From: Candidatus Micrarchaeota archaeon
Lineage (GTDB): Archaea; Micrarchaeota; Micrarchaeia; Anstonellales; Bilamarchaeaceae
Length of the DNA: 64,000 nucleotides
Assembly: GCA_040757035.1 (NCBI GenBank)
Contig: JBFLYM010000002.1
Location: forward strand, 4,300 to 68,299
Reading direction: 5' to 3'
Shown here: piece by piece, positions 1 through 64,000 of the stretch
Numbering within the stretch: the stretch's first letter is position 1
Layout of the letters: every line of letters begins with the position of its first letter
Notes under the pieces: model-generated
Database searches by the model: none
What the model saw: the letters and a program-made list of their open reading frames with translations, nothing else
What the model was told of the DNA's origin: nothing
Program-made: the position numbers and the translations under genes

Positions 1-219
1 ACCTTTGCGAAATCAAAACTCAAGACCAGAAACATGTTTTCCACAGTCCCCCACGCTACCAATACGCAGTTCCCTGTTTTCTGTTTTCAATTCCGAAATC
101 CAAAACCAATTCCGAAACAAAACCCATAAGGCAAAATTTGAAACCAAAAACTCAAGACCGAAAACTCTTACGCTATCATGGCCATCTAGTGGATTAGTAA
201 TTGGTTAGTACAATATAAA

Positions 220-1101
220 TTAAAATATCTTCAAATGTTTTTTTAAATATGTGCCATCACCGTGTACAAATTCTATCCTCTTTGCATTGGTTGATTTTAT
301 AAATTCAAGTAAATCGTAAAAATCAGCGTGATCGCTTAATAGAAATGAAATATCAGTATCAAAAAACCTGGAAAGCGCCCAACCAGTTGCAACCGCTACT
401 AAAGTCTTTCTTCCAAACGCTTGTGCCAATTTGTTTGCAAAATATCTCTTTGCTTTTTTCATTTCCACAATTCCGACAAACGGCTTTGTCATTAATTGCT
501 CTGCTTCTTCAGTTCCTACAACAGCGCGCTCCAATTTTACTCCAAACTTTTCGTAAATACAATTGAAATGTTCTATGTTTTTGTCCACTATAGGTACTAT
601 TCCAAAGGAATTAAGAATTTTAATCAGTTCTTGAGATTTCCCAAGTGCATAACCGCCTATGAGCAGATTACATTGCGAGTTTTTATTTACCCATTTTTCT
701 ATATCAGAATATATTTCGCAATAATCTGGAAACTTGTATTGCGGATTGCCATATGTTGATTCTATTATGAGAAAATCACATTCGACAATTTCCGCGCCTT
801 TAAAAAGAATTGACGAGCGCGTACGTATATCGCCAGTGTAAAGAATTTTTTCTCCCTTGTTTTCAACAACAAGCTGACGCGAACCCAAAATATGCCCTGC
901 ATTAAGAAGTTTTGTGTTTTGAAGTTTTGTGTTTTGACCCAAAAGATTGCCCAAAGCGATTGTTTCATCGCTCGCCATAATGCGCGTTTTATTTTTTACG
1001 CCAACAATATGATCGTTATGTGCGTGAGAAATAAACGAAACGTCGCCACCACCGCCAGCTCTATCCAAAGAAATAAGCGCTTCTTGAGATTGAATATGCA
1101 T
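220..1101 (-). CDS. MBL-fold / beta-CASP-like metallo-hydrolase (probable RNA-processing nuclease, short form)
   Basis: HAHNDH (HxHxDH) zinc motif plus ESTYG, SDHAD and HGD motifs typical of beta-CASP motifs A-C. Contains an in-frame tandem repeat QNTKLQNTKL from a 15-bp DNA duplication. Confidence 0.6.
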   Translation of the reverse strand: MHIQSQEALISLDRAGGGGDVSFISHAHNDHIVGVKNKTRIMASDETIALGNLLGQNTKLQNTKLLNAGHILGSRQLVVENKGEKILYTGDIRTRSSILFKGAEIVECDFLIIESTYGNPQYKFPDYCEIYSDIEKWVNKNSQCNLLIGGYALGKSQELIKILNSFGIVPIVDKNIEHFNCIYEKFGVKLERAVVGTEEAEQLMTKPFVGIVEMKKAKRYFANKLAQAFGRKTLVAVATGWALSRFFDTDISFLLSDHADFYDLLEFIKSTNAKRIEFVHGDGTYLKKHLKIF

Positions 1102-1142
1102 AACAATGTTTTACAAAAGCAATACATTTATTTCTATTATTT

Positions 1143-2222
1143 CTATTCAACAGTCTTAACCGTTGTGACAAAATATTGTTTTTTTCCGCATTCGCGGCAT
1201 CGCGAATCTTCAGTGATTAGGATTTCGGTTGCTCCAAATCCAAATCTTTTTACAAGAAGCGCGTTGCAATTGTAGCAATAAGTACTTTCTGTCTCAGCAT
1301 CTGCGCGATTGCCTGTATATGCGTATCTTAATCCTTCTTCAAACGCAATCGCTCTCGCTTTGCGCAGTGTTTCTAGCGGAGTTGCCGGCACGTTGATCAT
1401 TTTATACGCTGGATAAAACCCTATAAAATGTACAGGAATATTTTTGTCAACATCCGCTATCCATTTTGAAAGCGCGTGCAACTCATCCGCGCTGTCGTTT
1501 AATTTCGGAATTATCAGATTTATAATTTCTATGTGCATAATTTTGTGCAATGCTTTTATATTTTGCAAAACGGCTTCAAGTTTCGCATCTCCAACAACAT
1601 TACTGTATATTTTTTGATTGAACCCCTTTAAGTCTATGCGCGACGCGTCTATAAATGGTTTCATAAGATTTATCGCAGCAGCACTCATATAGCCATTTGT
1701 AACAAAAACATTATACATTTTTTTTTCTTTTGCGAGCTTCGCGGTATCTATTGCGTATTCCATAAATATTGTTGGTTCGGTATATGTATACGCAATTCCA
1801 TCTGCCTTCTCATATTCAGCAAGTTTTATCATTTGTTCTGGAGAGATATCTTCACCAGTGATGTTATCCCGTTGCTGGCTTATGTCCCAATTTTGACAAT
1901 ACTTGCACCGAAAATTGCAGCCTACTGTTGCGAAAGAAAGCGCATTGGTTCCTGGCATGAAATGATAAAATGGTTTTTTCTCTATCGGATCTGTTGCAAC
2001 AGCGATTGCTTTTCCATAATTCAGTGAATATAATATCCCGCCGATATTTTTTCTTACGCCGCAAAAACCTCTTTCGTTTTCTAAAATCTTGCAAAATCTA
2101 TTACACATAAAACAATTTACACTTTTATCTACACTTTTGGAATAAAGAAGCGCTTCTTTCATAATTGCTTCTTTCGTACGTATTGTCTTCATAACTACTT
2201 CCTTTATAGGTACTTCCTTCAT
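1143..2222 (-). CDS. AmmeMemoRadiSam-system radical SAM enzyme (PFL-activase-like)
   Basis: CNFRCKYCQNW matches the CxxxCxxC radical-SAM cluster motif. N-terminal Cys-rich region and overall length fit the AmmeMemoRadiSam radical SAM family. Confidence 0.65.
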   Translation of the reverse strand: MKEVPIKEVVMKTIRTKEAIMKEALLYSKSVDKSVNCFMCNRFCKILENERGFCGVRKNIGGILYSLNYGKAIAVATDPIEKKPFYHFMPGTNALSFATVGCNFRCKYCQNWDISQQRDNITGEDISPEQMIKLAEYEKADGIAYTYTEPTIFMEYAIDTAKLAKEKKMYNVFVTNGYMSAAAINLMKPFIDASRIDLKGFNQKIYSNVVGDAKLEAVLQNIKALHKIMHIEIINLIIPKLNDSADELHALSKWIADVDKNIPVHFIGFYPAYKMINVPATPLETLRKARAIAFEEGLRYAYTGNRADAETESTYCYNCNALLVKRFGFGATEILITEDSRCRECGKKQYFVTTVKTVE

Positions 2223-2225
2223 CCT

Positions 2226-3101
2226 TCATAATTCTAATCCGAGTCCATCTTCAGCAACTATTGTATTCGGAAATATCTTTTTTGCTTCTTTAAGGAGTTG
2301 CGAGAGTTGCAGAGCATTAGAATATCTTCCGCTTATATGCGTAAGCACAAGTTTCTTCACTTCTGCTTCGCTTGCAATTTCTGCGGCCTGCACCGCGGTA
2401 CTATGGCTGCGTTTTTTCGCTTCATCCTCTAGTTTTTTGTCATATGTAGCGTCGTGTATAAGCAAATCGGCATTCTTTGCTGATTTTATAACATTGCTGG
2501 ATGGTGAACAATCCCCACTGTAAACTATTTTTCTTCCTTTTTTCAACCATGTAACATCTTCAAGTTCAATTCTGTTTTTTCCTATTTTTATAAATCCCTG
2601 TTCCTGAATTCTGCGAAACATTTCTCCCTTTAATCCGAGCGCGTGCGCCTTTTCTTCGTAGAATTTCAAAATATCGTATTCTTTAAACACAAACCCAAAG
2701 CTTTCGCCAACATGTTTTACTTTAAACGCAGAGATTTCTCCTTCTCCATCCTTAAGCAATAATCCTGGTTTTATTTCGTTTATTTCAAGAAAATCCCATT
2801 TCTTTGGCAATAAAAGTTGAAATTTTTGCGGAGCGTAAATTAAAAGTTTTTGTGCAAACACCGATGAAAGCCGAAGCGTTTCTATAAGCCCGAACACTCC
2901 AAGAAAATGATCCAGATGTAAATGAGAAATAAATATTGCTTTCACGCTTCCGAATCCAATCCTGTATTTCATCATTTGTCTTTGCGTGCCTTCTCCGCAA
3001 TCCCACAAATAAAGTTCTTTTGCCTTTAGCGCAACAGAAGGCATGCTGCGATTTACTGTTGGTATGGATGCACTTGTACCAAGGAAAGTAATTTTAAGCA
3101 T
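2226..3101 (-). CDS. rnz: Ribonuclease Z (tRNA 3' endonuclease)
   Basis: MLKITFLGTSASIP N-terminus and HLHLDHFLG zinc motif. Length about 290 aa is typical of short-form RNase Z. Confidence 0.85.
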   Translation of the reverse strand: MLKITFLGTSASIPTVNRSMPSVALKAKELYLWDCGEGTQRQMMKYRIGFGSVKAIFISHLHLDHFLGVFGLIETLRLSSVFAQKLLIYAPQKFQLLLPKKWDFLEINEIKPGLLLKDGEGEISAFKVKHVGESFGFVFKEYDILKFYEEKAHALGLKGEMFRRIQEQGFIKIGKNRIELEDVTWLKKGRKIVYSGDCSPSSNVIKSAKNADLLIHDATYDKKLEDEAKKRSHSTAVQAAEIASEAEVKKLVLTHISGRYSNALQLSQLLKEAKKIFPNTIVAEDGLGLEL

Positions 3102-3260
3102 GCATTATTATAGTGTTTGATTTATATAATTATATAATTACTACAATCGTTTGTCAACTACCGTCAACTACCTCCTATTGAAATGATCAACTATGACCAG
3201 CTATGACTAAGTTGTAACCTATAGTTGTGAAAAAAAGCTTATTGCTAACTTGTTTTTGCT

Positions 3261-3358
3261 ATATACTCAACCAACTAAGTTTTTCCGATTTTGTTTTTTA
3301 GGTTTTATCTCGATTGGTTGAGTATATGCGATCCACGTTTTTTTAGTGGATCGGTATA
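3261..3358. repeat. 98-bp nested-hairpin intergenic repeat, copy A (family R1)
   Basis: Near-identical (1 mismatch) to the reverse complement of 12794-12891 and highly similar to 51748-51845. Stem 1 is atactcaaccaa/ttggttgagtat. Stem 2 is cgatccac/gtggatcg around a T-rich loop. It supplies the C-terminal 27 codons and stop of the upstream decarboxylase ORF. Confidence 0.9.
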
Positions 3359-4661
3359 ACCAACTTGCTTTTCTCTGTCCGGAAATTATTTTTTCGAACT
3401 CATCGTGTTTGCGCACTAATTCGTATTTTCCATTATTCACTAATATTTCCGCTGCTCTTGTTCTGAGATTGTAATTTGAGCTCATACTATATCCGTATGC
3501 GCCAGTAGTAAGCACGCACAATAAATCTCCTTCACTAAGTTTTGGCAAAGTTCGCGCGCGCGCAATGTAATCTCCGCTTTCGCATATTGGACCAACAACA
3601 TCATAAACATCATAAGTTTCCTGTTTTTTGTTTTTGGTTTCTGGTTTTCCATCCACAATTATGTGATGATAAGAATCGTACATAGTTGGACGCACCAAAA
3701 CATTAAAGCCTGCGTCTATTCCTGCAAATTTTTTATGCGGAGTTTGTTTGAGTGTATTTACGCGCGTGAGCAAAACAACCGCATCCGCAACTAAAAATCT
3801 TCCAGGTTCTATGCAAAAATACGGTTCGCCCAATTTATGCTCTTTAAGTTTTCGCACAAAAAGCCCGAGCACTTCATTCACATATTTGTCAAGATCGAAC
3901 TCATCTTCTGGTTTGTAAGGAACACCTAACCCGCCGCCTATATCTATAAACTCAAACTTTATTCCTGTTTTTTTCGCGATTTTGCCCGCTATGTCCATAA
4001 ATCGCGCAAGTGGTTGAATAAAATCCACTACATTTAGAATACCAGAACCTATATGCATATGAATTCCGAATTTTTTTACACCACCTATTGATTTGGCTCT
4101 TTCATAGAATTCAAGCGCATCGTGCTCCCATATCCCAAATTTTGAATCTGGACCAGCAGTAATGGTATGCGAATGATGGCCAGCGCCGATTTCTGGATTT
4201 ATTCTTGCGGAAATAAACTTGGATTTTACAATTTTAATTAATCGTTCAAGTGCGGAACGCGAATCCAGGTTCATGCGTATTTTTTTTTCAGAAAGCGCAC
4301 GCAATTCGTCATCTGTGACGTTTGTGCCAGTGAAAAGTATTTTTTCTTTTGCGAAACCTGCATCAAGCGCAGCGAGGACTTCGTTTAGAGAAAGCGCGTC
4401 AATATACGAACCTTCTGAATTAAGTATTTTGAGTATGTTAAGATTAGAATTTGCTTTCATTGCGTAATGAATCCGGACTTTGTTGATTTTGTATTTTTTT
4501 GCGAGCGCGTTTCTAAGCCGGATATAATTCTCTCGGATGCGGTTCTCGTTTATCACATAAAGTGGGGTGCGGAATTTTTTTGCGAGCAAAGCCGCGCTGA
4601 CACTCCCTATAAAAAGATTTCCATTTCTATTTACAATACCGGTTTTATAAAAATCTACCAT
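3267..4661 (-). CDS. lysA: PLP-dependent decarboxylase, diaminopimelate/ornithine/arginine decarboxylase fold (likely LysA)
   Basis: HYAMKAN PLP-lysine motif, TIM-barrel plus beta-sandwich organisation and CESGD motif. The C-terminal tail is encoded by repeat copy A. Confidence 0.7.
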   Translation of the reverse strand: MVDFYKTGIVNRNGNLFIGSVSAALLAKKFRTPLYVINENRIRENYIRLRNALAKKYKINKVRIHYAMKANSNLNILKILNSEGSYIDALSLNEVLAALDAGFAKEKILFTGTNVTDDELRALSEKKIRMNLDSRSALERLIKIVKSKFISARINPEIGAGHHSHTITAGPDSKFGIWEHDALEFYERAKSIGGVKKFGIHMHIGSGILNVVDFIQPLARFMDIAGKIAKKTGIKFEFIDIGGGLGVPYKPEDEFDLDKYVNEVLGLFVRKLKEHKLGEPYFCIEPGRFLVADAVVLLTRVNTLKQTPHKKFAGIDAGFNVLVRPTMYDSYHHIIVDGKPETKNKKQETYDVYDVVGPICESGDYIARARTLPKLSEGDLLCVLTTGAYGYSMSSNYNLRTRAAEILVNNGKYELVRKHDEFEKIISGQRKASWLYRSTKKTWIAYTQPIEIKPKKQNRKNLVG

Positions 4662-4703
4662 TTAAATCTCCTGCGGAATGCGAATCCAGGTTTATGCGTG
4701 TTT

Positions 4704-5966
4704 TTATTCCAATAACCACTTCCATAATGGAATTAGCTTTATTGCTTTGTTTTTCACCTTTAGTCCAGCTTCAAAATCTATGGTGATTATTGTTAAATTG
4801 TTGCACTTAAGTCTTTCACTTGCTGCAATAAGCGCATCAATTTCCCGTTCCTTCAGTTCATCTAGCAAGGATAGTGCAGTAACTTGAATTAGCTCTACGA
4901 TTTTTTGGCGTCTTTTCAAAACAAAGTCCACTTCCTTCTGGAAATAATCCTTCCAATAATAAACTTCCAATTCATGGTCCGTCTCTTTTTTCCGTTGAAG
5001 CTGAATAGCAACAATGTTTTCAAGAATTCGTCCTTTATTTTCTGAGAACTTGAAACCGATCAGATTAACAATTCCTGAGTCGATGCAATAAACCTTCTTG
5101 GGTGCAATAAACTGCTGTTTTAGCTTGAAGTCAAAACGTTCAACTTTAAAGACCAAAAAGCATTCTTCAAGATATGAAAACCACTTGGAAACAGTGGAAA
5201 CGTGTTTTACATCGAGCAGTTTTGCCAAAGAGCTATAAGTGAATTCTCCAGCAATGTTGGAAACAAGATATTTAGCCATTTGCTTTAGATTATCGCTTTT
5301 CTTTATTTTGTGTCTAACAACAATATCTTTGGTCAGAACGTCATCATATGTCCTTAGAAGTATCGTTTTGCCAAACTTGTAGGCCTCTGGCATGCCGCCG
5401 TTGATAAGGTAATCCTGAAGGTAATTGCCTATAATCGCCTTTTCCTGTGTAGTGTAGGCCTTTGAAAAGGTGAAATCCCGAAACGACAAATATTCTTTAA
5501 ATGAGAAGGGAAACAGCCTGATGGCTATGTGCCTGCCAGTGATGTGAGTGGCCAGTTCACTCGATAACAGACTGGAATTGCTGCCGGTGAGGATAACCCG
5601 CTTTGAACGCCTTAACCTATTGGCAAAAAGTTCCCAACCAACTATGTTCTGGATCTCATCCAAAACAATATAATCTATTTCCCTATAAAGCTCATAGAAG
5701 GCTTGCAAAACAGAGTCTAAATCGCTCGCCTTAAGCCCGAAAAGCCGCTCGTCGTCAAAGTTAACGTAGCCGAACTGGTGCCCTTGTTCAAGCAAATAGG
5801 AGAATATTGATTTACCGCACCGCCTAATCCCGGTAACTACAAGGATATTTGGGTAGTTGAGATAGGTCCGTGCTTCCGATAATCCTTCCCTCGGGATAAT
5901 ATGCTCGGTTTTTTGGATATTCTCCAATTCGAGCCTCTGCTCTTTGATAATTCCTTTTAAATCCAT
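4704..5966 (-). CDS. AAA+ ATPase, COG1373 type (AAA_14 plus DUF4143/PD-(D/E)xK-like C-terminal domain), paralog 1
   Basis: Walker A GIRRCGKS and Walker B VLDEIQ. C-terminal E..DFV..K motif. Ends ...LWKWLLE, as in the paralogs at 10086 and 21649. Confidence 0.75.
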   Translation of the reverse strand: MDLKGIIKEQRLELENIQKTEHIIPREGLSEARTYLNYPNILVVTGIRRCGKSIFSYLLEQGHQFGYVNFDDERLFGLKASDLDSVLQAFYELYREIDYIVLDEIQNIVGWELFANRLRRSKRVILTGSNSSLLSSELATHITGRHIAIRLFPFSFKEYLSFRDFTFSKAYTTQEKAIIGNYLQDYLINGGMPEAYKFGKTILLRTYDDVLTKDIVVRHKIKKSDNLKQMAKYLVSNIAGEFTYSSLAKLLDVKHVSTVSKWFSYLEECFLVFKVERFDFKLKQQFIAPKKVYCIDSGIVNLIGFKFSENKGRILENIVAIQLQRKKETDHELEVYYWKDYFQKEVDFVLKRRQKIVELIQVTALSLLDELKEREIDALIAASERLKCNNLTIITIDFEAGLKVKNKAIKLIPLWKWLLE

Positions 5967-6082
5967 GATAGATTATTAGAAAACAAATTTAAAAAGTTTT
6001 CTATTATGATAGATAACATTAAGTTGGACTAGTATATTTATAATTTGCGCTGTGATATTTCAGTGAGAGTTTGGTCGGGTAG

Positions 6083-6772
6083 TTGATAATGGTAACCGTA
6101 GCACATGTAGTATCAAAGCTTATAAGAATGGAGCCAATAATTGAGGACGCGCTTGCAAAGGATTTATTCAATTATTCAAAATTAGCCACGTATTTTCATT
6201 CTAAAGTTGAAAAAGAGATGAATAAACCGATCAAACTTTCAGCAATAATCATGGCAATAGCGCGCGCATCAGAAAAAATCAGGCAGGAATATCACAGGCA
6301 AGCGCATAAACTTTATTTTGCGCAAATAGAACTCAGCGTGCGTTCTGGTCTTGCGGAAATAACAATACAAAAATCCACATCATGTTTTAATAAAATCACT
6401 GAACTTTACAATATTGTTGATCTTTCTGCAGGGGATATTCTAAACATCAACTTGGGCGGAAGCGAAGTTTCAATAGTATATACTGCGCACTATATGAACG
6501 AATTCAAAAAAGCGCTTGAGGATGAGAATATAAAATTAGAGATTAGCGGTCTTGCTGAAATATCGGTGCGCTTTCCGAAAGATTGTTTATACGAACCTGG
6601 TTTTATTTACGCGATAACAAGACAATTTGCGTGGTATTCAATAAATATAGTTGAGATAATTTCTACTTTAAGCGAGCTTATATTAGTAATAAAAAATGAG
6701 GATACCACACGAGCATATAGCGCGCTTCAAGAACTTTTTTCGCAAAGTTCGCAACAGAGTTCGCAAAAATAA
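6083..6772 (+). CDS. hypothetical protein (possibly ACT-like regulatory domains)
   Basis: 229-aa ORF with good coding periodicity. No recognisable catalytic motif. Confidence 0.4.
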   Translation: MIMVTVAHVVSKLIRMEPIIEDALAKDLFNYSKLATYFHSKVEKEMNKPIKLSAIIMAIARASEKIRQEYHRQAHKLYFAQIELSVRSGLAEITIQKSTSCFNKITELYNIVDLSAGDILNINLGGSEVSIVYTAHYMNEFKKALEDENIKLEISGLAEISVRFPKDCLYEPGFIYAITRQFAWYSINIVEIISTLSELILVIKNEDTTRAYSALQELFSQSSQQSSQK

Positions 6773-6967
6773 ATAGCCCCGATCGGATTCTCGCCACTCA
6801 ATCCCAACGTTATCTAAAGAGGGTAAAGCCCCCTTGGGCTGACATTCGAACCGATGTTACAAGGTTTCTCCATTTTTTAGTGGATCAGTATATTTTGTGT
6901 TCCAAAATTGAAAACAGAAAACAAGGAAACCAGAGCCTTGTATCCTTGACCGCTAGAAGACGGGGCT
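6773..6967. ncRNA. candidate structured RNA / GC-enriched intergenic element
   Basis: Convergent intergenic region clearly GC-richer than its surroundings. Terminal inverted repeat agccccg...cggggct could close about 185 nt. Contains an R1-derived motif ttttttagtggatcagtata at 6874-6893. Confidence 0.2.
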
Positions 6968-7879
6968 TTATACAAATTCCAAAAACGCAGCTTCTATCGC
7001 ATCTTTTGCAACCGCATGTTTTACAAGCGGTTTTTCTTTTAATTGCGGGGTTTCGCTTTCATAGGTTGGCCTTTCTTCTCTATAAAAAATACCTATAGGT
7101 ATTTTTTCATAATTACTCGTAATTTCTTCAAACGCTTTTTCAAGTGCCGCAGTTTTATTTTTTTGATTGTATCCTTCTGATTGTCCTTCTAATCGTCCTT
7201 CTAATTTATAAATTCTCTGCTGCCACCATTGATAAGTATTTAATTTGTTAAAAGTAACGCAAGGTTGGAGCGCATCAACAAGCGCAAAACCCTTATGCGT
7301 TATTGCCTGCTTTAAAACATCTTTGGTGTGCATTATATCACCGGCAAACACGCGCGCGACAAAAGTCGCTCCGCTTGCTATTGCAGTGGCTAGTGGATTG
7401 AACGGGGTTTCAAGATTTCCATGCGGAGTGGATTTGGTTTTCATTCCTTTCTGAGTTGTTGGTGATGCCTGTCCTGTAGTAAGCCCATATAAAGCGTTAT
7501 TATGAACGATATAGGTCATATCAATATTACGTCTGAATGAATGTAAAAAATGCGCTGAACCTATACCATATCCATCTCCATCTCCGCTTTCAGCGATCAC
7601 TGTAAGTTCGTGATTCCCAAGTTTTATTCCTGCGGCTGTTGGAACGCTTCTTCCATGCAAAGATTCATATCCATAAACATTGATGTAATGATTGCTTTTA
7701 CTCGCGCATCCTATTCCTGTGACTATAACTATCTTTTCTCTTGGAATGTAAAGTTCAGCGAGCGCACTTTTGAACGCCATGTGCAAACTATAGTTTCCGC
7801 AACCAGGACACCACGGCGGTTTTTCTTTTGTGCTGAATTCTTGCACTGTATTTTGCACTGTATTTTGTATTGTACTCAT
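6968..7879 (-). CDS. korB: 2-oxoacid:ferredoxin oxidoreductase, beta (TPP-binding) subunit
   Basis: CPGCG Cys motif and the GDG..G TPP-binding motif (ESGDGDGYGIG). N-terminus carries the in-frame duplication NTVQNTVQ. Confidence 0.85.
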   Translation of the reverse strand: MSTIQNTVQNTVQEFSTKEKPPWCPGCGNYSLHMAFKSALAELYIPREKIVIVTGIGCASKSNHYINVYGYESLHGRSVPTAAGIKLGNHELTVIAESGDGDGYGIGSAHFLHSFRRNIDMTYIVHNNALYGLTTGQASPTTQKGMKTKSTPHGNLETPFNPLATAIASGATFVARVFAGDIMHTKDVLKQAITHKGFALVDALQPCVTFNKLNTYQWWQQRIYKLEGRLEGQSEGYNQKNKTAALEKAFEEITSNYEKIPIGIFYREERPTYESETPQLKEKPLVKHAVAKDAIEAAFLEFV

Positions 7880-7894
7880 TTTATCGTACTCGTT

Positions 7895-9787
7895 TTATTC
7901 ACTCGCTTTATTTCGCTCTATTTTTTGTTGTGTAGAAAAAATTTGTTGTGTAGAAAAATAATCATATTCAAAATCATCCATTATATGAATTTCTTTTTTT
8001 CCTTTCCAATTTTTTTCCTTAAGCCTTTTTACTTCAGCAACGATTTCTTCTGCAAAAAATTGCCGCGCATTATATTTGAGAAACTTGAAATTTGGTTTTA
8101 ATCCAGTATATTCCTTGAGGATACCTGCGAACTGCGCAGTCCTATTGTTTTCGATCATTATCGTCTTATTGAAAGCGCGAAATATTTTTTTGAGCTTTTT
8201 TGCGTTCAATGGAAATACGTAAATAAAATGAAGCGCGTTTGCTTTTATTCCATCTTTTGCGAGAAGGTTTATCGCATCCAAAACAATTCCCTTGTGCGAA
8301 CCCCAGCATATAAGCGTGATTTCTGCGTTAGGCATCCCATAAAGCTTTGGCACGAACAACTCAATTTCATTCTTAATTATATAATCAAGCTTGCGCATCC
8401 TTTTGTTTGCAAGCGCTGCGCGCGTTCCAAAGTGTTCTGTGCTGTAGCCGGTTTCATCGTGCTCATAAGAACTCGCAACATGTATTCCTCCTTTAACTCC
8501 TGGAATCGGGCGTGGCGAAACTCCATCCTTTGTAATCAGATATCTCTTGTATCGTGTCAAAAGGGGTAACTGAGGTAAATCTCCTCTATCACCTCTATCT
8601 TCGCTAATTATTCTACCGCGTTCAATTTTTATCTCATTTATGTTAAATTTCTCGCAGGAAAAATAAGTTTCTGAAAGATATTTATCGCTCAAAACAATTA
8701 CAGGAATTTGGTATTTTTCGGCTATATTGAGCGCGTTTGCGCTATGGATAAACGCCTCGGAAACATCTCCAGGCGCAACAATAACACGGGGAAATTCGCC
8801 TTGGCTTGCGTTTAGTGCAAACTTCAAATCTGCTTGCTCTGTCCATGTTGGCATTCCGGTGCTTGGGCCGGTCCGCTGTGCAAGAAAAACAGTAATCGGG
8901 GTTTCTGTCATTGCGGTCATTCCTATTGCTTCAACCATAAGCGAAAAACCGCCTCCGCTTGTTCCTGTTGCTGCTCTTACTCCTGCGTAACTCGCGCCGG
9001 CTGCATAAAGCACCGCAGCGATTTCATCTTCAGTTTGCTTTATCAAAATGTCAAAATCAAGTTCTTTTTGCGTAAGGTAATGCATTATGCCTGAAGAAGG
9101 CGTCATTGGGTAAACGGAATAAAACTTTAGTCCACCTGCCGCGGCTCCGAGCGCAAGCGCTTCGTTTCCTGTGATTATCATTTTCATTGCATCGCTCTTT
9201 TTTGAAATTTTGTACTGGAACGCGTTTAGTTCTGCACTATAATTTTCCAATATGTATCTATATCCAGCGTGAGCGATTTTTATATTTTGGTTTATTGTTT
9301 CCTGTCCTTTTTTTGCAAATGTTTCTGCGAGAACTTTTTCCAGCATGCCAATATCATAACCAATTATTGCGATGCTCGCTCCAAGTGCAACTGTATTGAT
9401 CATAATTACGCTACCGCGATTATCTGTAGCGAGTTTAAGTAGCGGAACATTGAACAATTTTATATCTTCGCGCAATTCTCCTGATTCTATTTTTGTTGTA
9501 TTCCCATCGTAAATCATTGCGCCATTCTGAGCAATCTGATCTTTAAGAAAATCTACGCTTGTTTTGTTCAGGCAAATTACCAGATGATTATTTATACATG
9601 GTGAGTGCGCTTCGCTGTCGCTTATTCTTATTTGAAACGTGTTTTCGCCCCCGCGCACAAGAGAAGGATATTCTGGATAACCAATAACATTGAATCCACC
9701 TCTTGTAAATATTTTGCTTAGAATCAGTCCAGAGGCCATTATGCCCATACCGGCTTCGCCGCCAATTTTCAATACAAATTCTACCAT
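7895..9787 (-). CDS. korA: 2-oxoacid:ferredoxin oxidoreductase, fused gamma-alpha subunit
   Basis: 630 aa with a GGEAGMGIMASG N-terminal gamma-like domain and alpha domains, as in two-subunit archaeal OFORs. C-terminus carries the in-frame duplication FSTQQIFSTQQ. Confidence 0.85.
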   Translation of the reverse strand: MVEFVLKIGGEAGMGIMASGLILSKIFTRGGFNVIGYPEYPSLVRGGENTFQIRISDSEAHSPCINNHLVICLNKTSVDFLKDQIAQNGAMIYDGNTTKIESGELREDIKLFNVPLLKLATDNRGSVIMINTVALGASIAIIGYDIGMLEKVLAETFAKKGQETINQNIKIAHAGYRYILENYSAELNAFQYKISKKSDAMKMIITGNEALALGAAAGGLKFYSVYPMTPSSGIMHYLTQKELDFDILIKQTEDEIAAVLYAAGASYAGVRAATGTSGGGFSLMVEAIGMTAMTETPITVFLAQRTGPSTGMPTWTEQADLKFALNASQGEFPRVIVAPGDVSEAFIHSANALNIAEKYQIPVIVLSDKYLSETYFSCEKFNINEIKIERGRIISEDRGDRGDLPQLPLLTRYKRYLITKDGVSPRPIPGVKGGIHVASSYEHDETGYSTEHFGTRAALANKRMRKLDYIIKNEIELFVPKLYGMPNAEITLICWGSHKGIVLDAINLLAKDGIKANALHFIYVFPLNAKKLKKIFRAFNKTIMIENNRTAQFAGILKEYTGLKPNFKFLKYNARQFFAEEIVAEVKRLKEKNWKGKKEIHIMDDFEYDYFSTQQIFSTQQKIERNKASE

Positions 9788-10085
9788 AATTTACATCTGT
9801 AATTCAATCATTCGTAACTTAATCATTCGTAATTAAGTTTGGTAATTAAGTTTGATCATTCGGTGATCACCCGGACAAACTAAAAATGATAGAAAACTTA
9901 ATATAACCTTACCTAAAAATATTTCGGCATTTGGCGAACTGCAACTAATCTTCCTTGAACTGCAGACCTAAATTTCCTTATCTTGAATCATACCGTTGGT
10001 GTGATGAGCTTAGATCGCATTCGCCGCATTTCGGCGCTCAGTAAAACGTAACATTTAAATATATTTTGTTACGTTATAATGTAAC

Positions 10086-11381
10086 ATGGGTATAGACAAA
10101 TTAAACGAATGGAATCCATGGTGGGAGAATAGAGAATCCTTATCTGAATTTACAGGCAAATCAAGGCCAGCATATCTTCAAATACTCAATTCTATAGACA
10201 TAAAGGAAATAACTATATTAACTGGTGTAAGAAGATCTGGAAAAAGTACGTTGATGTATCAGATGATTGATAATTTGCTAAAACAGGGAATTGATTCAAA
10301 ACAGATAGTTTTCGTAAATTTAGAAGATAAAAAACTTTCGAAAGATAGTTTGGATGATATTTACATAGCTTATAGAAAAGAACTCAATCCTGATAGAAAG
10401 GCGTATATTTTTTTTGATGAGATTCATAAGAAAAAGGATTGGGAGTTCTGGATAAGAAAAAAGTATGATTTAAAAACAAATGATAAATTCGTTATTTCCG
10501 GCTCTTGTTCTTATTTATTAAAAAAAGAATACTCTACTTTATTAACTGGGAGGAATATTTCTTATGAAATATTTCCTTTAAGTTTTGAAGAATTTTTATT
10601 GTTTAAAGGCATAGAGATCAATAAAGACAATTTGAAAAAAGGCATAATGATCGAAAAAACAAGATTCTTAATTCTTAAATTTCTTGATGAATACCTAGAT
10701 TTTGGCGGCTTTCCAGAGGTTTTTTTTAAACCAATAAATTTCAAAATAAAACTTTCGGAACAATATTTTGATGATATCCTCTATAAAGACATAATAGATA
10801 GATATAATCCAAATAGTCAAAAAACAAAGGATTTTGCATTATTTTTGATGACTAATTTTACGAGTTTGATTTCGTTAAGAAACATAAGAAATGCGCTTGG
10901 TATATCATATGACTCAATAAAGGATTATTTATCATATTACAAAGAAGCATTTTTATTTTTTATATTGAATCATTTTTCCTATTCCTTCAAAGAACAAAAA
11001 ACTTTGCCGTCCAAGATTTATTGTATAGACAATGGGTTAAGAAATGCCGTTAGCTTCAAATTTTCCAAAGACAAAGGAAAACTCGCAGAGAATGTTGTTT
11101 TTATTGAGTTAAGAAGACGAGGAAAAGATATTTATTATTGGAGAAATAAGGGTGAAATAGACTTTATAATAAAGAACAAGGATCAAACACTGACCGCCAT
11201 AAATGTTTCGTATACCGATGAGATTCCGGAAAGAGAAGTATTCTCATTAAAAGAATTTGAATCAGAATATAAAAACAAAGTGAAGGAACTCGTTTTGATA
11301 ACCGAAAGCATGGAAAAGGAAGAGGAAGGAATTAGGTTTGTTTCCCTATGGAAATGGTTGTTAGGGATGTTAGAAGAGTAA
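10086..11381 (+). CDS. AAA+ ATPase, COG1373 type (AAA_14 + DUF4143), paralog 2
   Basis: GVRRSGKST Walker A and FFDEIH Walker B. C-terminal GEIDFIIKNK (ExDxxxK). Ends SLWKWLLGMLEE. Confidence 0.75.
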   Translation: MGIDKLNEWNPWWENRESLSEFTGKSRPAYLQILNSIDIKEITILTGVRRSGKSTLMYQMIDNLLKQGIDSKQIVFVNLEDKKLSKDSLDDIYIAYRKELNPDRKAYIFFDEIHKKKDWEFWIRKKYDLKTNDKFVISGSCSYLLKKEYSTLLTGRNISYEIFPLSFEEFLLFKGIEINKDNLKKGIMIEKTRFLILKFLDEYLDFGGFPEVFFKPINFKIKLSEQYFDDILYKDIIDRYNPNSQKTKDFALFLMTNFTSLISLRNIRNALGISYDSIKDYLSYYKEAFLFFILNHFSYSFKEQKTLPSKIYCIDNGLRNAVSFKFSKDKGKLAENVVFIELRRRGKDIYYWRNKGEIDFIIKNKDQTLTAINVSYTDEIPEREVFSLKEFESEYKNKVKELVLITESMEKEEEGIRFVSLWKWLLGMLEE

Positions 11382-11402
11382 TTATATTATACGTTTGAGT
11401 AA

Positions 11403-12806
11403 TTATATCTTACTTTTCTTACTTTTGCCATGTTTTTTGTCATGTTTTTTCATCCATAAAATAAAATTTCCAAAGTCATGAGCCAATCCTTGGAATGGAT
11501 AAATCGTAACAATTTTTGCTATGAGTCTGCCAGTTGTTGCTTTTTTCAAAGGACGTACGATCTCTTTGGTGTTTGAAACAACGAAAAAACCAGTGATCAA
11601 TCTTGTCAATGCAATAATCAAAAAGAATATGTGAAAACTGAGAACGGCATTTCCCCCAAGAAACCCAAGAATCGCTCCGCCGAAAATTATTCCTGCAAAT
11701 GTTCCTGTACCACGAGAAAGAGAGAAATCTCCCATCGCGCTTACCCTTGAACGGACGGGTGTAATCTCGTAAAGGTAATTATATACCGTTGCGGATATAC
11801 CGCTCCAAATTATTCCGCTGTATGCTTCGGCAAGGAGAGATTGGACAAAATTGGAAACAAAAATCCAAGGCAATATCATTGTAAAGGAAAGCATACTTAC
11901 AGCGTTCAAGACCTTTTTAGTGCCGTATTTTTCTATCAATCTGCCCCAGTGTGGGGAAGCCAACGCGTAGCTTATTGTCCACAACGCTATTGTAAGTGAA
12001 AATTGGAAATAATCAAATTTAAGCATGTTGAACTTATATATTATTATGTACGGCGCAACCATATTGACTGAAAAGAAAACAAGAAAAATACAAACCAAAT
12101 ATTTCGTAAAATCGTTTCCGAGTTTGGATTTTGATTCTGCTTTTGGATTTGGGTCCCAATAAAGAGTAAGATAATAAGCACTAATGCTCCGAGTAACGAA
12201 TGCAATGAAAAAAAGCGTTCCGAAACCAAAGAATATGTTTGTTTTTGTGTAATCCAGAAAAATCCCTGCCAAAACAAGGGCAGCCAATCCTGCAAGATTC
12301 CACATTCTGTCCCTATAACCAAGCCAGCTCGCTCTTGTTTTTTCATGAACAACATCGCCTATAATTGCGAACCATGCTGGATTTACAACACCGCCAAAAA
12401 AATATATTGCAATTACAAGCAATATAAACGCAGTATTCGCAAAATCCTTAGAGAGTAAATTAAATTGGAACGCGAGCATCGCCACTCCGAACCATGTCAA
12501 AGCTTGTAGCGCAACTCCATAAATCAATATTTTTTTTCTTTCCCATCCAAAATCTGTGAAAAACGAGCCGATTTTCTGCGCAATGCCATCAAAAAGTGCA
12601 GGAAAAGAACCGAGCGCGGTTATGAAAAAAAGCGGAGCTTTGATTGCAATTGCAAACGGTGTCAGAAATACTGTGCCCGTATTCATCATTATTGCCCATA
12701 CTACTCCGTCTAGCGTGGAATAATGCATTGTTTTTTCTATTTTTTCTTTAACATTTTTTTCTTTAGCATTCATAATTATATCCTTGTCCAAATTATACCG
12801 ATCCAC
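11403..12806 (-). CDS. MFS transporter
   Basis: About 12 predicted TM helices and the GxxxDRxGRR-like loop (GYRDRMWN). Confidence 0.65.
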   Translation of the reverse strand: MDRYNLDKDIIMNAKEKNVKEKIEKTMHYSTLDGVVWAIMMNTGTVFLTPFAIAIKAPLFFITALGSFPALFDGIAQKIGSFFTDFGWERKKILIYGVALQALTWFGVAMLAFQFNLLSKDFANTAFILLVIAIYFFGGVVNPAWFAIIGDVVHEKTRASWLGYRDRMWNLAGLAALVLAGIFLDYTKTNIFFGFGTLFFIAFVTRSISAYYLTLYWDPNPKAESKSKLGNDFTKYLVCIFLVFFSVNMVAPYIIIYKFNMLKFDYFQFSLTIALWTISYALASPHWGRLIEKYGTKKVLNAVSMLSFTMILPWIFVSNFVQSLLAEAYSGIIWSGISATVYNYLYEITPVRSRVSAMGDFSLSRGTGTFAGIIFGGAILGFLGGNAVLSFHIFFLIIALTRLITGFFVVSNTKEIVRPLKKATTGRLIAKIVTIYPFQGLAHDFGNFILWMKKHDKKHGKSKKSKI

Positions 12807-12891
12807 TAAAAAAACGTGGATCGCATATACTCAACCAATCGAGATAAAACCTAAAAAACAAAACCGGAAAAACTTAGTTGGTTGAGTATAT
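12794..12891. repeat. 98-bp nested-hairpin repeat, copy B (family R1, opposite orientation to copy A)
   Basis: Reverse complement differs from 3261-3358 at one base. Confidence 0.9.
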
Positions 12892-12929
12892 CATCTGGAT
12901 AGTGTATTGGTGTACAAGCGCATCCAAAA

Positions 12930-13598
12930 TTATTTTATTCTAATAAATATCTCTCCAAAAAAATCATCTTGTCTTAGATCTATTATTTTTTTTTGCGAAA
13001 GATGGAGAAGCGGCATTAGAGTGTTCACTATTTCATTTGCATCTCTATTTTCTAGTAATCCTGAAAATGTCGCCCATCCTTCGCTATCCGCTTTTTGTTT
13101 TAAGCACAGAAAAACGCTACTCATGCGTTCTTCTATATCAAATCTTGGAATTGCAATAGTTATTATCTCTTCTATTTTTTTAGGCTTGGGTTCAACAGGA
13201 TTATCATAAGCAATTATTCGTTCCATTTCTTTTAGCAGATCTTCAAGCGCTATTGGAGCTTTTGGTGGTATGCGCGAAACAAGCTCTAATTTCGGTATTT
13301 CTTCGCACGCGCCCAATGTTCCAGATTCTTCAGCATGAACATCTTGTATTGGTAATTCTTCAGCTATTTTGAGTGCGTTGCTTTTATACTTTAGAAGGAT
13401 TGCGGCAGCGAGTATGAGATTTGCTGGAACATACAATTCAAGCGTTTTCATTTTTTTTAGATTACGAAGAAAACTATCTGCCAACAGCGTTATATCTATA
13501 TTCCAGGGATCAAGCCGTTCACTAGCCATCATCTCCATTAGCATTTCTTTCCACATTGGTTTAAGAATCATCTTTTCTATATTTTCTTCTGCAGACAT
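12930..13598 (-). CDS. scpA: segregation and condensation protein A (kleisin ScpA)
   Basis: N-terminal LDPWNIDITLLADSFL resembles the ScpA 'DIYDIPIAEITDQYL' helix. Length about 220 aa. Confidence 0.55.
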   Translation of the reverse strand: MSAEENIEKMILKPMWKEMLMEMMASERLDPWNIDITLLADSFLRNLKKMKTLELYVPANLILAAAILLKYKSNALKIAEELPIQDVHAEESGTLGACEEIPKLELVSRIPPKAPIALEDLLKEMERIIAYDNPVEPKPKKIEEIITIAIPRFDIEERMSSVFLCLKQKADSEGWATFSGLLENRDANEIVNTLMPLLHLSQKKIIDLRQDDFFGEIFIRIK

Positions 13599-13715
13599 AG
13601 TTGAATTTTAAAATATTCCTTTTATAATCATTATGTAAAATTATTTTATGTGTAAAATCATTTCATGAAGGTAACACGATAGCATAATTAACTAAGTAGA
13701 TAAGCGGGTGACGAT

Positions 13716-14819
13716 GTGAACATGCTAGAATCAAAACTCTTTGATGCGTCAGAACAACTATCAAAGGTGTTCAACGAAATATTGCGAACAGGAACTGCTG
13801 TTTTTATTACAAAAAACAACATACTTTTCGGCCTTATAGACGATAGAAACATGCGAATTGGAATAGCAAATGCGAGTAAAATGAAATGCGAGAATGCGTG
13901 TGTAAAATGCCCTGCGATAGCCGAAAACGCCTCAATTTTGGAATGCATTAACGCATTTCTTTCTGGACATTTCAAAGCACTTCCTGTTTTGAACGCAAAG
14001 AAAAAAATAGTAAATGCAATATCGCGCGTAGATGTTTTAAAAGAACTCAGTGCAAAAAGACTGATTCCGCGTGCGCAGATTTGCAGATATATGAACGCTC
14101 CGGTTTGCACTATAGAAACAGAACAAAGTGTTGCGGATGCGAAATCCAAAATGAAGAAATTTAGAGTACATCATTTAGTTGTAACTCAGAAAGGTAACAT
14201 AGTTGGGATTATTTCAACTTTTGATTTTGTGGGTCTTTTCGCAACACGAAAAGAAAGACAGTCTTACCAGCTAATAAGCGAAATAAAGAATTTTGATTCA
14301 AAAAAAATTAATGAGATTTACAGAGAAAATTTTGTTACTTTGGATGAAAACGCGACACTTGATGAAGCGGTACTAAAAATGATAGATGAGGATACTTCTT
14401 CAATAATAATTGTCGCCAATAAAAAACCTGTTGGCGTACTTACAGCCATGGATATATTCAAACTTGTGCGCAAACTTTGCGCTGAAGAAAGAGATATATC
14501 TATAAATGGCTTAGATAATACCGATGTCGAAGTACGCGTGCATTACGATAAAATAAAACAATATATAATTAATACTATAAATAAATTTGATAGATCATTT
14601 AAAATAGAGAATATCGCAATCCACATGAAAAAAGGAAAGGGCAGATACGAAGCACGCGCGCAGTTTTATCTTAACAATAAACAAATCGCGTTCAAGTGCG
14701 AAGCTTATAGTTTAGGTGAGATTGCATCAACGCTTTCAAGCGAATTTAAAACAATATTGGAAAAGAGAAAGAGCGAAAAAATGGAGAAAAAAAAGCGCTC
14801 GCCTGTAGAAGACCGATAA
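13716..14819 (+). CDS. CBS-domain (4 CBS motifs) protein fused to a C-terminal HPF/RaiA (S30AE)-like domain
   Basis: Four CBS-like segments in residues 1-270. The last ~95 aa (VEVRVHYDKIKQYIINTINKFDRSF...AFKCEAYSLGEIASTLSSEFKTILEKRKSE) align in order with the HPF beta-alpha-beta-beta-beta-alpha pattern (…A.AEG.DMY.AID..DKLARQL.K). Confidence 0.55.
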   Translation: MNMLESKLFDASEQLSKVFNEILRTGTAVFITKNNILFGLIDDRNMRIGIANASKMKCENACVKCPAIAENASILECINAFLSGHFKALPVLNAKKKIVNAISRVDVLKELSAKRLIPRAQICRYMNAPVCTIETEQSVADAKSKMKKFRVHHLVVTQKGNIVGIISTFDFVGLFATRKERQSYQLISEIKNFDSKKINEIYRENFVTLDENATLDEAVLKMIDEDTSSIIIVANKKPVGVLTAMDIFKLVRKLCAEERDISINGLDNTDVEVRVHYDKIKQYIINTINKFDRSFKIENIAIHMKKGKGRYEARAQFYLNNKQIAFKCEAYSLGEIASTLSSEFKTILEKRKSEKMEKKKRSPVEDR

Positions 14820-14866
14820 AAATATTCGGTCCTCTGAAAAACGTGGATCGCATATGGGGTAATTTC

Positions 14867-15283
14867 ATGAAAAAAGGACAGATTAGTATGGAATTGCTTA
14901 TCATAGTTGGATTTGTAATGCTACTTTTCATTCCGCTTATTCTCATCGTATCTCATAAAACAAATGAAATGGATGTTGATATGAAAGCAAGTCAAAGTCA
15001 TCTTATTTTATCTAAATTCACGTATATTGCTAATTCGCTAGGTTCAATGGGCGAAGGCAGTGCACTCAAGTTTGAACTTACGCTTCCAGAACAGGTAAAA
15101 ACGCTTCATTTTAGAGCACTTGGAGATGGAGGAGAGGTGATGCTTACAACGAACGATGGAAGTCAAATCTCTCAAATTACGCGATTTCCATTTAATAGTA
15201 CACAAAATTATTCTGGAGGTACAGCCTATAAATTTGAATTTCTTTCTCAAAATGGATATATTGTCATCTCGCTTTCGCAGTAA
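14867..15283 (+). CDS. type IV pilin-like protein (class III signal peptide)
   Basis: MKKGQ|ISMELLIIVGFVMLLFIPL is a K/R-G-Q cleavage motif followed by a hydrophobic helix. ORF opens at 14843 but the start is probably 14867. Confidence 0.6.
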   Translation: MKKGQISMELLIIVGFVMLLFIPLILIVSHKTNEMDVDMKASQSHLILSKFTYIANSLGSMGEGSALKFELTLPEQVKTLHFRALGDGGEVMLTTNDGSQISQITRFPFNSTQNYSGGTAYKFEFLSQNGYIVISLSQ

Positions 15284-15330
15284 ACAAATAAACAAAAACC
15301 TTATTAATTTTTCATACAAATAAAATCCTT

Positions 15331-15849
15331 ATGCTTACTTATTCTGAATTGCGTGAAATACAAAAAAAAGAGATTGAATCGTTTGAACTAGTGAAAGTTG
15401 AAAAGGATTTTTACTCCCAGCTTAAATTGTTTATAGAGTCTAAAAAAGCATGCGCACTCAAAAACCAATCATTTGATGAAATGCGAGAATTTGAAAACGC
15501 GAAGAAGATCGTGCGAAGTATAATAACAAAAAGAAGAGAAAAAATTTCAATGCTTTTCACGCTCCAAAACCAAGAAATAGAAGGGCTTGCAAACGAAGAA
15601 CGACTGTTTTTAGCCCAAATAAGAAAAATTGCTAGCGAATCTTTTGAACAATTTGATTCATTGTTTTTAGAACCAAAAAACGAAATCCTGCGTAGGACAA
15701 GAATAAAAATTGTTAAAACATTAGAAGCTTATAAAGGTTTTGATAACAATATATATGGACCGTACAAAGAAGGTGAGGAAATTTTTCTTCCAGAAGAAGA
15801 AGCCGAATGGCTCTTGAAAAACAAAATGGCTGAGCATATTAGTAATTAG
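15331..15849 (+). CDS. hypothetical protein, possible GINS subunit (Gins51/Gins15-like)
   Basis: N-terminal L..EL....E...L.....DFY..L..FI pattern resembles archaeal GINS A-domains. This is weak. Confidence 0.3.
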   Translation: MLTYSELREIQKKEIESFELVKVEKDFYSQLKLFIESKKACALKNQSFDEMREFENAKKIVRSIITKRREKISMLFTLQNQEIEGLANEERLFLAQIRKIASESFEQFDSLFLEPKNEILRRTRIKIVKTLEAYKGFDNNIYGPYKEGEEIFLPEEEAEWLLKNKMAEHISN

Positions 15850-15959
15850 ATAATCTTTAGATAATTAATAGAAAATCATATTGCTATAATTGATAATGCT
15901 ATAATTGATAAATTCCTGTGGTCTAAAGGTTAAAGGTCTGGAAATTTAGGTGATATAAA

Positions 15960-16241
15960 ATGAAATATCCAAAGGAAATTAATACCTATTGCCCAAATTG
16001 TAATTCGCACCAACTGCATAAAGTTAAAATGGCGAGCAAAGGACGCACCAGAACTATGGCAGTTGGAAACAGAAAACATGAAAAAAGATTGCACGGTCAC
16101 GGCGGTAAACGCGCTGGTGAAAAAACAGTAAAAAAACAAGGAAAACGACAAAAAGTGATAATTGAATGCCAAACTTGCAAAAAAAAGCATGAGCGTGTGA
16201 TCCGTGGGAGAACAAAAAAAAAGTTGGAAATAAAAGCGTGA
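15960..16241 (+). CDS. rpl44e: 50S ribosomal protein L44e (eL42)
   Basis: CPNC...CQTC zinc-ribbon motif, very basic 93-aa protein and conserved operon position. Confidence 0.9.
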   Translation: MKYPKEINTYCPNCNSHQLHKVKMASKGRTRTMAVGNRKHEKRLHGHGGKRAGEKTVKKQGKRQKVIIECQTCKKKHERVIRGRTKKKLEIKA

Positions 16242-16294
16242 TTAATAAGAAGAATAGTTAATAAGAAAAGTAATTACTAAAAAAGGATGACAAT

Positions 16295-16456
16295 ATGGCA
16301 AAATTTATAGTTATAAAATGCGAATGCGGAAACGAACAAAAAGTTTTTAGTACTCCGTCAACGAATGTTAAATGCAGAGTGTGCAATAAAATAATTGCAA
16401 TCGCAACTGGAGGAAAAGCAGCGTTTTTGGGAAAACGAATAAGAAGCGCAGAATAG
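16295..16456 (+). CDS. rps27e: 30S ribosomal protein S27e (eS27)
   Basis: 53-aa ORF MAKFIVIKCECGNEQKVFSTPSTNVKCRVCNKIIAIATGGKAAFLGKRIRSAE with C4 zinc finger. Below the ORF-track length cutoff. Confidence 0.85.
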   Translation: MAKFIVIKCECGNEQKVFSTPSTNVKCRVCNKIIAIATGGKAAFLGKRIRSAE

Positions 16457-16468
16457 CAGGAAATATTC

Positions 16469-17233
16469 ATGGAACCCACAACACTTCCCGAGGAAAGCGA
16501 ATTTGTGCTTGCAACCATAAAAAAAATAATGCCATACGGCGCACTTTGCGTCCTTCCTGAATACAAAAATGCCGAAGCGTTCTGTCATGTATCAGAAGTT
16601 GCTTCGCGCTGGATAAAAAATATTCATGAATTCATTTCTGAGAATGATAAAATAGTTGTAAAGGTTTTGCGTGTTGACCGCGAAAAAAGGCAGATTGATG
16701 TTTCAATCAGGCGCGTTAATGAAGAAGAAAAACGAAACAAGCTTGAATCAGTAAAAAGAGCGGCACGAGCGGAAAAATTGCTTCAGTTTGCACTTAGTAA
16801 ATCCAAATGTCAATTAAACCTAAATGAGATAGTATCAAAACTCGAGGATGTTTATGGCGAAGCATACTCAGCGCTTGAAAATGCGCTTGAAAATGATGAC
16901 GCCTTTGCAAAAATACAAATTCCTAATACGCTTAAGAAGGAGATTATAGACGTTGTACGAAAAAGCATAAAAAAAGCAAAAATTTTTGTAAGCGCCAAAT
17001 TTAATTTAAAGTGCTTCGGCGCTAATGGAGTAAACAGTATAAAAAAAGCACTAACAATAGACAAATCCGATGCGAATGATGTGCATATACTTTATATGGG
17101 CGCTCCGAATTATAAAATAGTGGTTTCTGCGTCAGAATATAAAGATGCAAATAAAAAGTTGGAGAAGATACTGGAAAAAATTAGCTCTTCATTGGATAAG
17201 GATTGCATATTTGAATATAGACTTGAAAAATAG
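16469..17233 (+). CDS. eif2a: translation initiation factor 2 alpha subunit (aIF2-alpha)
   Basis: N-terminal S1 domain (GALCVLPEYKNAEAFCHVSEVAS), length and operon context between S27e and Nop10. Confidence 0.85.
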   Translation: MEPTTLPEESEFVLATIKKIMPYGALCVLPEYKNAEAFCHVSEVASRWIKNIHEFISENDKIVVKVLRVDREKRQIDVSIRRVNEEEKRNKLESVKRAARAEKLLQFALSKSKCQLNLNEIVSKLEDVYGEAYSALENALENDDAFAKIQIPNTLKKEIIDVVRKSIKKAKIFVSAKFNLKCFGANGVNSIKKALTIDKSDANDVHILYMGAPNYKIVVSASEYKDANKKLEKILEKISSSLDKDCIFEYRLEK

Positions 17234-17277
17234 ATTTGAAAAGTAAAAAATGCTACGGAGAATAGGAAAGAATATAA

Positions 17278-17430
17278 ATGAAAAAAATGCGCAAATGTGG
17301 TATATGCAAGGTATATACATTTAAGGAATTACATTGCAATTCCTTAACGGCTTCGGCACATCCAGTGCGTTTCAATCCAAATGAAAGATACGCGGAACAG
17401 CGAAGAAAAACAAAAAACCTTGGTGGATGA
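17278..17430 (+). CDS. nop10: H/ACA ribonucleoprotein complex subunit Nop10
   Basis: 50-aa ORF MKKMRKCGICKVYTFKELHC...AHPVRFNPNERY matching the Nop10 zinc-ribbon and AHPxRFSP motif. Not in the ORF track (<60 aa). Confidence 0.85.
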   Translation: MKKMRKCGICKVYTFKELHCNSLTASAHPVRFNPNERYAEQRRKTKNLGG

Positions 17431-18197
17431 ATACTATGAAAGAAACTATTATTATAGAAAAATGTAAAATAAATCTTAGATCGCCGATTCTCCTTGTCGG
17501 ATTACCTGGTATTGGACTTATTGGGCAGGTGGTATGTAAATATGTGGCGCACAAAATGAATGGAAAAAAGATTGCGGATCTGTTTTCTCCACACTTTCCG
17601 CACCAGGTATTAATGACTAAAAAAGGTACAATTAGATCAATTAAGAACATGTTTTATCATGTTAAGATAAATAAATTAGATCTTGTTCTTCTTTTAGGGG
17701 ATGTACAGGCGATAACCCCAGAAGGACAATATGAAGTTGCAGGCAAGATAGTTGATTATGCGAAAACTATTGGAGTGAAAAATATTATTTGTATAGGTGG
17801 GTATAGCACAGGTAAGTTCAACGAAAATAGAAGGGTTTTTGGAGTGGTTACACACAGGCATCTTATTCCGAAATTCAAAAAGGTCAATGTTATTTTTGGC
17901 GAAGCAAGAGGCGCCATCTTAGGGGCTGCTGGTATTATACCTGCGATCGCAAAAATAAACGGAATGCACGCCGCGTGTATAATGGGTGAAACACACGGCG
18001 GATATGTCGATGCGATTTCGGCGCGCAATGTGATTAATGTTCTTGAAAAGCTTCTTAATTTCAGTATTGATCTTACTGATTTAGAGAAACAAGCTAAGGA
18101 AGGCGAAAAAATAATCAAAAAAATAGAAGATGAAATACAAAAACAGGTGATTGCGCCTTATGAAACAGAAAAAAAAGATATTTCTTATATTCGCTAA
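17427..18197 (+). CDS. PAC2-family proteasome assembly chaperone-like protein
   Basis: LLVGLPGIGLIGQV motif of the PAC2/DUF75 family. Start overlaps the Nop10 stop (ATGA), as in the conserved archaeal operon. Confidence 0.5.
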   Translation: MNTMKETIIIEKCKINLRSPILLVGLPGIGLIGQVVCKYVAHKMNGKKIADLFSPHFPHQVLMTKKGTIRSIKNMFYHVKINKLDLVLLLGDVQAITPEGQYEVAGKIVDYAKTIGVKNIICIGGYSTGKFNENRRVFGVVTHRHLIPKFKKVNVIFGEARGAILGAAGIIPAIAKINGMHAACIMGETHGGYVDAISARNVINVLEKLLNFSIDLTDLEKQAKEGEKIIKKIEDEIQKQVIAPYETEKKDISYIR

Positions 18198-18222
18198 ATA
18201 TTCGCTAACTTGAGGTGATAAT

Positions 18223-18444
18223 TTGAAAGGGCAACTCTCGGCGGAAATGATAATATTGATTGCGGTTATTCTTGCGGTAGTAGCGATAGTGGCTATTAGT
18301 ATGATAAAGTCTGCTGAAAAGGCGAGTAAAACATTTGAAAACCAAAGCGACACAATATTAGACCGCAGTGCTGATATTGTAAATAATCTTAGCGCTGAAA
18401 TTCCGCAAAACCAAAGCGCGGTTTCATTTGCAAAGATAGAATGA
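18223..18444 (+). CDS. type IV pilin-like protein (class III signal peptide)
   Basis: MKGQ|LSAEMIILIAVILAVVAIVAI. Confidence 0.6.
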   Translation: MKGQLSAEMIILIAVILAVVAIVAISMIKSAEKASKTFENQSDTILDRSADIVNNLSAEIPQNQSAVSFAKIE

Positions 18445-18839
18445 AAGATAAAATGAAGATGATCAGAGGTCAGCTCACTATAGAATATCTTTTTCTTGCA
18501 CTTATTTCGCTTTGTTTGATTACTATCTCATTAGGTGCGCTCATTAAATTGCAAGAAGCAGGCACACGTATTTTTCATTCCGGGGCGTTCAAATCCTCAG
18601 TACTTGATATTTATAATTCTGGTGAAGAATTATGTGCGATGGGTCCTGGAAATACTATGAAAATAAAAATAAAAGAAAACGTTTCTATTGCGCAAAACGA
18701 AACCAAAACAATATTTTCTAATCAAGACCTGAATATCTCAATTTCGCAAGATACGAATTGCAAATATCAAGATATAGATCTTTTGGCTAATTCAGAAATA
18801 ACAATAAAGAACGAGAATGGAGAGATAAGGATAGAATAA
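18441..18839 (+). CDS. type IV pilin-like protein (class III signal peptide)
   Basis: MIRGQ|LTIEYLFLALISLCLITISL. Translationally coupled to the preceding pilin gene. Confidence 0.6.
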   Translation: MKDKMKMIRGQLTIEYLFLALISLCLITISLGALIKLQEAGTRIFHSGAFKSSVLDIYNSGEELCAMGPGNTMKIKIKENVSIAQNETKTIFSNQDLNISISQDTNCKYQDIDLLANSEITIKNENGEIRIE

Positions 18840-19239
18840 AGTTACAAAAATAAGATTGATGAGGAGGTACGAAATGAAATTAGTTGAAATTAAGGATCTT
18901 TCTGTTGTTTTCGAAGAGCTTGAGCCAAAACAGGTGGCGTTCACGAACCCGAAATCGTTGTAAAAGCGCGCGCGTTTTGTAAAGTCAAGTTTGATGCTTC
19001 GGCTAAAGTCGGTAATATGAATGACTTGATAATCTGCCTTGAGGACTTGCTTAAACAAAGGGGCTAACATAGCCAAACCGAGATAAAAAACCGCCCGCTT
19101 GAGGTAAAGTGTGGTTGTTCTATTACAGAGATATATTTTTTGTTTATTTTTTATTCGTATTCGAACAAGTTGGCGGACAGCGAATCAATTAGGTATTGGT
19201 TGCGATATCTTATTAAACAATATTACGTAATATTAAAAA

Positions 19240-20994
19240 ATGAACGGGGCAGAACTTTTAACAAAAACGCTAATTGCGCATAATGTTAAGATAACATGGG
19301 GCATAACCGGAGGAGTGCTTATACCTTTATTTGACGCTATGCTTAACGAAAGCGACAACATAAAAAATATTCTTACAAGGCATGAACAAGGCGCAGTCCA
19401 TGCTGCTGAAGGATATTCACGCGCACTCGGAAAGCCAGGTGTGTGTATAGGAACGAGCGGTCCTGGAGCAACAAATTTAGTTACTGGAATAATGGACGCG
19501 TATATGGATTCTGTTCCGATAATCGCATTGGGCGGACAGGTTGCAACCCATCTTATAGGAAATGACGCGTTCCAAGAAACCGATATGTATGGAATAACTA
19601 TGCCGATAACCAAGCATAGTTTTGCGCTCCGCGATTCCGATAAAATTGGAATCACGCTGACAAAGGCATTCAAAATCGCAACAGAAGGGAGACCTGGTCC
19701 TGTTTATATAGATATGCCTATAGATGTACTAAAAAAAGAAGTTGGATCTCATCATGCTCATTACGCCCATCATATAAAACAAGCGTATATTGAAGGATTT
19801 CAGCCAACGCTAATACCAAATCACAGACAAGTCGTACGCGCAGCAGAACTCATACTCAAAGCAGAGCGGCCAGTTCTTATTGCAGGCGGAGGAGTTATAA
19901 TCGCAAATGCATCAAATGAACTTGCAGAACTCGCAACCCTATTATTTATTCCTGTTGTGACTACGCTCCAAGGTAAAGGTTGTTTTGACGAAAGACATCC
20001 GCTCGCTTTAGGAGTTATTGGCATGCATGGAAAAAAAGTCGCCAACTACGCACAAATAAACGCAGATGTAATTATAGCAATAGGTACAAGATTTTCTGAC
20101 AGAATTACCGGAAATCTTGCGAGTTATGCAGAACATGCGAAAGTTATACATGTGGATATTGATCCAGCAGAAATAGGCAAAAATGTAAAAGTTGAAGTAC
20201 CTATTGTTGGCGATGCAAAAAATACTCTTATTGCGTTGATACAGGTTATAAAAAAATTGATGAGAAAAAATGAAAAAAATGCGTGGAGCGAAAAATTAAT
20301 GCAGTTTAAAGAAATATGCGACAAGTGTATACTAATAGGTAAAATAGGCGGAAAGGAGGCTAATGTGCCTAATGTGCGGATTCATCCGCGGCAAATAATA
20401 GATGTGTTGAATTTCGTGCTTAAAGAAGATGATATCGTAACCACCGGAGTTGGGCAGCATCAAATGTTTGCAATGCATTTTCTTAAGCGTTCGCGGCCAA
20501 GAACGTTTATATCATCTGGCGGTTCTGGAACAATGGGTTTTGGACTTCCTTCTGCAATGGGTGCGAAGATTGCGATGCCGAATAAAAACGTAATTAATAT
20601 AGATGGCGATGGTTCGTTTCAGATGAACATTCAAGAACTTGGTACAATAAAAGAAAACAACATAAACATTACATCTATGATATTCAATAATTCGTACTTA
20701 GGAATGGTGCGCCAATGGCTTGAGATATTTTATGGAAAGAGATATGCGCAGGTAAATTTAGGTAAAAATATTCAATTCGCAAAAATAGCCGAAGCATATG
20801 GACTTAATGGCGAAGTTGTTGAGCGCTCTTCTGAATTAAATGAAAAAATAAAAAATGCGATTAAATCAGATGTTGCCACTGTGTTAGATGTGCGCATAGA
20901 GGAAGAATCAAACATCCTTCCAATGCTGCCGCCAGGAGGCAATCTCAAACAAATGTTCGGTCCCTGCATAAAAGGACCTGATCAGTGGTTTTGA
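19240..20994 (+). CDS. ilvB: acetolactate synthase, large (catalytic) subunit
   Basis: TPP-enzyme three-domain architecture with GTSGPGATNL, the FAD region and the C-terminal TPP motif GDGSFQMN. Confidence 0.9.
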   Translation: MNGAELLTKTLIAHNVKITWGITGGVLIPLFDAMLNESDNIKNILTRHEQGAVHAAEGYSRALGKPGVCIGTSGPGATNLVTGIMDAYMDSVPIIALGGQVATHLIGNDAFQETDMYGITMPITKHSFALRDSDKIGITLTKAFKIATEGRPGPVYIDMPIDVLKKEVGSHHAHYAHHIKQAYIEGFQPTLIPNHRQVVRAAELILKAERPVLIAGGGVIIANASNELAELATLLFIPVVTTLQGKGCFDERHPLALGVIGMHGKKVANYAQINADVIIAIGTRFSDRITGNLASYAEHAKVIHVDIDPAEIGKNVKVEVPIVGDAKNTLIALIQVIKKLMRKNEKNAWSEKLMQFKEICDKCILIGKIGGKEANVPNVRIHPRQIIDVLNFVLKEDDIVTTGVGQHQMFAMHFLKRSRPRTFISSGGSGTMGFGLPSAMGAKIAMPNKNVINIDGDGSFQMNIQELGTIKENNINITSMIFNNSYLGMVRQWLEIFYGKRYAQVNLGKNIQFAKIAEAYGLNGEVVERSSELNEKIKNAIKSDVATVLDVRIEEESNILPMLPPGGNLKQMFGPCIKGPDQWF

Positions 20995-21479
20995 TGGAGA
21001 AAAGGCATACTATTGCGATAACAGTGGAAGACCAGCCTGGCGTGCTAACGCGTATCGCAGGGCTTTTTTCGCGTAGAAGTTTTAATATAGACACTATCAC
21101 AGTAGGCAAAAGCGAAAGAGAAGGAATAAGTAAAATGATAATTAGTGTAATTGGCGATGACCACGATCTTGAACAAATTGAAAAACAAATAAACAAACTC
21201 ATAGACACAATAAAAGTAAGCGAAATGCCTGAGAAAAGTGCATTTATCGCTGAATTATGCATGATAAAGGTTGCGGTTTCGGACAAAAAAATTAAAGATG
21301 ATATATTTAGTTATGCGAGCGTATACAATGCAAAAATTGTTGGAATGACGAATAAAACTATGACCATGTACATAGTCGGCGAACCTGAAAATATTGAATC
21401 ATATATCAGGCTTATGAGTCAATTCGGAATAAAAGAGATAAGCAGAACAGGAATTACAGCGATTTCAAAGGATTGGTAA
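20985..21479 (+). CDS. ilvN: acetolactate synthase, small (regulatory) subunit
   Basis: ACT domain HTIAITVEDQPGVLTRIAGLFSRRSFNI. Overlaps ilvB. Confidence 0.85.
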   Translation: MVLMEKRHTIAITVEDQPGVLTRIAGLFSRRSFNIDTITVGKSEREGISKMIISVIGDDHDLEQIEKQINKLIDTIKVSEMPEKSAFIAELCMIKVAVSDKKIKDDIFSYASVYNAKIVGMTNKTMTMYIVGEPENIESYIRLMSQFGIKEISRTGITAISKDW

Positions 21480-21496
21480 TATACATATATGCGATC

Positions 21497-21516
21497 GATT
21501 TAGCGGCTCAGTAAAA
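21497..21516. repeat. 20-bp motif cgatttagcggctcagtaaa (left boundary of the two-ATPase block)
   Basis: Identical 20-mer at 24318-24337. A related 15-mer tcggcgctcagtaaa at 10036-10050 lies upstream of ATPase paralog 2. Confidence 0.7.
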
Positions 21517-21648
21517 AACAAAGGTTTTATGAAAAAAGCGAAGAAACTCGTTCGATTGTTACTACTATTGAGCAATAAAATTTCCAGCTATTATAAACTC
21601 GTATTTATAGAATTTGCGAAAAATCCATCATCCTAGAGGAACGAGGTG

Positions 21649-22899
21649 TTATCTCGACATCCACTTCCAAGCTGGTTCAATTACTATTCTTTTCTTATCT
21701 ATTTCTAATTTATCTTCTTGATCGAGCGTTATTATTATTCCTTCTTTCAAATTGTATCTATCTAATGCTTCCAAAAGCCCGCCCAGCTCCCGATCTTTAT
21801 TCTCATCTCCAACCTTAAAACAAACCTGCACTGCGAAAATTATCTTGTTGGCATCTTTGACCAGGAAATCGCATTCGCGCTTGCCTTTAAAATAATAAAT
21901 ATTTCTATATTTTTTTCTGAGATGCACATAAACAAGGTTTTCCAATAGTCTTCCCTTATCTTCAGATAGCGAAGTTGAGTTTATTCTTGATAATCCGTTG
22001 TCTATGGAGTATAATTTTTTTGGATTTACTAATTGTTTTCTCATTGAATAATCAAATCGAGGAACCGTAAACGCAAGATAACTATCTTCAAAAAACGAAA
22101 TGAAAGAAATAACACTATTGACCGAACCCAGTTCGAATATTTTCTTAAGAGAATTGTAGCTAAATTCCTTTCCAAAATTTGATAGAATGTACAGTGCCAT
22201 TTCATTTAAGGTTTTCAAATTCCTTATTTTGTGCCTTATAGATATATCTCTTGCGACAATATCGCCCAGCAAATGCCTGAGAACCTCGGGGTTTCGTTCT
22301 TTTAGATATTCCGGAAAGCCGCCGTTCCTTAGGTATTCCTCAAACGAATCCACGTCCGGATTCTGTTTCGTAAATTCTAAAAATTCAATATAAGAGAAGG
22401 GGTATAATTCATAAGTTAAGTGTCTGCCTGTCAAACGCGTTCCCAATTCTTTGCTTAGTAATGAAGCGTTGGAACCAGTTATAACAACATATTTTTTCTT
22501 TTCCAGGAGAGATCTTATATAGAGTTCCCATTTGTCCACGCTCTGTATCTCATCAAAAAAATAACAATTCTGTTCCCCTAATTCTTCTTTAAAAGCCTCA
22601 TCCAATCGCTGGAAGTCATTCAGTCCGAAACCAAATGCACGTGGGTCGTCGAAGTCGAAATAATAAAACGACTGATATTTCTTCATTAATTGGCGCATTA
22701 GTGTACTCTTGCCGCATCGTCTTATCCCAGAGATAATTATCGCAAAATTGGTAATTACTGGCATCTCTTTTAATTTTTCCCGTTCTACTCCATAATCCCG
22801 TTGTTTGAACTCTTTATTTTGGGATCGTACAATTTCCTTTAGAACATCCTTTAATATCATGGATGTAGTTTCTACATCTCTCTTTATAAATGTTTTCAT
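21649..22899 (-). CDS. AAA+ ATPase, COG1373 type (AAA_14 + DUF4143), paralog 3
   Basis: GIRRCGKST and FFDEIQ motifs. C-terminal RECDFLVKD. Ends PAWKWMSR. Confidence 0.75.
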   Translation of the reverse strand: MKTFIKRDVETTSMILKDVLKEIVRSQNKEFKQRDYGVEREKLKEMPVITNFAIIISGIRRCGKSTLMRQLMKKYQSFYYFDFDDPRAFGFGLNDFQRLDEAFKEELGEQNCYFFDEIQSVDKWELYIRSLLEKKKYVVITGSNASLLSKELGTRLTGRHLTYELYPFSYIEFLEFTKQNPDVDSFEEYLRNGGFPEYLKERNPEVLRHLLGDIVARDISIRHKIRNLKTLNEMALYILSNFGKEFSYNSLKKIFELGSVNSVISFISFFEDSYLAFTVPRFDYSMRKQLVNPKKLYSIDNGLSRINSTSLSEDKGRLLENLVYVHLRKKYRNIYYFKGKRECDFLVKDANKIIFAVQVCFKVGDENKDRELGGLLEALDRYNLKEGIIITLDQEDKLEIDKKRIVIEPAWKWMSR

Positions 22900-22953
22900 T
22901 GATAGTGCACACTATTGCTCATTGGCAATGAAATGGTGCTTACTTAATAATAT

Positions 22954-22995
22954 TCTTTTCCGATGCGATTAACCGCGCATGCAAATATTCCATTT
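22954..22995. repeat. 42-bp intergenic copy of an internal segment of the CN-hydrolase gene
   Basis: Exact 42/42 identity with 24514-24555 (minus strand encodes NGIFACAVNRIGKE). Together the two copies flank the ATPase gene 23020-24102 in direct orientation. Confidence 0.9.
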
Positions 22996-23019
22996 CATTG
23001 ATTATATTTATCTCTAGCG

Positions 23020-24102
23020 CTACAAACCCTGATCGCGTCTCACAGCCGAAAACTTCAAGGCTTCTTTTATAATTGGGTCTCCGAGATTGTATTTTCCCCC
23101 TTTTTCTTCTATGAACCCATATTCCTGCAGCTGATCAAGAAGATTGGAAAGCCTGCTATCTGGAATTGGTTGACCTGATTTCGCTATGATAAAATTTTTT
23201 ATTTCGTTCCATGAAAGCGGCTCTTGGCTGAGAGACGCCAATATAAACAGATAGCGCTCCTTTGCCGCGATTCTCATGTTTAGGAACTCCTTAAGTTCAG
23301 CCGCTATAATCTTTGAGCTGTCTTTTAGTGTTTTTGAAAGAGCAACTTCATGGAACAATTCCTGCCTATAAAAACCATAATAAGTAAGCCAGCCAATCAC
23401 ACCGTCAAGCTTATCAACCGCTGTTTCAATTTCATTTTCTCGAATATTTATTTTCAACTGAGCAAAACCGGTCCTTAAAAACGTGATAGAATCCTTGCGT
23501 TCCAGCCTCCTTAAATTTATCACTTTTTTTGGCCGCCCATACAGTAGGCTCCCGATCTCGGAGCCTATAAACTTGTCCAATATGCCTATTTCGGAACCGG
23601 CAAGTATGATTTTTATTCTTTTTAGTCTATCGTAGATGAAAGCCAAGAAACGGTCAAATCCTGAGGGTTTTAGAAGCTGAACTTCGTCAATAAAAAGGCA
23701 GAAAAAATCATTTCTATCCTCCATCATCTTATCAATTCTTTTTGCCAACTCGCTCAGGCCCTTTTCTTCCCTAAAGCTTAATTTTACATAAATATCCAGG
23801 CCTTCAAGATAGGATTTCGCTTTCTCGTACATGCTTATACTTCTTAGAAAATCGTAAAATGTCCTTCCAATATGTTCATAAACTGCTTTCCTCCCCTTCG
23901 CAATTTCCCTAGAATCGATAAAAAGCTTTGGATGTTTGATTTCGCTGTAAACTACATTCATTAAACTAGTCTTGCCTGTTCTTCGCAATCCGCGCAACAC
24001 TATGAGCCGCTGCTGTTCGAGTACCCTTTCTATTTCCGCACATTCCTTATCGAAACCGAACAAATCTTTTCTGCTCGTCTTTGGTGTGATGTCAAAGTAC
24101 AT
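23020..24102 (-). CDS. archaeal ATPase (Arch_ATPase/COG1672-like, with C-terminal wHTH)
   Basis: LRGLRRTGKTSL Walker A and LFIDEVQ Walker B. Architecture differs from the COG1373 paralogs. Confidence 0.65.
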   Translation of the reverse strand: MYFDITPKTSRKDLFGFDKECAEIERVLEQQRLIVLRGLRRTGKTSLMNVVYSEIKHPKLFIDSREIAKGRKAVYEHIGRTFYDFLRSISMYEKAKSYLEGLDIYVKLSFREEKGLSELAKRIDKMMEDRNDFFCLFIDEVQLLKPSGFDRFLAFIYDRLKRIKIILAGSEIGILDKFIGSEIGSLLYGRPKKVINLRRLERKDSITFLRTGFAQLKINIRENEIETAVDKLDGVIGWLTYYGFYRQELFHEVALSKTLKDSSKIIAAELKEFLNMRIAAKERYLFILASLSQEPLSWNEIKNFIIAKSGQPIPDSRLSNLLDQLQEYGFIEEKGGKYNLGDPIIKEALKFSAVRRDQGL

Positions 24103-24317
24103 GAAGAACGTTTAAGTGGAAAGGCTTTTAATACTAACGGGGCGTTAGTTACTAACGGGACGTTAGTAATTGTATGCTAATTATATGAAACTAAATCGAA
24201 AGGCATACCTTTTGAGATAGATACAACTACTGTAGATCAAATGACCGTAATGGCAGAGCCAATAAACCAAAAATATATCGATGAAGTGCTCAAGATTTCT
24301 CAAATTTCTGGATTTAG

Positions 24318-24337
24318 CTCGATTTAGCGGCTCAGTA
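24318..24337. repeat. 20-bp motif cgatttagcggctcagtaaa (right boundary of the two-ATPase block)
   Basis: See 21497-21516. Preceded by a local tandem gctaaatc x2. Confidence 0.7.
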
Positions 24338-25205
24338 AATGAGTATAACATTCAGATCTGCGATTATTGAGGAATTGCCAGCCGTTTCTTATTTTTTTAC
24401 ACATGGTTAAATCAACAACCGCAATAGAAGTGGTTTCGTTTCTACCAGCGCGCTTTATTATTTTGCCAAACGCATCGCATACGAACGAACCACCCCAAAA
24501 AGTTATTCTATCTTCTTTTCCGATGCGATTAACCGCGCATGCAAATATTCCATTTGCAATACAATGTCCGCGCATTACATTTTCCCACGCGCTTTTCCAA
24601 TTACCTTCGGTTTGTTTTATTCCTTTTATCGTACCTATTGCGGTGGGATAAAATATGATGTCCGCTTTCATAAGCGCGCTTATTCTTGCGGCTTCTGGAA
24701 ACCATTGGTCATAGCATATAAGTACGCCAATATTTCCATAATTTGTTTTGAACACTTTGAATTCTTCTCCGGGCGCAAAATAGTCCTTTTCCCAATAGCA
24801 TTCATCATATGGGATGTGAACTTTGCGGTATTTTCCTATTATGTTTCCGTTCTGGTCAAAAATTATAGAAGTGTTATATATTCTTTCGCCCGCTTTTTCG
24901 CATACCGAACCGCCTACGAGTATTATATTGTTATCACGCGCCGCTTTCGCAAGCGCATCTATAATTCTTTCAAAATTATCAGTGTATTCCGCGGTATATT
25001 TCGCGCGCTCATTTGTTTTTTTATATTGTGCGAAATATTTTGAAGCGAAAAGTTCAGGGAGACAAACAATGTTTGCGCCTTTTTTTGAGGCCATTGCGAT
25101 TTGTTTTACAGTACGCGCCAAATTTTCAGTAACGCTGTTGGACATACGCATTTGTATTAACCCTATCTTTGTCTTTCTTTTAGTTAACTCTAAGCGTTTG
25201 ATCAT
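24324..25205 (-). CDS. aguB: carbon-nitrogen hydrolase (N-carbamoylputrescine amidase-like)
   Basis: E-K-C triad context with PELF, RKVHIP and GVLICYDQWFPE. ORF opens at 25277 but the start is probably MIKRLELTK at 25205. Confidence 0.7.
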   Translation of the reverse strand: MIKRLELTKRKTKIGLIQMRMSNSVTENLARTVKQIAMASKKGANIVCLPELFASKYFAQYKKTNERAKYTAEYTDNFERIIDALAKAARDNNIILVGGSVCEKAGERIYNTSIIFDQNGNIIGKYRKVHIPYDECYWEKDYFAPGEEFKVFKTNYGNIGVLICYDQWFPEAARISALMKADIIFYPTAIGTIKGIKQTEGNWKSAWENVMRGHCIANGIFACAVNRIGKEDRITFWGGSFVCDAFGKIIKRAGRNETTSIAVVDLTMCKKIRNGWQFLNNRRSECYTHLLSR

Positions 25206-25380
25206 ACAAATCCGCATATTTTCTCTTAAGCTCCTCAAAAAATTATTTTCATAATAGTTTATAAGGCTTCCGCACATTCCCTTCCATTCCTTGCTGTAGT
25301 GAGCAACCCTATCCTCTTTTAAGATAGGATTATTTTTCTACTCCTTATCTGTTCTATAATGATTCTCAGTTTATCATTAC

Positions 25381-26562
25381 CTACTGAATTATTCCGAATG
25401 CCCTAAGGAAATCTAATGCAGCACTCTTTCCTGCTTCCCATGCAAGCGGGAGTTTCTCAAAATCAGTGAGTCCAATGTCCCATATACCTCTACCTATTTG
25501 GCAATGAATTGTGTTGAAAGGAAGCGATCTCATCATGGTTGTATCCATCTGTCCACGGGTAGCGATGTTAGTTTGCATAGAAAGTGCATTTCTTATCCTA
25601 TTCCACCAAGCGTGGAGATCGATTTCACGGTGACCTGGGAAAGCAGTACAAAGATCTATGACAATGTCGTTTGGCATCATATTAGCAAGTAATATGCCTA
25701 ATGGATAGTTGTACATATATCCGCCATCAAAAAGAGCGCCGCGTTCTGTAGCTTGTACGGGATACAATGAAACTATTCCATCTCCTTCTCTAATTGCCTG
25801 AAATGTTTCGCCGTGCGGACATCTCAAATTCTCAAATATTGGTAAGGACATTGATGCGTAAAGCGCCTCATATATTTTGAATCGTGGACTATACTCTGAA
25901 GAAAGAACAATTTTTTCAAAACTAGATACCTCATCATCGCGCATTGAATTCATAAGGGTCGCCATTATATACAGACCCGGAATATCTTCCATTGTTTTAT
26001 TTCCGTATTTTTGATCAAGTATTTCATCTATAAACATCATTATTTTATCGCCCTTGAGGGGAGGAAAAAAAAACTCTTTAAAATTTAGATCCCACATTAG
26101 AGCGCGCAGCAATTTCGCATTAAATACTTCCTTTACAACATCAAAATCGCATCCCATCTTGATTAACAACCCTGCAAGCGCGCCGCCAGAAGTACCAGCT
26201 ATATTTGTTATTGGAATGTTATGTTCATACAGAGTATTTACGAGTGCGAGAAATGCAAAAAATTTTATCCCAGCGCCACTCAATGCCAAATGGATGTTTA
26301 CTTTATCCAGATCAACGTTATTGTCAAGTTGCGTGGCATCTCCTAAGTAGAATATGTCTCCGCCAGTAATTAACTCTCTATGCCCGTTGAATTCGTTACG
26401 TGGTAAATTATGGTTTTTGAACACATCATAAAACTCTTTAATATTGGCGGTTTTCGCGAGCCGATCGGGTGCTTCAGAATATCTATTAGACACTGCATTA
26501 TTCCCTATTTCTTTTGCTGCACGCCGTATAATTTTATCTGGAAAAAGTACTGGGTATAACAT
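25381..26562 (-). CDS. patatin-like phospholipase
   Basis: LSGAGIKF oxyanion motif and GTSGG (GxSxG) nucleophile elbow. Confidence 0.65.
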   Translation of the reverse strand: MLYPVLFPDKIIRRAAKEIGNNAVSNRYSEAPDRLAKTANIKEFYDVFKNHNLPRNEFNGHRELITGGDIFYLGDATQLDNNVDLDKVNIHLALSGAGIKFFAFLALVNTLYEHNIPITNIAGTSGGALAGLLIKMGCDFDVVKEVFNAKLLRALMWDLNFKEFFFPPLKGDKIMMFIDEILDQKYGNKTMEDIPGLYIMATLMNSMRDDEVSSFEKIVLSSEYSPRFKIYEALYASMSLPIFENLRCPHGETFQAIREGDGIVSLYPVQATERGALFDGGYMYNYPLGILLANMMPNDIVIDLCTAFPGHREIDLHAWWNRIRNALSMQTNIATRGQMDTTMMRSLPFNTIHCQIGRGIWDIGLTDFEKLPLAWEAGKSAALDFLRAFGIIQ

Positions 26563-26746
26563 ACTAGATACCTTGTGTTATTGACACTATGTGATGAACA
26601 AGATAAATGGCACATATTCTCACTATAGCGAACATAATATCCCGCAAAATATAACGCACATAAAGAATTTAAATCTTTGTGTGTATTTATGTATATATAC
26701 ACATACATATTCTTATAAAATGAAAAATTGATGATGTGATAGATAT

Positions 26747-28555
26747 ATGATAGAAGGAGAAATATCAGAATTACGAAAAAAAATTGCCACCATCGCAACA
26801 CTAGCTATAACTGATATAGCTAAAATCCAAGGAGAAATAAAAAGTGATATAGAAAAGTTGCCAGAGACAGATTCACAAAGAAACACATTATCTAATGCAC
26901 TTGATGAGGCAGTACGCAATCGAATTAAAACTGAACTAAATTTTGAAAAATCATTAGCATCTAATATTCTACAAAAGGTGGTAACAGAGATACGCAAGAA
27001 TTTTGAATTGAACGCTGAGCTACTTTTTATCCTTGATATCGAATTAGACGAAGGAATTAAATCTGAAATAGAAAAAATTATCCGGAGTACAGATCCACCT
27101 TTTAAAAAAGGCCTTAAACTATATACTCGGTGGAGTATATTAACAAAACTTGGAATACCTGGCGACACAACTGGATCAATTAACGAGCGTATTACCCCCG
27201 AAGCAAGCAAATTACTCACACAATTAATTGCAGAAGCAGAACCAAAAGTGACCAACGCAATAAATGAAAACTCGGTATCGAAAAATGAAGAAGTGCTTAG
27301 ATATTTTCCTCTTATTATAAAACTCAATGGAATAGTTAAAGGAGATAAAGAAAAAGAAATAAATAAAACAATATCAGAACAAATAACAAAGTTATTTGAA
27401 ATTGTACAAAAAGAAGACAATATCAATAAAACAGAAATAATTTCTCAGTTTGTTGGTTTGATTCCATCATTACATGGAAAAAAAGAACTTATGGGTATAT
27501 TTCTACATCTATATGAAAAAAAGATAGATATTACTCCGATTCCAGAAGATAGAAAAAAGTTCATTGAGACTTTTAAGACTTGGAATGTTGAAATTAAAGA
27601 TTTAGCAATATCAGGAGAAGAAAAAAACAAATTGATTATATATCTCTGTGAAAAAATAATAAAAGAGTGTGATATACAATCTAATTCAGACTTATCTTCA
27701 TATGCTAATAAAATACCAGCGATTTATAAGGTCTTGGAAGTATTGAAATCTATTACCGGAGAGGCAAGAAGTTTAACCACACAATTAATTGCAGAAGCAG
27801 AAACAAAAATAGATGAAATTGCTGCAAAAGTGTTTGATTTAATACAAAAAGATGTTGATAAAAACTCCAATATAGAAGTACAGAAAAAAATTAGACTGCT
27901 GTTTGATGTAATAGAAAATGCACAAGAATTTGTTGAAAAATACGAATCAAAAATACAAGGCCAATTAATAGATGTATATATAAATGCTATTTGTTCTCGT
28001 GTTCTGCAACAAGGATCAGTTAGCGGAAGGCTTAACGATCCGGATGCATTCCTTTTTGTAGCTATTAGAGATGTTATAGACCAATTATTACCAAATCTTT
28101 ATAAATTCTATAAATGCCACCCTGAGATAGCTTCTCCTGCAGTGTATGCAGTTGAAGAAGACATTGAAACATTATATAAATTATATGTACAATCTAAATG
28201 GGCAGAAAAAAGAGATGAGTTAAAAAATGGACAACAAGCAAGTTGTTGGGTATCAACTGAAGGATTAGAAAAGATAATTAGGGAAGAAATTGACCCTAAG
28301 ATTGCTAAACAGGATATGCAAGAGATTAAAGAATTGCTTGCCAGATGTAAATATGCAATAACGAGATATTGTTTGGATTTTGATAAACGAATGACGACAG
28401 TTGAAGCGATACAAAACGATATAATGACTAAAACTGATGCACAACCGCTTGAGCCAACAAAAGTTCGTGAATTGATTTTGAGGATTATTAATGGCCAAAA
28501 AACTTTGCAACTTAGTGTTGTAAGTCAACTAATTACGCAAAAGTTAGTAAGATAA
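26747..28555 (+). CDS. hypothetical protein, predicted helical with an internal repeat
   Basis: 602 aa rich in charged, helical residues. Repeated segment LT(Q/T)QLIAEAE(P/T)K at two positions. No catalytic motif. Confidence 0.4.
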   Translation: MIEGEISELRKKIATIATLAITDIAKIQGEIKSDIEKLPETDSQRNTLSNALDEAVRNRIKTELNFEKSLASNILQKVVTEIRKNFELNAELLFILDIELDEGIKSEIEKIIRSTDPPFKKGLKLYTRWSILTKLGIPGDTTGSINERITPEASKLLTQLIAEAEPKVTNAINENSVSKNEEVLRYFPLIIKLNGIVKGDKEKEINKTISEQITKLFEIVQKEDNINKTEIISQFVGLIPSLHGKKELMGIFLHLYEKKIDITPIPEDRKKFIETFKTWNVEIKDLAISGEEKNKLIIYLCEKIIKECDIQSNSDLSSYANKIPAIYKVLEVLKSITGEARSLTTQLIAEAETKIDEIAAKVFDLIQKDVDKNSNIEVQKKIRLLFDVIENAQEFVEKYESKIQGQLIDVYINAICSRVLQQGSVSGRLNDPDAFLFVAIRDVIDQLLPNLYKFYKCHPEIASPAVYAVEEDIETLYKLYVQSKWAEKRDELKNGQQASCWVSTEGLEKIIREEIDPKIAKQDMQEIKELLARCKYAITRYCLDFDKRMTTVEAIQNDIMTKTDAQPLEPTKVRELILRIINGQKTLQLSVVSQLITQKLVR

Positions 28556-28580
28556 AAATAAGTATGACTTGTTTTGTTAT

Positions 28581-30335
28581 CTATATATTAAACGACGAAA
28601 CAAGCCTTTCAATTTGAAGCAATATCTCTTTTTCTTCTTGGCTCAACAGTTCAATTTTCTTTTTCCATTTTTCCAATTCGTTCTTTGTCATATATGTAAT
28701 AAGTATATCCTCCTGAAATACATCATTATTTAATGTTACTTCATCTATTGAGATAGCTGTTTGGAGACCTTTTTCAGCGATATTTAGTGCTTCTTTTTCC
28801 CTTTGTATTGTCTTTATTTCTCCTAAAACAACCCCGTTTTTATTCATGATTTTGAAGTGTGGTTTAAGTCTTCCGGCTAAAACTTCTATCCCAAAGATAG
28901 CAGGTTTGCTCATGCGAAAGAAACAATTTGGCAGTACTTTTATCGCGCATGGCCACGGCATCTTTTCAAAAACTTCTTTTTTCTCTTTTTCTTTTTCTTC
29001 TGACTTCCATTCATTGTAATTATCAACAAGTTTGTAAATTATATTGCTGTATATTATCGGAATATTTGTTTCTCTGCACGCAGTTCTCGCATCTGGCAAA
29101 ATCTGTACATTAAATGCAAATACTATACCGGTATATTTATCCTGCGCACCGACATTCGCGGCTATGAAAACATCGTTTTTTGTTACCGCACCCACATTCG
29201 CTGTTTTTATTGGAATTTTTTCATCTGTAAGTATTTTGAGTATCGCTTCTATGCTTCCCAAACTATCCGCTTTTATTATTGCGCCTAATCCAGAATTTTC
29301 AAAAATAAGTTTGCTTACCTGTGCTTCTATTTCTTTTTTGTTTTTTTCATAATCCTTATGGTCTTTGATTGCGACAAATGGGGAACCGCTTAGCGCATCT
29401 TCTAAATTTGGTGCCAAAATTTTAATCCCGGCTGCAGCAGCGATTTGTTTCACGCGCATAAACTTTTCTTTCGCACCATCTAAACTAGGTTCAAGCAACG
29501 CACGGATTTTTGTTTTTTTCACACCATGCTTGCCGAGAAAAAGAATTTCTTCGCCTTCGCTTAGTATTCCATCATAAATAATTATGTTTATTGTTGGTCC
29601 AAGCCCGCGTTCATCCTTTACTTCTATTATACTACCCTTTGCGCCTTTATCTGAATGAAAATGAAGCTCATTTTCTAAAAATTTTTGACTTAGTCCTGCG
29701 ATCAAAAGAAGAATTTCCGCGATGCCTTCATGCGTTTTAGCGCTTAGAGGTACTATTCCAAGCTGCTTGGTAAAGTCCGCTACCCTGTCAAAACGCTCTG
29801 AATCAAAATTATATTCAGAAAGCGCGCCAATCAATTCATATATTTTGTTATTTAAGTTGCTCTTCACATGTTCGGATTGTTTCGCAAATGATTCTAAAAA
29901 AGAATTTGTATTTTGCGTTTTCCATCCGGTGATCAAATCAATTTTATTCGCTGCGATTAAAAAAGGGGTTTTCGCATTCTTTAATATTTTCAGGCTTTCT
30001 ATTGTTTGCGGTTGAAACCCCTGCGCAATATCTACAACCAGCACCGCCATGTCGGCAATGCTTCCTCCGCGTTCCCGCAAATTAACGAATGCCGCATGGC
30101 CAGGAGTATCTATAAAAAGAATTCCTGGTATATGCAAATGCATCGTCATTTTTTTTGCAATTGATTTTGAAATTTCATCTATATTCTCTTTTCGGATGTA
30201 ACTTGCGCCGATCATTTGCGTAATGCCACCGGCTTCTTTCTTGGCAATACACGTGCCTCGCACAGCGTCAAGTAGCGAGGTTTTTCCATGATCAACATGA
30301 CCTAATACAGCGATTATTGGAGAACGAATACGCAT
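28581..30335 (-). CDS. infB: translation initiation factor IF-2 (aIF5B)
   Basis: GHVDHGKTSLLD (G1), DTPGH (G3) and NKID (G4) with aIF5B domain order. Probable start MRIRSP at 30335 (ORF opens at 30347). Confidence 0.9.
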   Translation of the reverse strand: MRIRSPIIAVLGHVDHGKTSLLDAVRGTCIAKKEAGGITQMIGASYIRKENIDEISKSIAKKMTMHLHIPGILFIDTPGHAAFVNLRERGGSIADMAVLVVDIAQGFQPQTIESLKILKNAKTPFLIAANKIDLITGWKTQNTNSFLESFAKQSEHVKSNLNNKIYELIGALSEYNFDSERFDRVADFTKQLGIVPLSAKTHEGIAEILLLIAGLSQKFLENELHFHSDKGAKGSIIEVKDERGLGPTINIIIYDGILSEGEEILFLGKHGVKKTKIRALLEPSLDGAKEKFMRVKQIAAAAGIKILAPNLEDALSGSPFVAIKDHKDYEKNKKEIEAQVSKLIFENSGLGAIIKADSLGSIEAILKILTDEKIPIKTANVGAVTKNDVFIAANVGAQDKYTGIVFAFNVQILPDARTACRETNIPIIYSNIIYKLVDNYNEWKSEEKEKEKKEVFEKMPWPCAIKVLPNCFFRMSKPAIFGIEVLAGRLKPHFKIMNKNGVVLGEIKTIQREKEALNIAEKGLQTAISIDEVTLNNDVFQEDILITYMTKNELEKWKKKIELLSQEEKEILLQIERLVSSFNI

Positions 30336-30452
30336 AAGGAACACCATGTTTATTATTTATATACAATCCATACAATTCGCGTTTTTTAGCGGATCGGTGT
30401 ATATAAAGGATCGGTATATATAAATAAAGAAAGATATTATAAAAGGAAATCT

Positions 30453-31460
30453 ATGAAAATTATGAGAACCACAAAAATTACCATTTCAAAGGACGCGCGT
30501 ACTCGTTGGGAAGCGAGTTACAGCATAATTGGAAATCATTCGGGAATCCAGATTTGTACATGGACAAAAAAAGCGTTGCGTGGAAAAGGAGTGTGCTACA
30601 AACAAAAATTTTATGGAATTGATACGCACAGATGCGCGCAAATTTCTCCAGCACTCGCATGGTGCAACGAAAATTGTATTTTTTGCTGGCGTCCGAACGA
30701 GTGGATGGAAAATATTAAAATGAAGCGCAATGAAGTGGACGAGCCTGCTGAAATAATCTCTGGCGTTTTGGAAAAAAGAAAAATCCTGATTTCCGGCCTA
30801 AAAGGCGCGCACGATGCGCAGAAAGAAAAATGGGAGGAAAGTTTCAAGTTTTTTCCATCGCATTGGGCAATATCTCTTTCCGGTGAACCAACTCTTTATC
30901 CAAAATTGGCAGAGCTAATAAAAGAACTAAGAAATCATAAAGAAGTGAAGAGTATTTTTTTGGTTTCGAATGGTCAGCTTCCGAGCGCAATTTTGAGATT
31001 GGTCAAAAAAGATGCACTTCCAACCCAGCTTTATATAAGTGTGAATGCCTGCAACAAAAAGATGTTTGAAAAAATAAATAGACCAAAATATTGCGATGGT
31101 TGGAAACGATTGAATAGAACAATTTCTCTGCTTCCTAAATTAAATTGCAACACTGTAATCAGGTTCACTATTATAAAAGGACAGAACGATTCTGAAAAAC
31201 ATTTAAAAAAATTTGCCAGAATATTTGAAAAATCCAGGGCAGATTTCATAGAAATAAAAGGATATATGTTTTTGGGTGATTCGCGCAAACGCTTGGTTTT
31301 TGAAAACATGCCAACGCATGAACATGTAAAAGAATATTCTCAGCGCATTATAAAAATGCTTCCGAACTATTTCATCAAAGATGAGGATTTTTCTTCTCGC
31401 ATAGTTCTGCTGAAAAGAAATAAGATAAATAAGATGATGTCTTTAGGCTGCGTTTCATAA
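30453..31460 (+). CDS. taw1: tRNA 4-demethylwyosine synthase (radical SAM TYW1/Taw1)
   Basis: CNENCIFCW radical-SAM cluster motif and the conserved N-terminal Cys region (ICTWTKKALRGKGVCYK). Confidence 0.7.
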   Translation: MKIMRTTKITISKDARTRWEASYSIIGNHSGIQICTWTKKALRGKGVCYKQKFYGIDTHRCAQISPALAWCNENCIFCWRPNEWMENIKMKRNEVDEPAEIISGVLEKRKILISGLKGAHDAQKEKWEESFKFFPSHWAISLSGEPTLYPKLAELIKELRNHKEVKSIFLVSNGQLPSAILRLVKKDALPTQLYISVNACNKKMFEKINRPKYCDGWKRLNRTISLLPKLNCNTVIRFTIIKGQNDSEKHLKKFARIFEKSRADFIEIKGYMFLGDSRKRLVFENMPTHEHVKEYSQRIIKMLPNYFIKDEDFSSRIVLLKRNKINKMMSLGCVS

Positions 31461-31488
31461 GTATATTAAGAGGAAAGTTAAAAACCTA

Positions 31489-32196
31489 ATGGTAGATATA
31501 TTTAGCATGAAAAAACAAATAATTTGCGATTCAAGTGCGTTAATTTCGCTTACAGGTTCCTGCCTTGTTGAATCGCTTTCTTTTCTTGCAAAAAAATTCG
31601 ACCTCTCTTTCATAATTACGGATACAATAGAATATGAATCAATAATTCATCCGCTTAATCTTGCGACAAAAGAATATGCGTTCTCAGCACTGAAAATAAA
31701 AAATGCAATTCAAAACGGCGCGCTCATAAAAATGACATCTGATGCGTACGTAATGCAAAAAAGAGACGAAATTCTTTCTCTTTCAAATAATATTTTTTTC
31801 GCGCGTGGGCGTCCGATAAATCTTGTACATGCAGGCGAAGCCGAAATGCTCGCGCTCGCGGATAAACTAAAAACAAACTATCTATTTATGGACGAGCGCA
31901 CTCTCAGAGTGCTTATAGAGGCTCCGTTCAAAATAAAGGAGCATTTTGAAGAAGAATTTAATACCAGCGTTATGATAAACAAAGATAATCTGGAAAAATT
32001 AGGCGTAATAGCAAAAGGACTAAATATTTTTAGAAGCGCAGAACTGATTTCGTTTGCTTATCTTAACGGCTTTTTTGACCAGTATAATGAGCTTAAGAAA
32101 GATATATATTCCGCTGCGCTTTACCATCTCAAATATTCTGGCTGCGGTATTCGCTACGACGAAATCGCAGAATTAACTACGGCTTTGATTTCATGA
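31489..32196 (+). CDS. PIN-domain-like protein (hypothetical nuclease)
   Basis: QIICDSSALISL (N-terminal Asp), ITDTIEYE, HAGEAEMLALA and LFMDERTL fit the PIN-fold acidic residue pattern. Extra ~85-aa C-terminal region. Confidence 0.35.
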   Translation: MVDIFSMKKQIICDSSALISLTGSCLVESLSFLAKKFDLSFIITDTIEYESIIHPLNLATKEYAFSALKIKNAIQNGALIKMTSDAYVMQKRDEILSLSNNIFFARGRPINLVHAGEAEMLALADKLKTNYLFMDERTLRVLIEAPFKIKEHFEEEFNTSVMINKDNLEKLGVIAKGLNIFRSAELISFAYLNGFFDQYNELKKDIYSAALYHLKYSGCGIRYDEIAELTTALIS

Positions 32197-33782
32197 AACA
32201 AGCATACGATACACTGAATAATGCGTGGAAATCCACTTGCAAAGTTCTGTTTGGAGAAGAGATTGGTGAATTAAAGGAATACGAAGAATGGTTAAAGGAA
32301 TATATGCCGATAATCGGTAGAAGAAAATCATGTATTTCTGGAAAAGAGGTTATTTTTGCTGTTGATAAGTATCATGGAACCAAAAATTTTGTTTCGTTAG
32401 ATGAAATTAATGAAAATAAGGAAAAGTCAATTGATCCGTTGACAATCAATGAAATAAAGGATATTGATTCAATCATTACTGCACTTTCTGAGAAATGGGA
32501 ATATTGCGGAAATAAAATTCTTGGAAATTCAATAGCTGTTGAACAATCGGATACCGTTAAGGATTCGCAATATATACTTGAATCCGCAGCCATTGAAAAA
32601 TCAGTCTATATTTATTCTTCTTTTCAGTGTACAAACTGCAAATATGTTTTCGGAGGAATAAGAGTAGCTGATGGCGAATTTATAATAGGAGGATTAAGGG
32701 GATTTGGAAAACGCTCTTTTAATTACTATTGGTCGCAAGATAATAGTGATCAATATGTTTGTTCCAATTGCCAAAATTGTAACAATATTATTTTTTGCTT
32801 TAACCAAATAAACAAAAATTACCGTATAGGAAATCTACAATTGGATAAAGAAAAATATTTTTCACTCAAAAGCAAATTAGTGAGTGAAATCAGAGATGAG
32901 TTGAAAAAGAACAAGAGGTTTCCTTCAATTTTCGAACTTGTTCCTGATGAAAAACCTAATGAAAATGCTATTAAAATAATAGAAAGTGTACCTACAAAGA
33001 AAGAAGGCGATATGAAATTGATAGAAGATGCTTTTAAGTCCACATTTAAAGTAATTTTCAGAAAGGATATAGAAGGAATAACTCCATATGAGGAATGGTT
33101 TTATCAAACCATACCAAAACAAAAAGAAATTGTTACAATTATAGGGTCTAAGGTATATAGTTTAGATCCTAAATTTTACAAAATTTATTCAAAAGTACCG
33201 AAAAAAAGAATGTTAAAGTTTGAAGAGACTATGATGTTAGATAATTTACATCTAAATGAAACTGAGATTACTTCTATCAAAAACATAATAACAAGATTGT
33301 CAGAAATAGCCTATATTACTGATGAGTTTTTTGGCGGAAAAATTCATAATCTTATTCAATGTAGATGTGGGTTAAACCTTTTTCATGCGTACAAAAGCAA
33401 TGGACAACGTGCAGAATACTTAGGATTAAACGATTTTCCTTTTGATTCCAAATACATCTTTGGTTCTGAAAGGGTGAGTAATTCGCAGTTTTGTATAAAA
33501 TGTTATTATATCCTTGATTGCGTGCGATGCTTTGAACTGGATTCGTGCGAGAAATGTTCGGACTCGTATTTTTGTCACAATTGTGAGGGTTTATCCAGCG
33601 CAATGTTCTGCTTTAATGTGAAAGCAAAAAGGTCAGCAATTGGCAATCTGGAAATGCAATTGGATCAATATAAAAAAATAAGAGATTCTTTAGTTGAACA
33701 AATGGCAAATGATATTCTAGGAAAAAAGGAATTGAAATATAATATTTTCAATATCATAAGCAGAATTAACAATTCGACTTGA
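32193..33782 (+). CDS. hypothetical Cys-rich protein made of two homologous ~260-aa halves
   Basis: Residues ~1-265 and ~275-529 are parallel: NAWKSTCKVLFGEEIGELKEYEEWL vs DAFKSTFKVIFRKDIEGITPYEEWF, plus CxxC-rich blocks (FCIKCYYILDCVRCFELDSCEKCSDSYFCHNCEG...FCFN). Start overlaps the stop of 31489 (ATGA). Confidence 0.5.
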   Translation: MKQAYDTLNNAWKSTCKVLFGEEIGELKEYEEWLKEYMPIIGRRKSCISGKEVIFAVDKYHGTKNFVSLDEINENKEKSIDPLTINEIKDIDSIITALSEKWEYCGNKILGNSIAVEQSDTVKDSQYILESAAIEKSVYIYSSFQCTNCKYVFGGIRVADGEFIIGGLRGFGKRSFNYYWSQDNSDQYVCSNCQNCNNIIFCFNQINKNYRIGNLQLDKEKYFSLKSKLVSEIRDELKKNKRFPSIFELVPDEKPNENAIKIIESVPTKKEGDMKLIEDAFKSTFKVIFRKDIEGITPYEEWFYQTIPKQKEIVTIIGSKVYSLDPKFYKIYSKVPKKRMLKFEETMMLDNLHLNETEITSIKNIITRLSEIAYITDEFFGGKIHNLIQCRCGLNLFHAYKSNGQRAEYLGLNDFPFDSKYIFGSERVSNSQFCIKCYYILDCVRCFELDSCEKCSDSYFCHNCEGLSSAMFCFNVKAKRSAIGNLEMQLDQYKKIRDSLVEQMANDILGKKELKYNIFNIISRINNST

Positions 33783-33788
33783 TCTAAT

Positions 33789-35213
33789 TTGCAAACGATC
33801 GGAAAAATTTGGTTGGTTGAGTATATGCCTGGAAAAATATTTGCAGTTGTTGGCAATCCAATACTCCATAGTAAAAGTCCAGAGATGTTCAATGCAGCAT
33901 TTAAGAAATTAAAGATAAACGCTATCTATATAAGAATTGCCGCATTTGATGCAGAAGAAGTGATGCGCACCGCAGATGATATTGGGCTATGTGGTTTAAA
34001 CATTACTTCGCCATTTAAGGAAGAATTAAAGAAAAAAATGCGCGTTTCGAATTCGTTAAACACACTCATAAATACAATCATTATAGATAAAAACGCAAGA
34101 GAAATCGATGCAATAAACTGTATAATTTGCAAAAATGATCCAAAATCAAAGTGTCCGAAGAAACAATTACTGGTTGGTTATAATACCGATGTTGCTGGCG
34201 TTATTGGTGCGCTCAAACATAATTCTTGCGATTTTGTTGGTAAAAAAATCATAGTGCTCGGTGCTGGAGGTGCGGCAAAGGCAGCGATATACGCACTTGT
34301 TTCTAAAAAAGCGGATGTAGTGGTGGTAAACCGCACATTCAAAAAGGCAAAAAAACTTGCGCAGCGATTTGGTTGCAGAGTCTCAAAATTTGATGAAATT
34401 GCGCAAGAACTCGAACATGCGAACATTCTAATCTCATGCGTTCCTACTGGCGAACGAATAATTCCAAAATCAGCGCTACGCAAAACGCTTAGTGTATTAG
34501 ATGCAAATTACTCAATAGATACAGCACTCAAAAAAGATGCAAAGAGCAATAATTGTAAAATAATTGATGGAAGAGAATGGTTACTTTTTCAGGCAATTCC
34601 GTGTTTTAAATATTTTATTGGTAAAAAAGCACCAGTCGCAGCGATGCGCAAAGTGCTTTACTCAAAAAAGAAAAGAAAAAAAAATATCGCTCTTATTGGT
34701 TTTATGGGTAGCGGAAAAACAGCGGTTGCTAAAGAACTCGCAACACTTAACGGAATGAAATCCGTAGATATAGACGCTAACATAGAAAAAAACATGAATA
34801 TGAAAATAGCGCAAATTTTTGAAGATATGGGAGAACGCGAATTTAGAAAAATAGAAAACGCGGAATTAAAAAAGGCGCTTGAATCCGAAAACGCAATAAT
34901 TTCCTGCGGAGGCGGGTTAGTGTTAGATCCGCGCAATGTAGACATGCTAAAAAGAGATTGCACTGTTTTTTGGTTATGGGCAGATATAACAACCATAATG
35001 GAAAGAATAAGTAAAGATGATTCAAGACCATTGATCAGAACTAAAAACAAAGGCGATCTCAAAACCAAAATCGAAATCGCCAAAAAAATATTAGAGCAGC
35101 GGTTATTTGTTTACGCAAACGCTTGCGATGCTCTAATAAATACAGTTGGAAAAAAACCAAAAGAAATTGCCGCAAGGATAGATTATGAAATTAACGAAAT
35201 TAATAAAGCCTAG
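33789..35213 (+). CDS. aroE: bifunctional shikimate dehydrogenase / P-loop shikimate kinase (AroE-AroK fusion)
   Basis: N-terminal AVVGNPILHSKSP with a Rossmann GAGGAAKA (AroE). C-terminal IALIGFMGSGKTAVAKELA...ISCGGG (bacterial-type shikimate kinase I). Probable start MPGKIF at 33825. Confidence 0.8.
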   Translation: MQTIGKIWLVEYMPGKIFAVVGNPILHSKSPEMFNAAFKKLKINAIYIRIAAFDAEEVMRTADDIGLCGLNITSPFKEELKKKMRVSNSLNTLINTIIIDKNAREIDAINCIICKNDPKSKCPKKQLLVGYNTDVAGVIGALKHNSCDFVGKKIIVLGAGGAAKAAIYALVSKKADVVVVNRTFKKAKKLAQRFGCRVSKFDEIAQELEHANILISCVPTGERIIPKSALRKTLSVLDANYSIDTALKKDAKSNNCKIIDGREWLLFQAIPCFKYFIGKKAPVAAMRKVLYSKKKRKKNIALIGFMGSGKTAVAKELATLNGMKSVDIDANIEKNMNMKIAQIFEDMGEREFRKIENAELKKALESENAIISCGGGLVLDPRNVDMLKRDCTVFWLWADITTIMERISKDDSRPLIRTKNKGDLKTKIEIAKKILEQRLFVYANACDALINTVGKKPKEIAARIDYEINEINKA

Positions 35214-36480
35214 TGAAGTAAATGGAGTGATAAATGCGCCTCCTTCAAAAAGCATTATGGGTAGAATTACTGCGGCCGCGCTACTATCAGATGGCATAAC
35301 AAAAATCCGTAATGCATCATTGTGCGATGATGGATTAACGGCATTAGATATTATAGAAACGCTCGGCGCGCACGTTACGCGTGTCGCGCACATCAAAGTC
35401 GATGCAAAAAAATTTGTGAATGAAGTCATAGTCAAAAGTAAAGGTATATTCAAAACAGTTCCGAAAAGTGATGTTATTAATTGTAAAGAATCTGGACTAT
35501 GCATGCGAATGTTTGCGCCTATACTTTCACTTTTGAAAAGACAATTTACGCTTAATGCAACCGACTCGCTGCAAAAAAGACCGATGAAAATGCTGGAAGC
35601 ACTTGCACAATTAGGCGCGCATTGCAAAACTTCAGCAGCCGGTTATTCTCCGATCAAATTAAAAGGAGCAATAAAGGGAGGAAAAATTAAAATTGATGGT
35701 TCGGATAGCTCGCAATTTCTTACAGGTTTGCTTATGGCCCTGCCATTATGCAAAAAGAATTCAATAATTGAGGTTTTGAATCTGAAAAGCAAGCCGTATG
35801 TCCAAATGACGATTTCGCTCCTTGCGCGTCTTGGAATAAAAATAGATAGCTGCGGTAATTTCCAAAAATTTAAAATTAGCGGACATCAAAAATATAAAAC
35901 AAACATAAATTATTCTGTTGAAGGTGATTGGTCTGGCGCTTCATTTATGCTTGTTGCAGGTGCGATTGCAGGGAAAGTTAGAATCAACTGGCTTAGTATA
36001 AATTCGTTTCAGGCCGATAAAGAAATAATCTCTGCACTAAAACGCGCTGGCGCAAAAATAAAAATCCAAAAGAACAATATTATTGTTGAGAAAGATAGAC
36101 TGAATGCGTTTGAATTTGATGCGAATGATTGTCCAGATCTTTTTCCGCCATTGACAGTGCTTGCAATAAATTGCAGTGGGATATCTGTAATCAAAGGTGT
36201 AAAAAGATTAAAATATAAAGAAAGCGACCGCGCGACCGCGCTTGCACAAGAATTTGGAAAAATAGGCGCAAAAATAAAAATCGTAGGAAATAACATGAAG
36301 ATCATTGGAACAAAACTCAGGGGAGGAAAAATAGACTCACACAATGATCACAGAATTGCGATGGCTGGTGCGATTGCGGCGTTAAACTCAGAAAAAGGTA
36401 TTTATTTATTAAATCCGAAATGTGTTTCCAAATCATATCCAGAATTTTTTGATGATCTTGAAAGGTTGAAAGAAAGATAA
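35185..36480 (+). CDS. aroA: 3-phosphoshikimate 1-carboxyvinyltransferase (EPSP synthase)
   Basis: PPSKSIMGR motif, GSDSSQF-type region and length. Confidence 0.85.
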   Translation: MKLTKLIKPSEVNGVINAPPSKSIMGRITAAALLSDGITKIRNASLCDDGLTALDIIETLGAHVTRVAHIKVDAKKFVNEVIVKSKGIFKTVPKSDVINCKESGLCMRMFAPILSLLKRQFTLNATDSLQKRPMKMLEALAQLGAHCKTSAAGYSPIKLKGAIKGGKIKIDGSDSSQFLTGLLMALPLCKKNSIIEVLNLKSKPYVQMTISLLARLGIKIDSCGNFQKFKISGHQKYKTNINYSVEGDWSGASFMLVAGAIAGKVRINWLSINSFQADKEIISALKRAGAKIKIQKNNIIVEKDRLNAFEFDANDCPDLFPPLTVLAINCSGISVIKGVKRLKYKESDRATALAQEFGKIGAKIKIVGNNMKIIGTKLRGGKIDSHNDHRIAMAGAIAALNSEKGIYLLNPKCVSKSYPEFFDDLERLKER

Positions 36481-36496
36481 AGGAAAGGTTAAAAAA

Positions 36497-37522
36497 ATGA
36501 ATACGCTTGGAAGATTATTGCGAATAAGCATTTTTGGAGAATCGCATGGTGAATGTGTCGGAATAGTAATTGACGGATGTCCGCCAGGACTTCATCTTAG
36601 TGCATCAGACTTAATTTTTGATTTAGAGAGAAGAAAAGGAAGCCAAAGGAAAATTGGTACAACTTCGCGCATTGAAGCAGACGTTCCGCTGATAAAAACC
36701 GGAATTTTTAACGGCAGAACTACTGGTGCGCCGATTTTAATAATGTTTGAGAATAAAGACGTAGATTCGAAAATGTATGAAAAACTTAAGGATAATCCAA
36801 GACCAGGACATGCGGATTTGGTTGCAAAACAAAAATTTGATGGATTTAACGATTATCGCGGAACCGGACATTTCTCGGGACGACTTACAATTGGGCTAGT
36901 TGCTGCAGGCGTAATAGCAAAAAAGATTATAGCAAAAAAACTTCTGAAAAATGCGAAAAATGTCAAAATCAAAGCAACAATAATTGAAGTTGGCGGTATA
37001 AAGAACATAAAAAAAGAGAGCATAAAAAAAGCTATAGATCATGCGGTAAAAAAGAACGATTCTGTAGGTGGAATTATAGAATGTAGAATAAGTGGACTAC
37101 CTTGTAGTTTGGGTGAACCGTTTTTTGATTCTGCAGAATCTCTTATTTCTCATGCAATATTCTCTATACCAGGAGTAAAAGGAATAGAATTTGGTTCTGG
37201 TTTTAAATGCGCGTCTATGTATGGAAGCGAATGTAATGATGAGATAATTGACATAAAAGGAAAAACAAAGACAAACAATGCCGGAGGAATAAATGGTGGA
37301 ATAACCAATGGAAACGATGTAGTTTTTCGTATAGCAATAAGACCAACTTCAAGCATAAGTAAAATTCAGAACATCATTGATCTAAAAACAGGTAAAATAT
37401 CAAAGATTTCAATCGAAGGAAGGCACGATAGGTGCATAGCTCTCAGAATACCGGTTATAGTTGAAGCAATTTCTGCTTTGGTTTTTGCCGATTTAATGCT
37501 TTTAAATGAGAATGTTAGATGA
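36497..37522 (+). CDS. aroC: chorismate synthase
   Basis: N-terminal RISIFGESHG signature. Confidence 0.9.
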   Translation: MNTLGRLLRISIFGESHGECVGIVIDGCPPGLHLSASDLIFDLERRKGSQRKIGTTSRIEADVPLIKTGIFNGRTTGAPILIMFENKDVDSKMYEKLKDNPRPGHADLVAKQKFDGFNDYRGTGHFSGRLTIGLVAAGVIAKKIIAKKLLKNAKNVKIKATIIEVGGIKNIKKESIKKAIDHAVKKNDSVGGIIECRISGLPCSLGEPFFDSAESLISHAIFSIPGVKGIEFGSGFKCASMYGSECNDEIIDIKGKTKTNNAGGINGGITNGNDVVFRIAIRPTSSISKIQNIIDLKTGKISKISIEGRHDRCIALRIPVIVEAISALVFADLMLLNENVR

Positions 37523-37550
37523 AAATTTTAGATAAAAAAAGGGTAATCTT

Positions 37551-38627
37551 ATGAATGATGAAAAGATGCGGAATATTGAAAAGATGCGGAAAAAAGTGGA
37601 ATTGATAGATTACGAAATACTAAAACTCATAAATGAGCGTATGGAGTTCGCGGTAAAACTGAAAAAACTGAAGACCACTATCGCGGATCCAAAGCGAGAA
37701 GAAGAAGTAATTAATTATGTGTGTAATCGTTCGCACAATATATTATCTCCAAGTTTTTCTAAGACATTAATTATGCAGATAATAGAAGAAAGCAAAAGAT
37801 TACAGGCAAAGGATATGAAACTAATCGGATTCCAAGGCGAACATGGTGCGTATAGCGAACTCGCAGCGCGTTCTTACAATAATTCGCTGGTTCCAATTCC
37901 ATGCGCAGAATTTGCGGAAATCTTTGAAAGTATAGAAAAAGGGATACTTGATTATGGAATAGTTCCTGTGGAAAATTCGCTCGAAGGTTCGGTTGTTCAA
38001 GTGAACGATCTTTTTATTGAGACTGACTTAAAAATAATTGGAGAAATTAACATGCCAATCCATCATAATTTACTCGCTCTTCCAGAAACAAACTATCGCG
38101 ATATAAAATCGGTGTACTCGCATTCGCAAGCGCTCGCACAATGCCATCAATTTATTTCAAGGAATAATCTTGAACCAAGACCTTTTTATGATACTGCTGG
38201 CGCTGCAAAAATGCTCTCAAAAGAAAGATTGCCGGATACAGCGGTAATTGCGAGTAGTCTTTGCGCGCAACTTTACAATTTAGAGGTAATAAAGGAAAAT
38301 ATTGAAGATCACGCATCAAATTCAACAAGATTTGTGATAATTTCTCGCGAAGAAAGCGCGGAAAACGGAAACAAGTGTTCAATACTTTTTTCTACTAAGC
38401 ATGAAGCTGGGGCGCTATTCAGAATACTTAAAATTTTTTCAGATGCGCGCGTAAATCTCACGCGAATAGAATCTCGGAGAATTAGAGGCGATCAGCGTAA
38501 CTATGCGTTTCTTTTGGATTTTCAAGGCTGTAAAGATAATAAGAAAATAGAGGATGCACTTAACGAAGTTAAGAAGGATGCGATCATGTACAAATTCATG
38601 GGTTGTTATAAGGAAGCATGTGAGTAA
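37551..38627 (+). CDS. pheA: bifunctional chorismate mutase / prephenate dehydratase (P-protein) with ACT domain
   Basis: N-terminal AroQ-type CM helix (IDYEILKLINERMEFAVKLKK), a PDT domain (IGFQGEHGAYSELAA...TRF) and a C-terminal ACT domain. Confidence 0.8.
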   Translation: MNDEKMRNIEKMRKKVELIDYEILKLINERMEFAVKLKKLKTTIADPKREEEVINYVCNRSHNILSPSFSKTLIMQIIEESKRLQAKDMKLIGFQGEHGAYSELAARSYNNSLVPIPCAEFAEIFESIEKGILDYGIVPVENSLEGSVVQVNDLFIETDLKIIGEINMPIHHNLLALPETNYRDIKSVYSHSQALAQCHQFISRNNLEPRPFYDTAGAAKMLSKERLPDTAVIASSLCAQLYNLEVIKENIEDHASNSTRFVIISREESAENGNKCSILFSTKHEAGALFRILKIFSDARVNLTRIESRRIRGDQRNYAFLLDFQGCKDNKKIEDALNEVKKDAIMYKFMGCYKEACE

Positions 38628-38644
38628 ACATCTAAAGTGGACGT

Positions 38645-39430
38645 ATGCGCATAGCGATTATAGGAACTGGAAATATAGGAAGTTGGCTTACAAAGGAATT
38701 TTCATCAGAGCATGAAATAGCAGTATACAACCGTACGTTAGAAAAAGCTGAACTGCTTGCAAAGAAAATCAAAAAAGTGCGCGTGCTTTCTGGATTTAGC
38801 GAGCTTAATGATTTTGCTCCAGAACTTCTGATAAATGCGGTTAGTCTTCCAAACACCGTTTCTGTATTTCAAGAAGCAGTGAAATATATTCCAAAAGGTT
38901 GCGTTATTTGCGATGTTGCTTCAATAAAAGGTGAAATTCCAAAATACTACAAAGAATCTGGTTTTAAATTTGTATCGGTACACCCAATGTTTGGCCCAAC
39001 ATTTGCAAATATTAAAAATTTAAGTGAAGAAAGCGCAGTAATAATAAAAGAATCCGATCTCCAAATTGCGGCATTTTTCAGGAAGTTTTTTCAGTCGTTA
39101 AAATTAAAAATTTTTGAATACACTTTTGACGAACATGATAAAATAATGGCATATTCACTTACCATTCCATTCATATCCACTCTTGTGTTTGCTGCATGTA
39201 TAGATAAAACTACGGTCCCTGGCACAACGTTTAAAAAGCATATTCACATCGCAAAAGGATTACTTTCAGAAAACGATTGGCTTCTTGCAGAGATTCTGTT
39301 CAATTTGGATTCTTTAAAAGAATTAGAAAAAATTATTTCAAGGCTGGAATTCTTGAAGCACATAATAAAAGGAAAGGATTACGAAGAAGCAAAACGTTTC
39401 TTCAGAAAGTTAAGGAAAAATGTTTACTAA
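38645..39430 (+). CDS. tyrA: prephenate dehydrogenase
   Basis: MRIAIIGTGNIGSWL Rossmann fold and HPMFGP motif. Confidence 0.75.
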   Translation: MRIAIIGTGNIGSWLTKEFSSEHEIAVYNRTLEKAELLAKKIKKVRVLSGFSELNDFAPELLINAVSLPNTVSVFQEAVKYIPKGCVICDVASIKGEIPKYYKESGFKFVSVHPMFGPTFANIKNLSEESAVIIKESDLQIAAFFRKFFQSLKLKIFEYTFDEHDKIMAYSLTIPFISTLVFAACIDKTTVPGTTFKKHIHIAKGLLSENDWLLAEILFNLDSLKELEKIISRLEFLKHIIKGKDYEEAKRFFRKLRKNVY

Positions 39431-39442
39431 TAATTGCGAAAG

Positions 39443-40750
39443 TCAGGTAGATTGCTTCAATAAATCCAATGGTTTCACATTAAATGTGGGTGAAAAACAC
39501 TTGTTACATATTCTATCAATAAATCTACCTAAGAAAATCTTGGTCATTAGATGAACATAATACATGCCATTTTTTGTTACCTTAAATTCACCATTATTTA
39601 GATTTATAATTCCTAAAAAGCGAAGTGCATGTAGAAGACCTTTTATCCGAGAATTATTTATATCACATCCAAAAATATTCTTAAATTCATTTTGTTTAAA
39701 ACCCATTGAGTATAAGCTCATCATCACAAATTCCGCCATTCTTTCCTCCACCGAGAAATCGATCCCACACACTATCGGTAGATGTTCATTACTTAAGGCT
39801 TTAATATATTCATCTACCAAATTCGTATTCCCGTACATTTGACCATCTACTTTCGATAACGCACCTGCTCCAAATCCGAAATATTCATCTCTCTCAACAG
39901 AGCCGTATGGGGTATAACCTTCTTTAATAAAACTCCAGACCGAGCAAGGTTTATACCCTCTATCCAGTAGAAACTTGGTGAGAATATCGTACATTGTTCT
40001 ATCACTTTTCTTACCTGGAAGTTTTAAAAGCCCTCTTTTAACGTCTTTATACCATCGATTAAAAGAAAATAGAACTACAGGATAAGTTGCTATTTGAGGT
40101 ATACCTAAGGATGTTGCAATCTCCAAATCGGAAATTAAATTTTCAACTCTCTGAGATGGTAAAGAGAACATTAGATCAATACTGAAAGTATCAAAATATC
40201 CACAATCTACAATCAGTTTTATTGCATTTATTGCTGTTTCGGACGTGTGACTTCTCCTTCCTATAGCTTTTAAGATACTATCGTTAAAAGATTCAACTCC
40301 CATGCTGATTTTCCTTACTCCGACACTGGAAAGCATCTCAAGTACTTTTTGGGTTATGTCATCTGGATTAGCTTCTACGCCTATTTCTTTAATGTCAAAA
40401 TTCTCGTTAACATATTCTATTATTGAGCAAAGAGCATTTGGATTTATAGTAGGGGTTCCTCCACCAATATATAAACTGTTTATTTTGAGATTATCTAATA
40501 AGTCTTTGTATAGTTTGATTTCTCTTTTGAGGGATTCAACATATCCTTCTATTTTTTGGGCATTGTATTTAAATCTAATAAATCCGCAATAAGGACATGG
40601 AATTTTACAAAAGGGAATATGAATATATAATCCAATTTCACCTTCACTCTTGTAAATGCGTGGAATAAATCCACTTTTTATTTCAATTTGATCAAGCATC
40701 ATTCTTGTCGTTTCTTCTATAATTTTTTCCTTGATCACAATTCTCATCAT
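39443..40750 (-). CDS. radical SAM protein, HemN/HemW-like (oxygen-independent coproporphyrinogen oxidase family)
   Basis: HIPFCKIPCPYCGF cluster motif and GGGTP motif. About 435 aa. Confidence 0.6.
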   Translation of the reverse strand: MMRIVIKEKIIEETTRMMLDQIEIKSGFIPRIYKSEGEIGLYIHIPFCKIPCPYCGFIRFKYNAQKIEGYVESLKREIKLYKDLLDNLKINSLYIGGGTPTINPNALCSIIEYVNENFDIKEIGVEANPDDITQKVLEMLSSVGVRKISMGVESFNDSILKAIGRRSHTSETAINAIKLIVDCGYFDTFSIDLMFSLPSQRVENLISDLEIATSLGIPQIATYPVVLFSFNRWYKDVKRGLLKLPGKKSDRTMYDILTKFLLDRGYKPCSVWSFIKEGYTPYGSVERDEYFGFGAGALSKVDGQMYGNTNLVDEYIKALSNEHLPIVCGIDFSVEERMAEFVMMSLYSMGFKQNEFKNIFGCDINNSRIKGLLHALRFLGIINLNNGEFKVTKNGMYYVHLMTKIFLGRFIDRICNKCFSPTFNVKPLDLLKQST

Positions 40751-40756
40751 ATTTCT

Positions 40757-41110
40757 TTATTTTGAAAACTTCGTTGCCACAACATCTGCAATAACTCCAT
40801 ATACTATGCCAAAAGCAAGAAGTGGTAAACCGCCAATGACATTTCCATCAACTATTGGAATAATGCTCATAGCCATTGTTATTATTACTCCGATTGCAGC
40901 ACCTCTCAAAACTGGATGTAGTTTTATGCTATCTCCGATGCCGATAAAAAATCCAATCAGTACCCTATTGTACACGATGGAAGCCAGGATTCCGGTGGTT
41001 ACTACAAAATTCGCTCCCCCGCTATCGGCCATCATCTTGGCACCGTAGGCACAAAAAAGCCCGCATAGCAATCCTATCGCCGTTGCGATTAAAATTCTTT
41101 TTGTGTTCAT
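40757..41110 (-). CDS. small integral membrane protein
   Basis: 117 aa with 3-4 predicted TM helices. Confidence 0.4.
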   Translation of the reverse strand: MNTKRILIATAIGLLCGLFCAYGAKMMADSGGANFVVTTGILASIVYNRVLIGFFIGIGDSIKLHPVLRGAAIGVIITMAMSIIPIVDGNVIGGLPLLAFGIVYGVIADVVATKFSK

Positions 41111-41230
41111 TTTATTTTCACCTCCTTTTGTTTTTTATTTTAATTTTGTTCGACCTTTAGGTATTTTAGATTTTTAATATTTTCATTTTTGCGTCCTCAA
41201 TAATCCAATTCATGGTTTTTTGGTTTTAAT

Positions 41231-42082
41231 TCACGTTAGCATAAGCATAAAAACATCTCCTATAATTACGCTTATAATCAGTCCTAAAAGTATAAATGGA
41301 AGAAATGGTGGAAGTTTTGTATATACATATATTTCTTTTATCTTTAATTGTTTCAACCTTTCGAGTTCTTTTGCATCCAACAATCTTTTTATGTTATGTT
41401 CTTTTACCAGTAAAGGCATAAGCTCAAGTACTGCAATCTCTTCCTCATCTACTTTGGAAATAGGAACTTTTCTTGCCATGCATTCCATTATCCGTTCTTT
41501 ATAAATCATGAATAATATTAGCGAAATTATAAGCACGCTTAATGTAATCAAATATACCGGACCAAAAATTCCAACCGAATAAATAAAATAGATAAGTATT
41601 GCGTATATTGGTGCGAGCAATAAATACTCAAATTTACCTTTTATTCTTTTGAGAATTATATTCTGCAATATGAAATAAATAAAATAAAGGGCAAAGAACA
41701 GACCTGATAAAATTATGATTGAAAACACAATTGGAATGTTGAGCGATACATTTGTGTAGGATGGAAATATCGGTACAAGTAGTGCAATTGAAGTCAATAC
41801 ATAAATGTCAGCACCGCCTATATAGCCCATTCTATAAAAAAAGTACCCGAATAGAAAAATTATTGCAGCAACAAAAACGGAATAAACAAAAACATCATAC
41901 TGAAAAAAAACAAGATTCACAGCAAATGCTATTGCAAGAAACGCATAAAGCAAATTATTAGGAACGTTTTTATTGTTTTTAATATCGTACCAACTTGCGA
42001 TTGCTGTTCCAATTACAGCGACTACAACGCGTACTAATTCGCCAGACATCGTCATTTTTTCAATAAAACAATTTTCAAGCAT
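41231..42082 (-). CDS. prepilin/preflagellin peptidase (A24 family, FlaK/PibD-like)
   Basis: Polytopic membrane protein with the two catalytic Asp contexts ASWYDIKNN and GGADIYVL (GxGD-like). Confidence 0.5.
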   Translation of the reverse strand: MLENCFIEKMTMSGELVRVVVAVIGTAIASWYDIKNNKNVPNNLLYAFLAIAFAVNLVFFQYDVFVYSVFVAAIIFLFGYFFYRMGYIGGADIYVLTSIALLVPIFPSYTNVSLNIPIVFSIIILSGLFFALYFIYFILQNIILKRIKGKFEYLLLAPIYAILIYFIYSVGIFGPVYLITLSVLIISLILFMIYKERIMECMARKVPISKVDEEEIAVLELMPLLVKEHNIKRLLDAKELERLKQLKIKEIYVYTKLPPFLPFILLGLIISVIIGDVFMLMLT

Positions 42083-42106
42083 TTACTAAACCTTTAATCC
42101 TCAATC

Positions 42107-43189
42107 TCATTGGTTCTGAATATCCTGAAGGAATTCATCGTATATCTTTACAACTGAAAGATTTAAACACTTTACTTTTTTTCCTAATTTTTCTGCAATG
42201 TTCGGTTTGGTTCTTCCATTATCCCCGTTTATGAATTCTTTTATGTATGTACCTGCTTCGGCAACTATATAAATCTTGGACGAACCGATTATCTGCAAAT
42301 CAAGGATTTTTCGTTTTCTTATCAAATTACTTCTTCTGTGCAAAACCCTTTCCGGTGTTTGCTGATATATTGTTTTACCACCGAAAGAAAGGATTTTCTT
42401 TTTATCTGTAGAAGAAAGCCTTATTCCTATCTCCGCTTGATAGGCCTTGTCAAAATGCGAGTCTGATACCAAAGCGACTTCGGAGTTTGAAACGTATTTT
42501 AGGTCGCTTATTTTCACTTTTTTTGATTTATTCACGCGATTTAACAAAATTTTCAGATCAAGTTTGTTTTTTGTTGGGGCGCGCAGTTCAAGAACAAAGG
42601 CTCTTCCGGCAACATTAAGGACATCGATATCCTCTCTGCCAGAACAATGCAGTTCGGCATCTTTCGCTCCGTAAATTTCTCTGGCTTCTTTTCCGATTAT
42701 CGCTTCAATTGAATTATATTTTATGCCGGCAAAACCGCATTTTTCGCATCCTTTTCCGTTGCATGACTTACATGTCCATTCGCTTTGCGCAAGATTTGTA
42801 CAAAATTTTTTGTATTTTCCAAAAATGAAAATATCCGAATTTGAGAAATATACGCTATTTTTTATGAAATCAAACGTTATTTTTCCATCATTTTTGAAAA
42901 CGTTGTACTCCACTCCTTTTTTTACGAGCGCAGAAACGATTTTTTTATTAAAATCATTTTTTATGCTTTCTGCAATTCCGAAATCCCAGACTTCTTCTTC
43001 GCGCGCCATTATTTCGCGCGGAATTTCTGTACTTATTGCGAACGATTTCCATTCTTTCGGAAGTGACAGATTTTTAAGCATTTTGTTCAAGCGTGCGCTC
43101 GCGCCTTTGCATATAAAACATTGTTCATTCGCGCATTTTTTGAATTTTGATAAGTTCCTTTTTTTACAGTATATACAAAGTTTTATCAT
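42107..43189 (-). CDS. pus10: tRNA pseudouridine(54/55) synthase Pus10
   Basis: N-terminal CxxC...CxxC zinc module, internal CKSCNGKGCEKC, and the catalytic region with HCSGREDIDV and GTYIKEF. Confidence 0.7.
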   Translation of the reverse strand: MIKLCIYCKKRNLSKFKKCANEQCFICKGASARLNKMLKNLSLPKEWKSFAISTEIPREIMAREEEVWDFGIAESIKNDFNKKIVSALVKKGVEYNVFKNDGKITFDFIKNSVYFSNSDIFIFGKYKKFCTNLAQSEWTCKSCNGKGCEKCGFAGIKYNSIEAIIGKEAREIYGAKDAELHCSGREDIDVLNVAGRAFVLELRAPTKNKLDLKILLNRVNKSKKVKISDLKYVSNSEVALVSDSHFDKAYQAEIGIRLSSTDKKKILSFGGKTIYQQTPERVLHRRSNLIRKRKILDLQIIGSSKIYIVAEAGTYIKEFINGDNGRTKPNIAEKLGKKVKCLNLSVVKIYDEFLQDIQNQ

Positions 43190-43246
43190 ATCATTTATCT
43201 CAATTCAAATTCATCCCAATCCAAGTTTGTTATTTGGATAGATTTA

Positions 43247-43963
43247 TTACCTAATTATTTTTCCATCGCTGGAAATCATCCAATATGTTTTATCAAAGTC
43301 GCTGTTCATTGGAATGAACTCTGCGTTTATCTTTTCATGCGCGCTTAAAGATTTCTTCAGTTTTTCAAACTCGCTTGGCGTTATTTCAAATATTTTTTTA
43401 TTTGCTCTTGCTTCACCTAATTTTGGATCAAATTGAAATATTCTCCATTGTTTTATTGGTCTGTTTTTGAGTAGTGCTGCAATTTTTTTGATTTCATTTA
43501 AGTTTGTTTTAGTTGCAACTGTTGTGATGCGTACGTTGCGTTTTGTTGCGAGTAAATCTAAAACTTTGAGCGTATGCTTCAGGCTTCCTCTTCCTATGGC
43601 ATAATTTGTTGTTTCATTTGCTCCGTCAATAGGCAAATTAATCAAATCAAAATGCTTGATAATATTACTTATATTATTTTCGTCAATTAAAACTCCATTC
43701 GTATGCAAAAATACTTTCATTCCAAGTTTTCTCACGAAATCCGCGAGAATAAAAATATCCCTTCTCAAAAGCGGTTCGCCACCTGAAAAAACAAAATATT
43801 TTATCTTCCGTGCGCTTATTTTTTTGATTAATTTTTTTGCGTGTTCTGTATTCAACTCTAAGCGTTTCTCCTTTCCGAAGCAAAATTTACAATTAAGATT
43901 ACATGCGTTTGTACATGTCCACACTGCAATCTTTCTTTTATTTTCTGCCTGCAATAAATCCAT
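43247..43963 (-). CDS. radical SAM protein (small, function unknown)
   Basis: CTNACNLNCKFC cluster motif and FSGGEPLL motif. 238 aa. Confidence 0.6.
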   Translation of the reverse strand: MDLLQAENKRKIAVWTCTNACNLNCKFCFGKEKRLELNTEHAKKLIKKISARKIKYFVFSGGEPLLRRDIFILADFVRKLGMKVFLHTNGVLIDENNISNIIKHFDLINLPIDGANETTNYAIGRGSLKHTLKVLDLLATKRNVRITTVATKTNLNEIKKIAALLKNRPIKQWRIFQFDPKLGEARANKKIFEITPSEFEKLKKSLSAHEKINAEFIPMNSDFDKTYWMISSDGKIIR

Positions 43964-43964
43964 A

Positions 43965-44651
43965 TTATTCCTTCGCTGAAGTGTGTAGTATGTTCAAAAG
44001 TTTTTCCCTATCCATGTACCCCTCATATTTTTTATTATTAACAATAATCGCTGGCACTCGCGTAACATTTTGCATTCTAATAAACATTTTGACAGGAGGG
44101 CTGTCTACATGTATATCAAATGCATAAACCGTAATATTAATCTTTGAACGTATTTGATCTATTATAATTCCCTGATCAACCCGTGCATCATAGTTTTCAT
44201 TTGAATAGAAATAGAGAAGGATGGTATGCGTTGCATTGCATTTTTTCTGAGTTTTTTCTAATAAAAGATAGTTTCTAAGCTGAAGTAGATTGTAGCTTGC
44301 CTTGAATCTCATTACTTCTGAATCCATCTTTCCTTTTTGATTTTCCATAAAATCTATTTTTTTCCCAAACTCTATTGCTTCTTCACCAAATTTGTTTAAC
44401 TGCTCCTTATAAAGCTCGCATACAAATTCATCGCTATAATTCATAAGAAACATAACCTCCAGAGCATAATCACTAACCCTCAGTTTTTCGTATTCATCCT
44501 TAATCTGTGAGATTGCTGAAAAAGCAATCTGCCATCCAATGAATATTCCAAGTAGAAATAGAATGCTCGCAATGATGAATGCGGTTATATAAATTGAGAT
44601 ATTTATCTTCCTTTCCATAGCTCTTGCCTTCCAATCATTTTCATTATACAT
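43965..44651 (-). CDS. membrane-anchored hypothetical protein
   Basis: Single N-terminal TM helix and a soluble domain with a lone CNATHTILLY motif. Confidence 0.35.
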   Translation of the reverse strand: MYNENDWKARAMERKINISIYITAFIIASILFLLGIFIGWQIAFSAISQIKDEYEKLRVSDYALEVMFLMNYSDEFVCELYKEQLNKFGEEAIEFGKKIDFMENQKGKMDSEVMRFKASYNLLQLRNYLLLEKTQKKCNATHTILLYFYSNENYDARVDQGIIIDQIRSKINITVYAFDIHVDSPPVKMFIRMQNVTRVPAIIVNNKKYEGYMDREKLLNILHTSAKE

Positions 44652-45814
44652 TTTCTAGTAATAATATATAACCAGAAAAATATTAAAAGAAAGGAGAATA
44701 CCATATAGGAGATGAAAAATACTACTGGGTTCTGCTCGTTAAACTGTCTTGAAATCAAATATAATACGAAAAAGATTAATAATGCTACTATAAAAAACAA
44801 GCCCAGATCGTATCCTTGAAGGTAAAACAGGTCAATGGAAAAGGATGGTAGACCAGCAAGATAGCCTGAATAAAGATATCTGTAGAGCGTATGAGTAGCA
44901 TTGGAAAAAGTATAGACGAATATGAATAAACCGAGGAATAAAAGTATGAGTCTCATTGGAAACATCAAGACTCCAAAATCGCCATATTTTTTAGAACATA
45001 GAAACCTATATCTATATGCATTTTCTAAAAAACCAGTATACCATCTGATTCTCTGTTTTAATAATTTCTGAATATTAACTGGTGATACCGTATGGACCCT
45101 CGTATTATATGAACTTTTTATCTTGTACTGCGCACTTTGGATTCTTAACGCTATCTCGGTATCCTCTGTAATGTTATTTTCATCAAAATAACCTATTTTT
45201 TCAAATATGCTTGCCTTATATACAGTAAAGGGACCCGGAGTTACCATAATCGCATCAAGAAAGGATAGAATTTTTGTGAAAAACGCAGAAACAAGGTATT
45301 CTATATATTGCATACTCTGAATAATATTTTCTGGTTCATGAACCTTTAAGACAAGCACCACGGCAGCTACTTTCTCATCCTCTTCAAAATAACCTAACAT
45401 ATAATTCAGGGCATTGGATTCAACAAAAGAATCCGCATCCAATGTTGCTATGAATTCACCCTTTGCCTTTTTTATTCCAATATTCACAGAATTTGCCTTT
45501 CCTGTATTTTTCTTGTTGATTAATACAACTTCCTTAAAAGTTTTTACAAACTCTGCGGTTTTATCAGTACTGCCATCGTTTATAACTATTATTTCAAGCT
45601 TTTCTTTGGGATAATTCAGCTTAAGTACCGATTCAATTGTTTTAGAAATTGTCTTTTCTTCATTATAAGCGGGTATAATTATACTAACCATCGGATTTCG
45701 CTTTGGAGATGGATCTGACAGATTCTGTATATTCTTAAAATAAATAAGCAGATAGAATACAATACTATATAATGATAAAAAATAGAATAGATACATAAAA
45801 AATACAAAGGACAT
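44603..45814 (-). CDS. family 2 glycosyltransferase with C-terminal TM region
   Basis: SIIIPAYNEE...VINDGSTD...DADS (DxD) motifs, QRIRWYTG motif, and flanking TM helices. Confidence 0.75.
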   Translation of the reverse strand: MSFVFFMYLFYFLSLYSIVFYLLIYFKNIQNLSDPSPKRNPMVSIIIPAYNEEKTISKTIESVLKLNYPKEKLEIIVINDGSTDKTAEFVKTFKEVVLINKKNTGKANSVNIGIKKAKGEFIATLDADSFVESNALNYMLGYFEEDEKVAAVVLVLKVHEPENIIQSMQYIEYLVSAFFTKILSFLDAIMVTPGPFTVYKASIFEKIGYFDENNITEDTEIALRIQSAQYKIKSSYNTRVHTVSPVNIQKLLKQRIRWYTGFLENAYRYRFLCSKKYGDFGVLMFPMRLILLFLGLFIFVYTFSNATHTLYRYLYSGYLAGLPSFSIDLFYLQGYDLGLFFIVALLIFFVLYLISRQFNEQNPVVFFISYMVFSFLLIFFWLYIITRKCIMKMIGRQELWKGR

Positions 45815-45837
45815 AAAAGATCTTGCTTTGTTTATTC

Positions 45838-46644
45838 TTAAACTTCATTTTTAATTATCGGTTTCGGAACAATAGTACCAAGTGATGAACGTATATCTTC
45901 AGTATGTGCTGTTTGTACGGCTTCTATATTAGCACGTATTATGGCCTCTATATCATCGTTATTCAATCCATTTTTCTTCATATCCCTAATCAATTCAACA
46001 AAATCCGCTGCATTCTCTTTTTTCTTTTCTTTGTTTTCCTCGCTTTCATTTGCAGTTATAATGTCTATAACTTTGGAATTATCTTTCTCTTCTATTATTT
46101 TATTTACTATATTATAAGCTTGATCGAGCATAGAAGGACTAAGCTTTTGAAGAAGATTTTGCATAATAATATTTTGCGTGTTTTTAATAATTCGATCAAC
46201 TTCCATTCTGATTCTATCGAATTCGCGTTCGTAGCCGTGGTCGATTGCGAAATCTTGCAGTTGCTTCATTGTACGAATATTATTCCAATTATCTAGGAGG
46301 GATTGTTGTTTTTCAGGGCTTGCTATTTTATAGATCCAACGCTTAGCAAGGTCAACCCCAATAGATTCGGAAATATCATTTATTACCTTGTCAGTTAATT
46401 TAATTGTTTTTAAATAAGAAACTAATTCTTTAGATACCTCGTCCTTTTCCTTTTTTGATAGTAGAGATATGCATAATTTATTATATAAATCTTTTATATT
46501 ATTTTTTTGATCATCGGTCAGAGTTTTTTCTTTCTGTATAATATTTATAATGTTTTCAACGTCACTCTTTACGCATTCCTGAGGAAATTGATCTTGAATC
46601 CGCTTCTTACTGTTATCAGCTCCAACGCTTATTAGACTGTTCAT
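45838..46644 (-). CDS. hypothetical protein
   Basis: 268 aa, helical and charged. Its 3'-proximal 85 bp (45971-46053) is duplicated at 47655-47739. Confidence 0.4.
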   Translation of the reverse strand: MNSLISVGADNSKKRIQDQFPQECVKSDVENIINIIQKEKTLTDDQKNNIKDLYNKLCISLLSKKEKDEVSKELVSYLKTIKLTDKVINDISESIGVDLAKRWIYKIASPEKQQSLLDNWNNIRTMKQLQDFAIDHGYEREFDRIRMEVDRIIKNTQNIIMQNLLQKLSPSMLDQAYNIVNKIIEEKDNSKVIDIITANESEENKEKKKENAADFVELIRDMKKNGLNNDDIEAIIRANIEAVQTAHTEDIRSSLGTIVPKPIIKNEV

Positions 46645-46695
46645 ACAAACAACACCAAAACGAATGTGTAATTATATTATTCTATTTTACATTAA

Positions 46696-47634
46696 TTACT
46701 TCGTTAGTTTTGCTAGACACGTATTAGAACCTATAATTGGGAGAGCGTATTCAGAATTTTTAGATTGAGAAACGATAATTAGAACAAATTGCATAGAACT
46801 ATTGCAATCACGTTTTGCTAACTCATAATCTTGTTCATCACATACGATGATATATTTTGAATTATTTATATCTGTTATAATTACTTTTGGTAATTTTTTT
46901 ATAGGTAGGTAAGGGTCGCGAGTTCCATCTTCACATGTTCTTCCATCTAAATAAATTATTGTACCCTCAATTTTCTTCTCTTTGTAATTAGGTTGAAATA
47001 TCTCAATCATTTCAGGTGAAACAGCAACAGTGTACCATATAGGTCCAAGTTTAAATGCATAAAATTCACATTTCAGATTATCTTTACCATAAGTTGGAAA
47101 AACATTATAACCAAAATTCACGTGCGCCCACCCCTTAGGGACATAATATAACATAGGACACACAATCCGAGAAGGTAAGTTTAGAAACCAACCATTAGTC
47201 TTTTTAAAATCTACCTGCTGGCCCCTGGTTGCCTTAGGATCATAATTAAAGCGTTGTATATTTGGATTAAGTTTCATCTCTTTTTCAGCATTTTCTAGCT
47301 CTGAAAATGGAATTGTCTGTAGTTCTTTTGCACACGCAAGCGGAATTTTAAACATACCTAGAATTTTGTCAACTGGAGTCGTATTTGTTTTTTGATTTTG
47401 TGGTAGAACTTGCTCAATTCCAGGTTTTTTGTTGTTATCTAGGGGGTTTTTAGTTTGAGTATTATACAGTGCGGGTCCAGATAATGGACTTATTAAAGAT
47501 GCCACCAATAAGGAACTTGCTAACTTTTTTGCTATTTCTTTTTTTCTTTGTATTTTCGGAGGTGTAATCTTCTCCACTTTTTTTTCATGTCCTACCATAA
47601 TCTTATTTATGAGACAAAAAATATATAAAACCAT
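46696..47634 (-). CDS. secreted hypothetical protein
   Basis: Signal-peptide-like KKLASSLLVASLISPLSGPALY and several Cys in the mature part. Confidence 0.4.
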   Translation of the reverse strand: MVLYIFCLINKIMVGHEKKVEKITPPKIQRKKEIAKKLASSLLVASLISPLSGPALYNTQTKNPLDNNKKPGIEQVLPQNQKTNTTPVDKILGMFKIPLACAKELQTIPFSELENAEKEMKLNPNIQRFNYDPKATRGQQVDFKKTNGWFLNLPSRIVCPMLYYVPKGWAHVNFGYNVFPTYGKDNLKCEFYAFKLGPIWYTVAVSPEMIEIFQPNYKEKKIEGTIIYLDGRTCEDGTRDPYLPIKKLPKVIITDINNSKYIIVCDEQDYELAKRDCNSSMQFVLIIVSQSKNSEYALPIIGSNTCLAKLTK

Positions 47635-47739
47635 AGGTTCGTTCGTAACAGTTCGTTTTTCTTCATATCCTTAATCAATTCAACAAAATCCGCTGCATTC
47701 TCTTTTTTCTTTTCTTTGTTTTCGTCGCTTTCATTTGCA

Positions 47740-47787
47740 TTCTGGCAATTGTGGCATAGTAGCTGTTTGCCGGTATTTGCCAATATT
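47740..47787. repeat. 48-bp direct repeat, left copy, flanking the AlbA_2 gene
   Basis: ttctggcaattgtggcatagtagctgtttgccggtatttgccaatatt matches 49120-49168 with 3 mismatches. Internally palindromic (tggcaa/ttgcca, ggca/tgcc). Confidence 0.85.
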
Positions 47788-47815
47788 TAAAAATACTTAG
47801 TATTAAAAATATATC

Positions 47816-49120
47816 ATGAAGCTAACCGAATCTCAGCATGCTGAATTTAAGGAAAGTCTTGCTAATCTTGATGCTATTGTAATTAGTGTGGTAGCCTTTG
47901 CGAATAACGGTGGCGGTAAAATATATATTGGAATAAAGGATGATGGAACAATAAAGGGTATTGATGTCGGAAAAAATACAATTGAAAATCTGGCTGCTGT
48001 AATCACAAAAAATACTGAGACAGCAATACTGCCAAGGATTTATATTGAAGGAATTGAAAAAAAAATCATAATAGTCGTTGAAGTTGAAGAAAGCTCGGCC
48101 AAACCTCATTTTTATCGTAAAATTGCATATAAAAGGGTTGGAAAATCCAATATTCAAATGGACATTTTAGAAATAAAACAAATGATCTTAGATCAATCTG
48201 AACGTAGTTTTGATGAAAGCCTTTTTGAGTTTGATTTATCAGAAATTAATACCTCTGTTTTCAATCGGTTCCTGGAAAAATGTAAGCAGAGCGGTAGATT
48301 AAACGTCAAAGAAGATGCGAGTTTAGAAGATCATATTGAAAAGTTGGGCGCATTAAAAGAAAGAAAGGTAAAATTAGGATTTTTACTAATGTTTGCTCAA
48401 AACCCAACCCATTTTCTTCCTCATTTTGGGGTAAAACTTGCAAAAATATCTTCACAAACATTTTCAATTGGTTCGCTTGAACGCAGTATATTTTATACCG
48501 AATCAATATTCAGAGTGATAGATGAGATAGTATTTGAAATAGTCAAAGAACTACCTAAAAGAGTGTACTTAGATGGCTCCAAACGTATAGAAGAACCTAT
48601 AATTCCAACTTCAGCAATTAGAGAATTTGTAGCCAATGCTTTGGTTCATTGTGATTATAGGATTGCATCATCTATTTCGATTTTGCTTACCCCAACTTGT
48701 TTAGAAATATCCAACCCAGGCAGATTGATGGGTTTGAAAATCCAGGATCTTTACAAAAAACACCGCTCAATACTTCGTAATCCATTTCTTGCCAGATTAA
48801 TGTTCCTTTCAGGAGATATTGAAGAATGGGGATCTGGAATTGAAAATGCAAATATAGCTGTACTAAAATCTGGCCTAAGTTTGCCACAATTCAATGTTAA
48901 TTCTGGTTTTTTCAGCGTACGAATAAATTTTGGTACTTCTCAAATTTCTGCTTCGGATAAAATTATCAAAATGCTCAAAGCAGGTCCATTAAGTAGTAAA
49001 CAAATAGCCAAAAAACTAGATATTGCAGACCGAACCGTGAGGGCGGAATTAAAGAAACTTGTGGATTTGGAAGCAATAAAAAAACAGCGAAAAGGTCGCA
49101 AAATTACCTATAAAATTTGA
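47816..49120 (+). CDS. AlbA_2 (Schlafen-like) + HATPase_c_4 + C-terminal HTH protein (putative DNA-binding/regulatory ATP-binding protein)
   Basis: N-terminal ESQHAEFKESL...AFANNGGGKIYIGIKDDGTIKGIDVG matches the AlbA_2 domain signature. C-terminal KQIAKKLDIADRTVRAELKKL is an HTH. Confidence 0.65.
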   Translation: MKLTESQHAEFKESLANLDAIVISVVAFANNGGGKIYIGIKDDGTIKGIDVGKNTIENLAAVITKNTETAILPRIYIEGIEKKIIIVVEVEESSAKPHFYRKIAYKRVGKSNIQMDILEIKQMILDQSERSFDESLFEFDLSEINTSVFNRFLEKCKQSGRLNVKEDASLEDHIEKLGALKERKVKLGFLLMFAQNPTHFLPHFGVKLAKISSQTFSIGSLERSIFYTESIFRVIDEIVFEIVKELPKRVYLDGSKRIEEPIIPTSAIREFVANALVHCDYRIASSISILLTPTCLEISNPGRLMGLKIQDLYKKHRSILRNPFLARLMFLSGDIEEWGSGIENANIAVLKSGLSLPQFNVNSGFFSVRINFGTSQISASDKIIKMLKAGPLSSKQIAKKLDIADRTVRAELKKLVDLEAIKKQRKGRKITYKI

Positions 49121-49168
49121 TTCTGGCAATTGTGGCATAATAGTTGTTTGCCAGTATTTGCCAATATT
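49120..49168. repeat. 48-bp direct repeat, right copy
   Basis: See 47740-47787. Begins at the stop codon of the 47816-49120 gene. Confidence 0.85.
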
Positions 49169-49173
49169 CAGAT

Positions 49174-50418
49174 TTATGAGAGCCGTTTTTTATAATCAGA
49201 ATATCCAAATTTTCGCACTATGCGCAAGTTTTCTTTACCGTTTAGTTTATGCGGATTGTAAATAGCAATTGAAGGATGCCTTACACCATTAAACATTGTT
49301 GTTTTCACCATGGAGTAATGCGCCATATCCAGAAAAACCAGCTTATCTCCAACACCGAGAGGTTTTGCAAACGAATAATCCCCGATTATATCTCCAGCAA
49401 GGCAGGTCACTCCAGTTAATTGATAGGTATATTTTTGTTCGCCTGGTTTTCCAGCCCCAATAATTTCTGGGCGATAGGGCATCGCAAGCACATCAGGCAT
49501 ATGAGCTTCTGCAGAAGTGTCCAATATCGCAATTTTCATTTTGCTTTTGATTATTACATCTAAAACGCTTGCTACGAGCACACCCGCATTAAGCGCAACC
49601 GCTTCGCCTGGTTCAAGATAAACTTGCACAGAATATTTTTTCTTAAAATCGTTTATTGTTTTGCATAACAAATCAACATCGTAATCATTCCTTGTGATAT
49701 GATGACCGCCACCAAAATTTATCCATTTCATTTCAGAAATATAATTTTTGTACAATTTTTCAAACGATTTCAAAACGCGCACAAGTACATCTGAATTTTG
49801 TTCGCATAACGCATGAAAATGCAGTCCGTCTATTTTTGAAGCAATCTCGTCCAAATCCTCGCATTCGAGGTCTTCTGGTCGCACACCGAGCCTTGAACCT
49901 GGAACGCATGGATTGTAAAGCCTTGTTTTTATCTCAGAATATCCTGGATTTACCCTGAGTCCAACTTCTATTTTTTTTCCCAATTTTTTTTCAGATTCGG
50001 TTATCGCATCGCGATATTTTTTCCATTGCGAAATTGAGTTGAAAATTATGCAATTAGAATAGCGAATTACTTCATCCATGTCGCGTTTAGAATAAGCCGG
50101 CGCAAATGTATGAACTTCTTTTCCAAATTCTTCTTTGCCGAGTCGCGCTTCAATCGCTCCGCTTGCGCACACGCCATCAAGATATTTTTTTATTAATGGA
50201 AAAGTGGAATGCATCGCAAATGCTTTCAGAGCAAGAAAAATTTTTGTATTTGTACGCTTCCGAACCGAACTCAAAATTTTCAAATTCTTTTTCAGCAAAT
50301 CTTCATTCACGATAAAGCATGGCGTTTCTATTTTATCTGTAATTTTTTTCGGGAAATTTTCTAATTCCCTGATATTGAACTTATCTGCGTTCATAGTTTC
50401 ATTCATAGTTTTATTCAT
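49174..50418 (-). CDS. nspC: carboxynorspermidine/carboxyspermidine decarboxylase (PLP-dependent)
   Basis: FLALKAFAM PLP-lysine motif, GGG..HHITRNDYD and the overall fold II decarboxylase layout of NspC. Confidence 0.75.
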   Translation of the reverse strand: MNKTMNETMNADKFNIRELENFPKKITDKIETPCFIVNEDLLKKNLKILSSVRKRTNTKIFLALKAFAMHSTFPLIKKYLDGVCASGAIEARLGKEEFGKEVHTFAPAYSKRDMDEVIRYSNCIIFNSISQWKKYRDAITESEKKLGKKIEVGLRVNPGYSEIKTRLYNPCVPGSRLGVRPEDLECEDLDEIASKIDGLHFHALCEQNSDVLVRVLKSFEKLYKNYISEMKWINFGGGHHITRNDYDVDLLCKTINDFKKKYSVQVYLEPGEAVALNAGVLVASVLDVIIKSKMKIAILDTSAEAHMPDVLAMPYRPEIIGAGKPGEQKYTYQLTGVTCLAGDIIGDYSFAKPLGVGDKLVFLDMAHYSMVKTTMFNGVRHPSIAIYNPHKLNGKENLRIVRKFGYSDYKKRLS

Positions 50419-51641
50419 TACAGAAGTTTTCCTTTGAACTCAATTTGCTGCCATTTGAGTCCATATTTATTAAGCGCTTCCATGAACATATCAGGATCCA
50501 ATTGTTCAACATTAAACACGCCTGCTCCTTTCACTTTCCATACGCCTTTGAGTACTAACATCGCACCTATCATTGCAGGAACTCCTGTAGTATAAGAGAC
50601 CGCTTGCGCCTGAACTTCTTTGTATGCTTCTGCGTGATCGCACATATTATAGATATACGTTTTCTTTTTTTTGCCGTCTTTGGTAATACCGTCAAATATA
50701 CATCCTATTACCGTTTTGCCAGTGTAGTTCACGCCAAGCGAAGCCGGATCAGGAAGTAGAGCCTTCAAGAATTTCAGCGGTACTATTTTTTTACCTTCAA
50801 AATCAATTTCATCTATTCGCGTCATCCCGATATTCTGAAGTACTCGCAGATGCGTTAAATAATTTTCAGAGAACGTCATCCAAAATCGTATGCGCTTCAA
50901 TCCGCGTATGTTTTTTATAAGCGATTCCAGTTCTTCATGATAAAGGAGATAACTTTCTTTTGGACCAACTACTGGATAATCGAACGAAAAATGCACGCTT
51001 TTAGGATTTAGTATTGGCGGTGTTTCAATCCATTTGCCGTTTTCCCAATGCTTTACTATTTGTGTGACTTCGCGAATATTTATTTCGGGATTAAAATTCG
51101 TTGCAAATGGGTGGCCATGACTACCGGCGTTGCAATCTAAAATATCTATGTTCGTTATCTCTTTATAGATATGCTTTTGCGCGTATGCACAAAAAACATT
51201 TGAAACACCTGGATCAAAACCACAACCAAGCACTGCAATTATTCCTCTTTTTTTGAATTTTTCTTGGTACGCCCATTGCCAACTATACTCAAAATGCGCT
51301 TCATCAGGTGGCTCATAATTTGCCGTGTCCAGATAGTGCACTCCTGTTTCAAGGCATGCGTCCATTATAGTTAAATCTTGGTAAGGAAGCGCGACGTTGA
51401 TTACTATGTCCGGTTTGAATTTATTTATAAGTTTGATTAATTCGGGAACTTTATCAGCGTCAACTTGCGCGGTTTTTATTTTTCTACCTGTATTTTTTTC
51501 TATTTCGGCAGCTATTTTATCGCATTTTTCCACAGTTCTGCTGGCGATGCAGATTTCGGTAAAAACTTCAGGAACCTGCACGCATTTTTTTGCAACAACA
51601 TTTCCAACTCCGCCTGCACCAATAATTAATACTCTTCCCAT
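50418..51641 (-). CDS. carboxynorspermidine synthase/dehydrogenase (saccharopine dehydrogenase family)
   Basis: MGRVLIIGAGGVGNVVAKK NAD(P) fold and saccharopine-DH C-terminal domain. Overlaps the nspC start. Confidence 0.75.
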   Translation of the reverse strand: MGRVLIIGAGGVGNVVAKKCVQVPEVFTEICIASRTVEKCDKIAAEIEKNTGRKIKTAQVDADKVPELIKLINKFKPDIVINVALPYQDLTIMDACLETGVHYLDTANYEPPDEAHFEYSWQWAYQEKFKKRGIIAVLGCGFDPGVSNVFCAYAQKHIYKEITNIDILDCNAGSHGHPFATNFNPEINIREVTQIVKHWENGKWIETPPILNPKSVHFSFDYPVVGPKESYLLYHEELESLIKNIRGLKRIRFWMTFSENYLTHLRVLQNIGMTRIDEIDFEGKKIVPLKFLKALLPDPASLGVNYTGKTVIGCIFDGITKDGKKKKTYIYNMCDHAEAYKEVQAQAVSYTTGVPAMIGAMLVLKGVWKVKGAGVFNVEQLDPDMFMEALNKYGLKWQQIEFKGKLL

Positions 51642-51747
51642 ATTTTGTTCACCAGAATTAATATTTGCGATTTAACTTGTTAATTCGCATATAATTCGCA
51701 TATGAAAGTTTTTAAACAGGATAGATAAAAAAGATATATAAAAATAA

Positions 51748-51845
51748 TATACCGATCCACTAAAAAAACGTGGATCGCATATACGCAACCTGTCGAGATA
51801 AAACCTAAAAAACAAAACCGGAAAAACTTAGTGGGTTGCGTATAT
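51748..51845. repeat. 98-bp nested-hairpin repeat, copy C (family R1) with compensatory stem substitutions
   Basis: Same architecture as copies A and B, but the outer stem is acgcaacc/ggttgcgt instead of actcaacc/ggttgagt. A paired T>G / A>C change preserves the hairpin. Confidence 0.85.
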
Positions 51846-51928
51846 GATGAAATTGGATGATGAAATTAGTAGGACCGGTGGTTGGTTTAATAGTTGACTT
51901 GATGGCGAGATTAATGATGGGTTAATGG

Positions 51929-53398
51929 TTGGTTATTTTGATTAATTCTAAAAATTGTTCCAAGGATTTGTATTTTGAGCATATAAAAAAACAAATGCAC
52001 AACGGCGAAAAACTTGCATCATCTAGTTCAATGAAAGAAATGAACATAGGTGCGATTTCAGAAAAAGATGAAGGTAAAACTGTTACTATTGCAGGTTGGA
52101 TACATTCATTGAGAGAAATAGGAACTATTAGTTTTCTAACATTGCGCGACTCCAGCGGTAAAATTCAGGTCAAACTCTCCAAATCTCTTAAGTTCTCTAA
52201 ACCAAATAAATCAAACAACAAATCAGAAGAAGAATTAGAAAGAGAGAAAGAAGGAGAGAGTGTTGAATTAGTAGGAGAAAGCACTGAACTAGATAGAGAA
52301 AGCGCCGTACAGATGTGCGGAAAAGTAAGAAAAGACGCTCGCGCACCGAACGGAATAGAACTTGAAGCGCAAAGCGTGAAAGTACTTGGAAAGATTTATC
52401 AGTTGCCACCATTTTACCCTTTACAAAAAAACGAGCCTAATCTTAATGTAAGACTTGACAATAGATCACTCGACTTGCGTGGAGAAAGAACACGCGCGAT
52501 TTTCAATATACGCGCAGCGCTTGAAAGCGGATTTAGAGATGCGGTTATCGCACTTAATTTTGAGGAAATAAACCCAGCGTGTATAGTTAGTTCTTCAACC
52601 GAAGGAGGCGCACAATTATTTAAGATTGATTATTTTGACCGACCGGCGTTTTTGGCACAAAGCCCGCAATTTTATAAACAGCTTGCGGTAATAGGCGGAA
52701 TGGAGCGCGTTTTTATGACCATGCCTGTTTTCAGAGCCGAAAAACACGAAGGTCCGTTTCATATAAACGAAATTCATCAAATGGATATAGAAATCGCATT
52801 CGCTGATGATGGCGATGCAATAGCGTTACTTTCTGAAGTTTTTTTGCACATGCTCGGGTCGGTAAAGGAAAACAATGAAAACGACCTAAACTCGCTCAAT
52901 GTTAAAATGAATGTCCCGAATAAGGCTTCGCTGTACACATATTCGGATTTGGTTGAAACGCTTTCTGCAAACGGCGAAAAAATAACATGGGGCGAGGATT
53001 TTTCAAGGGAGCATGAAATGAAAATTTGCGAATTTGCGAAAAACGATGTTGTAATAGTAAAAGATTATCCAACCGCGATGCGTGCCTTCTATTCAATGCC
53101 TTATAAAGATAATCCAAAAATATGCAAAGCGTACGATCTTATATACAAAGGACTTGAAGTTGCTTCGGGCGCGCAGCGTATTCATGTTCCTGAATTGCTT
53201 AAAAAACAAGCGCTCGCAAAAGGCATGGATTTAGAAAGCCAAAGTCTTGCTTCTTACATTAGCGCGTTCAACTACGGCGCACCACCGCATGCTGGCTGGA
53301 GTATGGGTTTGGATAGAATAACCATGCAGGTGTGTGGATTGGATAACATACGAGAAGCAGTGATGTTCCCGCGCGACAAACAACGCGTTAAACCGTAG
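51929..53398 (+). CDS. aspS: aspartyl-tRNA synthetase (archaeal/eukaryal type)
   Basis: Class II motifs FRAE (motif 2) and GAPPHAGWSMGLDR (motif 3). N-terminal OB domain interrupted by a ~45-aa low-complexity K/E/S-rich insertion. Probable start near 52031. Confidence 0.85.
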   Translation: MVILINSKNCSKDLYFEHIKKQMHNGEKLASSSSMKEMNIGAISEKDEGKTVTIAGWIHSLREIGTISFLTLRDSSGKIQVKLSKSLKFSKPNKSNNKSEEELEREKEGESVELVGESTELDRESAVQMCGKVRKDARAPNGIELEAQSVKVLGKIYQLPPFYPLQKNEPNLNVRLDNRSLDLRGERTRAIFNIRAALESGFRDAVIALNFEEINPACIVSSSTEGGAQLFKIDYFDRPAFLAQSPQFYKQLAVIGGMERVFMTMPVFRAEKHEGPFHINEIHQMDIEIAFADDGDAIALLSEVFLHMLGSVKENNENDLNSLNVKMNVPNKASLYTYSDLVETLSANGEKITWGEDFSREHEMKICEFAKNDVVIVKDYPTAMRAFYSMPYKDNPKICKAYDLIYKGLEVASGAQRIHVPELLKKQALAKGMDLESQSLASYISAFNYGAPPHAGWSMGLDRITMQVCGLDNIREAVMFPRDKQRVKP

Positions 53399-53437
53399 TT
53401 AAAATGTTTTAAATATTGCGCAATACAAATTTCAATT

Positions 53438-54031
53438 ATGTCAATTGTAATTGAAATATTTGTAAATTTTTTTTCTGCGCTCATTTACTTACTTATTATA
53501 ATAGATCCGTTTGCGAGCCTTCCAATATTCGCAACTCTTACTCGAAAAATGACTGATTCAGAAATGCGTTTCTGCGCAAATCAAGCAGTGTTTATTGCAG
53601 GAGCACTCGCTTTGTTGTTCATATTTGCAGGCACTCAAATACTTTCTTTAATACAAGTAGATCTTCAATCATTTAAAATAGGAGGTGGAATAATTCTTGG
53701 TCTTCTTGGTCTTGAAACTGTGTTTGGATTTAGCTTTTCGAACAATGCAAAAAATAAGAATAACGCAATCATAACTCTCATCGCAACTCCATTGCTTACT
53801 GGACCCGGCCTTATAACTTCGCTTATAGTAATGACAAATGAGCAAGGTTATGTAATTCCGCTGACAGCAACCATTTCCGCACTTTATATTTCATTACTAA
53901 TACTTGAAAATTCGGCCAGGATAAGCAAAAAGCTTGGTTCTGGAACAATTAATATTATCACTAGAGTTTTTGGCTTATTTTTAGTTGCACTTGGAGTTTC
54001 TTATATACGCGCAGGTATTATCGCTACATAG
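53438..54031 (+). CDS. MarC-family (UPF0056) integral membrane protein
   Basis: 197 aa, six TM helices, N-terminal IIDPFASLPIF motif. Confidence 0.65.
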   Translation: MSIVIEIFVNFFSALIYLLIIIDPFASLPIFATLTRKMTDSEMRFCANQAVFIAGALALLFIFAGTQILSLIQVDLQSFKIGGGIILGLLGLETVFGFSFSNNAKNKNNAIITLIATPLLTGPGLITSLIVMTNEQGYVIPLTATISALYISLLILENSARISKKLGSGTINIITRVFGLFLVALGVSYIRAGIIAT

Positions 54032-54101
54032 TATCCAATGCTTTTTTGATAAATCTCGAACGGAAAATTTTTCGTCGCGAAGAGAGATATGGAGAAAAAA
54101 T

Positions 54102-54153
54102 TTGTTCAGACTTACGACCATTTTCGACTATTTTTGGTCGGTTTTCTGAACAA
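54102..54153. repeat. 52-bp palindromic direct repeat, left copy, flanking ATPase paralog 5
   Basis: ttgttcagacttacgaccattttcgactatttttggtcggttttctgaacaa. Nested inverted repeats ttgttcaga/tctgaacaa and cgacca/tggtcg. Matches 55381-55432 with 1 mismatch. Confidence 0.9.
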
Positions 54154-55342
54154 AACCAAGAACAATAAGCGCATCGTCGTTCATGACAACTCCTTTCTTT
54201 CCTTCGAATTGAGAGGTTCCTTTGGAACTTCCACCTATTTCGAACAAAACAGTTTTCTCACCAATTTTAACTAGATAATCAGGAACTTTTCTCATTTTTT
54301 TAGGTATGAAAATTGGAAATCCGAGTTCGGAAATGTGAAAGACAAAATATTCTTCTCGCAGTGCACCCAATTCCGCTTCGCGCATGAGTTGGTCTGCAAA
54401 AGCCGAACGTAGATTCGGATGCGAAAAAATCAGTTTAACCGTTGCCTTTGCTTTTGCTTTCGGGGAGTCTTCTTCTATATATCTTATTATCCCCAATTCG
54501 TACAACATGCGTGCGGCCTCATAAACCGTTGATTTTGCATATCCGCTCATTAAGGAGAATGAAGTATAACTAAATTCTCCTGGTTTGGATGATGCCAAAA
54601 AAGAAAGAAGTCGTTCTGCAACATCAACCTTGTTTTCACTAAGGCTGAATTCTGCGAGTGCGTCTTCGTATATCATTTTTTTCATGAGTCGGAATATCGC
54701 ATCTTTTGCCGAAATTCCAGACGGAAATCCGCCTAAATTCAAGTATGTTCGATAATGTTTTTCAATATCCGGATGAGCCGCAAGCCAGTGTATTGTATTT
54801 TTTTTATCCACTGCTTCTTCTAAACTGGCAGAATAATCCGCACAATCCAAAATGTAAACAAATTCGCGGAAAGTTAGCGGGGACAGGGGCATTTCGATTG
54901 CCCGACGCCCTAACGTTATCGCGCCTTTTTTCAACGCAGCTGTAGAAGACCCAGAAACTACAATCGTCAAATCAAAATTATCACAAATATTTTTCAGTTC
55001 GTTTATCCATCTCACGTATTGATGAATTTCGTCTATGAATATTATCTTGTATCCGTTTCTGTATAAATGCTCTATAGTATTATAAAGACCTTCGGATTTG
55101 ATTAGCACAGAATCTGCTGAAAAATAAAAAGATTCTTTATATTCGTCGAACAATTGAATAAGAAGAGTGGTTTTTCCAATTCCTCGTATTCCAGGAACGA
55201 TTATTACTGGTTTCTTCATATTTTGCCCTTTGAATTCCTCAATAAGGCGTTTTAGTTTCGGATATAATAAGCGCTTCCTATAATCCTTTACAAGTAAGGT
55301 ATTTTCCACGGCTACTCGATAGAGTTTTTCTATTTCGATCAT
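54128..55342 (-). CDS. AAA+ ATPase (COG1373-like), paralog 5
   Basis: GIRGIGKTTLL Walker A and FIDEIHQ Walker B. Last 8 codons and stop lie inside the left 52-bp repeat. Confidence 0.7.
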   Translation of the reverse strand: MIEIEKLYRVAVENTLLVKDYRKRLLYPKLKRLIEEFKGQNMKKPVIIVPGIRGIGKTTLLIQLFDEYKESFYFSADSVLIKSEGLYNTIEHLYRNGYKIIFIDEIHQYVRWINELKNICDNFDLTIVVSGSSTAALKKGAITLGRRAIEMPLSPLTFREFVYILDCADYSASLEEAVDKKNTIHWLAAHPDIEKHYRTYLNLGGFPSGISAKDAIFRLMKKMIYEDALAEFSLSENKVDVAERLLSFLASSKPGEFSYTSFSLMSGYAKSTVYEAARMLYELGIIRYIEEDSPKAKAKATVKLIFSHPNLRSAFADQLMREAELGALREEYFVFHISELGFPIFIPKKMRKVPDYLVKIGEKTVLFEIGGSSKGTSQFEGKKGVVMNDDALIVLGFVQKTDQK

Positions 55343-55380
55343 ATCAAAATATATACCGTATTTATTTTTAATTCTTTCTT

Positions 55381-55432
55381 TTGTTCAGACTTACGACCAT
55401 TTTCGGCTATTTTTGGTCGGTTTTCTGAACAA
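55381..55432. repeat. 52-bp palindromic direct repeat, right copy
   Basis: See 54102-54153. Confidence 0.9.
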
Positions 55433-55468
55433 ATGATTAGCTTTTCCGTTCGCAATAGATAAAAAATC

Positions 55469-56026
55469 TTATAATATAAAAACCGCAACCGCAATTACTG
55501 TATTCCACATTCCGTTTTTATCGCATATCGCTGATTGAGTGATATTTGTGGTTCTAACAATTTCTTTGCTCATTTTGAAATATTTTTCTTTTTCGTTCCA
55601 CGCTTGAGCTGGATTAAATGGAATGCCAAGTGTGGTTGCAAGCATTGAAGCCGCAAGATCTTCTGAGTACTCTCCTGCTTTTTCATCTGTTTGCCCATAT
55701 GCATGATGCTCGCTTAGATAGCCATATTTTTTCTTATCTTTTGGAAGAGCACAACCAATGCTTGCAGCTATAAGTCTGTTTGGTTCATCCGATGCAATTC
55801 TTGCCATCACACAGAAAATTACTTGACCCGCTTTTAGTTGTTTTAATCCTCTTTCTTTTGAAATAGTTTTGCATCCAGGCGGAAAAATACTTGAAACACT
55901 GACAATATTAAATTGAGCTATACCCGCATCGCGCAATGCACTCTCAAATGAAGAAAGTGTATCCCGACCTTTTCCCACACCTTTCGTAAGAAACATTTTT
56001 TTCGGTACAAGTACCATAAGAACCAA
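55469..56026 (-). CDS. pdaD: pyruvoyl-dependent arginine decarboxylase
   Basis: VPKKMFLTKGVGKGRDTLSSFESALRDAGIAQFNIVSVSSIFPP matches the PdaD N-terminus including the Ser-Ser self-cleavage region. Confidence 0.8.
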   Translation of the reverse strand: MVLMVLVPKKMFLTKGVGKGRDTLSSFESALRDAGIAQFNIVSVSSIFPPGCKTISKERGLKQLKAGQVIFCVMARIASDEPNRLIAASIGCALPKDKKKYGYLSEHHAYGQTDEKAGEYSEDLAASMLATTLGIPFNPAQAWNEKEKYFKMSKEIVRTTNITQSAICDKNGMWNTVIAVAVFIL

Positions 56027-56037
56027 ATATTTAGGAA

Positions 56038-56340
56038 CTAGCCAAAAAGGTTTGCTAGTCCTTCGGCTGCTTGTTCTTCCTTTTTCGCTTTATCTTCTTC
56101 TGGTTTTTCCTCTTTTTTGGTTTCTGTTGTTGTTGCTGGTGCAACTGTAGCCACGCTTGCATTTTTGAGAAGCTCTTCTATATTTGTATCTTTTGTTGCA
56201 TCAACAAGTAGTTTCACTTTTGCGTTGTCAATCTCAATTCCGGACGCATTAAGTACAGAGATTATATTTGATTCATTTATCTCTTTTCCTGCCCCATAAA
56301 GAAGCAATACTGCGTGCAAATATGGATCTATTTTTGTCAT
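56038..56340 (-). CDS. rpl12: 50S ribosomal protein P1 (L12)
   Basis: LLLYGAGKEINESNIISVLNASGIEID and an acidic/Ala-rich C-terminal tail ending GLANLFG. Confidence 0.9.
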   Translation of the reverse strand: MTKIDPYLHAVLLLYGAGKEINESNIISVLNASGIEIDNAKVKLLVDATKDTNIEELLKNASVATVAPATTTETKKEEKPEEDKAKKEEQAAEGLANLFG

Positions 56341-56391
56341 GTATCATTCACCTACCTTTGCTTATTTTTATCTTTTGTTATTTATCTTTTA

Positions 56392-57231
56392 TTACTTGTT
56401 TATTCCCGAAATTGCCATCCCTTGCCTTATCGCTTGGGTGAGAAGCTGCGCAATCGAGTTATAAGAATAATAATTTGCATTTATTGCTGCATTTTTTGCA
56501 TCGCAGAATGCGTGAGCTAAGTTTTGTCTAAACATTTCATTGTCAAATGAAAGCAATTCGCCTCCATATAGATACTTTCCGTCGTACGCAAAAACTATCT
56601 CGGCCCCGACTTCAAAAGGAAAAATACCAAGCATTTGGAGTGCTTTAGCTTTTCCTGCTGTTATAGTTTCACCTTGTTTCGCGATTATAGAATCTTTATT
56701 TACAGAAATTTTTCCTGCTTTTATCATAACATTAATCCCGGCTGTTTTGAGTTCTGAAAGTGCTGGTCCTGGAGGAAGTGCGGTATCTCCAGCAGGCACT
56801 ATAATCTCATAAGGTGCAACTTGTCTTGCTTTTGCTGCAACCTTTTTCCTATTTTTTCTAAAAAAGTTTATAAGTCCATATACACTCTGATTTGTAAGAA
56901 TTAATGCTGATGGATTAACAATATTACTAGCTTCATTAGTTAATCCAATATTTTGAAGCACTTTTTTGAGTACTATAAGCTTTGAAACTTTTATAATAGT
57001 TCCATCCTTTTCTCGTAAATTCTTTTTTATGGATTGGAGAAGATCATCCGGAAGATTATTTAGATTAAGTACCGCAATAACAGGATATTCCTTTGTTTTT
57101 GCACACAATTCGGAAATCAATTGTTTCTTTTTTATAATAGCGATTCTTTCATTCTTTTTATTAATATTATCAACATCTTTTTTTATATTTCCTATGGTTT
57201 TTATGACATTTTTTCCCATGATATCACGCAA
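56392..57231 (-). CDS. rplP0: 50S ribosomal protein P0 (L10)
   Basis: Position between L1 and P1, length and conserved central region. Confidence 0.8.
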   Translation of the reverse strand: MRDIMGKNVIKTIGNIKKDVDNINKKNERIAIIKKKQLISELCAKTKEYPVIAVLNLNNLPDDLLQSIKKNLREKDGTIIKVSKLIVLKKVLQNIGLTNEASNIVNPSALILTNQSVYGLINFFRKNRKKVAAKARQVAPYEIIVPAGDTALPPGPALSELKTAGINVMIKAGKISVNKDSIIAKQGETITAGKAKALQMLGIFPFEVGAEIVFAYDGKYLYGGELLSFDNEMFRQNLAHAFCDAKNAAINANYYSYNSIAQLLTQAIRQGMAISGINK

Positions 57232-57311
57232 TTGTCAATTATTATATAGACATTGTATAGTTATTATATGATTATATATGATTACATTTTTCTTTTCTAA
57301 TTCTTATTGGA

Positions 57312-57944
57312 TTACATAATTCTTATTGGCTTCCCCATAGTTAGTTTGAGATAAACCGATTTTATATTTCCTTCTGCTGTTTTATTCTTTATCGCATCAT
57401 AAACAGCTTCTGCATTATCAATTAAATTATCAATTAGCATGTCTTCAGTTCCTATAAATGTCTGGACGGTTGGAAGATATTTTCCTTTAGAAACAATTCG
57501 TACGCTTTTCCTTGCTCTTTCTATCGCTTCTTTTACATTATCTATAAGTGGTTTTGGAAGCTTGCCGCGCGGACCCAAATATTGCCCAACATTTTTAGCT
57601 ACAATGGACATTTGATTTGGTTGTGCAAGCATACTATATTCGTTTGCAAGCATTGCAAGTTTATCCTTTGCAGTATAAGAAGATATTTCTGTTGGTAATA
57701 TTGTAAGTTCTGCACCAGAATTTTTTGCTTCCCTGACTATTCCTTCATCGCCAACAACAGCAACTTTAGGCGATTTAGCGCCTTTCCCTTTTGGAAGCAC
57801 TATATCTAAATTTAATCTATTTTCTGATTTTGAAAAATCAATGCTCCTGAAATTGAATATCATCTCAACGCTTTGTATAAATTTTCGTTTTCCTTTTTCC
57901 TCAAGCATTTTTTGCATAGCTTCAATAATTTTATTTTTGTCCAT
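57312..57944 (-). CDS. rpl1: 50S ribosomal protein L1
   Basis: FIQSVEMIFNFRSID...LDIVLPKGKGK motifs. Probable start MDKNKIIEAM (ORF opens at 57995). Confidence 0.85.
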   Translation of the reverse strand: MDKNKIIEAMQKMLEEKGKRKFIQSVEMIFNFRSIDFSKSENRLNLDIVLPKGKGAKSPKVAVVGDEGIVREAKNSGAELTILPTEISSYTAKDKLAMLANEYSMLAQPNQMSIVAKNVGQYLGPRGKLPKPLIDNVKEAIERARKSVRIVSKGKYLPTVQTFIGTEDMLIDNLIDNAEAVYDAIKNKTAEGNIKSVYLKLTMGKPIRIM

Positions 57945-58021
57945 AAAAATCAATGAATCCGCAAATAAATAAAAAGCTTCGCATTTCCGGATCATTTATA
58001 GAATTTGCGAAATTTCGGTAA

Positions 58022-59617
58022 CTAAAATTTTGAAACATATGGACCATCCAAAAAATATCCTCGTTTATAATAATACGGTCTAACACCTACCGCGCTCAAT
58101 ATAACCATTTTCTTTTTATCAAATTCTTCGCTTGCTATTTTCTCAGCTTCGGCGAGCAATGAAGAACCAAATCCTCTATGTTGGACGCTTCCTTTTTTTC
58201 CTAATAAGGTTTCTTCGCCGTACACATGAAGTTCGCGCACAAGCGCGGTTTTATCTGTTATTTCAGGGCGAAAGGTTGAATTTGGAATACGAACTCTGAT
58301 AAATGCCGCGATCGTGTTGTTAATCTTGTCTTCAACTGAAAGAAATATCTCTTCTCCGCCGCTTGCGCTGTAATCGGTGCGCATGAAAACAGGTTCAACT
58401 ATTGGTTTTGCGCTAAGACCGGTTTCCCTATATCTTATTTCTCTTATATTTATTCCAAGCGACGCTGCTTTTCGCTCCACAATTTCGCGCAAATTGCTTT
58501 TTCTCACTCCGTCAGCAATCAAATTAGATGGAATATCGCGCTGAATGCGCATCACTCTTACATATTTCGGAATGTAGCGATATGCGCTTACTATTATTTG
58601 CGCTGCATCTTCTGTTGAATACGCGTCATATTCTTCCTTTTTCATCATTTCATAGAGATGAGTACCTGGAATAATGAGCGTAGGATATATTTTGAGCATA
58701 TCTGGTCTAAATCTTTTGTCAGAAAAAATCTTTTTAAACATTTCAATATCTTTTTTTGGAGATGAACCAGGAAGACCAATCATGATATGATATGCGATTT
58801 TAAATGCCGAATCTCTCAGGAGTTTTGTCGCTTCTATCACATGAGAAACGAAATGACCACGATTAATTATTTTATAGATGCTGTTAGAAATGTGCTGTAC
58901 GCCAAGCTCAACCTTTGTCACTCCGTACTTAAGCATTCTGTTTATTTCGTCTTGTCCGCAAACATCTGGTCGCGTTTCTATTGTAAGTCCGACCATTCTG
59001 TGAGCTGAAGTTTCATTGCGTCTTTTTGCGTTTTCAAGCGAATCTAATTTTTCTTCATTTAACGCATTATTGTTCAGTATATCATTATTTAGTGCATCAG
59101 CATTTAGCGTATCATAAAGCGATTTCACAAAATTTTCTTGATATGCAAATGGGGTGGAAAGAAAAGTGCCGCCCATTATTATTACATCACATTTTTCGGT
59201 TTTATGACAATTAAGTTTAAATTGTTTCAATCTGGTTTTTATCTGTTTTATAGGATCAAAACCATTGCTTCGCGCCCGCAATGCCGCTGGTTCGCTACCA
59301 GTATAACTTTTTGGTGCTTTTCCAGTATACGGGCAGTATATACAGTTCCACCTGCAAGAATTTTCCGGCGCGATCATCACCGCTATTGGAGTTACACCAG
59401 ACAGTGTGCGCACAGGTTTCCTTTTCAAAAGTTTTATTATTTTCTGGCTAAATTTATTTTTAGGAAATTTTTCTACAATTGAAGTATTTTTTATAAATTT
59501 GTTTAAACAAAATTTCACTGAAGCTTGGCGTTTGAGCTTTTCCAGATTAGTTTCACCATTAAGAATTTTATCTATAATATAAGAAATCGCCTTTGCTTTT
59601 GCGTCCATCTGATTCAC
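58022..59617 (-). CDS. elp3: Elongator protein 3 homolog (radical SAM + GNAT, tRNA U34 modification)
   Basis: CRWNCIYCP cluster motif, large radical-SAM core and C-terminal GNAT motif QHRGFGSSLLAEAEKIA. Confidence 0.8.
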   Translation of the reverse strand: MNQMDAKAKAISYIIDKILNGETNLEKLKRQASVKFCLNKFIKNTSIVEKFPKNKFSQKIIKLLKRKPVRTLSGVTPIAVMIAPENSCRWNCIYCPYTGKAPKSYTGSEPAALRARSNGFDPIKQIKTRLKQFKLNCHKTEKCDVIIMGGTFLSTPFAYQENFVKSLYDTLNADALNNDILNNNALNEEKLDSLENAKRRNETSAHRMVGLTIETRPDVCGQDEINRMLKYGVTKVELGVQHISNSIYKIINRGHFVSHVIEATKLLRDSAFKIAYHIMIGLPGSSPKKDIEMFKKIFSDKRFRPDMLKIYPTLIIPGTHLYEMMKKEEYDAYSTEDAAQIIVSAYRYIPKYVRVMRIQRDIPSNLIADGVRKSNLREIVERKAASLGINIREIRYRETGLSAKPIVEPVFMRTDYSASGGEEIFLSVEDKINNTIAAFIRVRIPNSTFRPEITDKTALVRELHVYGEETLLGKKGSVQHRGFGSSLLAEAEKIASEEFDKKKMVILSAVGVRPYYYKRGYFLDGPYVSKF

Positions 59618-59696
59618 TGATAATATCGCTGAGAGTTCCGCTTCCGCTTGTTTTTTTTTTTGCGAAGCGAATTATCATTATATCCTGCAAATACTT

Positions 59697-60860
59697 CTAT
59701 TGTGCTCTTTTCCTTACTTCAGAAACACAATATGCTTGCTGACTGATATTAGCTACGAGCGTGCAAAGTGTTTCATTTTTTGCGTACCACGCAGTTTCAA
59801 TCAAGCATATATCTCTTATTGATTCATTGCCTATCTTCAAACATAAATCACCGCGCTGCATCATGGGAGAAATCATCGCTATACAGTTATCTTTAGATTG
59901 ATTGGCAAATAGACATATTTCCGGAATGCGTTGCTGAATTGCATAAGTTTTTACACATTCATCTTTAGTAGTTTTATCCTTCAAACATGCCAATATCTGT
60001 TGTTCATTGTTTTTTGCATTGAAAAAAAGTTCATGCGTTGCTGTTTCATTTTCTGATATACGAAAGACAAATTCGCTTCGGTTTGCTTTGTTCCACCCAT
60101 TTTCTATAATCTTAGTTACCGCTCTTTTTGGTGTTCCAAAATAAGAGTAATCCATACTAACTGATAATACGTTGCTATCATTATCTACACAATACTCAAA
60201 CGAATAAGTTTTAGAAACGAATAATACCGGATCATCCTGATTCAAACCGATTTCTTTAAGGTCATCAAGTGTTAATTTTGAATAATCAAGTGTATATCTC
60301 ACTATGTTACATTCCGTTCCGTTTATATTTCCCTTTTCTATTTTTTCATTGAATTTTGCTGCGCCGCTTTCTAGGTATATCTTCATAGCTTTGGTGGGGT
60401 CGCTAATTTTATTTGAAATCAATTTATTTTTCATTCCCTCAAGTTCTGGCATTAAAGTTGAATTTTGCCCAATCTCTGAGCAGGAAGTGTTTTCAAAGTA
60501 AGTTACACATAGTACACTTGTATTAGAACCAAAATAACCTGATTTTTCAAAAACTGGCGTTTTTATCTTTACTATTGAGAAATCCGGCGAATGCACAATC
60601 CGAGTTTGAATTGAATAATCGTCAGGTTGGTCTACATATTCATAAGTATAGTTTTGATATTTATATGGCTTTTCTATTGCGGCAAGAACAATATTTGCCC
60701 CAATGGACAGATCTTCTTTTTGGAGCTCTTTTGAGACCCCCTCTATTGTACCGTGTGGATTTTTTTCAAGAGATCCCACTCCAACAGAGTATATTACATA
60801 ACCGGCTAGAAGCGTAACTATTAGTGCAGCAAATGGCATTATAAAATTTCTGATTTCCAT
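59697..60860 (-). CDS. hypothetical surface/secreted protein (N-terminal TM anchor, many N-x-S/T sequons, Cys-rich C-terminus)
   Basis: TM helix at residues 8-28, more than 12 NxS/T sites, and paired Cys in the last 120 aa. Confidence 0.4.
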   Translation of the reverse strand: MEIRNFIMPFAALIVTLLAGYVIYSVGVGSLEKNPHGTIEGVSKELQKEDLSIGANIVLAAIEKPYKYQNYTYEYVDQPDDYSIQTRIVHSPDFSIVKIKTPVFEKSGYFGSNTSVLCVTYFENTSCSEIGQNSTLMPELEGMKNKLISNKISDPTKAMKIYLESGAAKFNEKIEKGNINGTECNIVRYTLDYSKLTLDDLKEIGLNQDDPVLFVSKTYSFEYCVDNDSNVLSVSMDYSYFGTPKRAVTKIIENGWNKANRSEFVFRISENETATHELFFNAKNNEQQILACLKDKTTKDECVKTYAIQQRIPEICLFANQSKDNCIAMISPMMQRGDLCLKIGNESIRDICLIETAWYAKNETLCTLVANISQQAYCVSEVRKRAQ

Positions 60861-60864
60861 AAAA

Positions 60865-62016
60865 TCACCCTGAAATTATTTTGATTACATCACCATCTTT
60901 AAGGATATGATCTTTGCCGATATGCATGTTTCTTTTTGCATCCACAGAAGAAATAAAATTTTTTGCAAGTTCTGTATGTACTTTTGTAGCCAAATCCAAA
61001 GGTGTAGAATTTTTTTGAAGGAGGAAAACATTTGGAAGTATTGTACCTTTTTTGTCGCTCCATTTATGCTCATCTTCAACCGGATAAACAGCAATCATAC
61101 CGAGCATTTCATTCACTGCTTTTTCAAGCACATTCTGCACGCCTGTATTTCCATTTTCTTTTAGATATACCACTATCTTTTCAAGCGCTCTGTGTTGTTC
61201 GTCATTCGCATTTATTATTTTGAATTCTGAAGAACCGGGGATATACTCTATTACACCGCTTTTCGCCGCTTTTCTAAGCGCAAGCTCATACATTGATGAA
61301 CAAAAAGCTATTCGTGGGGCGAATTTTTCCTTTAATATATTCATGGTTTCTATACATGCCAAATCTGCTTTGTTCGCTGCTATGAAAATTGGTTTTGTCT
61401 TAGTTATTTCCTTTGCAAAACTTAGTTTTTGTTCTTCATCCCAATCCAATATTTTATGCAATTCCAATTTACCAACTATAGCTTCTACTTGCGCATTGCT
61501 CACTTTCATTGAATTGAAGATATCATAAATCGCAGAAATTGGTTTTCCTTTGACTTTATTCCAATTTCTTTCCAGAATTCCACTAATCCAATACATTATT
61601 TCTTTTTCTAGAAATTCAACTTCTTTCGCAGGATCGCAATTTTCGGTTGTTTTGCCCTCCAAATCACTTTTTCCGCTTGCGTCTATAACCTGAATAAGGG
61701 CATCGACTTGCCTGATATCATCTAAAAATTGCAATCCCAGCCCCTTTCCCAAATGTGCTTCTGGTACCAATCCAGCAACATCTATGATCTGTATTGGAAC
61801 AAATCTAGTTCCATCTATGCAAGAAGAGTCACGCGGTTCGCACTTCTTTCTGAGAATTGTATGGGGGCATTGCTTCCTTATATATGCTATCGCTTTATTC
61901 GGTTCGATTGTTGTAAACGGATATGGTGCGATTTTTACGTCAGCCATTGTCAACGCAGAAAAAAAAGTGCTTTTGCCAGTATTCGGTTTCCCAACAATTC
62001 CAAGTGAAACAGCCAT
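60865..62016 (-). CDS. ychF: P-loop GTPase/ATPase of the YchF/OLA1 family with C-terminal TGS domain
   Basis: GIVGKPNTGKSTFFSAL (G1), IAPYPFTTIEPN (G2) and DVAGLV (G3). TGS-like C-terminus ...KDGDVIKIISG. Confidence 0.55.
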   Translation of the reverse strand: MAVSLGIVGKPNTGKSTFFSALTMADVKIAPYPFTTIEPNKAIAYIRKQCPHTILRKKCEPRDSSCIDGTRFVPIQIIDVAGLVPEAHLGKGLGLQFLDDIRQVDALIQVIDASGKSDLEGKTTENCDPAKEVEFLEKEIMYWISGILERNWNKVKGKPISAIYDIFNSMKVSNAQVEAIVGKLELHKILDWDEEQKLSFAKEITKTKPIFIAANKADLACIETMNILKEKFAPRIAFCSSMYELALRKAAKSGVIEYIPGSSEFKIINANDEQHRALEKIVVYLKENGNTGVQNVLEKAVNEMLGMIAVYPVEDEHKWSDKKGTILPNVFLLQKNSTPLDLATKVHTELAKNFISSVDAKRNMHIGKDHILKDGDVIKIISG

Positions 62017-62087
62017 CTTATAACACGTTTTTCTGCGATTTTCTGTGAATTAAGTACAGATATATATTAAGTACAAGCATATATGAA

Positions 62088-62777
62088 TTAAGAAGTATAT
62101 AATGGGTCTTCTTCTTTGGTATAGGTCTCGTGAATTGTTTTCCATACTGCTCTTGCTTTCTTTTCACCAAGACCTTCAATTTTTAAAAAATCTTCCTCGC
62201 TCGCGCAAAAGAGCGCTTCCAAACTCCCAAAATGAATAAGCAGTTTTTTCGCCATACACGGACCTATCATCGGAAGCATCTCAACAACAGAGCGCTGGGT
62301 TTGCGCAAGGGTAAGCGATTTTCTTTTTGCGAATATTCTCATTTTTATTTTCTTCGCAAGTTGTTCGTGTTTCGCAATCGAATAAACAAGTTCGGCAGTG
62401 GATTTTTCATTTTTTGTGAAAAAAAGCGACGCGCCAAAATCTGTTATCACAGAAACATAAGCGCCCATAAGTGCTGCGCGACTAAGCGAATGTCCACTTG
62501 TTTTTTCGTTTCCCATTCCCTCTATTACAACTATTACATTTTCAAAATTTGCACGCAAATTCCGGAGTTGGGAAAAAAACCTGCCGTCCAATATAGATGC
62601 TTCAAAATCGCTGCGCGTTTTTCTTTCTACAATTGTTTTTTCAGAACAAACAAAATCTCCAACTTCAAGCATTTTCTCTTCTACTTCTGCACCGAATTCA
62701 GAGAGAAGATTCGCAAATCCGCGCTCGCGTTTATCAACTGCAATTTTTGCTTTTTGCTCTTGCATATACTCAGCCAA
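62088..62777 (-). CDS. short XPF/ERCC4-type structure-specific endonuclease with (HhH)2 domain
   Basis: GDFVCSEKTIVERKTRSDFEASILDGR contains the ERK/GDxn motif of the ERCC4 nuclease. C-terminal LEALFCASEEDFLKIEGLGEKKARAV is an HhH2. Confidence 0.55.
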   Translation of the reverse strand: MAEYMQEQKAKIAVDKRERGFANLLSEFGAEVEEKMLEVGDFVCSEKTIVERKTRSDFEASILDGRFFSQLRNLRANFENVIVVIEGMGNEKTSGHSLSRAALMGAYVSVITDFGASLFFTKNEKSTAELVYSIAKHEQLAKKIKMRIFAKRKSLTLAQTQRSVVEMLPMIGPCMAKKLLIHFGSLEALFCASEEDFLKIEGLGEKKARAVWKTIHETYTKEEDPLYTS

Positions 62778-63126
62778 TCAAATTACTCCGCTAACCAAAT
62801 TTTTCCGATCGTTTGCGAATCTTCAATATCATTTCTTCACTATCATTGGTTTTATATAGAGGCGATCAGACATGTTGGGACATGTTGGCTCATAAATCCC
62901 AGAAAAAATTTAAAAATTTTCCTGTGCGAAAAATTTTCCTGTGCGCAAAGCGGAAAGATGCGCAAAATAATTGTAAAATAGCAGCTTTCGGCTAAGTTTA
63001 ATCCGAAATGCGAAGCTTTTTATTTATTTGCGGATTTATTCCCATTAGACGAATATAGACAAATACCCTTTTTCTAAAAAGAGTAAGATCAAGAAAAAAA
63101 AGAGTAAGACTAAAAATGATGAAAAA

Positions 63127-63822
63127 ATGGTCGGTCTTGATAAGGCGATAATCGCCGATATCACTATAAATGGCGATGTATTTGAAATTTATGTAGATCC
63201 AGAAATGGCGAATGCGTATAAGGAGGGTAGAAAACCAGATACAAAAAATATTCTTGTAGTTGAAGAAGTATATTCTGATGCAAAAAAAGCAGAGCGCGCG
63301 AAAAGCAATGCGCTCCAGAAAGCATTTGGTACTACAGACGTGATGAAAATTCTTGAAATAATCTTAAAGAAAGGAAATCTTCAATTAACCACAGAACAAA
63401 AAAGAAAAAAAAGCGAAGAAAAATATAAACAAATTGTAACTATCCTTATGCAAGAAACCATAGATCCAAGAACGAATGCCCCACATACTCAATCTAGAAT
63501 AGAAGAAGCTTTAGAAAAAGCGCAGATTCATATCGATCCGTTTAAAGATGCGAGAGATCAACTTCCAGATATTATTAAAGAGATAAGAGCGATAATTCCA
63601 CTTAAATTTGAAAAGCTCAAAATAGCCGTGAAAATACCTGTTGAATATGCGCGTCGTTCTTACGGTACGCTAAAAAGTTGGGGAATTCTTAAAGAACAAT
63701 GGATGGGCGACGGTTCACTTATTGTAGTTATAGAAATTCCGGCAGGTATACAAGGCGAGTTTTACAGTAAAATAAATAAAATGACTGCAGGAAATAACGA
63801 AACTAAGATTATAGAAAAATAA
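63127..63822 (+). CDS. sdo1: ribosome maturation protein SBDS (Sdo1)
   Basis: FYSH-domain N-terminus (DVFEIYVDPEMANAYKEG) and the three-domain length. Confidence 0.8.
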   Translation: MVGLDKAIIADITINGDVFEIYVDPEMANAYKEGRKPDTKNILVVEEVYSDAKKAERAKSNALQKAFGTTDVMKILEIILKKGNLQLTTEQKRKKSEEKYKQIVTILMQETIDPRTNAPHTQSRIEEALEKAQIHIDPFKDARDQLPDIIKEIRAIIPLKFEKLKIAVKIPVEYARRSYGTLKSWGILKEQWMGDGSLIVVIEIPAGIQGEFYSKINKMTAGNNETKIIEK

Positions 63823-63849
63823 GCATTTGAAAGTAAATATAATTATTAG

Positions 63850-64000
63850 ATGCGAAATAATAGGGAAAGTATGGATATAGCTAATGCATTCAAATCCACG
63901 TTTAGAATAATTTTCGGTAGTGAATGCAATGTCCAACTTGAAGAATTGCGAGATTACCTTTGGAAATATCATTATCCTTCTTTCAAAAAAAAATCTTCGC
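63850..64000 (+). CDS. partial CDS, third paralog of the NAxKSTxK(V/I)(I/L)FG module seen twice in 32193-33782
   Basis: M..MDIANAFKSTFRIIFGSECNVQLEELRDYLWKY parallels NAWKSTCKVLFGEEIGELKEYEEW and DAFKSTFKVIFRKDIEGITPYEEW. Truncated by the window end. Confidence 0.45.
   Translation, partial: MRNNRESMDIANAFKSTFRIIFGSECNVQLEELRDYLWKYHYPSFKKKSS

Follow-up and report, generated by a model that had tools for sequence, protein, structure and literature searches.

MITEs are transposable elements of about 50-800 bp without coding capacity, bounded by terminal inverted repeats of about 10-15 bp or more and by a target-site duplication of 2-10 bp; the SM1-SM4 elements of Sulfolobus are archaeal examples. 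REP/BIME sequences are 20-40-nt imperfect palindromes headed by a GTAG-like tetranucleotide, and the RAYT gene is itself flanked by REPs. PATEs of the IS200/IS605 type carry subterminal hairpins set back from their ends together with guide tetranucleotides, and they insert 3′ of a fixed 4-5-nt target with no duplication. In IS200/IS605 ends, as in IS608, a spacer separates the hairpin from the cleavage site and the guide tetranucleotide lies 5′ of the hairpin foot. The MITEs of DPANN archaea have been catalogued in a census, and in DPANN archaea other than the lineage studied here they are found at roughly 100 per Mb (PMC11602168). A limited literature search found no paper describing MITEs of Micrarchaeota.

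Here we describe a family of 98-bp repeats in a 64-kb window of Micrarchaeota DNA (the whole stretch that was analysed, 64,000 nucleotides) and compare it with these systems. The repeat family is genuine and most likely represents a new lineage-specific element of a well-known kind.

Results

The repeat has sharp boundaries and lies in three different gene contexts

Three copies of the repeat are present in the window: copy A at 3261-3358 on the minus strand, copy B at 12794-12891 on the plus strand and a variant, copy C, at 51748-51845 on the plus strand. In the orientation of copy B the 98-bp unit reads TATACCGATCCACTAAAAAAACGTGGATCGCATATACTCAACCAATCGAGATAAAACCTAAAAAACAAAACCGGAAAAACTTAGTTGGTTGAGTATAT. 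Pairwise identity among the three copies is 94-99% over 98 bp, with copy A differing from copy B at a single position (column 71) and copy C differing from copy B at five (columns 38, 44, 45, 86 and 92), and the flanks are unrelated. When the copies were aligned with 20 nt of flank on each side, similarity ended abruptly at both edges. A 30-mer from the element occurs three times in the window against 0.00 expected in shuffles, and copies A-C were the only strong matches in the 64 kb both to a covariance model run with filters off and to an independent nhmmer profile. The three copies had been picked out in a sequence-only reading of the window, and their coordinates and the gene contexts described for them (the 3′ end of lysA, between tandem genes, and a divergent intergenic region) held up.

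Copy A is read in the sense direction by lysA (ORF 3267-4661, minus), to which it contributes the last 29 codons and the TGA stop (3267-3269). Copy B is located between scpA and an MFS transporter gene, both on the minus strand; it lies 38 nt downstream of the scpA stop codon (scpA 12930-13598, minus) and upstream of the MFS ATG (12773, minus), which is 20 nt away. Copy C is flanked by the divergent genes for saccharopine dehydrogenase (50418-51641, minus) and aspS (51995-53398, plus). The element has no coding capacity, with stops in all six frames of copies A and B. The flanking ORFs other than those in the domain scan described below are ordinary genes, as judged by homology for lysA and by precomputed Pfam notes, and the gene content of the window is ordinary archaeal housekeeping (aIF2-alpha, aIF5B, ribosomal proteins L1/L10, the shikimate pathway, Pus10, Elp3 and an archaeal-type AspRS). 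Many window genes have a TATA-like box 20-35 nt before the ATG.

The repeat folds into two tandem hairpins

Hairpin 1 occupies element positions 6-30 and has an 8-bp stem (CGATCCAC/GTGGATCG) with a 9-nt loop, and hairpin 2 occupies positions 32-98 and has a 14-bp stem (ATATACTCAACCAA/TTGGTTGAGTATAT) with a 39-nt A-rich loop; a single unpaired base separates them. For copy B, fold prediction places the stems of hairpin 1 at 12799-12806 and 12816-12823 and those of hairpin 2 at 12825-12838 and 12878-12891, all on the plus strand. The two-hairpin fold forms as RNA or DNA and on either strand. As RNA, the copies have minimum free energies of −29 to −32 kcal/mol with z-scores of −4.8 to −8.6, and none of 200 shuffles was as stable. 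The sequence-only reading had proposed nested hairpins with a long stem of 12 bp; the fold instead shows two hairpins that are tandem and adjacent, with a long stem of 14 bp, and it agrees with the 8-bp stem and the A-rich loop of ~40 nt that had also been proposed. The 39-nt loop is nearly invariant, with one change each in copy A and in a fourth copy, copy D, described below.

When the left end of the element, TATACCGATCCA-CTAA, is aligned with the reverse complement of the right end, TATACTCAACCAACTAA, 13 of 17 positions agree and one gap is needed. The end motif is found for a third time inside the element, at positions 33-46, where its perfect pairing with the right end creates the 14-bp stem. 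The perfect 14-bp repeat, which pairs positions 32-45 with 85-98, is thus terminal at one side only. The element looks modular, a 31-bp palindromic module being followed by a 67-bp module with perfect inverted ends, and both modules start with TATAC.

The substitutions of copy C preserve pairing in the long stem

All five substitutions in copy C fall within the 28 positions of stem 2, where they affect three pairs: U38-A92 becomes G-C, A44-U86 becomes U-G and A45-U85 becomes G-U (with T for U in DNA). Pairing of the stem is 100% retained on the copy-B strand, and on the opposite strand the latter two changed pairs are A-C mismatches. By our own calculation, the chance that five uniformly placed substitutions would all fall in the stem is (28/98)^5, or about 0.002. 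Because these substitutions all lie in stem 2 and all preserve pairing, they are not what simple neutral decay of a dead MITE predicts. In a shuffle control for covariation, 46 of 500 shuffles reached the observed values. The compensatory change reported earlier is therefore real, in that T38-A92 is G-C in copy C, but the further claim that it indicates selection on pairing was not established, as it concerns a single variant copy whose values are equalled by these shuffles. Covariation of the copy C stem, seen in one sequence, is suggestive and not statistically decisive, and hairpin-templated intrastrand repair of the palindrome could give the same double changes without selection. This stem covariation is the sole unusual feature of the element.

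Homologues point to insertion at the end of lysA

The LysA of the window is identical to a GenBank protein from a 'Candidatus Micrarchaeota archaeon' MAG (the source MAG), encoded on a 77,725-bp contig. Copy A sits exactly at the lysA stop codon. In all of nine LysA homologues, which are 427-435 aa long and 59-78% identical, the C terminus is KASWL followed by at most one residue. The LysA of the window has 29 extra C-terminal residues, YRSTKKTWIAYTQPIEIKPKKQNRKNLVG, a lysine-rich tail that is wholly encoded by the element. Removal of 95 bp of copy A with one TAT kept yields AGT TGG TTA TAG (S-W-L-stop), and the closest relative has AGT TGG TTG TAA at the end of its lysA. The empty site reconstructed in this way, ...AAGTTGGTTATAGCAAAAAC..., is the only one reconstructed for any copy, and it was obtained at the protein level from a comparison between species rather than alleles; it fits a TAT duplication and a model with no duplication equally well. 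Since synteny differs in the relatives (lysA-dapF in several), an empty site at the DNA level is not alignable. A model search found the element absent from the lysA loci of five relatives (L006-L010); it covered ~53 kb without a match, of which ~46 kb represented the lysA loci of three relatives, and then two more relatives. The 29-aa extension of LysA is an insertion artefact and not a native feature of the protein.

The flanks of copy A (3215-3260 and 3359-3372) contain similar 13-mers, AAAGCAAGTTGGT directly upstream and AAAACAAGTTAGC starting 4 nt downstream. Their likeness is probably a coincidence but could reflect a local duplication at the insertion site.

A fourth copy interrupts an FMN-reductase gene

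An exhaustive HMMER protein search with a 31-aa junction peptide identified copy D on a 4,982-bp contig of the source MAG, whose assembly contains the proteins MEW6528346.1/MFZ5340570.1 and MEW6529179.1/MFZ5340826.1. What is known of copy D is its translated frame, called as P0123 (79 aa) or as P0126 (100 aa). The protein carries the annotation NAD(P)H-dependent oxidoreductase, and its last 30 residues are those of the element frame in the LysA tail with one K to E change. The homologue P0125 continues through the junction with ...IETEMLQLTDLEIKPCKACY, from which we conclude that copy D interrupts the FMN-reductase gene near codon 50 and that the 79/100-aa "oxidoreductase" is, like the LysA tail, an insertion artefact rather than a native protein feature. 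Because a translated search can find copy D only in the sense orientation, the count of orientations among the copies is biased.

Contig ends in the Logan assembly of SRR32167786 also mark the repeat: all four that lie beside copies A, B and C stop 3, 15, 30 or 31 nt inside the element, as expected of a multi-copy repeat in a de Bruijn (k-mer) assembly. One of the Logan contigs, L001, ends exactly after TAT and was considered as a filled/empty polymorphism; this was rejected, as L011, the contig from the other side, enters the element for 15 nt unbranched.

At position 18 of L001 (window ~51732), directly beside copy C, there is a C/T SNP relative to the window. The strain in the SRR32167786 sample is thus closely related but not identical, and this would help in a search for empty-site alleles.

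Short partial relatives of the repeat occur at gene boundaries

Two solo, diverged relatives of hairpin 1 were detected. One, at 14827-14855 (plus), corresponds to positions 6-35 (nhmmer E = 0.0025) and begins 8 nt past the stop codon (14817-14819) of a CBS-domain gene. The other, at 30369-30400 (minus), corresponds to positions 2-34 (nhmmer E = 0.021) and lies next to a second end motif, GGATCGGTATA, at 30408-30418 (+); these 30.4-kb sites are in the divergent promoter region between an aIF5B-type GTPase gene and a wyosine radical-SAM gene. Each of the two solo relatives keeps 7 of the 8 pairs, with one G-T each on the same strand, against one A-C. A marginal relative at 6869-6892 (minus; E = 0.25) covers positions 1-24, the left end together with the left arm of hairpin 1.

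Relatives of the right end were also found, the clearer of which, at 33796-33826 (plus; positions 68-98; E = 0.0028), was absent from the sequence-only reading. It lies just beyond the preceding gene's stop, and the start codon of an aroE/aroK fusion (33825-35213) is supplied by its final bases, ...GAGTATATG. A second right-end relative at 62763-62820 (minus; E = 1.7 by nhmmer for 62784-62810) has 24 identical nt (GCAAACGATCGGAAAAATTTGGTT) in common with 33790-33813 and a 15-17-nt insert, and it too ends in GAGTATATG, which here serves an ERCC4-type nuclease gene (62088-62765, minus) as its start codon.

The remaining candidates are weaker. At 21487-21516 (plus) there is a gapped relative of hairpin 1, ATATGCGATC...TTTAGCGGCTCAGTA, and its 19-mer GATTTAGCGGCTCAGTAAA recurs at 24319-24337; the HMM is significant at neither site. 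Both 21497-21516 and 24318-24337 match only the degenerate 16-mer of the sequence-only reading, which has 7 matches in the window against 0.24 expected, the pattern having been derived from those same sites. None of the four short sites that were folded, 24318-24337 being outside the four, beat shuffled sequence. Of the many derived half-site copies proposed in that reading, those at 14827-14855 and 30369-30400 are thus significant partial relatives, 6869-6892 is marginal, and 21497-21516 and 24318-24337 are weak motif matches. From their sequences, we read the short sites as probable decayed or partial members of the element's repeat family, some of which now appear to lie in gene boundaries. 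Archaeal BRE/TATA promoters were rejected as an identity for the half-sites, since their positions relative to start codons are inconsistent. The end motif GGATCGGTATA could conceivably have a promoter-like role at 30.4 kb.

The repeat looks lineage-specific

The hairpin-1 pattern had no matches in IMG/VR, and those that it had in GTDB representative genomes and JGI metagenomes were chance matches only. L002 and L003 were rejected as further copies because their taxa (Aliifodinibius and Oribacterium) mark them as chance matches, and L004 was rejected on inspection. A scan of viral contigs with the right-end pattern gave 0 matches, and the viral scan with the half-site pattern gave 31 single matches, about the chance number by our own estimate, none of which was confirmed by the covariance model. 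No match was found by blastn of the element against phages and plasmids. With Rfam 15 there were 0 matches at the gathering threshold in the window, and a relaxed threshold applied to copy B yielded only noise (E above 1). By these searches the element looks lineage-specific.

Among 50 ORF translations from the window scanned against Pfam, none contained a transposase or integrase domain. Three other identities were considered and rejected: archaeal origin-recognition boxes, as no orc1/cdc6 gene is in the vicinity and distances of 9 and 39 kb separate the copies; a C/D-box sRNA, as the element is without C or D boxes; and CRISPR, as there is no array.

Other repeats and genes in the window

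The window contains several further repeats. Direct repeats of 54 nt at 54101-54154 and 55380-55433, 98% identical and each itself palindromic (TTTGTTCAGA...TCTGAACAAA), flank an AAA_14 ATPase gene (54128-55342, minus); they could belong to a distinct repeat family or delimit a mobile cassette. This gene is one of four AAA_14 ATPase paralogues in the 64 kb (4704-5966, 10086-11381, 21649-22899 and 54128-55342), three of them with DUF4143; together with an ATPase_2/MCM_C-like gene at 23020-24102 they form an unusually high density of such genes. Several of the AAA_14/ATPase_2 genes have an element copy or remnant within 1-2 kb. Genes of unknown function and a Schlafen/AlbA_2-HATPase_c_4-HTH gene (47816-49120) are surrounded by two more direct-repeat pairs, at 45964-46054 and 47649-47739 (91 nt, 95% identity) and at 47739-47787 and 49120-49168 (49 nt, 94% identity). 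An inverted repeat of 36 nt (57952-57987 and 63005-63040, 97% complementary) is located at two gene boundaries 5 kb apart, and Logan contig L005 starts at its second arm (63005-63040).

Fragments resembling tRNA occur at 6790-6965 (minus), at window positions 70-105 and at 3300-3370 of L013, just outside the start of the window. Their sequences are GGTTCGAAT, GCCCC...GGGGGC and, in L013, GGGTTCGATTCCCGG, and the motif GTTTTCTGTTTTCAA is common to them. The region at 6.9 kb has a long insert and also contains a hairpin-1 half-site. The fragments, which were recognised by neither ARAGORN nor Rfam, may represent tRNA genes that are atypical or contain introns, or a further repeat.

Discussion

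We consider the 98-bp unit to be probably a MITE-like transposable element that is non-autonomous and confined to this Micrarchaeota lineage. At 98 bp and with stops in every frame of copies A and B, it has the size and the coding capacity of a MITE. Its near-identical and bounded copies are dispersed, with three in the window and one on another contig of the source MAG. Insertion is evident from LysA homologues that end at WL and from an FMN-reductase homologue that continues past the junction. The preference of the sequence-only reading for a MITE-like element over a simple terminator is strengthened by these two homologue-inferred insertion sites, by the fourth copy and by the assembly breaks.

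How such an element might move can be proposed from its ends. A transposase encoded elsewhere in the genome would recognise the end motifs and mobilise the element in trans, and insertion would occur at a TA or TAT target, with TAT left on both sides as a presumed 3-bp duplication. The hairpins would then be a by-product, or a requirement, of the repeated end motifs, and the partner transposase gene would be expected to carry TATACCGATCCAC or TATACTCAACCAA in its flanks. TAT is present at both ends of all copies, and hence a duplication is indistinguishable from the element's own termini. Against the MITE-like reading, the window contains no autonomous partner or transposase and only four copies are known; moreover, the perfect 14-bp repeat is not terminal at the left, and the true terminal repeat is imperfect and gapped. 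The pairing-preserving substitutions of copy C, all in stem 2, also count against it.

Several effects on neighbouring genes are possible. In addition to the putative side effects at coding ends, namely the 29-aa tail of LysA and truncation of the FMN-reductase gene, one orientation of the element contains the T-runs T5, T4, T6, T4 and T7. Archaeal RNA polymerase terminates at oligo-T, and the T-runs of copy B face transcription arriving from scpA, where a terminator effect is possible. The TATA-like left end of copy B, 20 nt before the MFS start codon, might possibly have a promoter effect.

An unlikely alternative is that the repeat is a hairpin-dependent single-strand mobile element, either REP/BIME-like or an IS200/IS605-derived PATE, for which an HUH (Y1) transposase would recognise the folded hairpins on one strand and insert the element 3′ of (T)TAT with no duplication. 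Such an element would be expected to have two strong stem-loops, as this one does, and the model without duplication fits the empty-site reconstruction equally. The flank before ACCGATCC is TTAT in three of the four copies and ATAT in the fourth, so the (T)TAT found before all copies is compatible with a PATE. The G-T wobbles of copy C and the two solo relatives lie mainly on one strand, but this bias (4 versus 1) is not significant. At its right end the element has no bases beyond the hairpin, and at its left end 5 nt lie outside the hairpin, a spacing unlike that of IS200/IS605. There is no GTAG-type REP head, the window contains no TnpA or TnpB, and the window ORFs that were checked yielded no Y1-transposase domain.

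That the copies are structured small RNA genes or cis-acting RNA motifs, expressed from the copy-B strand and under selection on the two helices, is quite unlikely. The very stable fold (z down to −8.6), the almost invariant 39-nt loop and the three of three changed pairs in copy C that are still pairable, two of them as G-U and only on the copy-B strand, are what such an RNA would show. However, that covariation comes from one sequence and is matched by shuffles (46 of 500), and the fold is lost in the solo relatives. In three of the four copies the copy-B strand coincides with the sense strand of the gene that adjoins or hosts the copy, but this count is biased by copy D, which was detectable only in sense. 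Nor does the genomic setting favour an RNA: the element has no Rfam match at the gathering or a relaxed threshold and no conserved promoter upstream, the sequence ahead of copy A is coding, two copies damage the genes on or within whose coding sequences they are located, and the element is absent from relatives. We see no sign that it is a new RNA gene.

More generally, the unit might be strand-specific and structure-dependent, mobile or functional, and used or moved as a folded single strand (DNA or RNA) rather than as a passive DDE-type MITE. We regard this as quite improbable. If it were true, the two arms of the 14-bp stem would change in concert against a constant 39-nt A-rich loop and 8-bp hairpin, and the family would represent either a hairpin transposon of a new archaeal type or a structured RNA that is mobile in a DPANN genome.

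Finally, a regulatory DNA module (a protein-binding palindrome or a portable promoter/terminator cassette) kept for its effect on neighbouring genes is very unlikely: GGATCGGTATA(TATAA) does recur in the 30.4-kb divergent promoter, ending ~34 nt before the start codon, the copy B end motif finishes 20 nt before the MFS ATG, two right-end relatives finish exactly on start codons and one orientation has five T-runs, but position and orientation relative to genes are inconsistent (copy A points into lysA antisense and copy D is inside a gene), distances to start codons vary from 20 to 106 nt, most window promoters lack the motif, and an operator would not need near-identity across all 98 bp.

The MITE-like reading implies that a reduced DPANN genome, that of a Micrarchaeota, carries a miniature mobile element that was apparently active recently. 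The element reshapes gene ends, as seen in the LysA tail and the FMN-reductase truncation, and it fragments assemblies. Its filled and empty sites could serve as strain markers. If the stem covariation were upheld across many copies, the family would provide a compact test case for structure-dependent mobilisation in archaea.

Comparison with known systems

REP/BIME/REPIN sequences, which are mobilised by RAYT, and PATEs resemble the 98-bp element as short hairpin-forming extragenic palindromes with two palindromic units, in which strand-specific folding could matter. The 98-bp element, in contrast, has no GTAG head and no RAYT, TnpA or TnpB nearby, and its hairpin-to-end spacing is unlike that of IS200/IS605.

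Rickettsia palindromic elements (RPE) are likewise ~100-bp palindromic repeats of a reduced genome that can enter genes and be translated. They are read through in frame, whereas LysA terminates inside the 98-bp element, which ends the host ORF with stops in all frames (copies A and B).

Correia elements (CREE) of Neisseria are similar in their length of about 100-150 bp, their insertion at TA, the hairpin formed on transcription, their location near genes and their promoter-like ends. Unlike the 98-bp element, to which they have no sequence relation, they are bacterial, possess true terminal inverted repeats of 26 bp along with an IHF site, and are present in hundreds of copies; the promoter and processing effects of Correia elements are only putative for the 98-bp element.

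Compared with the MITEs of prokaryotes, the 98-bp element differs in that its perfect inverted repeat lies internally at one side, its left end carries an additional hairpin module of 31 bp, and any duplication is of at most 3 bp and inseparable from the termini; no parent IS was found. It is like the MITEs of DPANN archaea and the SM1-SM4 elements of Sulfolobus in being about 100 bp long, non-coding and AT-rich with inverted-repeat ends, and in its dispersed near-identical copies, which occur in both orientations, are mostly intergenic and occasionally genic, and are lineage-specific. Like them, it would depend on a transposase encoded elsewhere.

Follow-up and report, generated by a model that had tools for sequence, protein, structure and literature searches.

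The lysA gene (diaminopimelate decarboxylase) is preceded by a 34-bp copy of its own codons 126–137, here called c', which lies on the junction of an inserted ATPase cassette. We consider c' to be probably a junction scar of illegitimate recombination at the cassette insertion and not a transposon footprint, with a probability of about 0.7. Taken alone, the copy is a small evolutionary scar. The locus as a whole shows the uptake of a candidate immunity gene by a streamlined DPANN genome, in which a promoter-plus-ORF unit displaced a small gene together with the promoter of an amino-acid biosynthesis gene; lysA was apparently rewired to the incoming promoter, with the junction providing a newly assembled ribosome-binding site.

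The window, meaning the whole stretch of 64,000 nucleotides that was analysed, comes from a Micrarchaeota (DPANN) contig. The features of the locus are:

3267–4661, minus strand: lysA (diaminopimelate decarboxylase), intact; identified by Pfam, homologues and a C-terminal comparison
4251–4284, minus strand: parent copy of the repeat, native lysA coding sequence that starts with the final base of codon K126 and runs to A137 (K K I R M N L D S R S A)
4662–4668, minus strand: GATTTAA before the lysA ATG, the sole remnant of the native lysA upstream region; identified by blastn with L002
4668–4672, minus strand: Shine-Dalgarno-like AGGAG, 7–11 nt before the lysA ATG; identified from the sequence
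4672–4705, minus strand: derived copy c', a 34-bp lysA fragment between the ATPase1 stop codon and the putative lysA ribosome-binding site
4704–5966, minus strand: ATPase1, AAA_14 plus DUF4143 (COG1373), 420 aa, of the PDC-S01 candidate defence family; identified by Pfam, PADLOC and homologues
5967–6023, minus strand: cassette-borne promoter region, with BRE/TATA 'GAAAACTTTTTAAATTT' about 20–35 nt before the ATPase1 ATG, common to homologous cassettes elsewhere
between 6023 and 6032: left junction of the insertion; homology to L002 is regained at 6033–6044
6089–6772, plus strand: conserved gene of 227 aa, oriented divergently from lysA in all relatives and marking the native left border; tblastn 68–85% against L002–L005

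The lysA-derived repeat

A preliminary description of this DNA had reported that the lysA segment at 4252–4284 recurs with three mismatches at 4672–4704. A pattern search returned exactly two sites, 4252–4284 (0 mismatches) and 4673–4705 (3 mismatches), confirming the recurrence and shifting the second site by one position. Both copies extend by one matching base on the low-coordinate side, giving a pair of 34 bp that is identical at 31 of 34 positions. The copies are in direct orientation, with 388 bp between them and an offset of 421 bp, and the pair was recovered with an E-value of 2e-4 when the whole 64 kb was compared with itself by blastn. The parent copy encodes K126–A137 = KKIRMNLDSRSA, a stretch kept in all lysA relatives. 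As described earlier, c' is located in the 42-bp gap between lysA and the ATPase gene (4662–4703), beside the ATPase stop codon and upstream of the lysA start: it shares two bases of the ATPase1 stop codon (4704–4706), and its other end is 11 nt from the ATG of lysA. Comparison with homologues showed that the ATPase1 C-terminus (...PLWKWLLE-stop) is the natural end of the family. Thus, the copy begins at the boundary between the T and the AA of the stop codon.

The preliminary description had pointed out that a chance similarity would undo the claim, and the pair turned out to be non-random. None of 100 dinucleotide shuffles yielded a second match to the lysA segment, and none of 120 third-order Markov simulations reached the observed 44.1 bits for direct pairs anywhere in the window (simulated maximum 42.1 bits); for direct pairs at most 1 kb apart, no value above 36.2 bits was obtained in the 120 simulations. 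The genome has a G+C content of 35.6% and the repeat is A-rich at its left end, as would suit a chance match, but the core of the repeat, CCTGGATTCGC, is G+C-rich. An independent Logan contig (L001, SRR32167786) is 100% identical to window positions 3331–6117, and the arrangement is therefore not an artefact of one assembler. The repeat lengths of 21, 33 and 99 resemble assembler k values; a k-mer artefact was nevertheless rejected, since the two assemblers agree and the copies are imperfect (91% identity), unlike the product of a k-mer collapse. Coincidental similarity in an AT-rich genome, or an artefact of assembly, thus has a negligible probability as the origin of the pair.

The three differences between c' and the parent copy are all transitions, and their polarity was judged from 8–11 relatives. 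In the lysA frame, c' translates as K T R I N L D S H S A; the residue at M130 is I and that at R135 is H, like in the lysA relatives. At M130 the resident lysA has ATG (M), c' has ATA (I), and all relatives have I or V. Since c' retains ATA where the resident gene now has ATG, it represents an older or other lysA allele. Both c' and the resident lysA carry a lineage-specific derived CTG at L132, which indicates that c' comes from lysA of the same lineage. A chimeric lysA with a 5' part from another source was rejected, as segment-wise identity to 11 relatives showed no discontinuity. The final 35 codons of lysA are read from a 99-nt repeat element, by which the usual stop codon was displaced.

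Insertion of the ATPase cassette

ATPase1 matches the Pfam families AAA_14 and DUF4143 (E-values 3e-31 and 2e-26) and, over its full length, the PADLOC PDC-S01 model PDLC04787 (E-value 1.3e-104). Each of the four COG1373 paralogues in the window has a match to PDC-S01 models in PADLOC. The architecture, a COG1373 AAA+ ATPase fused to a DUF4143 PD-(D/E)XK domain, has been described (PMC3424549, PMC12988326), and the literature treats PDC-S01 as a defence candidate that is abundant and has been transferred between domains but is unvalidated (PMC12988326). It is reportedly the fourth most common defence candidate in prokaryotes, with roughly 40,000 genes in all. We found no description in the literature of PDC-S01 as a discrete cassette bracketed by host-derived repeats.

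The gene order in all four related genomes (L002–L005) is a 225-aa gene, an ORF of 79–87 aa and lysA, and the window has ATPase1 where the small ORF stands. ATPase1 is an insertion relative to the four genomes. The insert of approximately 1.3 kb, consisting of the ATPase gene and its own promoter, replaces the small ORF and the promoter upstream of lysA. In a blastn comparison with the closest relative, L002, homology stops at window position 6033 and resumes at 4668. The homology of the cassette DNA to L006/L007 starts at window position 6006–6007 and that to L075/L076 at 6023; with ATPase1 homologues in other genomic contexts, it begins 41–57 nt before the ATG and ends at the stop codon, with none beyond. 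Since cassette homology ends at the stop codon (4704–4714) and native homology is regained from 4668, c' (4672–4705) fills the interval almost exactly. Thus, c', which starts inside the ATPase1 stop codon and lies 3–4 bases from the point where homology to the relatives resumes, is located on the insertion junction. Imperfect microhomology is suggested between GGAATAAAAAC, in the cassette and the copy, and TGAAAAAAAAT in lysA; at this junction, on the stop-codon side of c', GGAATAA in the cassette resembles TGAAAAA in lysA (5/7, A-rich).

An 85%-identical ATPase is found at an unrelated locus in GCA_041694885.1, where lysA is 72% identical and the small ORF is retained, and the cassette is therefore horizontally mobile. 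Cassettes homologous to ATPase1 in L006, L007, L009, L011 and L075 have unrelated flanks. No lysA-like or c'-like fragments were detected at 60 other ATPase loci, and the search for an empty-site allele found none closer than 77% amino-acid identity. When the exact proteins were looked up to find strain variants or an empty site, lysA was not on record, and the ATPase and its 227-aa neighbour were recovered only in Logan contigs from the same sample, identical to the window. A branch of the Logan graph at 6088–6117 hints at the existence of variants.

We suggest that a promoter and a PDC-S01-type ATPase/PD-(D/E)XK gene (approximately 1.3 kb, ending at the stop codon) were inserted by microhomology-type illegitimate recombination, and that this insertion removed the small ORF and the promoter that precede lysA in the relatives. 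At its 3' end, the cassette would have been joined to 34 bp of lysA codons 126–137 and not to the immediate target, and this patch would have been joined, 3–4 bases on, to the final 7 bases of the native leader of lysA. The patch may then be taken as the record of a junction between the cassette stop codon and lysA codon 126. Such a patch could have been produced by two routes. An initial insertion-deletion would have truncated lysA, and an intact lysA copy would then have healed the gene by an exchange that was homologous on one side and illegitimate on the other. Alternatively, a serial template switch in a single repair or replication event would have copied in a short segment located 388 bp away, as 'filler DNA'. 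We slightly favour the former route, although the evidence does not separate the two.

Both filler DNA and homology-facilitated illegitimate recombination (HFIR) resemble the arrangement observed here, in that c' is a short copy from a nearby template located exactly on an insertion-deletion breakpoint. Further likeness is seen in the close template in direct orientation, possibly in the imperfect microhomology at the cassette end, and in the native sequence that is kept on one side while foreign DNA is trapped. HFIR has by definition one homologous and one illegitimate end (PMC3240628), and it has been invoked for displaced gene-fragment arrays beside incoming conflict-system modules at Vibrio T6SS and Rhs loci (PMC5361080). 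However, the known cases are bacterial and mostly experimental or from toxin loci, whereas we infer the mechanism here for a DPANN archaeon. The incoming unit also differs, being a minimal promoter-plus-ORF cassette that ends at the stop codon, and the scar appears to have become the leader of an essential-pathway gene.

Expression of lysA

The preliminary description had left it between the intergenic copy and the ATPase gene as the source of lysA transcription. The gap at 4662–4703 contains no terminator and c' contains no good TATA box, in agreement with the earlier remark that none was obvious. A scan of positions 4200–6200 for sigma-70 promoters and intrinsic terminators, with a tool not designed for archaeal promoters, gave shuffle-level counts and no terminator in the gap. 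The predicted fold of 4640–4730 on the minus strand was no more stable than shuffles (z = +1.2), and c' forms no hairpin. For a lysine riboswitch or another cis-regulatory RNA, there was no Rfam match and no stable fold, and the element is missing from the relatives; tRNA and Rfam scans of the window, the latter at gathering thresholds, gave no matches.

Most genes in the window are leaderless, with a TATA box approximately 25–35 nt before the ATG, whereas lysA has a Shine-Dalgarno sequence. The AGGAG motif is composed of the last base of c', three further bases and the first native base; in the closest relative, L002, the corresponding sequence is TTAGTTGATTTAAATG, without a Shine-Dalgarno sequence. 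The scar, which makes up the bulk of the 42-bp spacer, would supply together with the junction bases an AGGAG ribosome-binding site for lysA. With its own promoter gone, lysA is probably expressed by read-through from the cassette promoter (approximately 5985–6007), being co-transcribed with ATPase1 and translated from a leadered, bicistronic mRNA. The Shine-Dalgarno layout and the lack of a good TATA box and of a terminator thus favour the ATPase promoter, as far as sequence can tell.

A role of c' itself in transcription would be indicated by the G-to-A substitution that changed CATGAAC to CATAAAC at -35 to -29, with ATAAA at -34 to -30, and 'AATAAAAACACGCATAAAC' may act as a weak lysA promoter. 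If c' were a selected regulatory element, it would be either a promoter or operator duplicated from lysA coding sequence, or a binding site that acts as a decoy or in a pair with the internal site at a distance of 421 bp (approximately 40 helical turns). The substitution is located where TATA boxes lie in this genome, and the native lysA promoter is gone, which is consistent with such a role. However, the element is missing from all four relatives, whose upstream region differs, and the TATA match is poor beside the real promoters in the window. Pairing within one transcript is not possible for direct repeats, there is no significant structure, and the exact position on the insertion junction can be explained without selection. 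We therefore regard selection for a regulatory function as very unlikely to account for the copy.

Repeats at other PDC-S01 genes and alternative origins

The association of duplicated host sequence with COG1373/PDC-S01 ATPase genes, as proposed in the preliminary description, was upheld both in the window and in a comparison drawn from 150 fetched ATPase loci. Tight flanking direct repeats were found at 16 of 90 PDC-S01-type ATPase genes, as compared to 3 of 211 neighbouring ORFs (p = 6e-7), so that about one fifth of the sampled genes are tightly bracketed. The host sequence repeated on both sides of the genes is of variable length (20–170 bp) and frequently derived from a host gene, as in L011, L020 and L050, where it is part of a neighbouring host gene. 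The stop-side copy often starts at most 4 nt from the ATPase stop codon, which is the same style of 3' junction as at lysA. This raises the question of whether the 'guilt-by-embedding' PDC-S01 candidates are discrete mobile cassettes, and whether they are moved by host repair, by HFIR between strains or by their own nuclease; the answer would bear on the interpretation of defence-island statistics. The same kind of repeats was observed at non-ATPase insertions in the window, namely at an SLFN/AlbA2 gene and at the ORF 46696–47634, and the repeat-forming process is thus not shown to be ATPase-specific. Among the approximately 90 loci examined, the lysA locus is the sole one where the partner of the stop-codon copy is located downstream and not upstream. 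By the layout of its copies, it is an atypical outcome of the process behind the usual flanking repeats.

It had been proposed that the lysA repeat is the third case in the window of neighbour-gene sequence duplicated beside an ATPase gene, and that these genes insert with long target duplications. The lysA repeat itself stands as such a case, whereas the 54-bp repeats around ATPase4 are instead a hairpin element, an imperfect palindrome kept with a homologous cassette in another genome; a search of IMG/VR for this hairpin gave no match. The second proposal holds for the repeat association but fails for the lysA pair. In a classical long target-site duplication, staggered cleavage of the target at the ATPase insertion would have doubled 33 bp of lysA. 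This agrees with the long host-derived direct repeats that truly flank many PDC-S01 genes, with c' adjoining the 3' end of the cassette as at other loci, and with a parent copy that is pre-existing host sequence (conserved lysA coding). Long variable duplications of 8–514 bp have a precedent in IS1549/IS1634 (PMC2266710), which the PDC-S01 loci resemble in having host repeats of 20–170 bp around a gene-sized insert. However, a target-site duplication needs copies at both ends of the insert, and here both are located 3' of ATPase1 and bracket only the 5' end of lysA (388 bp); the pair is therefore not a target-site duplication. No lysA-like sequence above shuffle level is present in the 5' flank of ATPase1 (5967–6088), and the insertion came with the deletion of the small ORF and was not a simple duplication. 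The only ORF of the cassette is the AAA_14 plus DUF4143 gene, with no transposase, terminal inverted repeats or near-identical copies, and the PDC-S01 loci differ from IS1549/IS1634 in lacking a DDE transposase, terminal inverted repeats and a multi-copy family. Such a duplication is thus a highly improbable origin of c'.

A local hop, by which the cassette was first located inside lysA (c-[ATPase]-c'), then excised with the 3' repeat copy and re-inserted 0.4 kb upstream with lysA restored, would explain both the position of c' directly at the stop codon, which it shares with stop-side repeats at other loci, and its resemblance to an older lysA allele. A matching pattern is seen at the ATPase gene 23020–24102, where a 43-bp interleaved copy of an internal CN-hydrolase segment is located 24 bp past the stop. 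The closest relative differs in synteny in this case and so provides no empty-site comparison, and no remnants of the CN-hydrolase 3' end above shuffles were found around ATPase2. Against a hop, it requires an active mobilisation mechanism, for which direct evidence is absent, and a viable intermediate with a disrupted lysA. Nor is there a sign of recent transposition: an identical ATPase1-family protein occurs on 23 contigs, at the same locus with the same neighbours every time, and the paralogues in the window are merely 21–37% identical to each other. We consider a hop unlikely, and favour the junction scar. A further comparison is with integrase-driven integrative elements, which target host genes and restore them. 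As at their attL/attR sites, a host-gene fragment is duplicated beside acquired DNA and the gene is intact, but the repeat sequence differs per locus, the 'element' between the lysA copies would be merely the 5' end of lysA, no shared core was found at independent cassette integrations, and no tyrosine or serine recombinase was identified by Pfam in the 40 ORFs scanned (approximately 0.2–36.5 kb and 44.6–56 kb). Integron cassettes are similar in being promoter-proximal single-ORF units with the stop codon as the 3' boundary, and the site of approximately 54 bp on both sides of ATPase4, conserved between genomes, is attC-like in being an imperfect palindrome. In contrast to integrons, no IntI was found among the ORFs scanned, RYYYAAC/GTTRRRY cores and an array sharing one attachment site are absent, c' is not palindromic and the cassettes bring promoters of their own. 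The repeats were therefore not taken as integron attC or Xer/dif sites, given their sequence features and the lack of a recombinase among the ORFs scanned.

A broader proposal, to which we also assign a low probability, is that PDC-S01/COG1373 genes are minimal autonomous mobile cassettes that generate the 20–170-bp host duplications via staggered or microhomology-guided breaks, the lysA fragment being a transduced former target copy. They would then not be, or not only be, defence genes, the unit would consist of a promoter and one ORF and would end on the right with the stop codon, and the fragment of lysA would stem from an earlier insertion inside that gene. Cassettes of the ATPase4 type, with the 54-bp hairpin on both sides, would represent a second, site-bearing variety.

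The lysA repeat pair

A search of the window with the 33-mer GCGGAACGCGAATCCAGGTTCATGCGTATTTTT confirmed the preliminary description of a lysA segment repeated beside ATPase1, an AAA_14/DUF4143 (COG1373) gene. The 33-mer matched two sites only, exactly at 4252-4284 as described, and with three mismatches at 4673-4705, one base away from the 4672-4704 reported. Extended by one matching base, the pair covers 4251-4284 (the parent copy) and 4672-4705 (the derived copy), which are identical at 31 of 34 positions. No second match was found in dinucleotide-shuffled windows. The pair is the 12th-strongest self-match of the window (E 2e-4), and in 120 third-order Markov simulations of the 64-kb window its score was never reached by any direct pair, nor approached by direct pairs within 1 kb. 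The local features are:

3267-4661 (-), lysA
4662-4703, gap of 42 bp between lysA and ATPase1
4704-5966 (-), ATPase1, AAA_14/DUF4143

The derived copy shares two bases with the ATPase1 stop codon; its other end is 11 nt upstream of the lysA ATG. Positions 3331-6117 are identical to Logan contig L001 (run SRR32167786), showing that the arrangement is independent of any one assembler.

The window is part of a 77.7-kb MAG contig (35.6% G+C) from Micrarchaeota (DPANN). The parent copy encodes K126-A137 of diaminopimelate decarboxylase within a conserved stretch (GIRINIDSHSALERL) present in all relatives, and is thus native, the intergenic copy being the derivative. Translated in the lysA frame, the latter reads K-T-R-I-N-L-D-S-H-S-A. 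Both copies contain the lineage-specific CTG (L132; I or V in relatives), so the derived copy was taken from the lysA of this lineage. All three differences between the copies are transitions. At M130, the derived copy retains ATA (I) where resident lysA now has ATG, every relative having I or V; at R135, it retains CAT (H), as in most relatives, against CGT (R) in resident lysA. The change at I128, ATA to ACA, is private to the derived copy. These codons indicate that the derived copy is not brand new, or that it comes from a slightly different lysA allele. No allele closer than 77% was found in the collections searched.

The ancestral locus and the ATPase1 cassette

In four related genomes (lysA 70-77% identical), the gene order is aminotransferase, a 225-237-aa gene on the opposite strand, a 79-87-aa ORF and lysA. 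The orthologue of the 225-aa gene is located at 6089-6772 (68-85% identity), but the window contains no trace of the small ORF upstream of lysA, and ATPase1 occupies its place. DNA homology to the closest relative (L002) is lost past a common TATA-like ATTATAAATATA at 6033-6044 and returns only at 4668, 7 bases before the lysA ATG, so that the relatives' lysA promoter region is also gone. The event was a replacement, with about 0.4 kb deleted, rather than a simple insertion. Logan contigs L001 (3331-6117) and L152 (6088-9312) break and overlap at a window-unique 30-mer (6088-6117), which implies a branch in the SRR32167786 assembly graph about 60 nt from the left junction of the cassette, possibly reflecting strain variation at the lysA locus.

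Homologues of ATPase1 are strikingly conserved, at 85, 82, 81, 80 and 78% identity, with 60-65% in Pacearchaeota and Nanoarchaeota, and almost all are 417-427 aa long. The 85% homologue, in GCA_041694885.1, is on another contig and in another context than the lysA of that genome, which is 72% identical to the window lysA and still has the small ORF upstream. ATPase1 is thus non-syntenic and better conserved than two housekeeping neighbours, which indicates horizontal movement. At homologous loci, DNA similarity begins 41-57 nt upstream of the ATG, taking in a conserved GAAARCTTTTTAAA promoter, and stops at the stop codon; the C-terminus ...PLWKWLLE* is the natural end of the family. With homology bounded in this way, the inserted unit is a minimal promoter-plus-ORF cassette (about 6023/6032 to 4704). 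Between the cassette end and the point where native sequence returns (4705-4669), the 34-bp lysA copy and 3 bases fit the interval almost exactly. The earlier view of ATPase1 as an insertion is borne out relative to the four related genomes.

All four COG1373 paralogues of the window match the PADLOC candidate PDC-S01 (E down to 1e-111). In PDC-S01, which is unvalidated as defence, an ATPase is joined to a PD-(D/E)XK domain; the literature ranks it fourth by frequency among defence candidates in prokaryotes and reports enrichment in archaea (PMC12988326; PMC3424549).

The gap contains no terminator-like site and no Rfam match, and its RNA fold does not exceed shuffles in stability (z = +1.2). 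At the junction, the final base of the derived copy, the 3 bases and the first native base together form AGGAG, a Shine-Dalgarno motif located 7-11 nt upstream of the lysA ATG and not present in relatives. In most window genes a TATA-like box lies about 25-35 nt ahead of the ATG, a leaderless layout. lysA departs from this, with the Shine-Dalgarno motif and only a poor ATAAA at -34 to -30, made by one of the three substitutions. We infer that lysA would now be transcribed with ATPase1 from the cassette promoter and translated via the junction-built motif.

Direct repeats at other loci

The survey covered 55 loci from genomes and 77 from metagenomes that encode ATPase1 relatives, plus previously found loci. 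We counted the genes with a direct repeat of 20 bp or more placed tightly on both sides and took the other ORFs of 250 aa or longer at these loci as controls. Such repeats flanked 16 of 90 COG1373 genes and 3 of 211 control ORFs (odds ratio 15, Fisher p = 6e-7). At looser distances, the counts were 17/77 and 5/154, and three of these five others are defence-like accessory genes. The repeat sequences vary between loci, and in about half the cases they overlap an adjoining ORF. Examples from comparison contigs are:

L011, the end of a convergent host gene (final codons plus stop)
L020, a host gene's first 11 codons
L050, host N-terminus

The stop-side copy starts -4 to +3 nt from the stop codon in 6 of the 19 flanked genes, 4-5 times the expectation for an even spread over the permitted window. 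Duplicated host sequence is genuinely associated with COG1373/PDC-S01 cassettes, as had been proposed for neighbour-gene duplications, although not all flanking repeats are host-derived (that of ATPase4, a divergent paralogue, is cassette-borne). The derived lysA copy has the same 3'-junction style as stop-side repeats elsewhere, and its locus is the only case examined with the partner copy downstream. A more novel lead comes from the architecture of PDC-S01 cassettes across archaea and bacteria, with bracketing repeats and an end at the stop codon; in the literature searched we found no account of such repeats, or of cassette-like behaviour, for PDC-S01.

Two contigs displayed more complex patterns. 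L075, a metagenome contig with an 82%-identical ATPase1 homologue, has two tandem PDC-S01 genes with the same 89-bp sequence (98% identical; 2284-2372 and 4267-4355) 3-4 nt after both stops, and a second repeat pair at 2643-2684 and 4576-4617. The 89-bp sequence opens with a hairpin (CATTTCCTTAGGAAATG), and similarity extends back into the common WKW..E* codons, a sign that the paralogues may have recombined at their conserved 3' ends. L021 (Nanoarchaeota, 5.5 kb) has a PDC-S01 gene and a 383-aa ORF amid a dense mosaic of direct repeats, nested or interleaved, of 21-160 bp with spacings of 1.2-3.7 kb; the mosaic resembles an insertion hotspot that arose through the same process.

The other repeats in the window, with the two ATPase genes at the CN-hydrolase locus, are:

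21495-21515 and 24319-24339, 21-bp exact repeat, last four codons and stop of the CN-hydrolase gene
22953-22995 and 24513-24555, 43-bp exact repeat, internal CN-hydrolase segment
21649-22899 (PDC-S01) and 23020-24102 (PDC-S27-like), ATPase genes between ilvN and the CN-hydrolase gene
45971-46054 and 47656-47739, 84-bp direct repeat around an unknown 312-aa ORF
47739-47787 and 49120-49168, 49-bp direct repeat around an SLFN/AlbA2 gene (SLFN/AlbA2-HATPase_c_4-HTH)
54101-54154 and 55380-55433, 54-bp direct repeat around ATPase4 (54128-55342)
3261-3359 (+), 12793-12891 (-) and 51748-51845 (-), 99-nt MITE-like element, copies 94-99% identical
33798-33826 and 62784-62820, partial copies of the 99-nt element

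The closest analogue of the lysA case is the CN-hydrolase locus, where the 21-bp repeat encloses both ATPase genes and a 43-bp copy is interleaved 24 bp past the stop of the second (order A B A' B'), with no remnant of the intervening 173 bp. The ATPase4 repeat is a two-stem hairpin (z = -4.7 to -7.3) that includes the last nine ATPase4 codons (GFVQKTDQK*). Repeats of this type at 2095-2147 and 3383-3435 of L006, another Micrarchaeota genome, are 86-89% identical and flank a homologue that is only 58% identical and sits in another context beside folD. Being conserved across contexts, and far more than the gene, the repeat belongs to the cassette and looks like a cassette-borne recombination or binding site. 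The hairpin was not found in IMG/VR.

The insertions bracketed by the 84-bp and 49-bp repeats are independent. Both are located in the region bounded by a small gene and the gene for carboxynorspermidine decarboxylase, and their duplications meet at one base (47739), as if a single fixed nick site had been used twice. Polyamine-pathway genes are scattered through the window, each adjoining an inserted cassette (49174-51641, 55469-56026 and 24324-25277). The set comprises pyruvoyl arginine decarboxylase, an N-carbamoylputrescine-amidase-like CN hydrolase, and saccharopine-dehydrogenase-like and Orn/DAP/Arg-decarboxylase-like genes, the last two probably being carboxynorspermidine dehydrogenase and decarboxylase.

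The 99-nt element carries inverted repeats at its termini (ATATACTCAACCAA...TTGGTTGAGTATAT) and contains a further hairpin, GATCCAC...GTGGATC (DNA fold z = -6). At 3261-3359 it covers the lysA end and displaces the stop, adding 35 codons where relatives end in ...KKASWL*, and at 12793-12891 it overlaps the called start of an MFS gene (11403-12806). These two copies are inverted, with 9.4 kb between them that includes lysA and two ATPase cassettes.

Origin of the intergenic copy

The preliminary description had COG1373-type ATPase genes inserting with long (30-50 bp) target duplications. The association with ATPase cassettes stands, but the mechanism fails for the lysA pair on geometry. Both copies are on the 3' side of ATPase1, the DNA between them being the first 125 lysA codons and the leader, and no lysA-like sequence was found at the ATPase1 5' flank. 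Since a target-site duplication brackets its insert and these copies do not bracket ATPase1, this reading is ruled out, also by the replacement-type event. Long variable target duplications (8-514 bp, mechanism unknown) are made by IS1549/IS1634 (PMC2266710). These elements carry DDE transposases and inverted ends, whereas the ATPase1 cassette lacks inverted repeats at its termini, and a Pfam scan of 40 window ORFs detected neither a recombinase nor a transposase. The derived copy is also not an att site, attC site or riboswitch.

The derived copy most likely records a joint of the cassette stop codon with lysA codon 126, where there is imperfect A-rich microhomology (GGAATAA in the cassette, TGAAAAA in lysA). 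An insertion-deletion in a donor strain or one chromosome copy may have fused the cassette to a 5'-truncated lysA; an exchange with homology on the side of the 227-aa gene and an illegitimate joint immediately upstream of intact lysA, as in homology-facilitated illegitimate recombination (PMC3240628, PMC5361080), would then give the present gene order and retain 34 bp of the old lysA allele. Alternatively, one repair or replication event with several template switches could have used a short segment located 388 bp away as the template for filler. Canonical insertion of the cassette inside lysA, followed by a local hop carrying the 3' repeat copy along, is a further possibility. Any of the three routes may have operated, and under all of them the derived copy is a scar of cassette arrival and not a designed element. 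The derived copy is an ordinary illegitimate-recombination scar in an unusual, informative setting. It behaves like the scars of Vibrio T6SS and Rhs loci, for which displacement of the homology-facilitated type has been proposed and where gene fragments remain beside the incoming conflict modules (PMC5361080).

What the first reader, a model, noticed from the sequence alone, without database searches (positions are those of the whole stretch)
4704..55342. Five paralogous AAA+ ATPase genes in 64 kb, four with a predicted nuclease-like C-terminal domain and a conserved WKWLL tail
The ORFs at 4704-5966, 10086-11381, 21649-22899 and 54128-55342 share the COG1373 architecture: Walker A/B AAA core plus a C-terminal region with an E.DF..K (PD-(D/E)xK-like) motif. 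Three end in the motif (L/A)WKW(L/M). A fifth, 23020-24102, is a COG1672 Arch_ATPase. The density of about one per 13 kb, the variable flanks, the bounding repeats and the duplicated target fragments suggest a selfish or defence-related paralogous family, not housekeeping enzymes. Their function is unknown.
Basis: partly seen in the sequence, partly recalled or inferred. Interest (0 to 1): 0.65.

Follow-up and report, generated by a model that had tools for sequence, protein, structure and literature searches.

The report
Mobile ATPase–nuclease gene cassettes in DPANN
Five ATP-binding protein genes scattered among housekeeping genes of a tiny archaeon belong to a very common but untested "candidate defence" family, and here they behave as single-gene mobile cassettes that were pasted in horizontally, leaving direct-repeat scars.

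Summary
All five ORFs are real. Three (4704-5966, 10086-11381, 21649-22899) are textbook AAA_14 + DUF4143 proteins (COG1373 = PADLOC candidate PDC-S01). 54128-55342 is a divergent member of the same family. 23020-24102 is a different ATPase_2-type ATPase with a winged helix and no nuclease domain.

A confident AlphaFold model shows an ORC/Cdc6-like AAA+ core, a winged helix and a C-terminal restriction-endonuclease fold (best matches McrC, Can2, Hjc). The canonical (D/E)xK lysine is missing, so nuclease activity remains open.

The host is a Micrarchaeota (DPANN) MAG and the neighbours are housekeeping genes. Close homologues (75-85% identity) lie in unrelated neighbourhoods, while housekeeping proteins of those or the nearest genomes are only 42-70% identical. 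Homology covers just promoter plus ORF.

Across the window and the fetched loci, 14/87 family genes but 1/182 other ORFs are bracketed by direct repeats (p = 7e-7). The 54128-type carries the same 48-nt palindrome on both sides in six different contexts.

Verdict: new members of a known, functionally uncharacterised kind. The cassette and repeat anatomy is the interesting part, and self-mobilisation is not excluded.

The parts
4704..5966 (-). P1. A 420-aa protein with an AAA_14 ATPase, a winged helix and a DUF4143 (PD-(D/E)XK-fold) domain, ending in a WKWLL helix.
   Evidence: Pfam and PADLOC hits. AF2 model with pLDDT 88.9. Foldseek on the whole protein and on the C-terminal domain. GC3 is an outlier at z +2.6.
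5967..6006 (-). P1 promoter/operator. An inverted repeat AGAAAAC...GTTTTCT flanks a TTTTTAAA TATA-like box. This is the only non-coding sequence conserved with orthologues that sit in other contexts.
   Evidence: blastn homology with L002, L004 and L005 starts about 40 nt upstream of the ATG and ends at the stop codon.
10086..11381 (+). P2. A 431-aa AAA_14 + DUF4143 paralogue. No bracketing repeat was found.
   Evidence: Domain hits. No bracketing repeat. GC is 0.29 (z -2.5).
10045..10075 (+). P2 promoter palindrome AACGTAACA-TTTAAATATATTT-TGTTACGTT. It is a putative operator overlapping the TATA box.
   Evidence: Read directly from the sequence. The regulatory function is inferred.
21649..22899 (-). 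P3. A 416-aa AAA_14 + DUF4143 paralogue with the tail PAWKWMSR.
23020..24102 (-). P5. A 360-aa ATPase_2-type (Arch ATPase / COG1672-like) ATPase with an MCM_C-like winged helix and no nuclease domain.
   Evidence: Pfam ATPase_2 at 37.9 bits and MCM_C at E 2.8e-10. PADLOC PDC-S27 at E 8.7e-7. GC3 z +2.2.
24132..24167 (-). Two tandem 18-nt palindromes (ACTAACG-N-CGTTAGT) just upstream of P5. They form a putative operator.
   Evidence: Tandem-repeat finder and sequence reading. The regulatory function is inferred.
54128..55342 (-). P4. A 404-aa divergent family member (AAA_14, RuvB_N-like). Its C-terminal domain carries P-D-Y...E-x-G...K. The last 8 codons lie inside the palindrome.
   Evidence: Sequence read.
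54101..54154 (.). Downstream copy of the P4-type palindrome (GTTCA-N7-CGACC-N14-GGTCG-N7-TGAAC).
   Evidence: The motif is conserved in six contexts. DNA hairpin dG -12.3 kcal/mol, z -7.
55380..55433 (.). Upstream copy of the P4-type palindrome. It is 98% identical to the downstream copy and lies 38 nt upstream of the P4 start.
22950..22995 (.). R46a. A displaced 46-nt copy of an internal segment of the carbon-nitrogen hydrolase gene, lying 24 nt after the P5 stop.
24510..24555 (.). R46b. The resident copy inside the carbon-nitrogen hydrolase CDS (24324-25277).
21495..21515 (.). R21a. A 21-nt exact copy of the hydrolase stop region, lying 15 nt after the ilvN stop. It marks the far end of the 2.8-kb P3+P5 insertion.
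24319..24339 (.). R21b. The resident copy, made up of the last codons and stop of the hydrolase gene.
4672..4711 (.). R40b. A 40-nt copy (88% identical) of the internal lysA segment 4251-4290, lying between the P1 stop and the lysA start.
   Evidence: The arrangement is unexplained.

Best explanation
Identity of the genes. Four genes (P1-P4) are members of the COG1373 / AAA_14-DUF4143 family, which PADLOC lists as candidate system PDC-S01. Each is a single polypeptide of about 48 kDa made of three parts:
- an ORC/Cdc6- and STAND-like AAA+ ATPase;
- a winged-helix DNA-binding domain;
- a C-terminal restriction-endonuclease-fold domain.
P5 is an ATPase_2-type relative that lacks the nuclease fold.

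Gene organisation. Each gene is a minimal, self-contained cassette: its own roughly 40-nt promoter with a palindromic operator, plus the ORF. These cassettes move horizontally among DPANN archaea. They land just downstream of, or inside the 3' ends of, resident genes and leave direct repeats of 20-130 nt.

Most likely mechanism of the protein (inferred):
1. ATP binding drives assembly on DNA that the winged helix recognises.
2. This assembly gates the nuclease-fold domain, which nicks, cleaves or clamps DNA. It would be a one-chain analogue of McrB+McrC, or of STAND/Avs sensor-effector proteins.
3. The net effect is a conflict function: defence against invading DNA, or addiction-like self-preservation.

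Shown versus inferred.
- Shown: family membership, the fold, conservation of the ATPase motifs, horizontal mobility, cassette boundaries, repeat bracketing.
- Inferred: DNA cleavage, the trigger, and any benefit to the host.
For: Family membership and fold:
- Pfam and PADLOC hits. PDC-S01 model PDLC04787 matches P1-P3 full length at E 1e-105 to 1e-111, and P4 at E 2.7e-24.
- The full-length AF2 model has pLDDT 88.9 and pTM 0.89. Its best Foldseek matches are P. abyssi Walker ATPase 2qen, Orc1/Cdc6, Apaf-1, Avs4, MalT and RuvB.
- The C-terminal domain model (pLDDT 87) best matches McrC, Can2, Hjc and EndoMS.
- Walker A (G46, G51, K52), Walker B (D103, E104), S129 and R145 are invariant in 60 sequences.
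- DUF4143 was already classified in the PD-(D/E)XK superfamily (PMC3424549).

Mobility:
- P1 orthologues at 75-85% identity lie in unrelated neighbourhoods.
- AspRS on the same contig as a 74.7%-identical P1 orthologue is only 42.5% identical to the window's AspRS.
- The hydrolase next to P5 has no homologue above 70% identity, whereas P1 has homologues at 85, 81, 80 and 78%.
- DNA homology between orthologues runs only from -40 to the stop codon.
- GC3 is an outlier for P1 and P5, and GC for P2.

Repeat bracketing:
- Direct-repeat score >=25 was found for 14/87 family genes versus 1/182 other ORFs >=250 aa. Fisher p = 7e-7, and the inverted-orientation control gave 0.
- Where a repeat overlaps the upstream gene's 3' end, the two copies differ mostly at synonymous sites: 16 synonymous versus 5 non-synonymous codons.

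Other:
- Family homologues occur on 17 IMG/VR contigs.
- PDC-S01 is reported as enriched in Archaea, and multiple PDCs are enriched in DPANN (PMC12988326).
Against: - No biochemical or genetic test of any family member is known to me or was found in the literature searches.
- One PDC-S01 representative gave no protection in E. coli against T7, T5 or T4.
- The canonical strand-3 (D/E)xK is Q/N-V-(S/T/C) in the P1-P3 type, so the domain could be catalytically dead or use a migrated lysine (K351).
- The P1 clade is unusually conserved (60-85% identity across several DPANN phyla, all about 420 aa). This could also reflect a strongly constrained cellular role.
- Only about 16% of family genes show a bracketing repeat.
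- No empty site could be found to prove insertion directly.
Confidence: 0.6

Rival explanations
1. Self-mobilising selfish cassette. The ATPase-nuclease is itself the enzyme that excises or integrates its own gene. For example, it could nick or resolve a cruciform or branched DNA at the flanking repeat and hand the ends to host recombination. The family would then be a new kind of minimal mobile element, and its abundance would reflect selfish spread rather than defence.
For: - The mobile unit contains no other gene. There is no integrase or transposase in the window or in the 1.3-1.8-kb repeat-to-repeat units.
- Repeat bracketing is essentially specific to this family among 269 ORFs tested.
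- The P4 type carries the same 48-nt palindrome on both sides in six unrelated contexts. That palindrome occurs nowhere else in about 760 kb. The copies within a locus are 98-100% alike while the coding DNA between loci is only about 64% identical.
- The nuclease fold resembles the Holliday-junction resolvase Hjc and McrC. P4 also matches RuvB_N.
- Tandem arrays and orphan 3'-end remnants of family genes are seen in L074 and L048.
- PDC-S01 failed a defence test.
Against: - PD-(D/E)XK enzymes hydrolyse DNA and are not known to do strand transfer on their own.
- The catalytic motif is non-canonical.
- Two unrelated cassette genes without this nuclease domain are also repeat-bracketed: P5 and the AlbA_2/HATPase_c_4 gene at 47816-49120. 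This points to a general, host- or trans-acting insertion route.
- The repeats vary in length (20-130 nt) and sequence, unlike a defined transposase stagger.
- No circular or empty-site junction was observed.
Confidence: 0.2
2. Passenger cassettes of an integron-like or homology-driven capture system. The genes are ordinary accessory cargo that is excised as small circles and re-inserted. The route would be either host homologous recombination (Campbell-type, via a carried piece of the previous neighbour's 3' end) or a trans-acting site-specific recombinase acting on attC-like palindromes. The repeats then say nothing about what the protein does.
For: - The repeat copies differ mainly at synonymous sites of the neighbouring gene. 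This is expected if one copy was imported from a diverged orthologue.
- Non-family cassettes show the same bracketing.
- In L074 the crossover sequence is the shared 40-45-nt 3' end of tandem family genes.
- Archaeal integrons and integrase-less attC clusters exist, also in DPANN. Their attCs are more alike within than between genomes (PMC9668308), as seen for the P4 palindrome.
Against: - There is no integron integrase and no attC array here.
- The palindrome is 48-54 nt and starts with GTTCAGA and ends with TCTGAAC. This is the reverse of the attC box order RYYYAAC...GTTRRRY (sequence reading; attC definition from my own knowledge).
- Campbell insertion of the P4 type needs a pre-existing target copy of the palindrome, and none was seen.
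- 182 other ORFs in the same loci show bracketing only once.
Confidence: 0.25
3. Cellular, non-conflict role. The proteins are ORC/Cdc6-like DNA-binding regulators or replication/repair factors with an inactivated nuclease-fold domain used only for DNA binding or oligomerisation. On this reading they are duplicated because DPANN lineages need several specificities.
For: - The architecture is ORC/Cdc6-like.
- Palindromic operators at the promoters suggest sequence-specific DNA binding.
- The canonical lysine is missing.
- The P1 clade is highly conserved in sequence and length.
- There is a negative defence assay.
Against: - No synteny.
- Horizontal transfer well beyond the similarity of housekeeping genes.
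- Repeat bracketing, compositional outliers and presence on viral contigs.
- Patchy multi-copy distribution and enrichment near or inside defence loci, as reported by the PADLOC authors.
Confidence: 0.1

Closest known systems
COG1373 / Pfam AAA_14 (PF13173) + DUF4143 (PF13635) = PADLOC candidate system PDC-S01
   Same: - P1-P3 match both Pfam domains and the PDC-S01 profile over their full length. P4 matches AAA_14 and PDC-S01.
- The family is described as an ATPase fused to a PD-(D/E)XK domain. [quoted passage not shown]
   Different: - The function of the family is unknown and untested, apart from one negative assay.
- The papers found in my literature searches do not describe the cassette boundaries, the direct-repeat bracketing, or the P4-type subfamily with terminal palindromes and no detectable Pfam DUF4143.
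McrBC (AAA+ McrB plus PD-(D/E)XK nuclease McrC)
   Same: - It is an AAA+ motor coupled to a restriction-endonuclease-fold nuclease.
- McrC is the best structural match of the C-terminal domain (6ut7_G, probability 1.0, TM 0.54).
   Different: - Here there is one polypeptide rather than two.
- The ATPase is of the ORC/Cdc6-STAND type, not the McrB GTPase clade.
- There is no N-terminal modified-DNA reader domain.
- The catalytic lysine is not in the canonical place.
Orc1/Cdc6 initiators and archaeal 'Arch ATPase' (ATPase_2; P. abyssi PABY2304, PDB 2qen)
   Same: - The AAA+ core, lid and winged-helix architecture match; these are the top Foldseek hits for the whole protein.
- P5 matches ATPase_2 above the Pfam cut-off.
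   Different: - P1-P4 have an extra C-terminal nuclease-fold domain.
- The genes are multi-copy, horizontally mobile and non-syntenic.
- No origin-like features were examined.
STAND antiviral ATPases (Avs) and Apaf-1-like switches
   Same: - The nucleotide-gated switch ATPase has a similar fold (Avs4, Apaf-1, MalT, Avs5).
- In Avs proteins the effector can be a PD-(D/E)XK nuclease (my own knowledge).
   Different: - There is no large repeat sensor domain.
- The protein is only about 420 aa.
- The nuclease is C-terminal, after a winged helix.
Integron gene cassettes / CALINs, and integrative elements that duplicate the 3' end of a target gene
   Same: - These are single-ORF units bounded by imperfect palindromes or by duplicated gene 3' ends.
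[quoted passage not shown]
   Different: - There is no integrase of any kind and no attI or array.
- The palindrome lacks the attC core boxes.
- The cassettes carry their own promoters.
- The repeats are different at each site, except in the P4 type.

Membership tests
COG1373 / AAA_14-DUF4143 (PDC-S01) | AAA_14 P-loop domain above the Pfam gathering score, with intact Walker A and Walker B motifs. | tested here: met
   P1-P4 score 83.6-126 bits against a cut-off of 27. GxxxxGK[ST] and DE are invariant in 60 sequences.
COG1373 / AAA_14-DUF4143 (PDC-S01) | DUF4143 domain above the Pfam gathering score. | tested here: met
   Met for P1-P3 (78-93 bits against 28.1). Not met for P4, which has no hit at E<=0.01. 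However, P4 matches the PDC-S01 profile over positions 16-349 of 412. Its homologues at 30-39% identity carry PF13635. Its clade aligns end to end with the P1 clade (hhalign; this result is inflated because P4 is itself in the target alignment).
PD-(D/E)XK superfamily (C-terminal domain) | Restriction-endonuclease-like alpha-beta-beta-beta-alpha-beta core fold. | tested here: met
   The AF2 domain model (pLDDT 87) has the right topology. The top Foldseek PDB hits are McrC, Can2, Hjc, EndoMS and EcoO109I. E-values are modest (5e-3) with probability 1.0 and TM 0.54-0.57.
PD-(D/E)XK superfamily (C-terminal domain) | Catalytic constellation: D on strand 2 plus (D/E)xK on strand 3. | tested here: inconclusive
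   - D347 (59/60), E345 (60/60) and E316 (59/60) are conserved.
- Strand 3 has Q361 (N in P2, E in the P4 clade) followed by V and S/T/C, never K.
- An invariant K351 lies four residues after the Asp.
Anti-phage defence system (as implied by the PDC-S01 label) | Experimentally shown protection against a virus or plasmid. | not testable with these tools
   The literature reports that validation is pending. One representative gave no protection in E. coli B against T7, T5 or T4.
ATPase_2 / COG1672 'Arch ATPase' / PDC-S27 (P5 only) | ATPase_2 domain above the gathering score, plus the C-terminal DUF234/PD-(D/E)XK module typical of COG1672 and PDC-S27. | tested here: inconclusive
   ATPase_2 scores 37.9 bits against 33.2, so that feature is met. 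There is no DUF234 or nuclease module; the C-terminus is an MCM_C-like winged helix. PDC-S27 matches only at E 8.7e-7.
Integron gene cassette (attC-bounded) | attC site with R''(RYYYAAC)...R'(GTTRRRY) boxes, 57-141 nt long, and an integron integrase or attC array nearby. | tested here: not met
   The palindrome is 48-54 nt, reads GTTCAGA...TCTGAAC (box order reversed), and occurs in only two copies per locus. No integrase is present in the window. No attC covariance model was available.
Integrase-encoding integrative element / IS transposon | An encoded tyrosine/serine recombinase or DDE/HUH transposase, with fixed-length target duplications. | tested here: not met
   The repeat-to-repeat units are 1.3-1.8 kb and hold one gene only. 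Repeats vary from 20 to 130 nt. No recombinase family hit was found.
Free-standing homing endonuclease gene | One fixed cognate target locus shared by all carriers. | tested here: not met
   Close homologues of P1 and of P4 lie in different neighbourhoods in every genome examined.

The most novel reading that the evidence does not exclude
AAA_14-DUF4143 (PDC-S01) genes may be autonomous one-gene mobile elements rather than defence genes, or as well as being defence genes. On this reading, the ORC-like ATPase plus resolvase-like nuclease recognises its own flanking site and promotes excision and insertion of a 1.3-1.8-kb promoter-plus-ORF unit. In the P4 type that site is a conserved 48-nt cruciform-forming palindrome present on both sides. 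Insertion generates long direct repeats. This would explain why one of the most abundant 'candidate defence' families in prokaryotes is so widespread, multi-copy and so far inactive in a defence assay.
Probability: 0.2. Interest if true: 0.8.

Novelty: new member of a known kind. Interest (0 to 1): 0.5.

Why it matters
PDC-S01 / COG1373 is a very large family. A search of the representative library gave 9,922 clusters (at 50% identity) at E<=0.001. A recent survey ranks it as the fourth most frequent 'defence' type in prokaryotes, and multiple PDCs are enriched in genome-reduced DPANN archaea. Yet nobody knows what it does.

This work shows three things:
- members travel as minimal promoter-plus-ORF cassettes;
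- they cross phylum-level distances;
- they are specifically bracketed by direct repeats, and one subfamily has conserved terminal palindromes.

This gives concrete, testable handles: defined DNA sites to test for binding or cleavage, and defined junctions to look for in reads. It also raises the possibility that defensome censuses are counting a selfish element.

If the genes turn out to be ordinary defence genes, the result is still useful. It provides a well-documented example of how single-gene accessory modules are inserted next to housekeeping genes in tiny archaeal genomes.

Tried and rejected
Searches that found nothing useful:
- tRNA and Rfam scans of the window gave no hits, so there is no tRNA-linked integration site.
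- NCBIfam has no model for any of the five proteins.
- A PDB sequence search gave no relative.

Empty-site search, which failed:
- A genome-contig scan with the neighbouring hydrolase found a single locus at 69% identity with no synteny.
- An exact look-up of the PvlArgDC neighbour found nothing.
- The big protein database has no hydrolase homologue above 70% identity.
- So no close relative exists to show an uninterrupted ilvN/hydrolase or MarC/pdaD junction.

Other dead ends:
- A viral-contig scan for the P4 palindrome gave one match inside a high-GC phage ORF, judged to be chance.
- The ~1.28-1.31-kb Logan contigs could have been read as circular cassettes. I rejected this: their ends are exactly the k-1 overhangs expected when a de Bruijn graph breaks at a repeat of 31 nt or more.
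- A full-text search for 'AAA_14' returned only noise.

Ideas rejected:
- That the WKWLL tail is conserved at the DNA level as a recombination site. Synonymous positions vary freely among orthologues, so the constraint is on the protein. Even so, in L074 the shared 3' end is where tandem copies join.
- That the 54-nt repeat is a dispersed REP-like target. It was not found anywhere else.
- That covariation supports an RNA structure for the palindrome. The stems are conserved in sequence with almost no compensatory change, which favours a DNA or protein-binding site.

Full report
**What is in the window**

The window is densely coding, about 36% GC, with no tRNA genes and no Rfam hits. An identical copy of the first protein is named in NCBI as coming from a Candidatus Micrarchaeota MAG, on a 77.7-kb contig. 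The host is therefore a DPANN archaeon.

The five ORFs sit singly, or in one case as a pair, between housekeeping genes:
- P1 lies between lysA and an unknown ORF followed by 2-oxoacid:ferredoxin oxidoreductase.
- P2 lies between that oxidoreductase and an MFS transporter.
- P3 and P5 lie between ilvBN and an aguB-like carbon-nitrogen hydrolase.
- P4 lies between a MarC-family gene and pyruvoyl-dependent arginine decarboxylase.

No integrase or transposase family was detected among the window proteins scanned with Pfam, NCBIfam or PADLOC. I also saw none when reading the remaining translations.

**Checking the observation**

All five ORFs exist as stated.

- P1, P2 and P3 are AAA_14 + DUF4143 proteins (Pfam). 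They match the PADLOC profile PDC-S01 over their full length at E 1e-105 to 1e-111. They are 31-39% identical to each other, so they are old paralogues or independent acquisitions, not recent duplicates.
- P4 has AAA_14 but no Pfam DUF4143 hit. It still matches PDC-S01 (E 2.7e-24). It forms a tight clade of about 50 proteins (51-63% identity) in Micrarchaeota/Anstonellales. Its more distant homologues carry PF13635. Its C-terminal part conserves R-E-E, P-D-Y, E-x-G and a lysine.
- P5 is an ATPase_2-type ATPase with an MCM_C-like winged helix. It has no nuclease module.

The motif E.DF..K is exact in P1-P3. The WKW tail is found only in P1-P3. A six-frame search found no further copies or fragments.

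**Structure**

A 60-sequence alignment gave a confident AF2 model of P1 (pLDDT 88.9, pTM 0.89). Its parts are:
- an N-terminal helix;
- an AAA+ core (residues 41-151);
- a helical lid;
- a winged helix (about 244-294);
- a C-terminal alpha-beta-beta-beta-alpha-beta domain (297-413);
- a final helix made of the WKWLL tail.

For the whole protein, the best solved matches are the P. abyssi Walker ATPase 2qen, Orc1/Cdc6, Apaf-1, Avs4, MalT and RuvB.

The C-terminal domain was modelled separately (pLDDT 87). Its best matches are McrC from the McrBC complex, the CARF nuclease Can2, the Holliday-junction resolvase Hjc and EndoMS. The restriction-endonuclease fold predicted by Steczkiewicz et al. for DUF4143 (PMC3424549) is therefore confirmed for this protein.

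The ATPase motifs are invariant. In the nuclease fold, E316, E345, D347 and K351 are conserved. The strand-3 position that normally carries (D/E)xK reads Q-V-(S/T/C), with N in P2 and E in the P4 clade. The acidic part of the site is present, the canonical lysine is not, and I could not measure whether K351 substitutes for it. Activity is an open question.

**Not housekeeping: horizontal mobility**

- P1 has more than 100 homologues of the same length at 60-85% identity. They are annotated as Micrarchaeota, Marsarchaeota, Pacearchaeota and Nanoarchaeota.
- The three closest homologues with usable context (85, 78 and 75% identity) lie in three unrelated neighbourhoods. One of these is full of Fic, HEPN/nucleotidyltransferase, PIN and ATPase_2 genes.
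- On the contig that carries the 74.7%-identical copy, AspRS is only 42.5% identical to the window's AspRS.
- The hydrolase next to P5 has no homologue above 70% identity in 5.8 billion proteins.
- P4 homologues lie in five other contexts.
- P1 and P5 are GC3 outliers and P2 is a GC outlier.
- Family homologues also occur on 17 IMG/VR contigs.

**Cassette anatomy**

DNA homology between P1 and its orthologues begins about 40 nt upstream of the ATG. This stretch is a TATA-like box flanked by an inverted repeat. Homology stops at the stop codon. P2 and P5 also have palindromes at their promoters. The transferable unit is therefore promoter plus ORF, probably autoregulated (the regulation is inferred).

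**Direct repeats in the window**

- P4 is bracketed by a 54-nt repeat.
- P5 is bracketed by a 46-nt repeat whose resident copy lies inside the hydrolase gene.
- P3+P5 are bracketed by an exact 21-nt copy of that gene's stop region.
- An unrelated AlbA_2/HATPase_c_4 gene (47816-49120) is bracketed by a 49-nt repeat.

The simplest history of the ilvN/hydrolase site is two successive insertions into the 3' end of the hydrolase gene. In this scenario the first insertion supplied a replacement 3' end, and the second landed in the displaced fragment. This is inference.

**Is the bracketing general?**

I fetched 80 metagenomic and 17 viral loci of the P1 clade. I scored the best ungapped direct match between the 400 nt upstream and the 400 nt downstream of every ORF of at least 250 aa.

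- A score of 25 or more occurred in 14 of 87 family genes and in 1 of 182 other ORFs (Fisher p = 7e-7).
- The single exception is the window's AlbA_2 gene.
- The inverted-orientation control gave none.
- A few loci are redundant, for example L016/L017. About 13 bracketed cases are unique.

Repeat-to-repeat spacing is 1.3-1.8 kb, that is, one gene.

In several cases the upstream copy is the last codons of the co-oriented upstream gene, and the downstream copy starts right after the family gene's stop. Where this happens, the two copies differ mainly at synonymous sites: 16 synonymous versus 5 non-synonymous codons. This pattern is expected if one copy was imported from a diverged functional orthologue, as in integrative elements that carry a replacement 3' end. 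The evidence is suggestive, not decisive.

L074 holds three tandem family genes. Each is bracketed, and the first two are joined through their shared 40-45-nt WKWLL-coding ends. L048 and L074 contain orphan 3'-end remnants.

**The P4 type**

In six independent contexts the gene is preceded (about -95 to -40) and followed (overlapping or just after the stop) by the same palindrome, GTTCA-N7-CGACC-N14-GGTCG-N7-TGAAC. The contexts are the window, L005, L104-108, L109/110, L111/112 and L113.

- Copies within a locus are 98-100% identical in the window, L005 and L104, and more diverged in L109 and L111. Copies between loci are about 86-89% identical, while the coding DNA is about 64% identical.
- The motif occurs nowhere else in the window or in 113 loci.
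- Its stems are conserved in sequence with almost no covariation.
- It folds well as DNA.
- Many Logan contigs of this clade are 1272-1307 nt long. That is what a de Bruijn graph yields when it breaks at such repeats.

The palindrome therefore belongs to the element and looks like a protein-recognised DNA site. It does not fit the attC definition. I cannot explain how it comes to be duplicated.

**What is known**

The family is already catalogued. DUF4143 is in the PD-(D/E)XK superfamily with unknown function. PDC-S01 comes from the PADLOC authors' 'guilt-by-embedding' screen. [quoted passage not shown] Validation is still pending. One representative, and one of PDC-S27, gave no protection against T7, T5 or T4 in E. 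coli. I found no paper describing cassette boundaries, repeat bracketing or the palindromic subfamily.

**Verdict**

These are new members of a known, uncharacterised kind.

My best explanation (confidence 0.6) is an ATP-gated, DNA-binding nuclease-fold switch with a conflict function, carried on horizontally mobile one-gene cassettes.

The most novel reading that remains open (probability about 0.2) is that the protein mobilises its own cassette.

The decisive tests are listed in the next-steps section:
- read-level searches for empty sites and circles;
- binding and cleavage assays on the defined palindromes;
- a controlled genome-wide survey.

Noticed in passing
window 3261-3359, 12793-12894, 51748-51848 (partial copies 33800-33826, 6873-6897, 30382-30401, 14837-14855): A structured intergenic repeat of about 100 nt occurs in three full copies that are 94-99% identical. 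It contains two hairpins (RNA fold -32 kcal/mol, z -8.4), has no Rfam match, and is absent from all fetched loci. The copies at 3261 and 12793 are inverted and bracket a 9.6-kb block holding lysA, P1, the oxidoreductase, P2 and the MFS gene. It could be a MITE-like element or a small RNA.
   Followed up: partly
window 47816-49120 (+), repeats 47739-47787 / 49120-49168: A gene with SLFN_AlbA_2 + HATPase_c_4 + winged-helix domains is bracketed by a 49-nt direct repeat (94% identical, 1381-nt unit) just downstream of nspC. It matches the Schlafen-like part of pAgo-associated proteins in PADLOC. It was the only non-family ORF out of 182 with a bracketing repeat.
   Followed up: partly
window 45964-46054 / 47649-47739: A 91-nt direct repeat (95% identical) is present. 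One copy lies inside the unknown ORF 45838-46644. The other abuts the 49-nt repeat of the AlbA_2 cassette. Together they bracket a 1685-nt unit containing the unknown ORF 46696-47634.
   Followed up: no
window 4251-4290 / 4672-4711: A 40-nt copy (88% identical) of an internal lysA coding segment sits between the P1 stop codon and the lysA start. It does not bracket P1 and fits none of the insertion models considered.
   Followed up: partly
window 55469-56026, 24324-25277, 49174-50418, 3267-4661: Four of the five cassette sites are immediately adjacent to a decarboxylase or polyamine-pathway gene (pdaD, aguB-like hydrolase, nspC, lysA). A post-hoc chance estimate is about 2e-3. There is no explanation.
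   Followed up: partly
window 11376-11417: A 21-nt tandem duplication (86% identical) lies right at the P2 stop codon, in the 21-nt gap before the convergent MFS gene.
   Followed up: no
window 57952-57987 / 63005-63040: A 36-nt inverted repeat (97% complementary) is present. One arm lies at the 5' end of the ribosomal protein L1 gene (57312-57995). The other lies upstream of the ORF I read as SBDS-like (63127-63822). The arms are 5 kb apart. They may be a shared promoter element.
   Followed up: no
L074 2812-7225; L048 3863-6869; L030 849-3522; L005 2728-6868: Family genes often cluster.
- L074 has three in tandem.
- L030 has two.
- L005 has a P4-type and a P1-type 1.6 kb apart.
- L048 and L002 have an ATPase_2-type gene next to or near a P1-type gene, as in the window (P5 next to P3).
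- L048 and L074 carry orphan 3'-end remnants of family genes.
   Followed up: partly
L002 9131-12400: The 78%-identical P1 orthologue sits in a cluster of conflict-type genes: Fic, a HEPN + nucleotidyltransferase pair, PIN further on, and an ATPase_2 gene upstream. This resembles a small defence island.
   Followed up: no
L016 2596-2724 / 4150-4278 (IMG/VR contig): A family homologue on a predicted viral contig is bracketed by a 129-nt direct repeat (11 mismatches) that contains a GC-rich hairpin.
   Followed up: no
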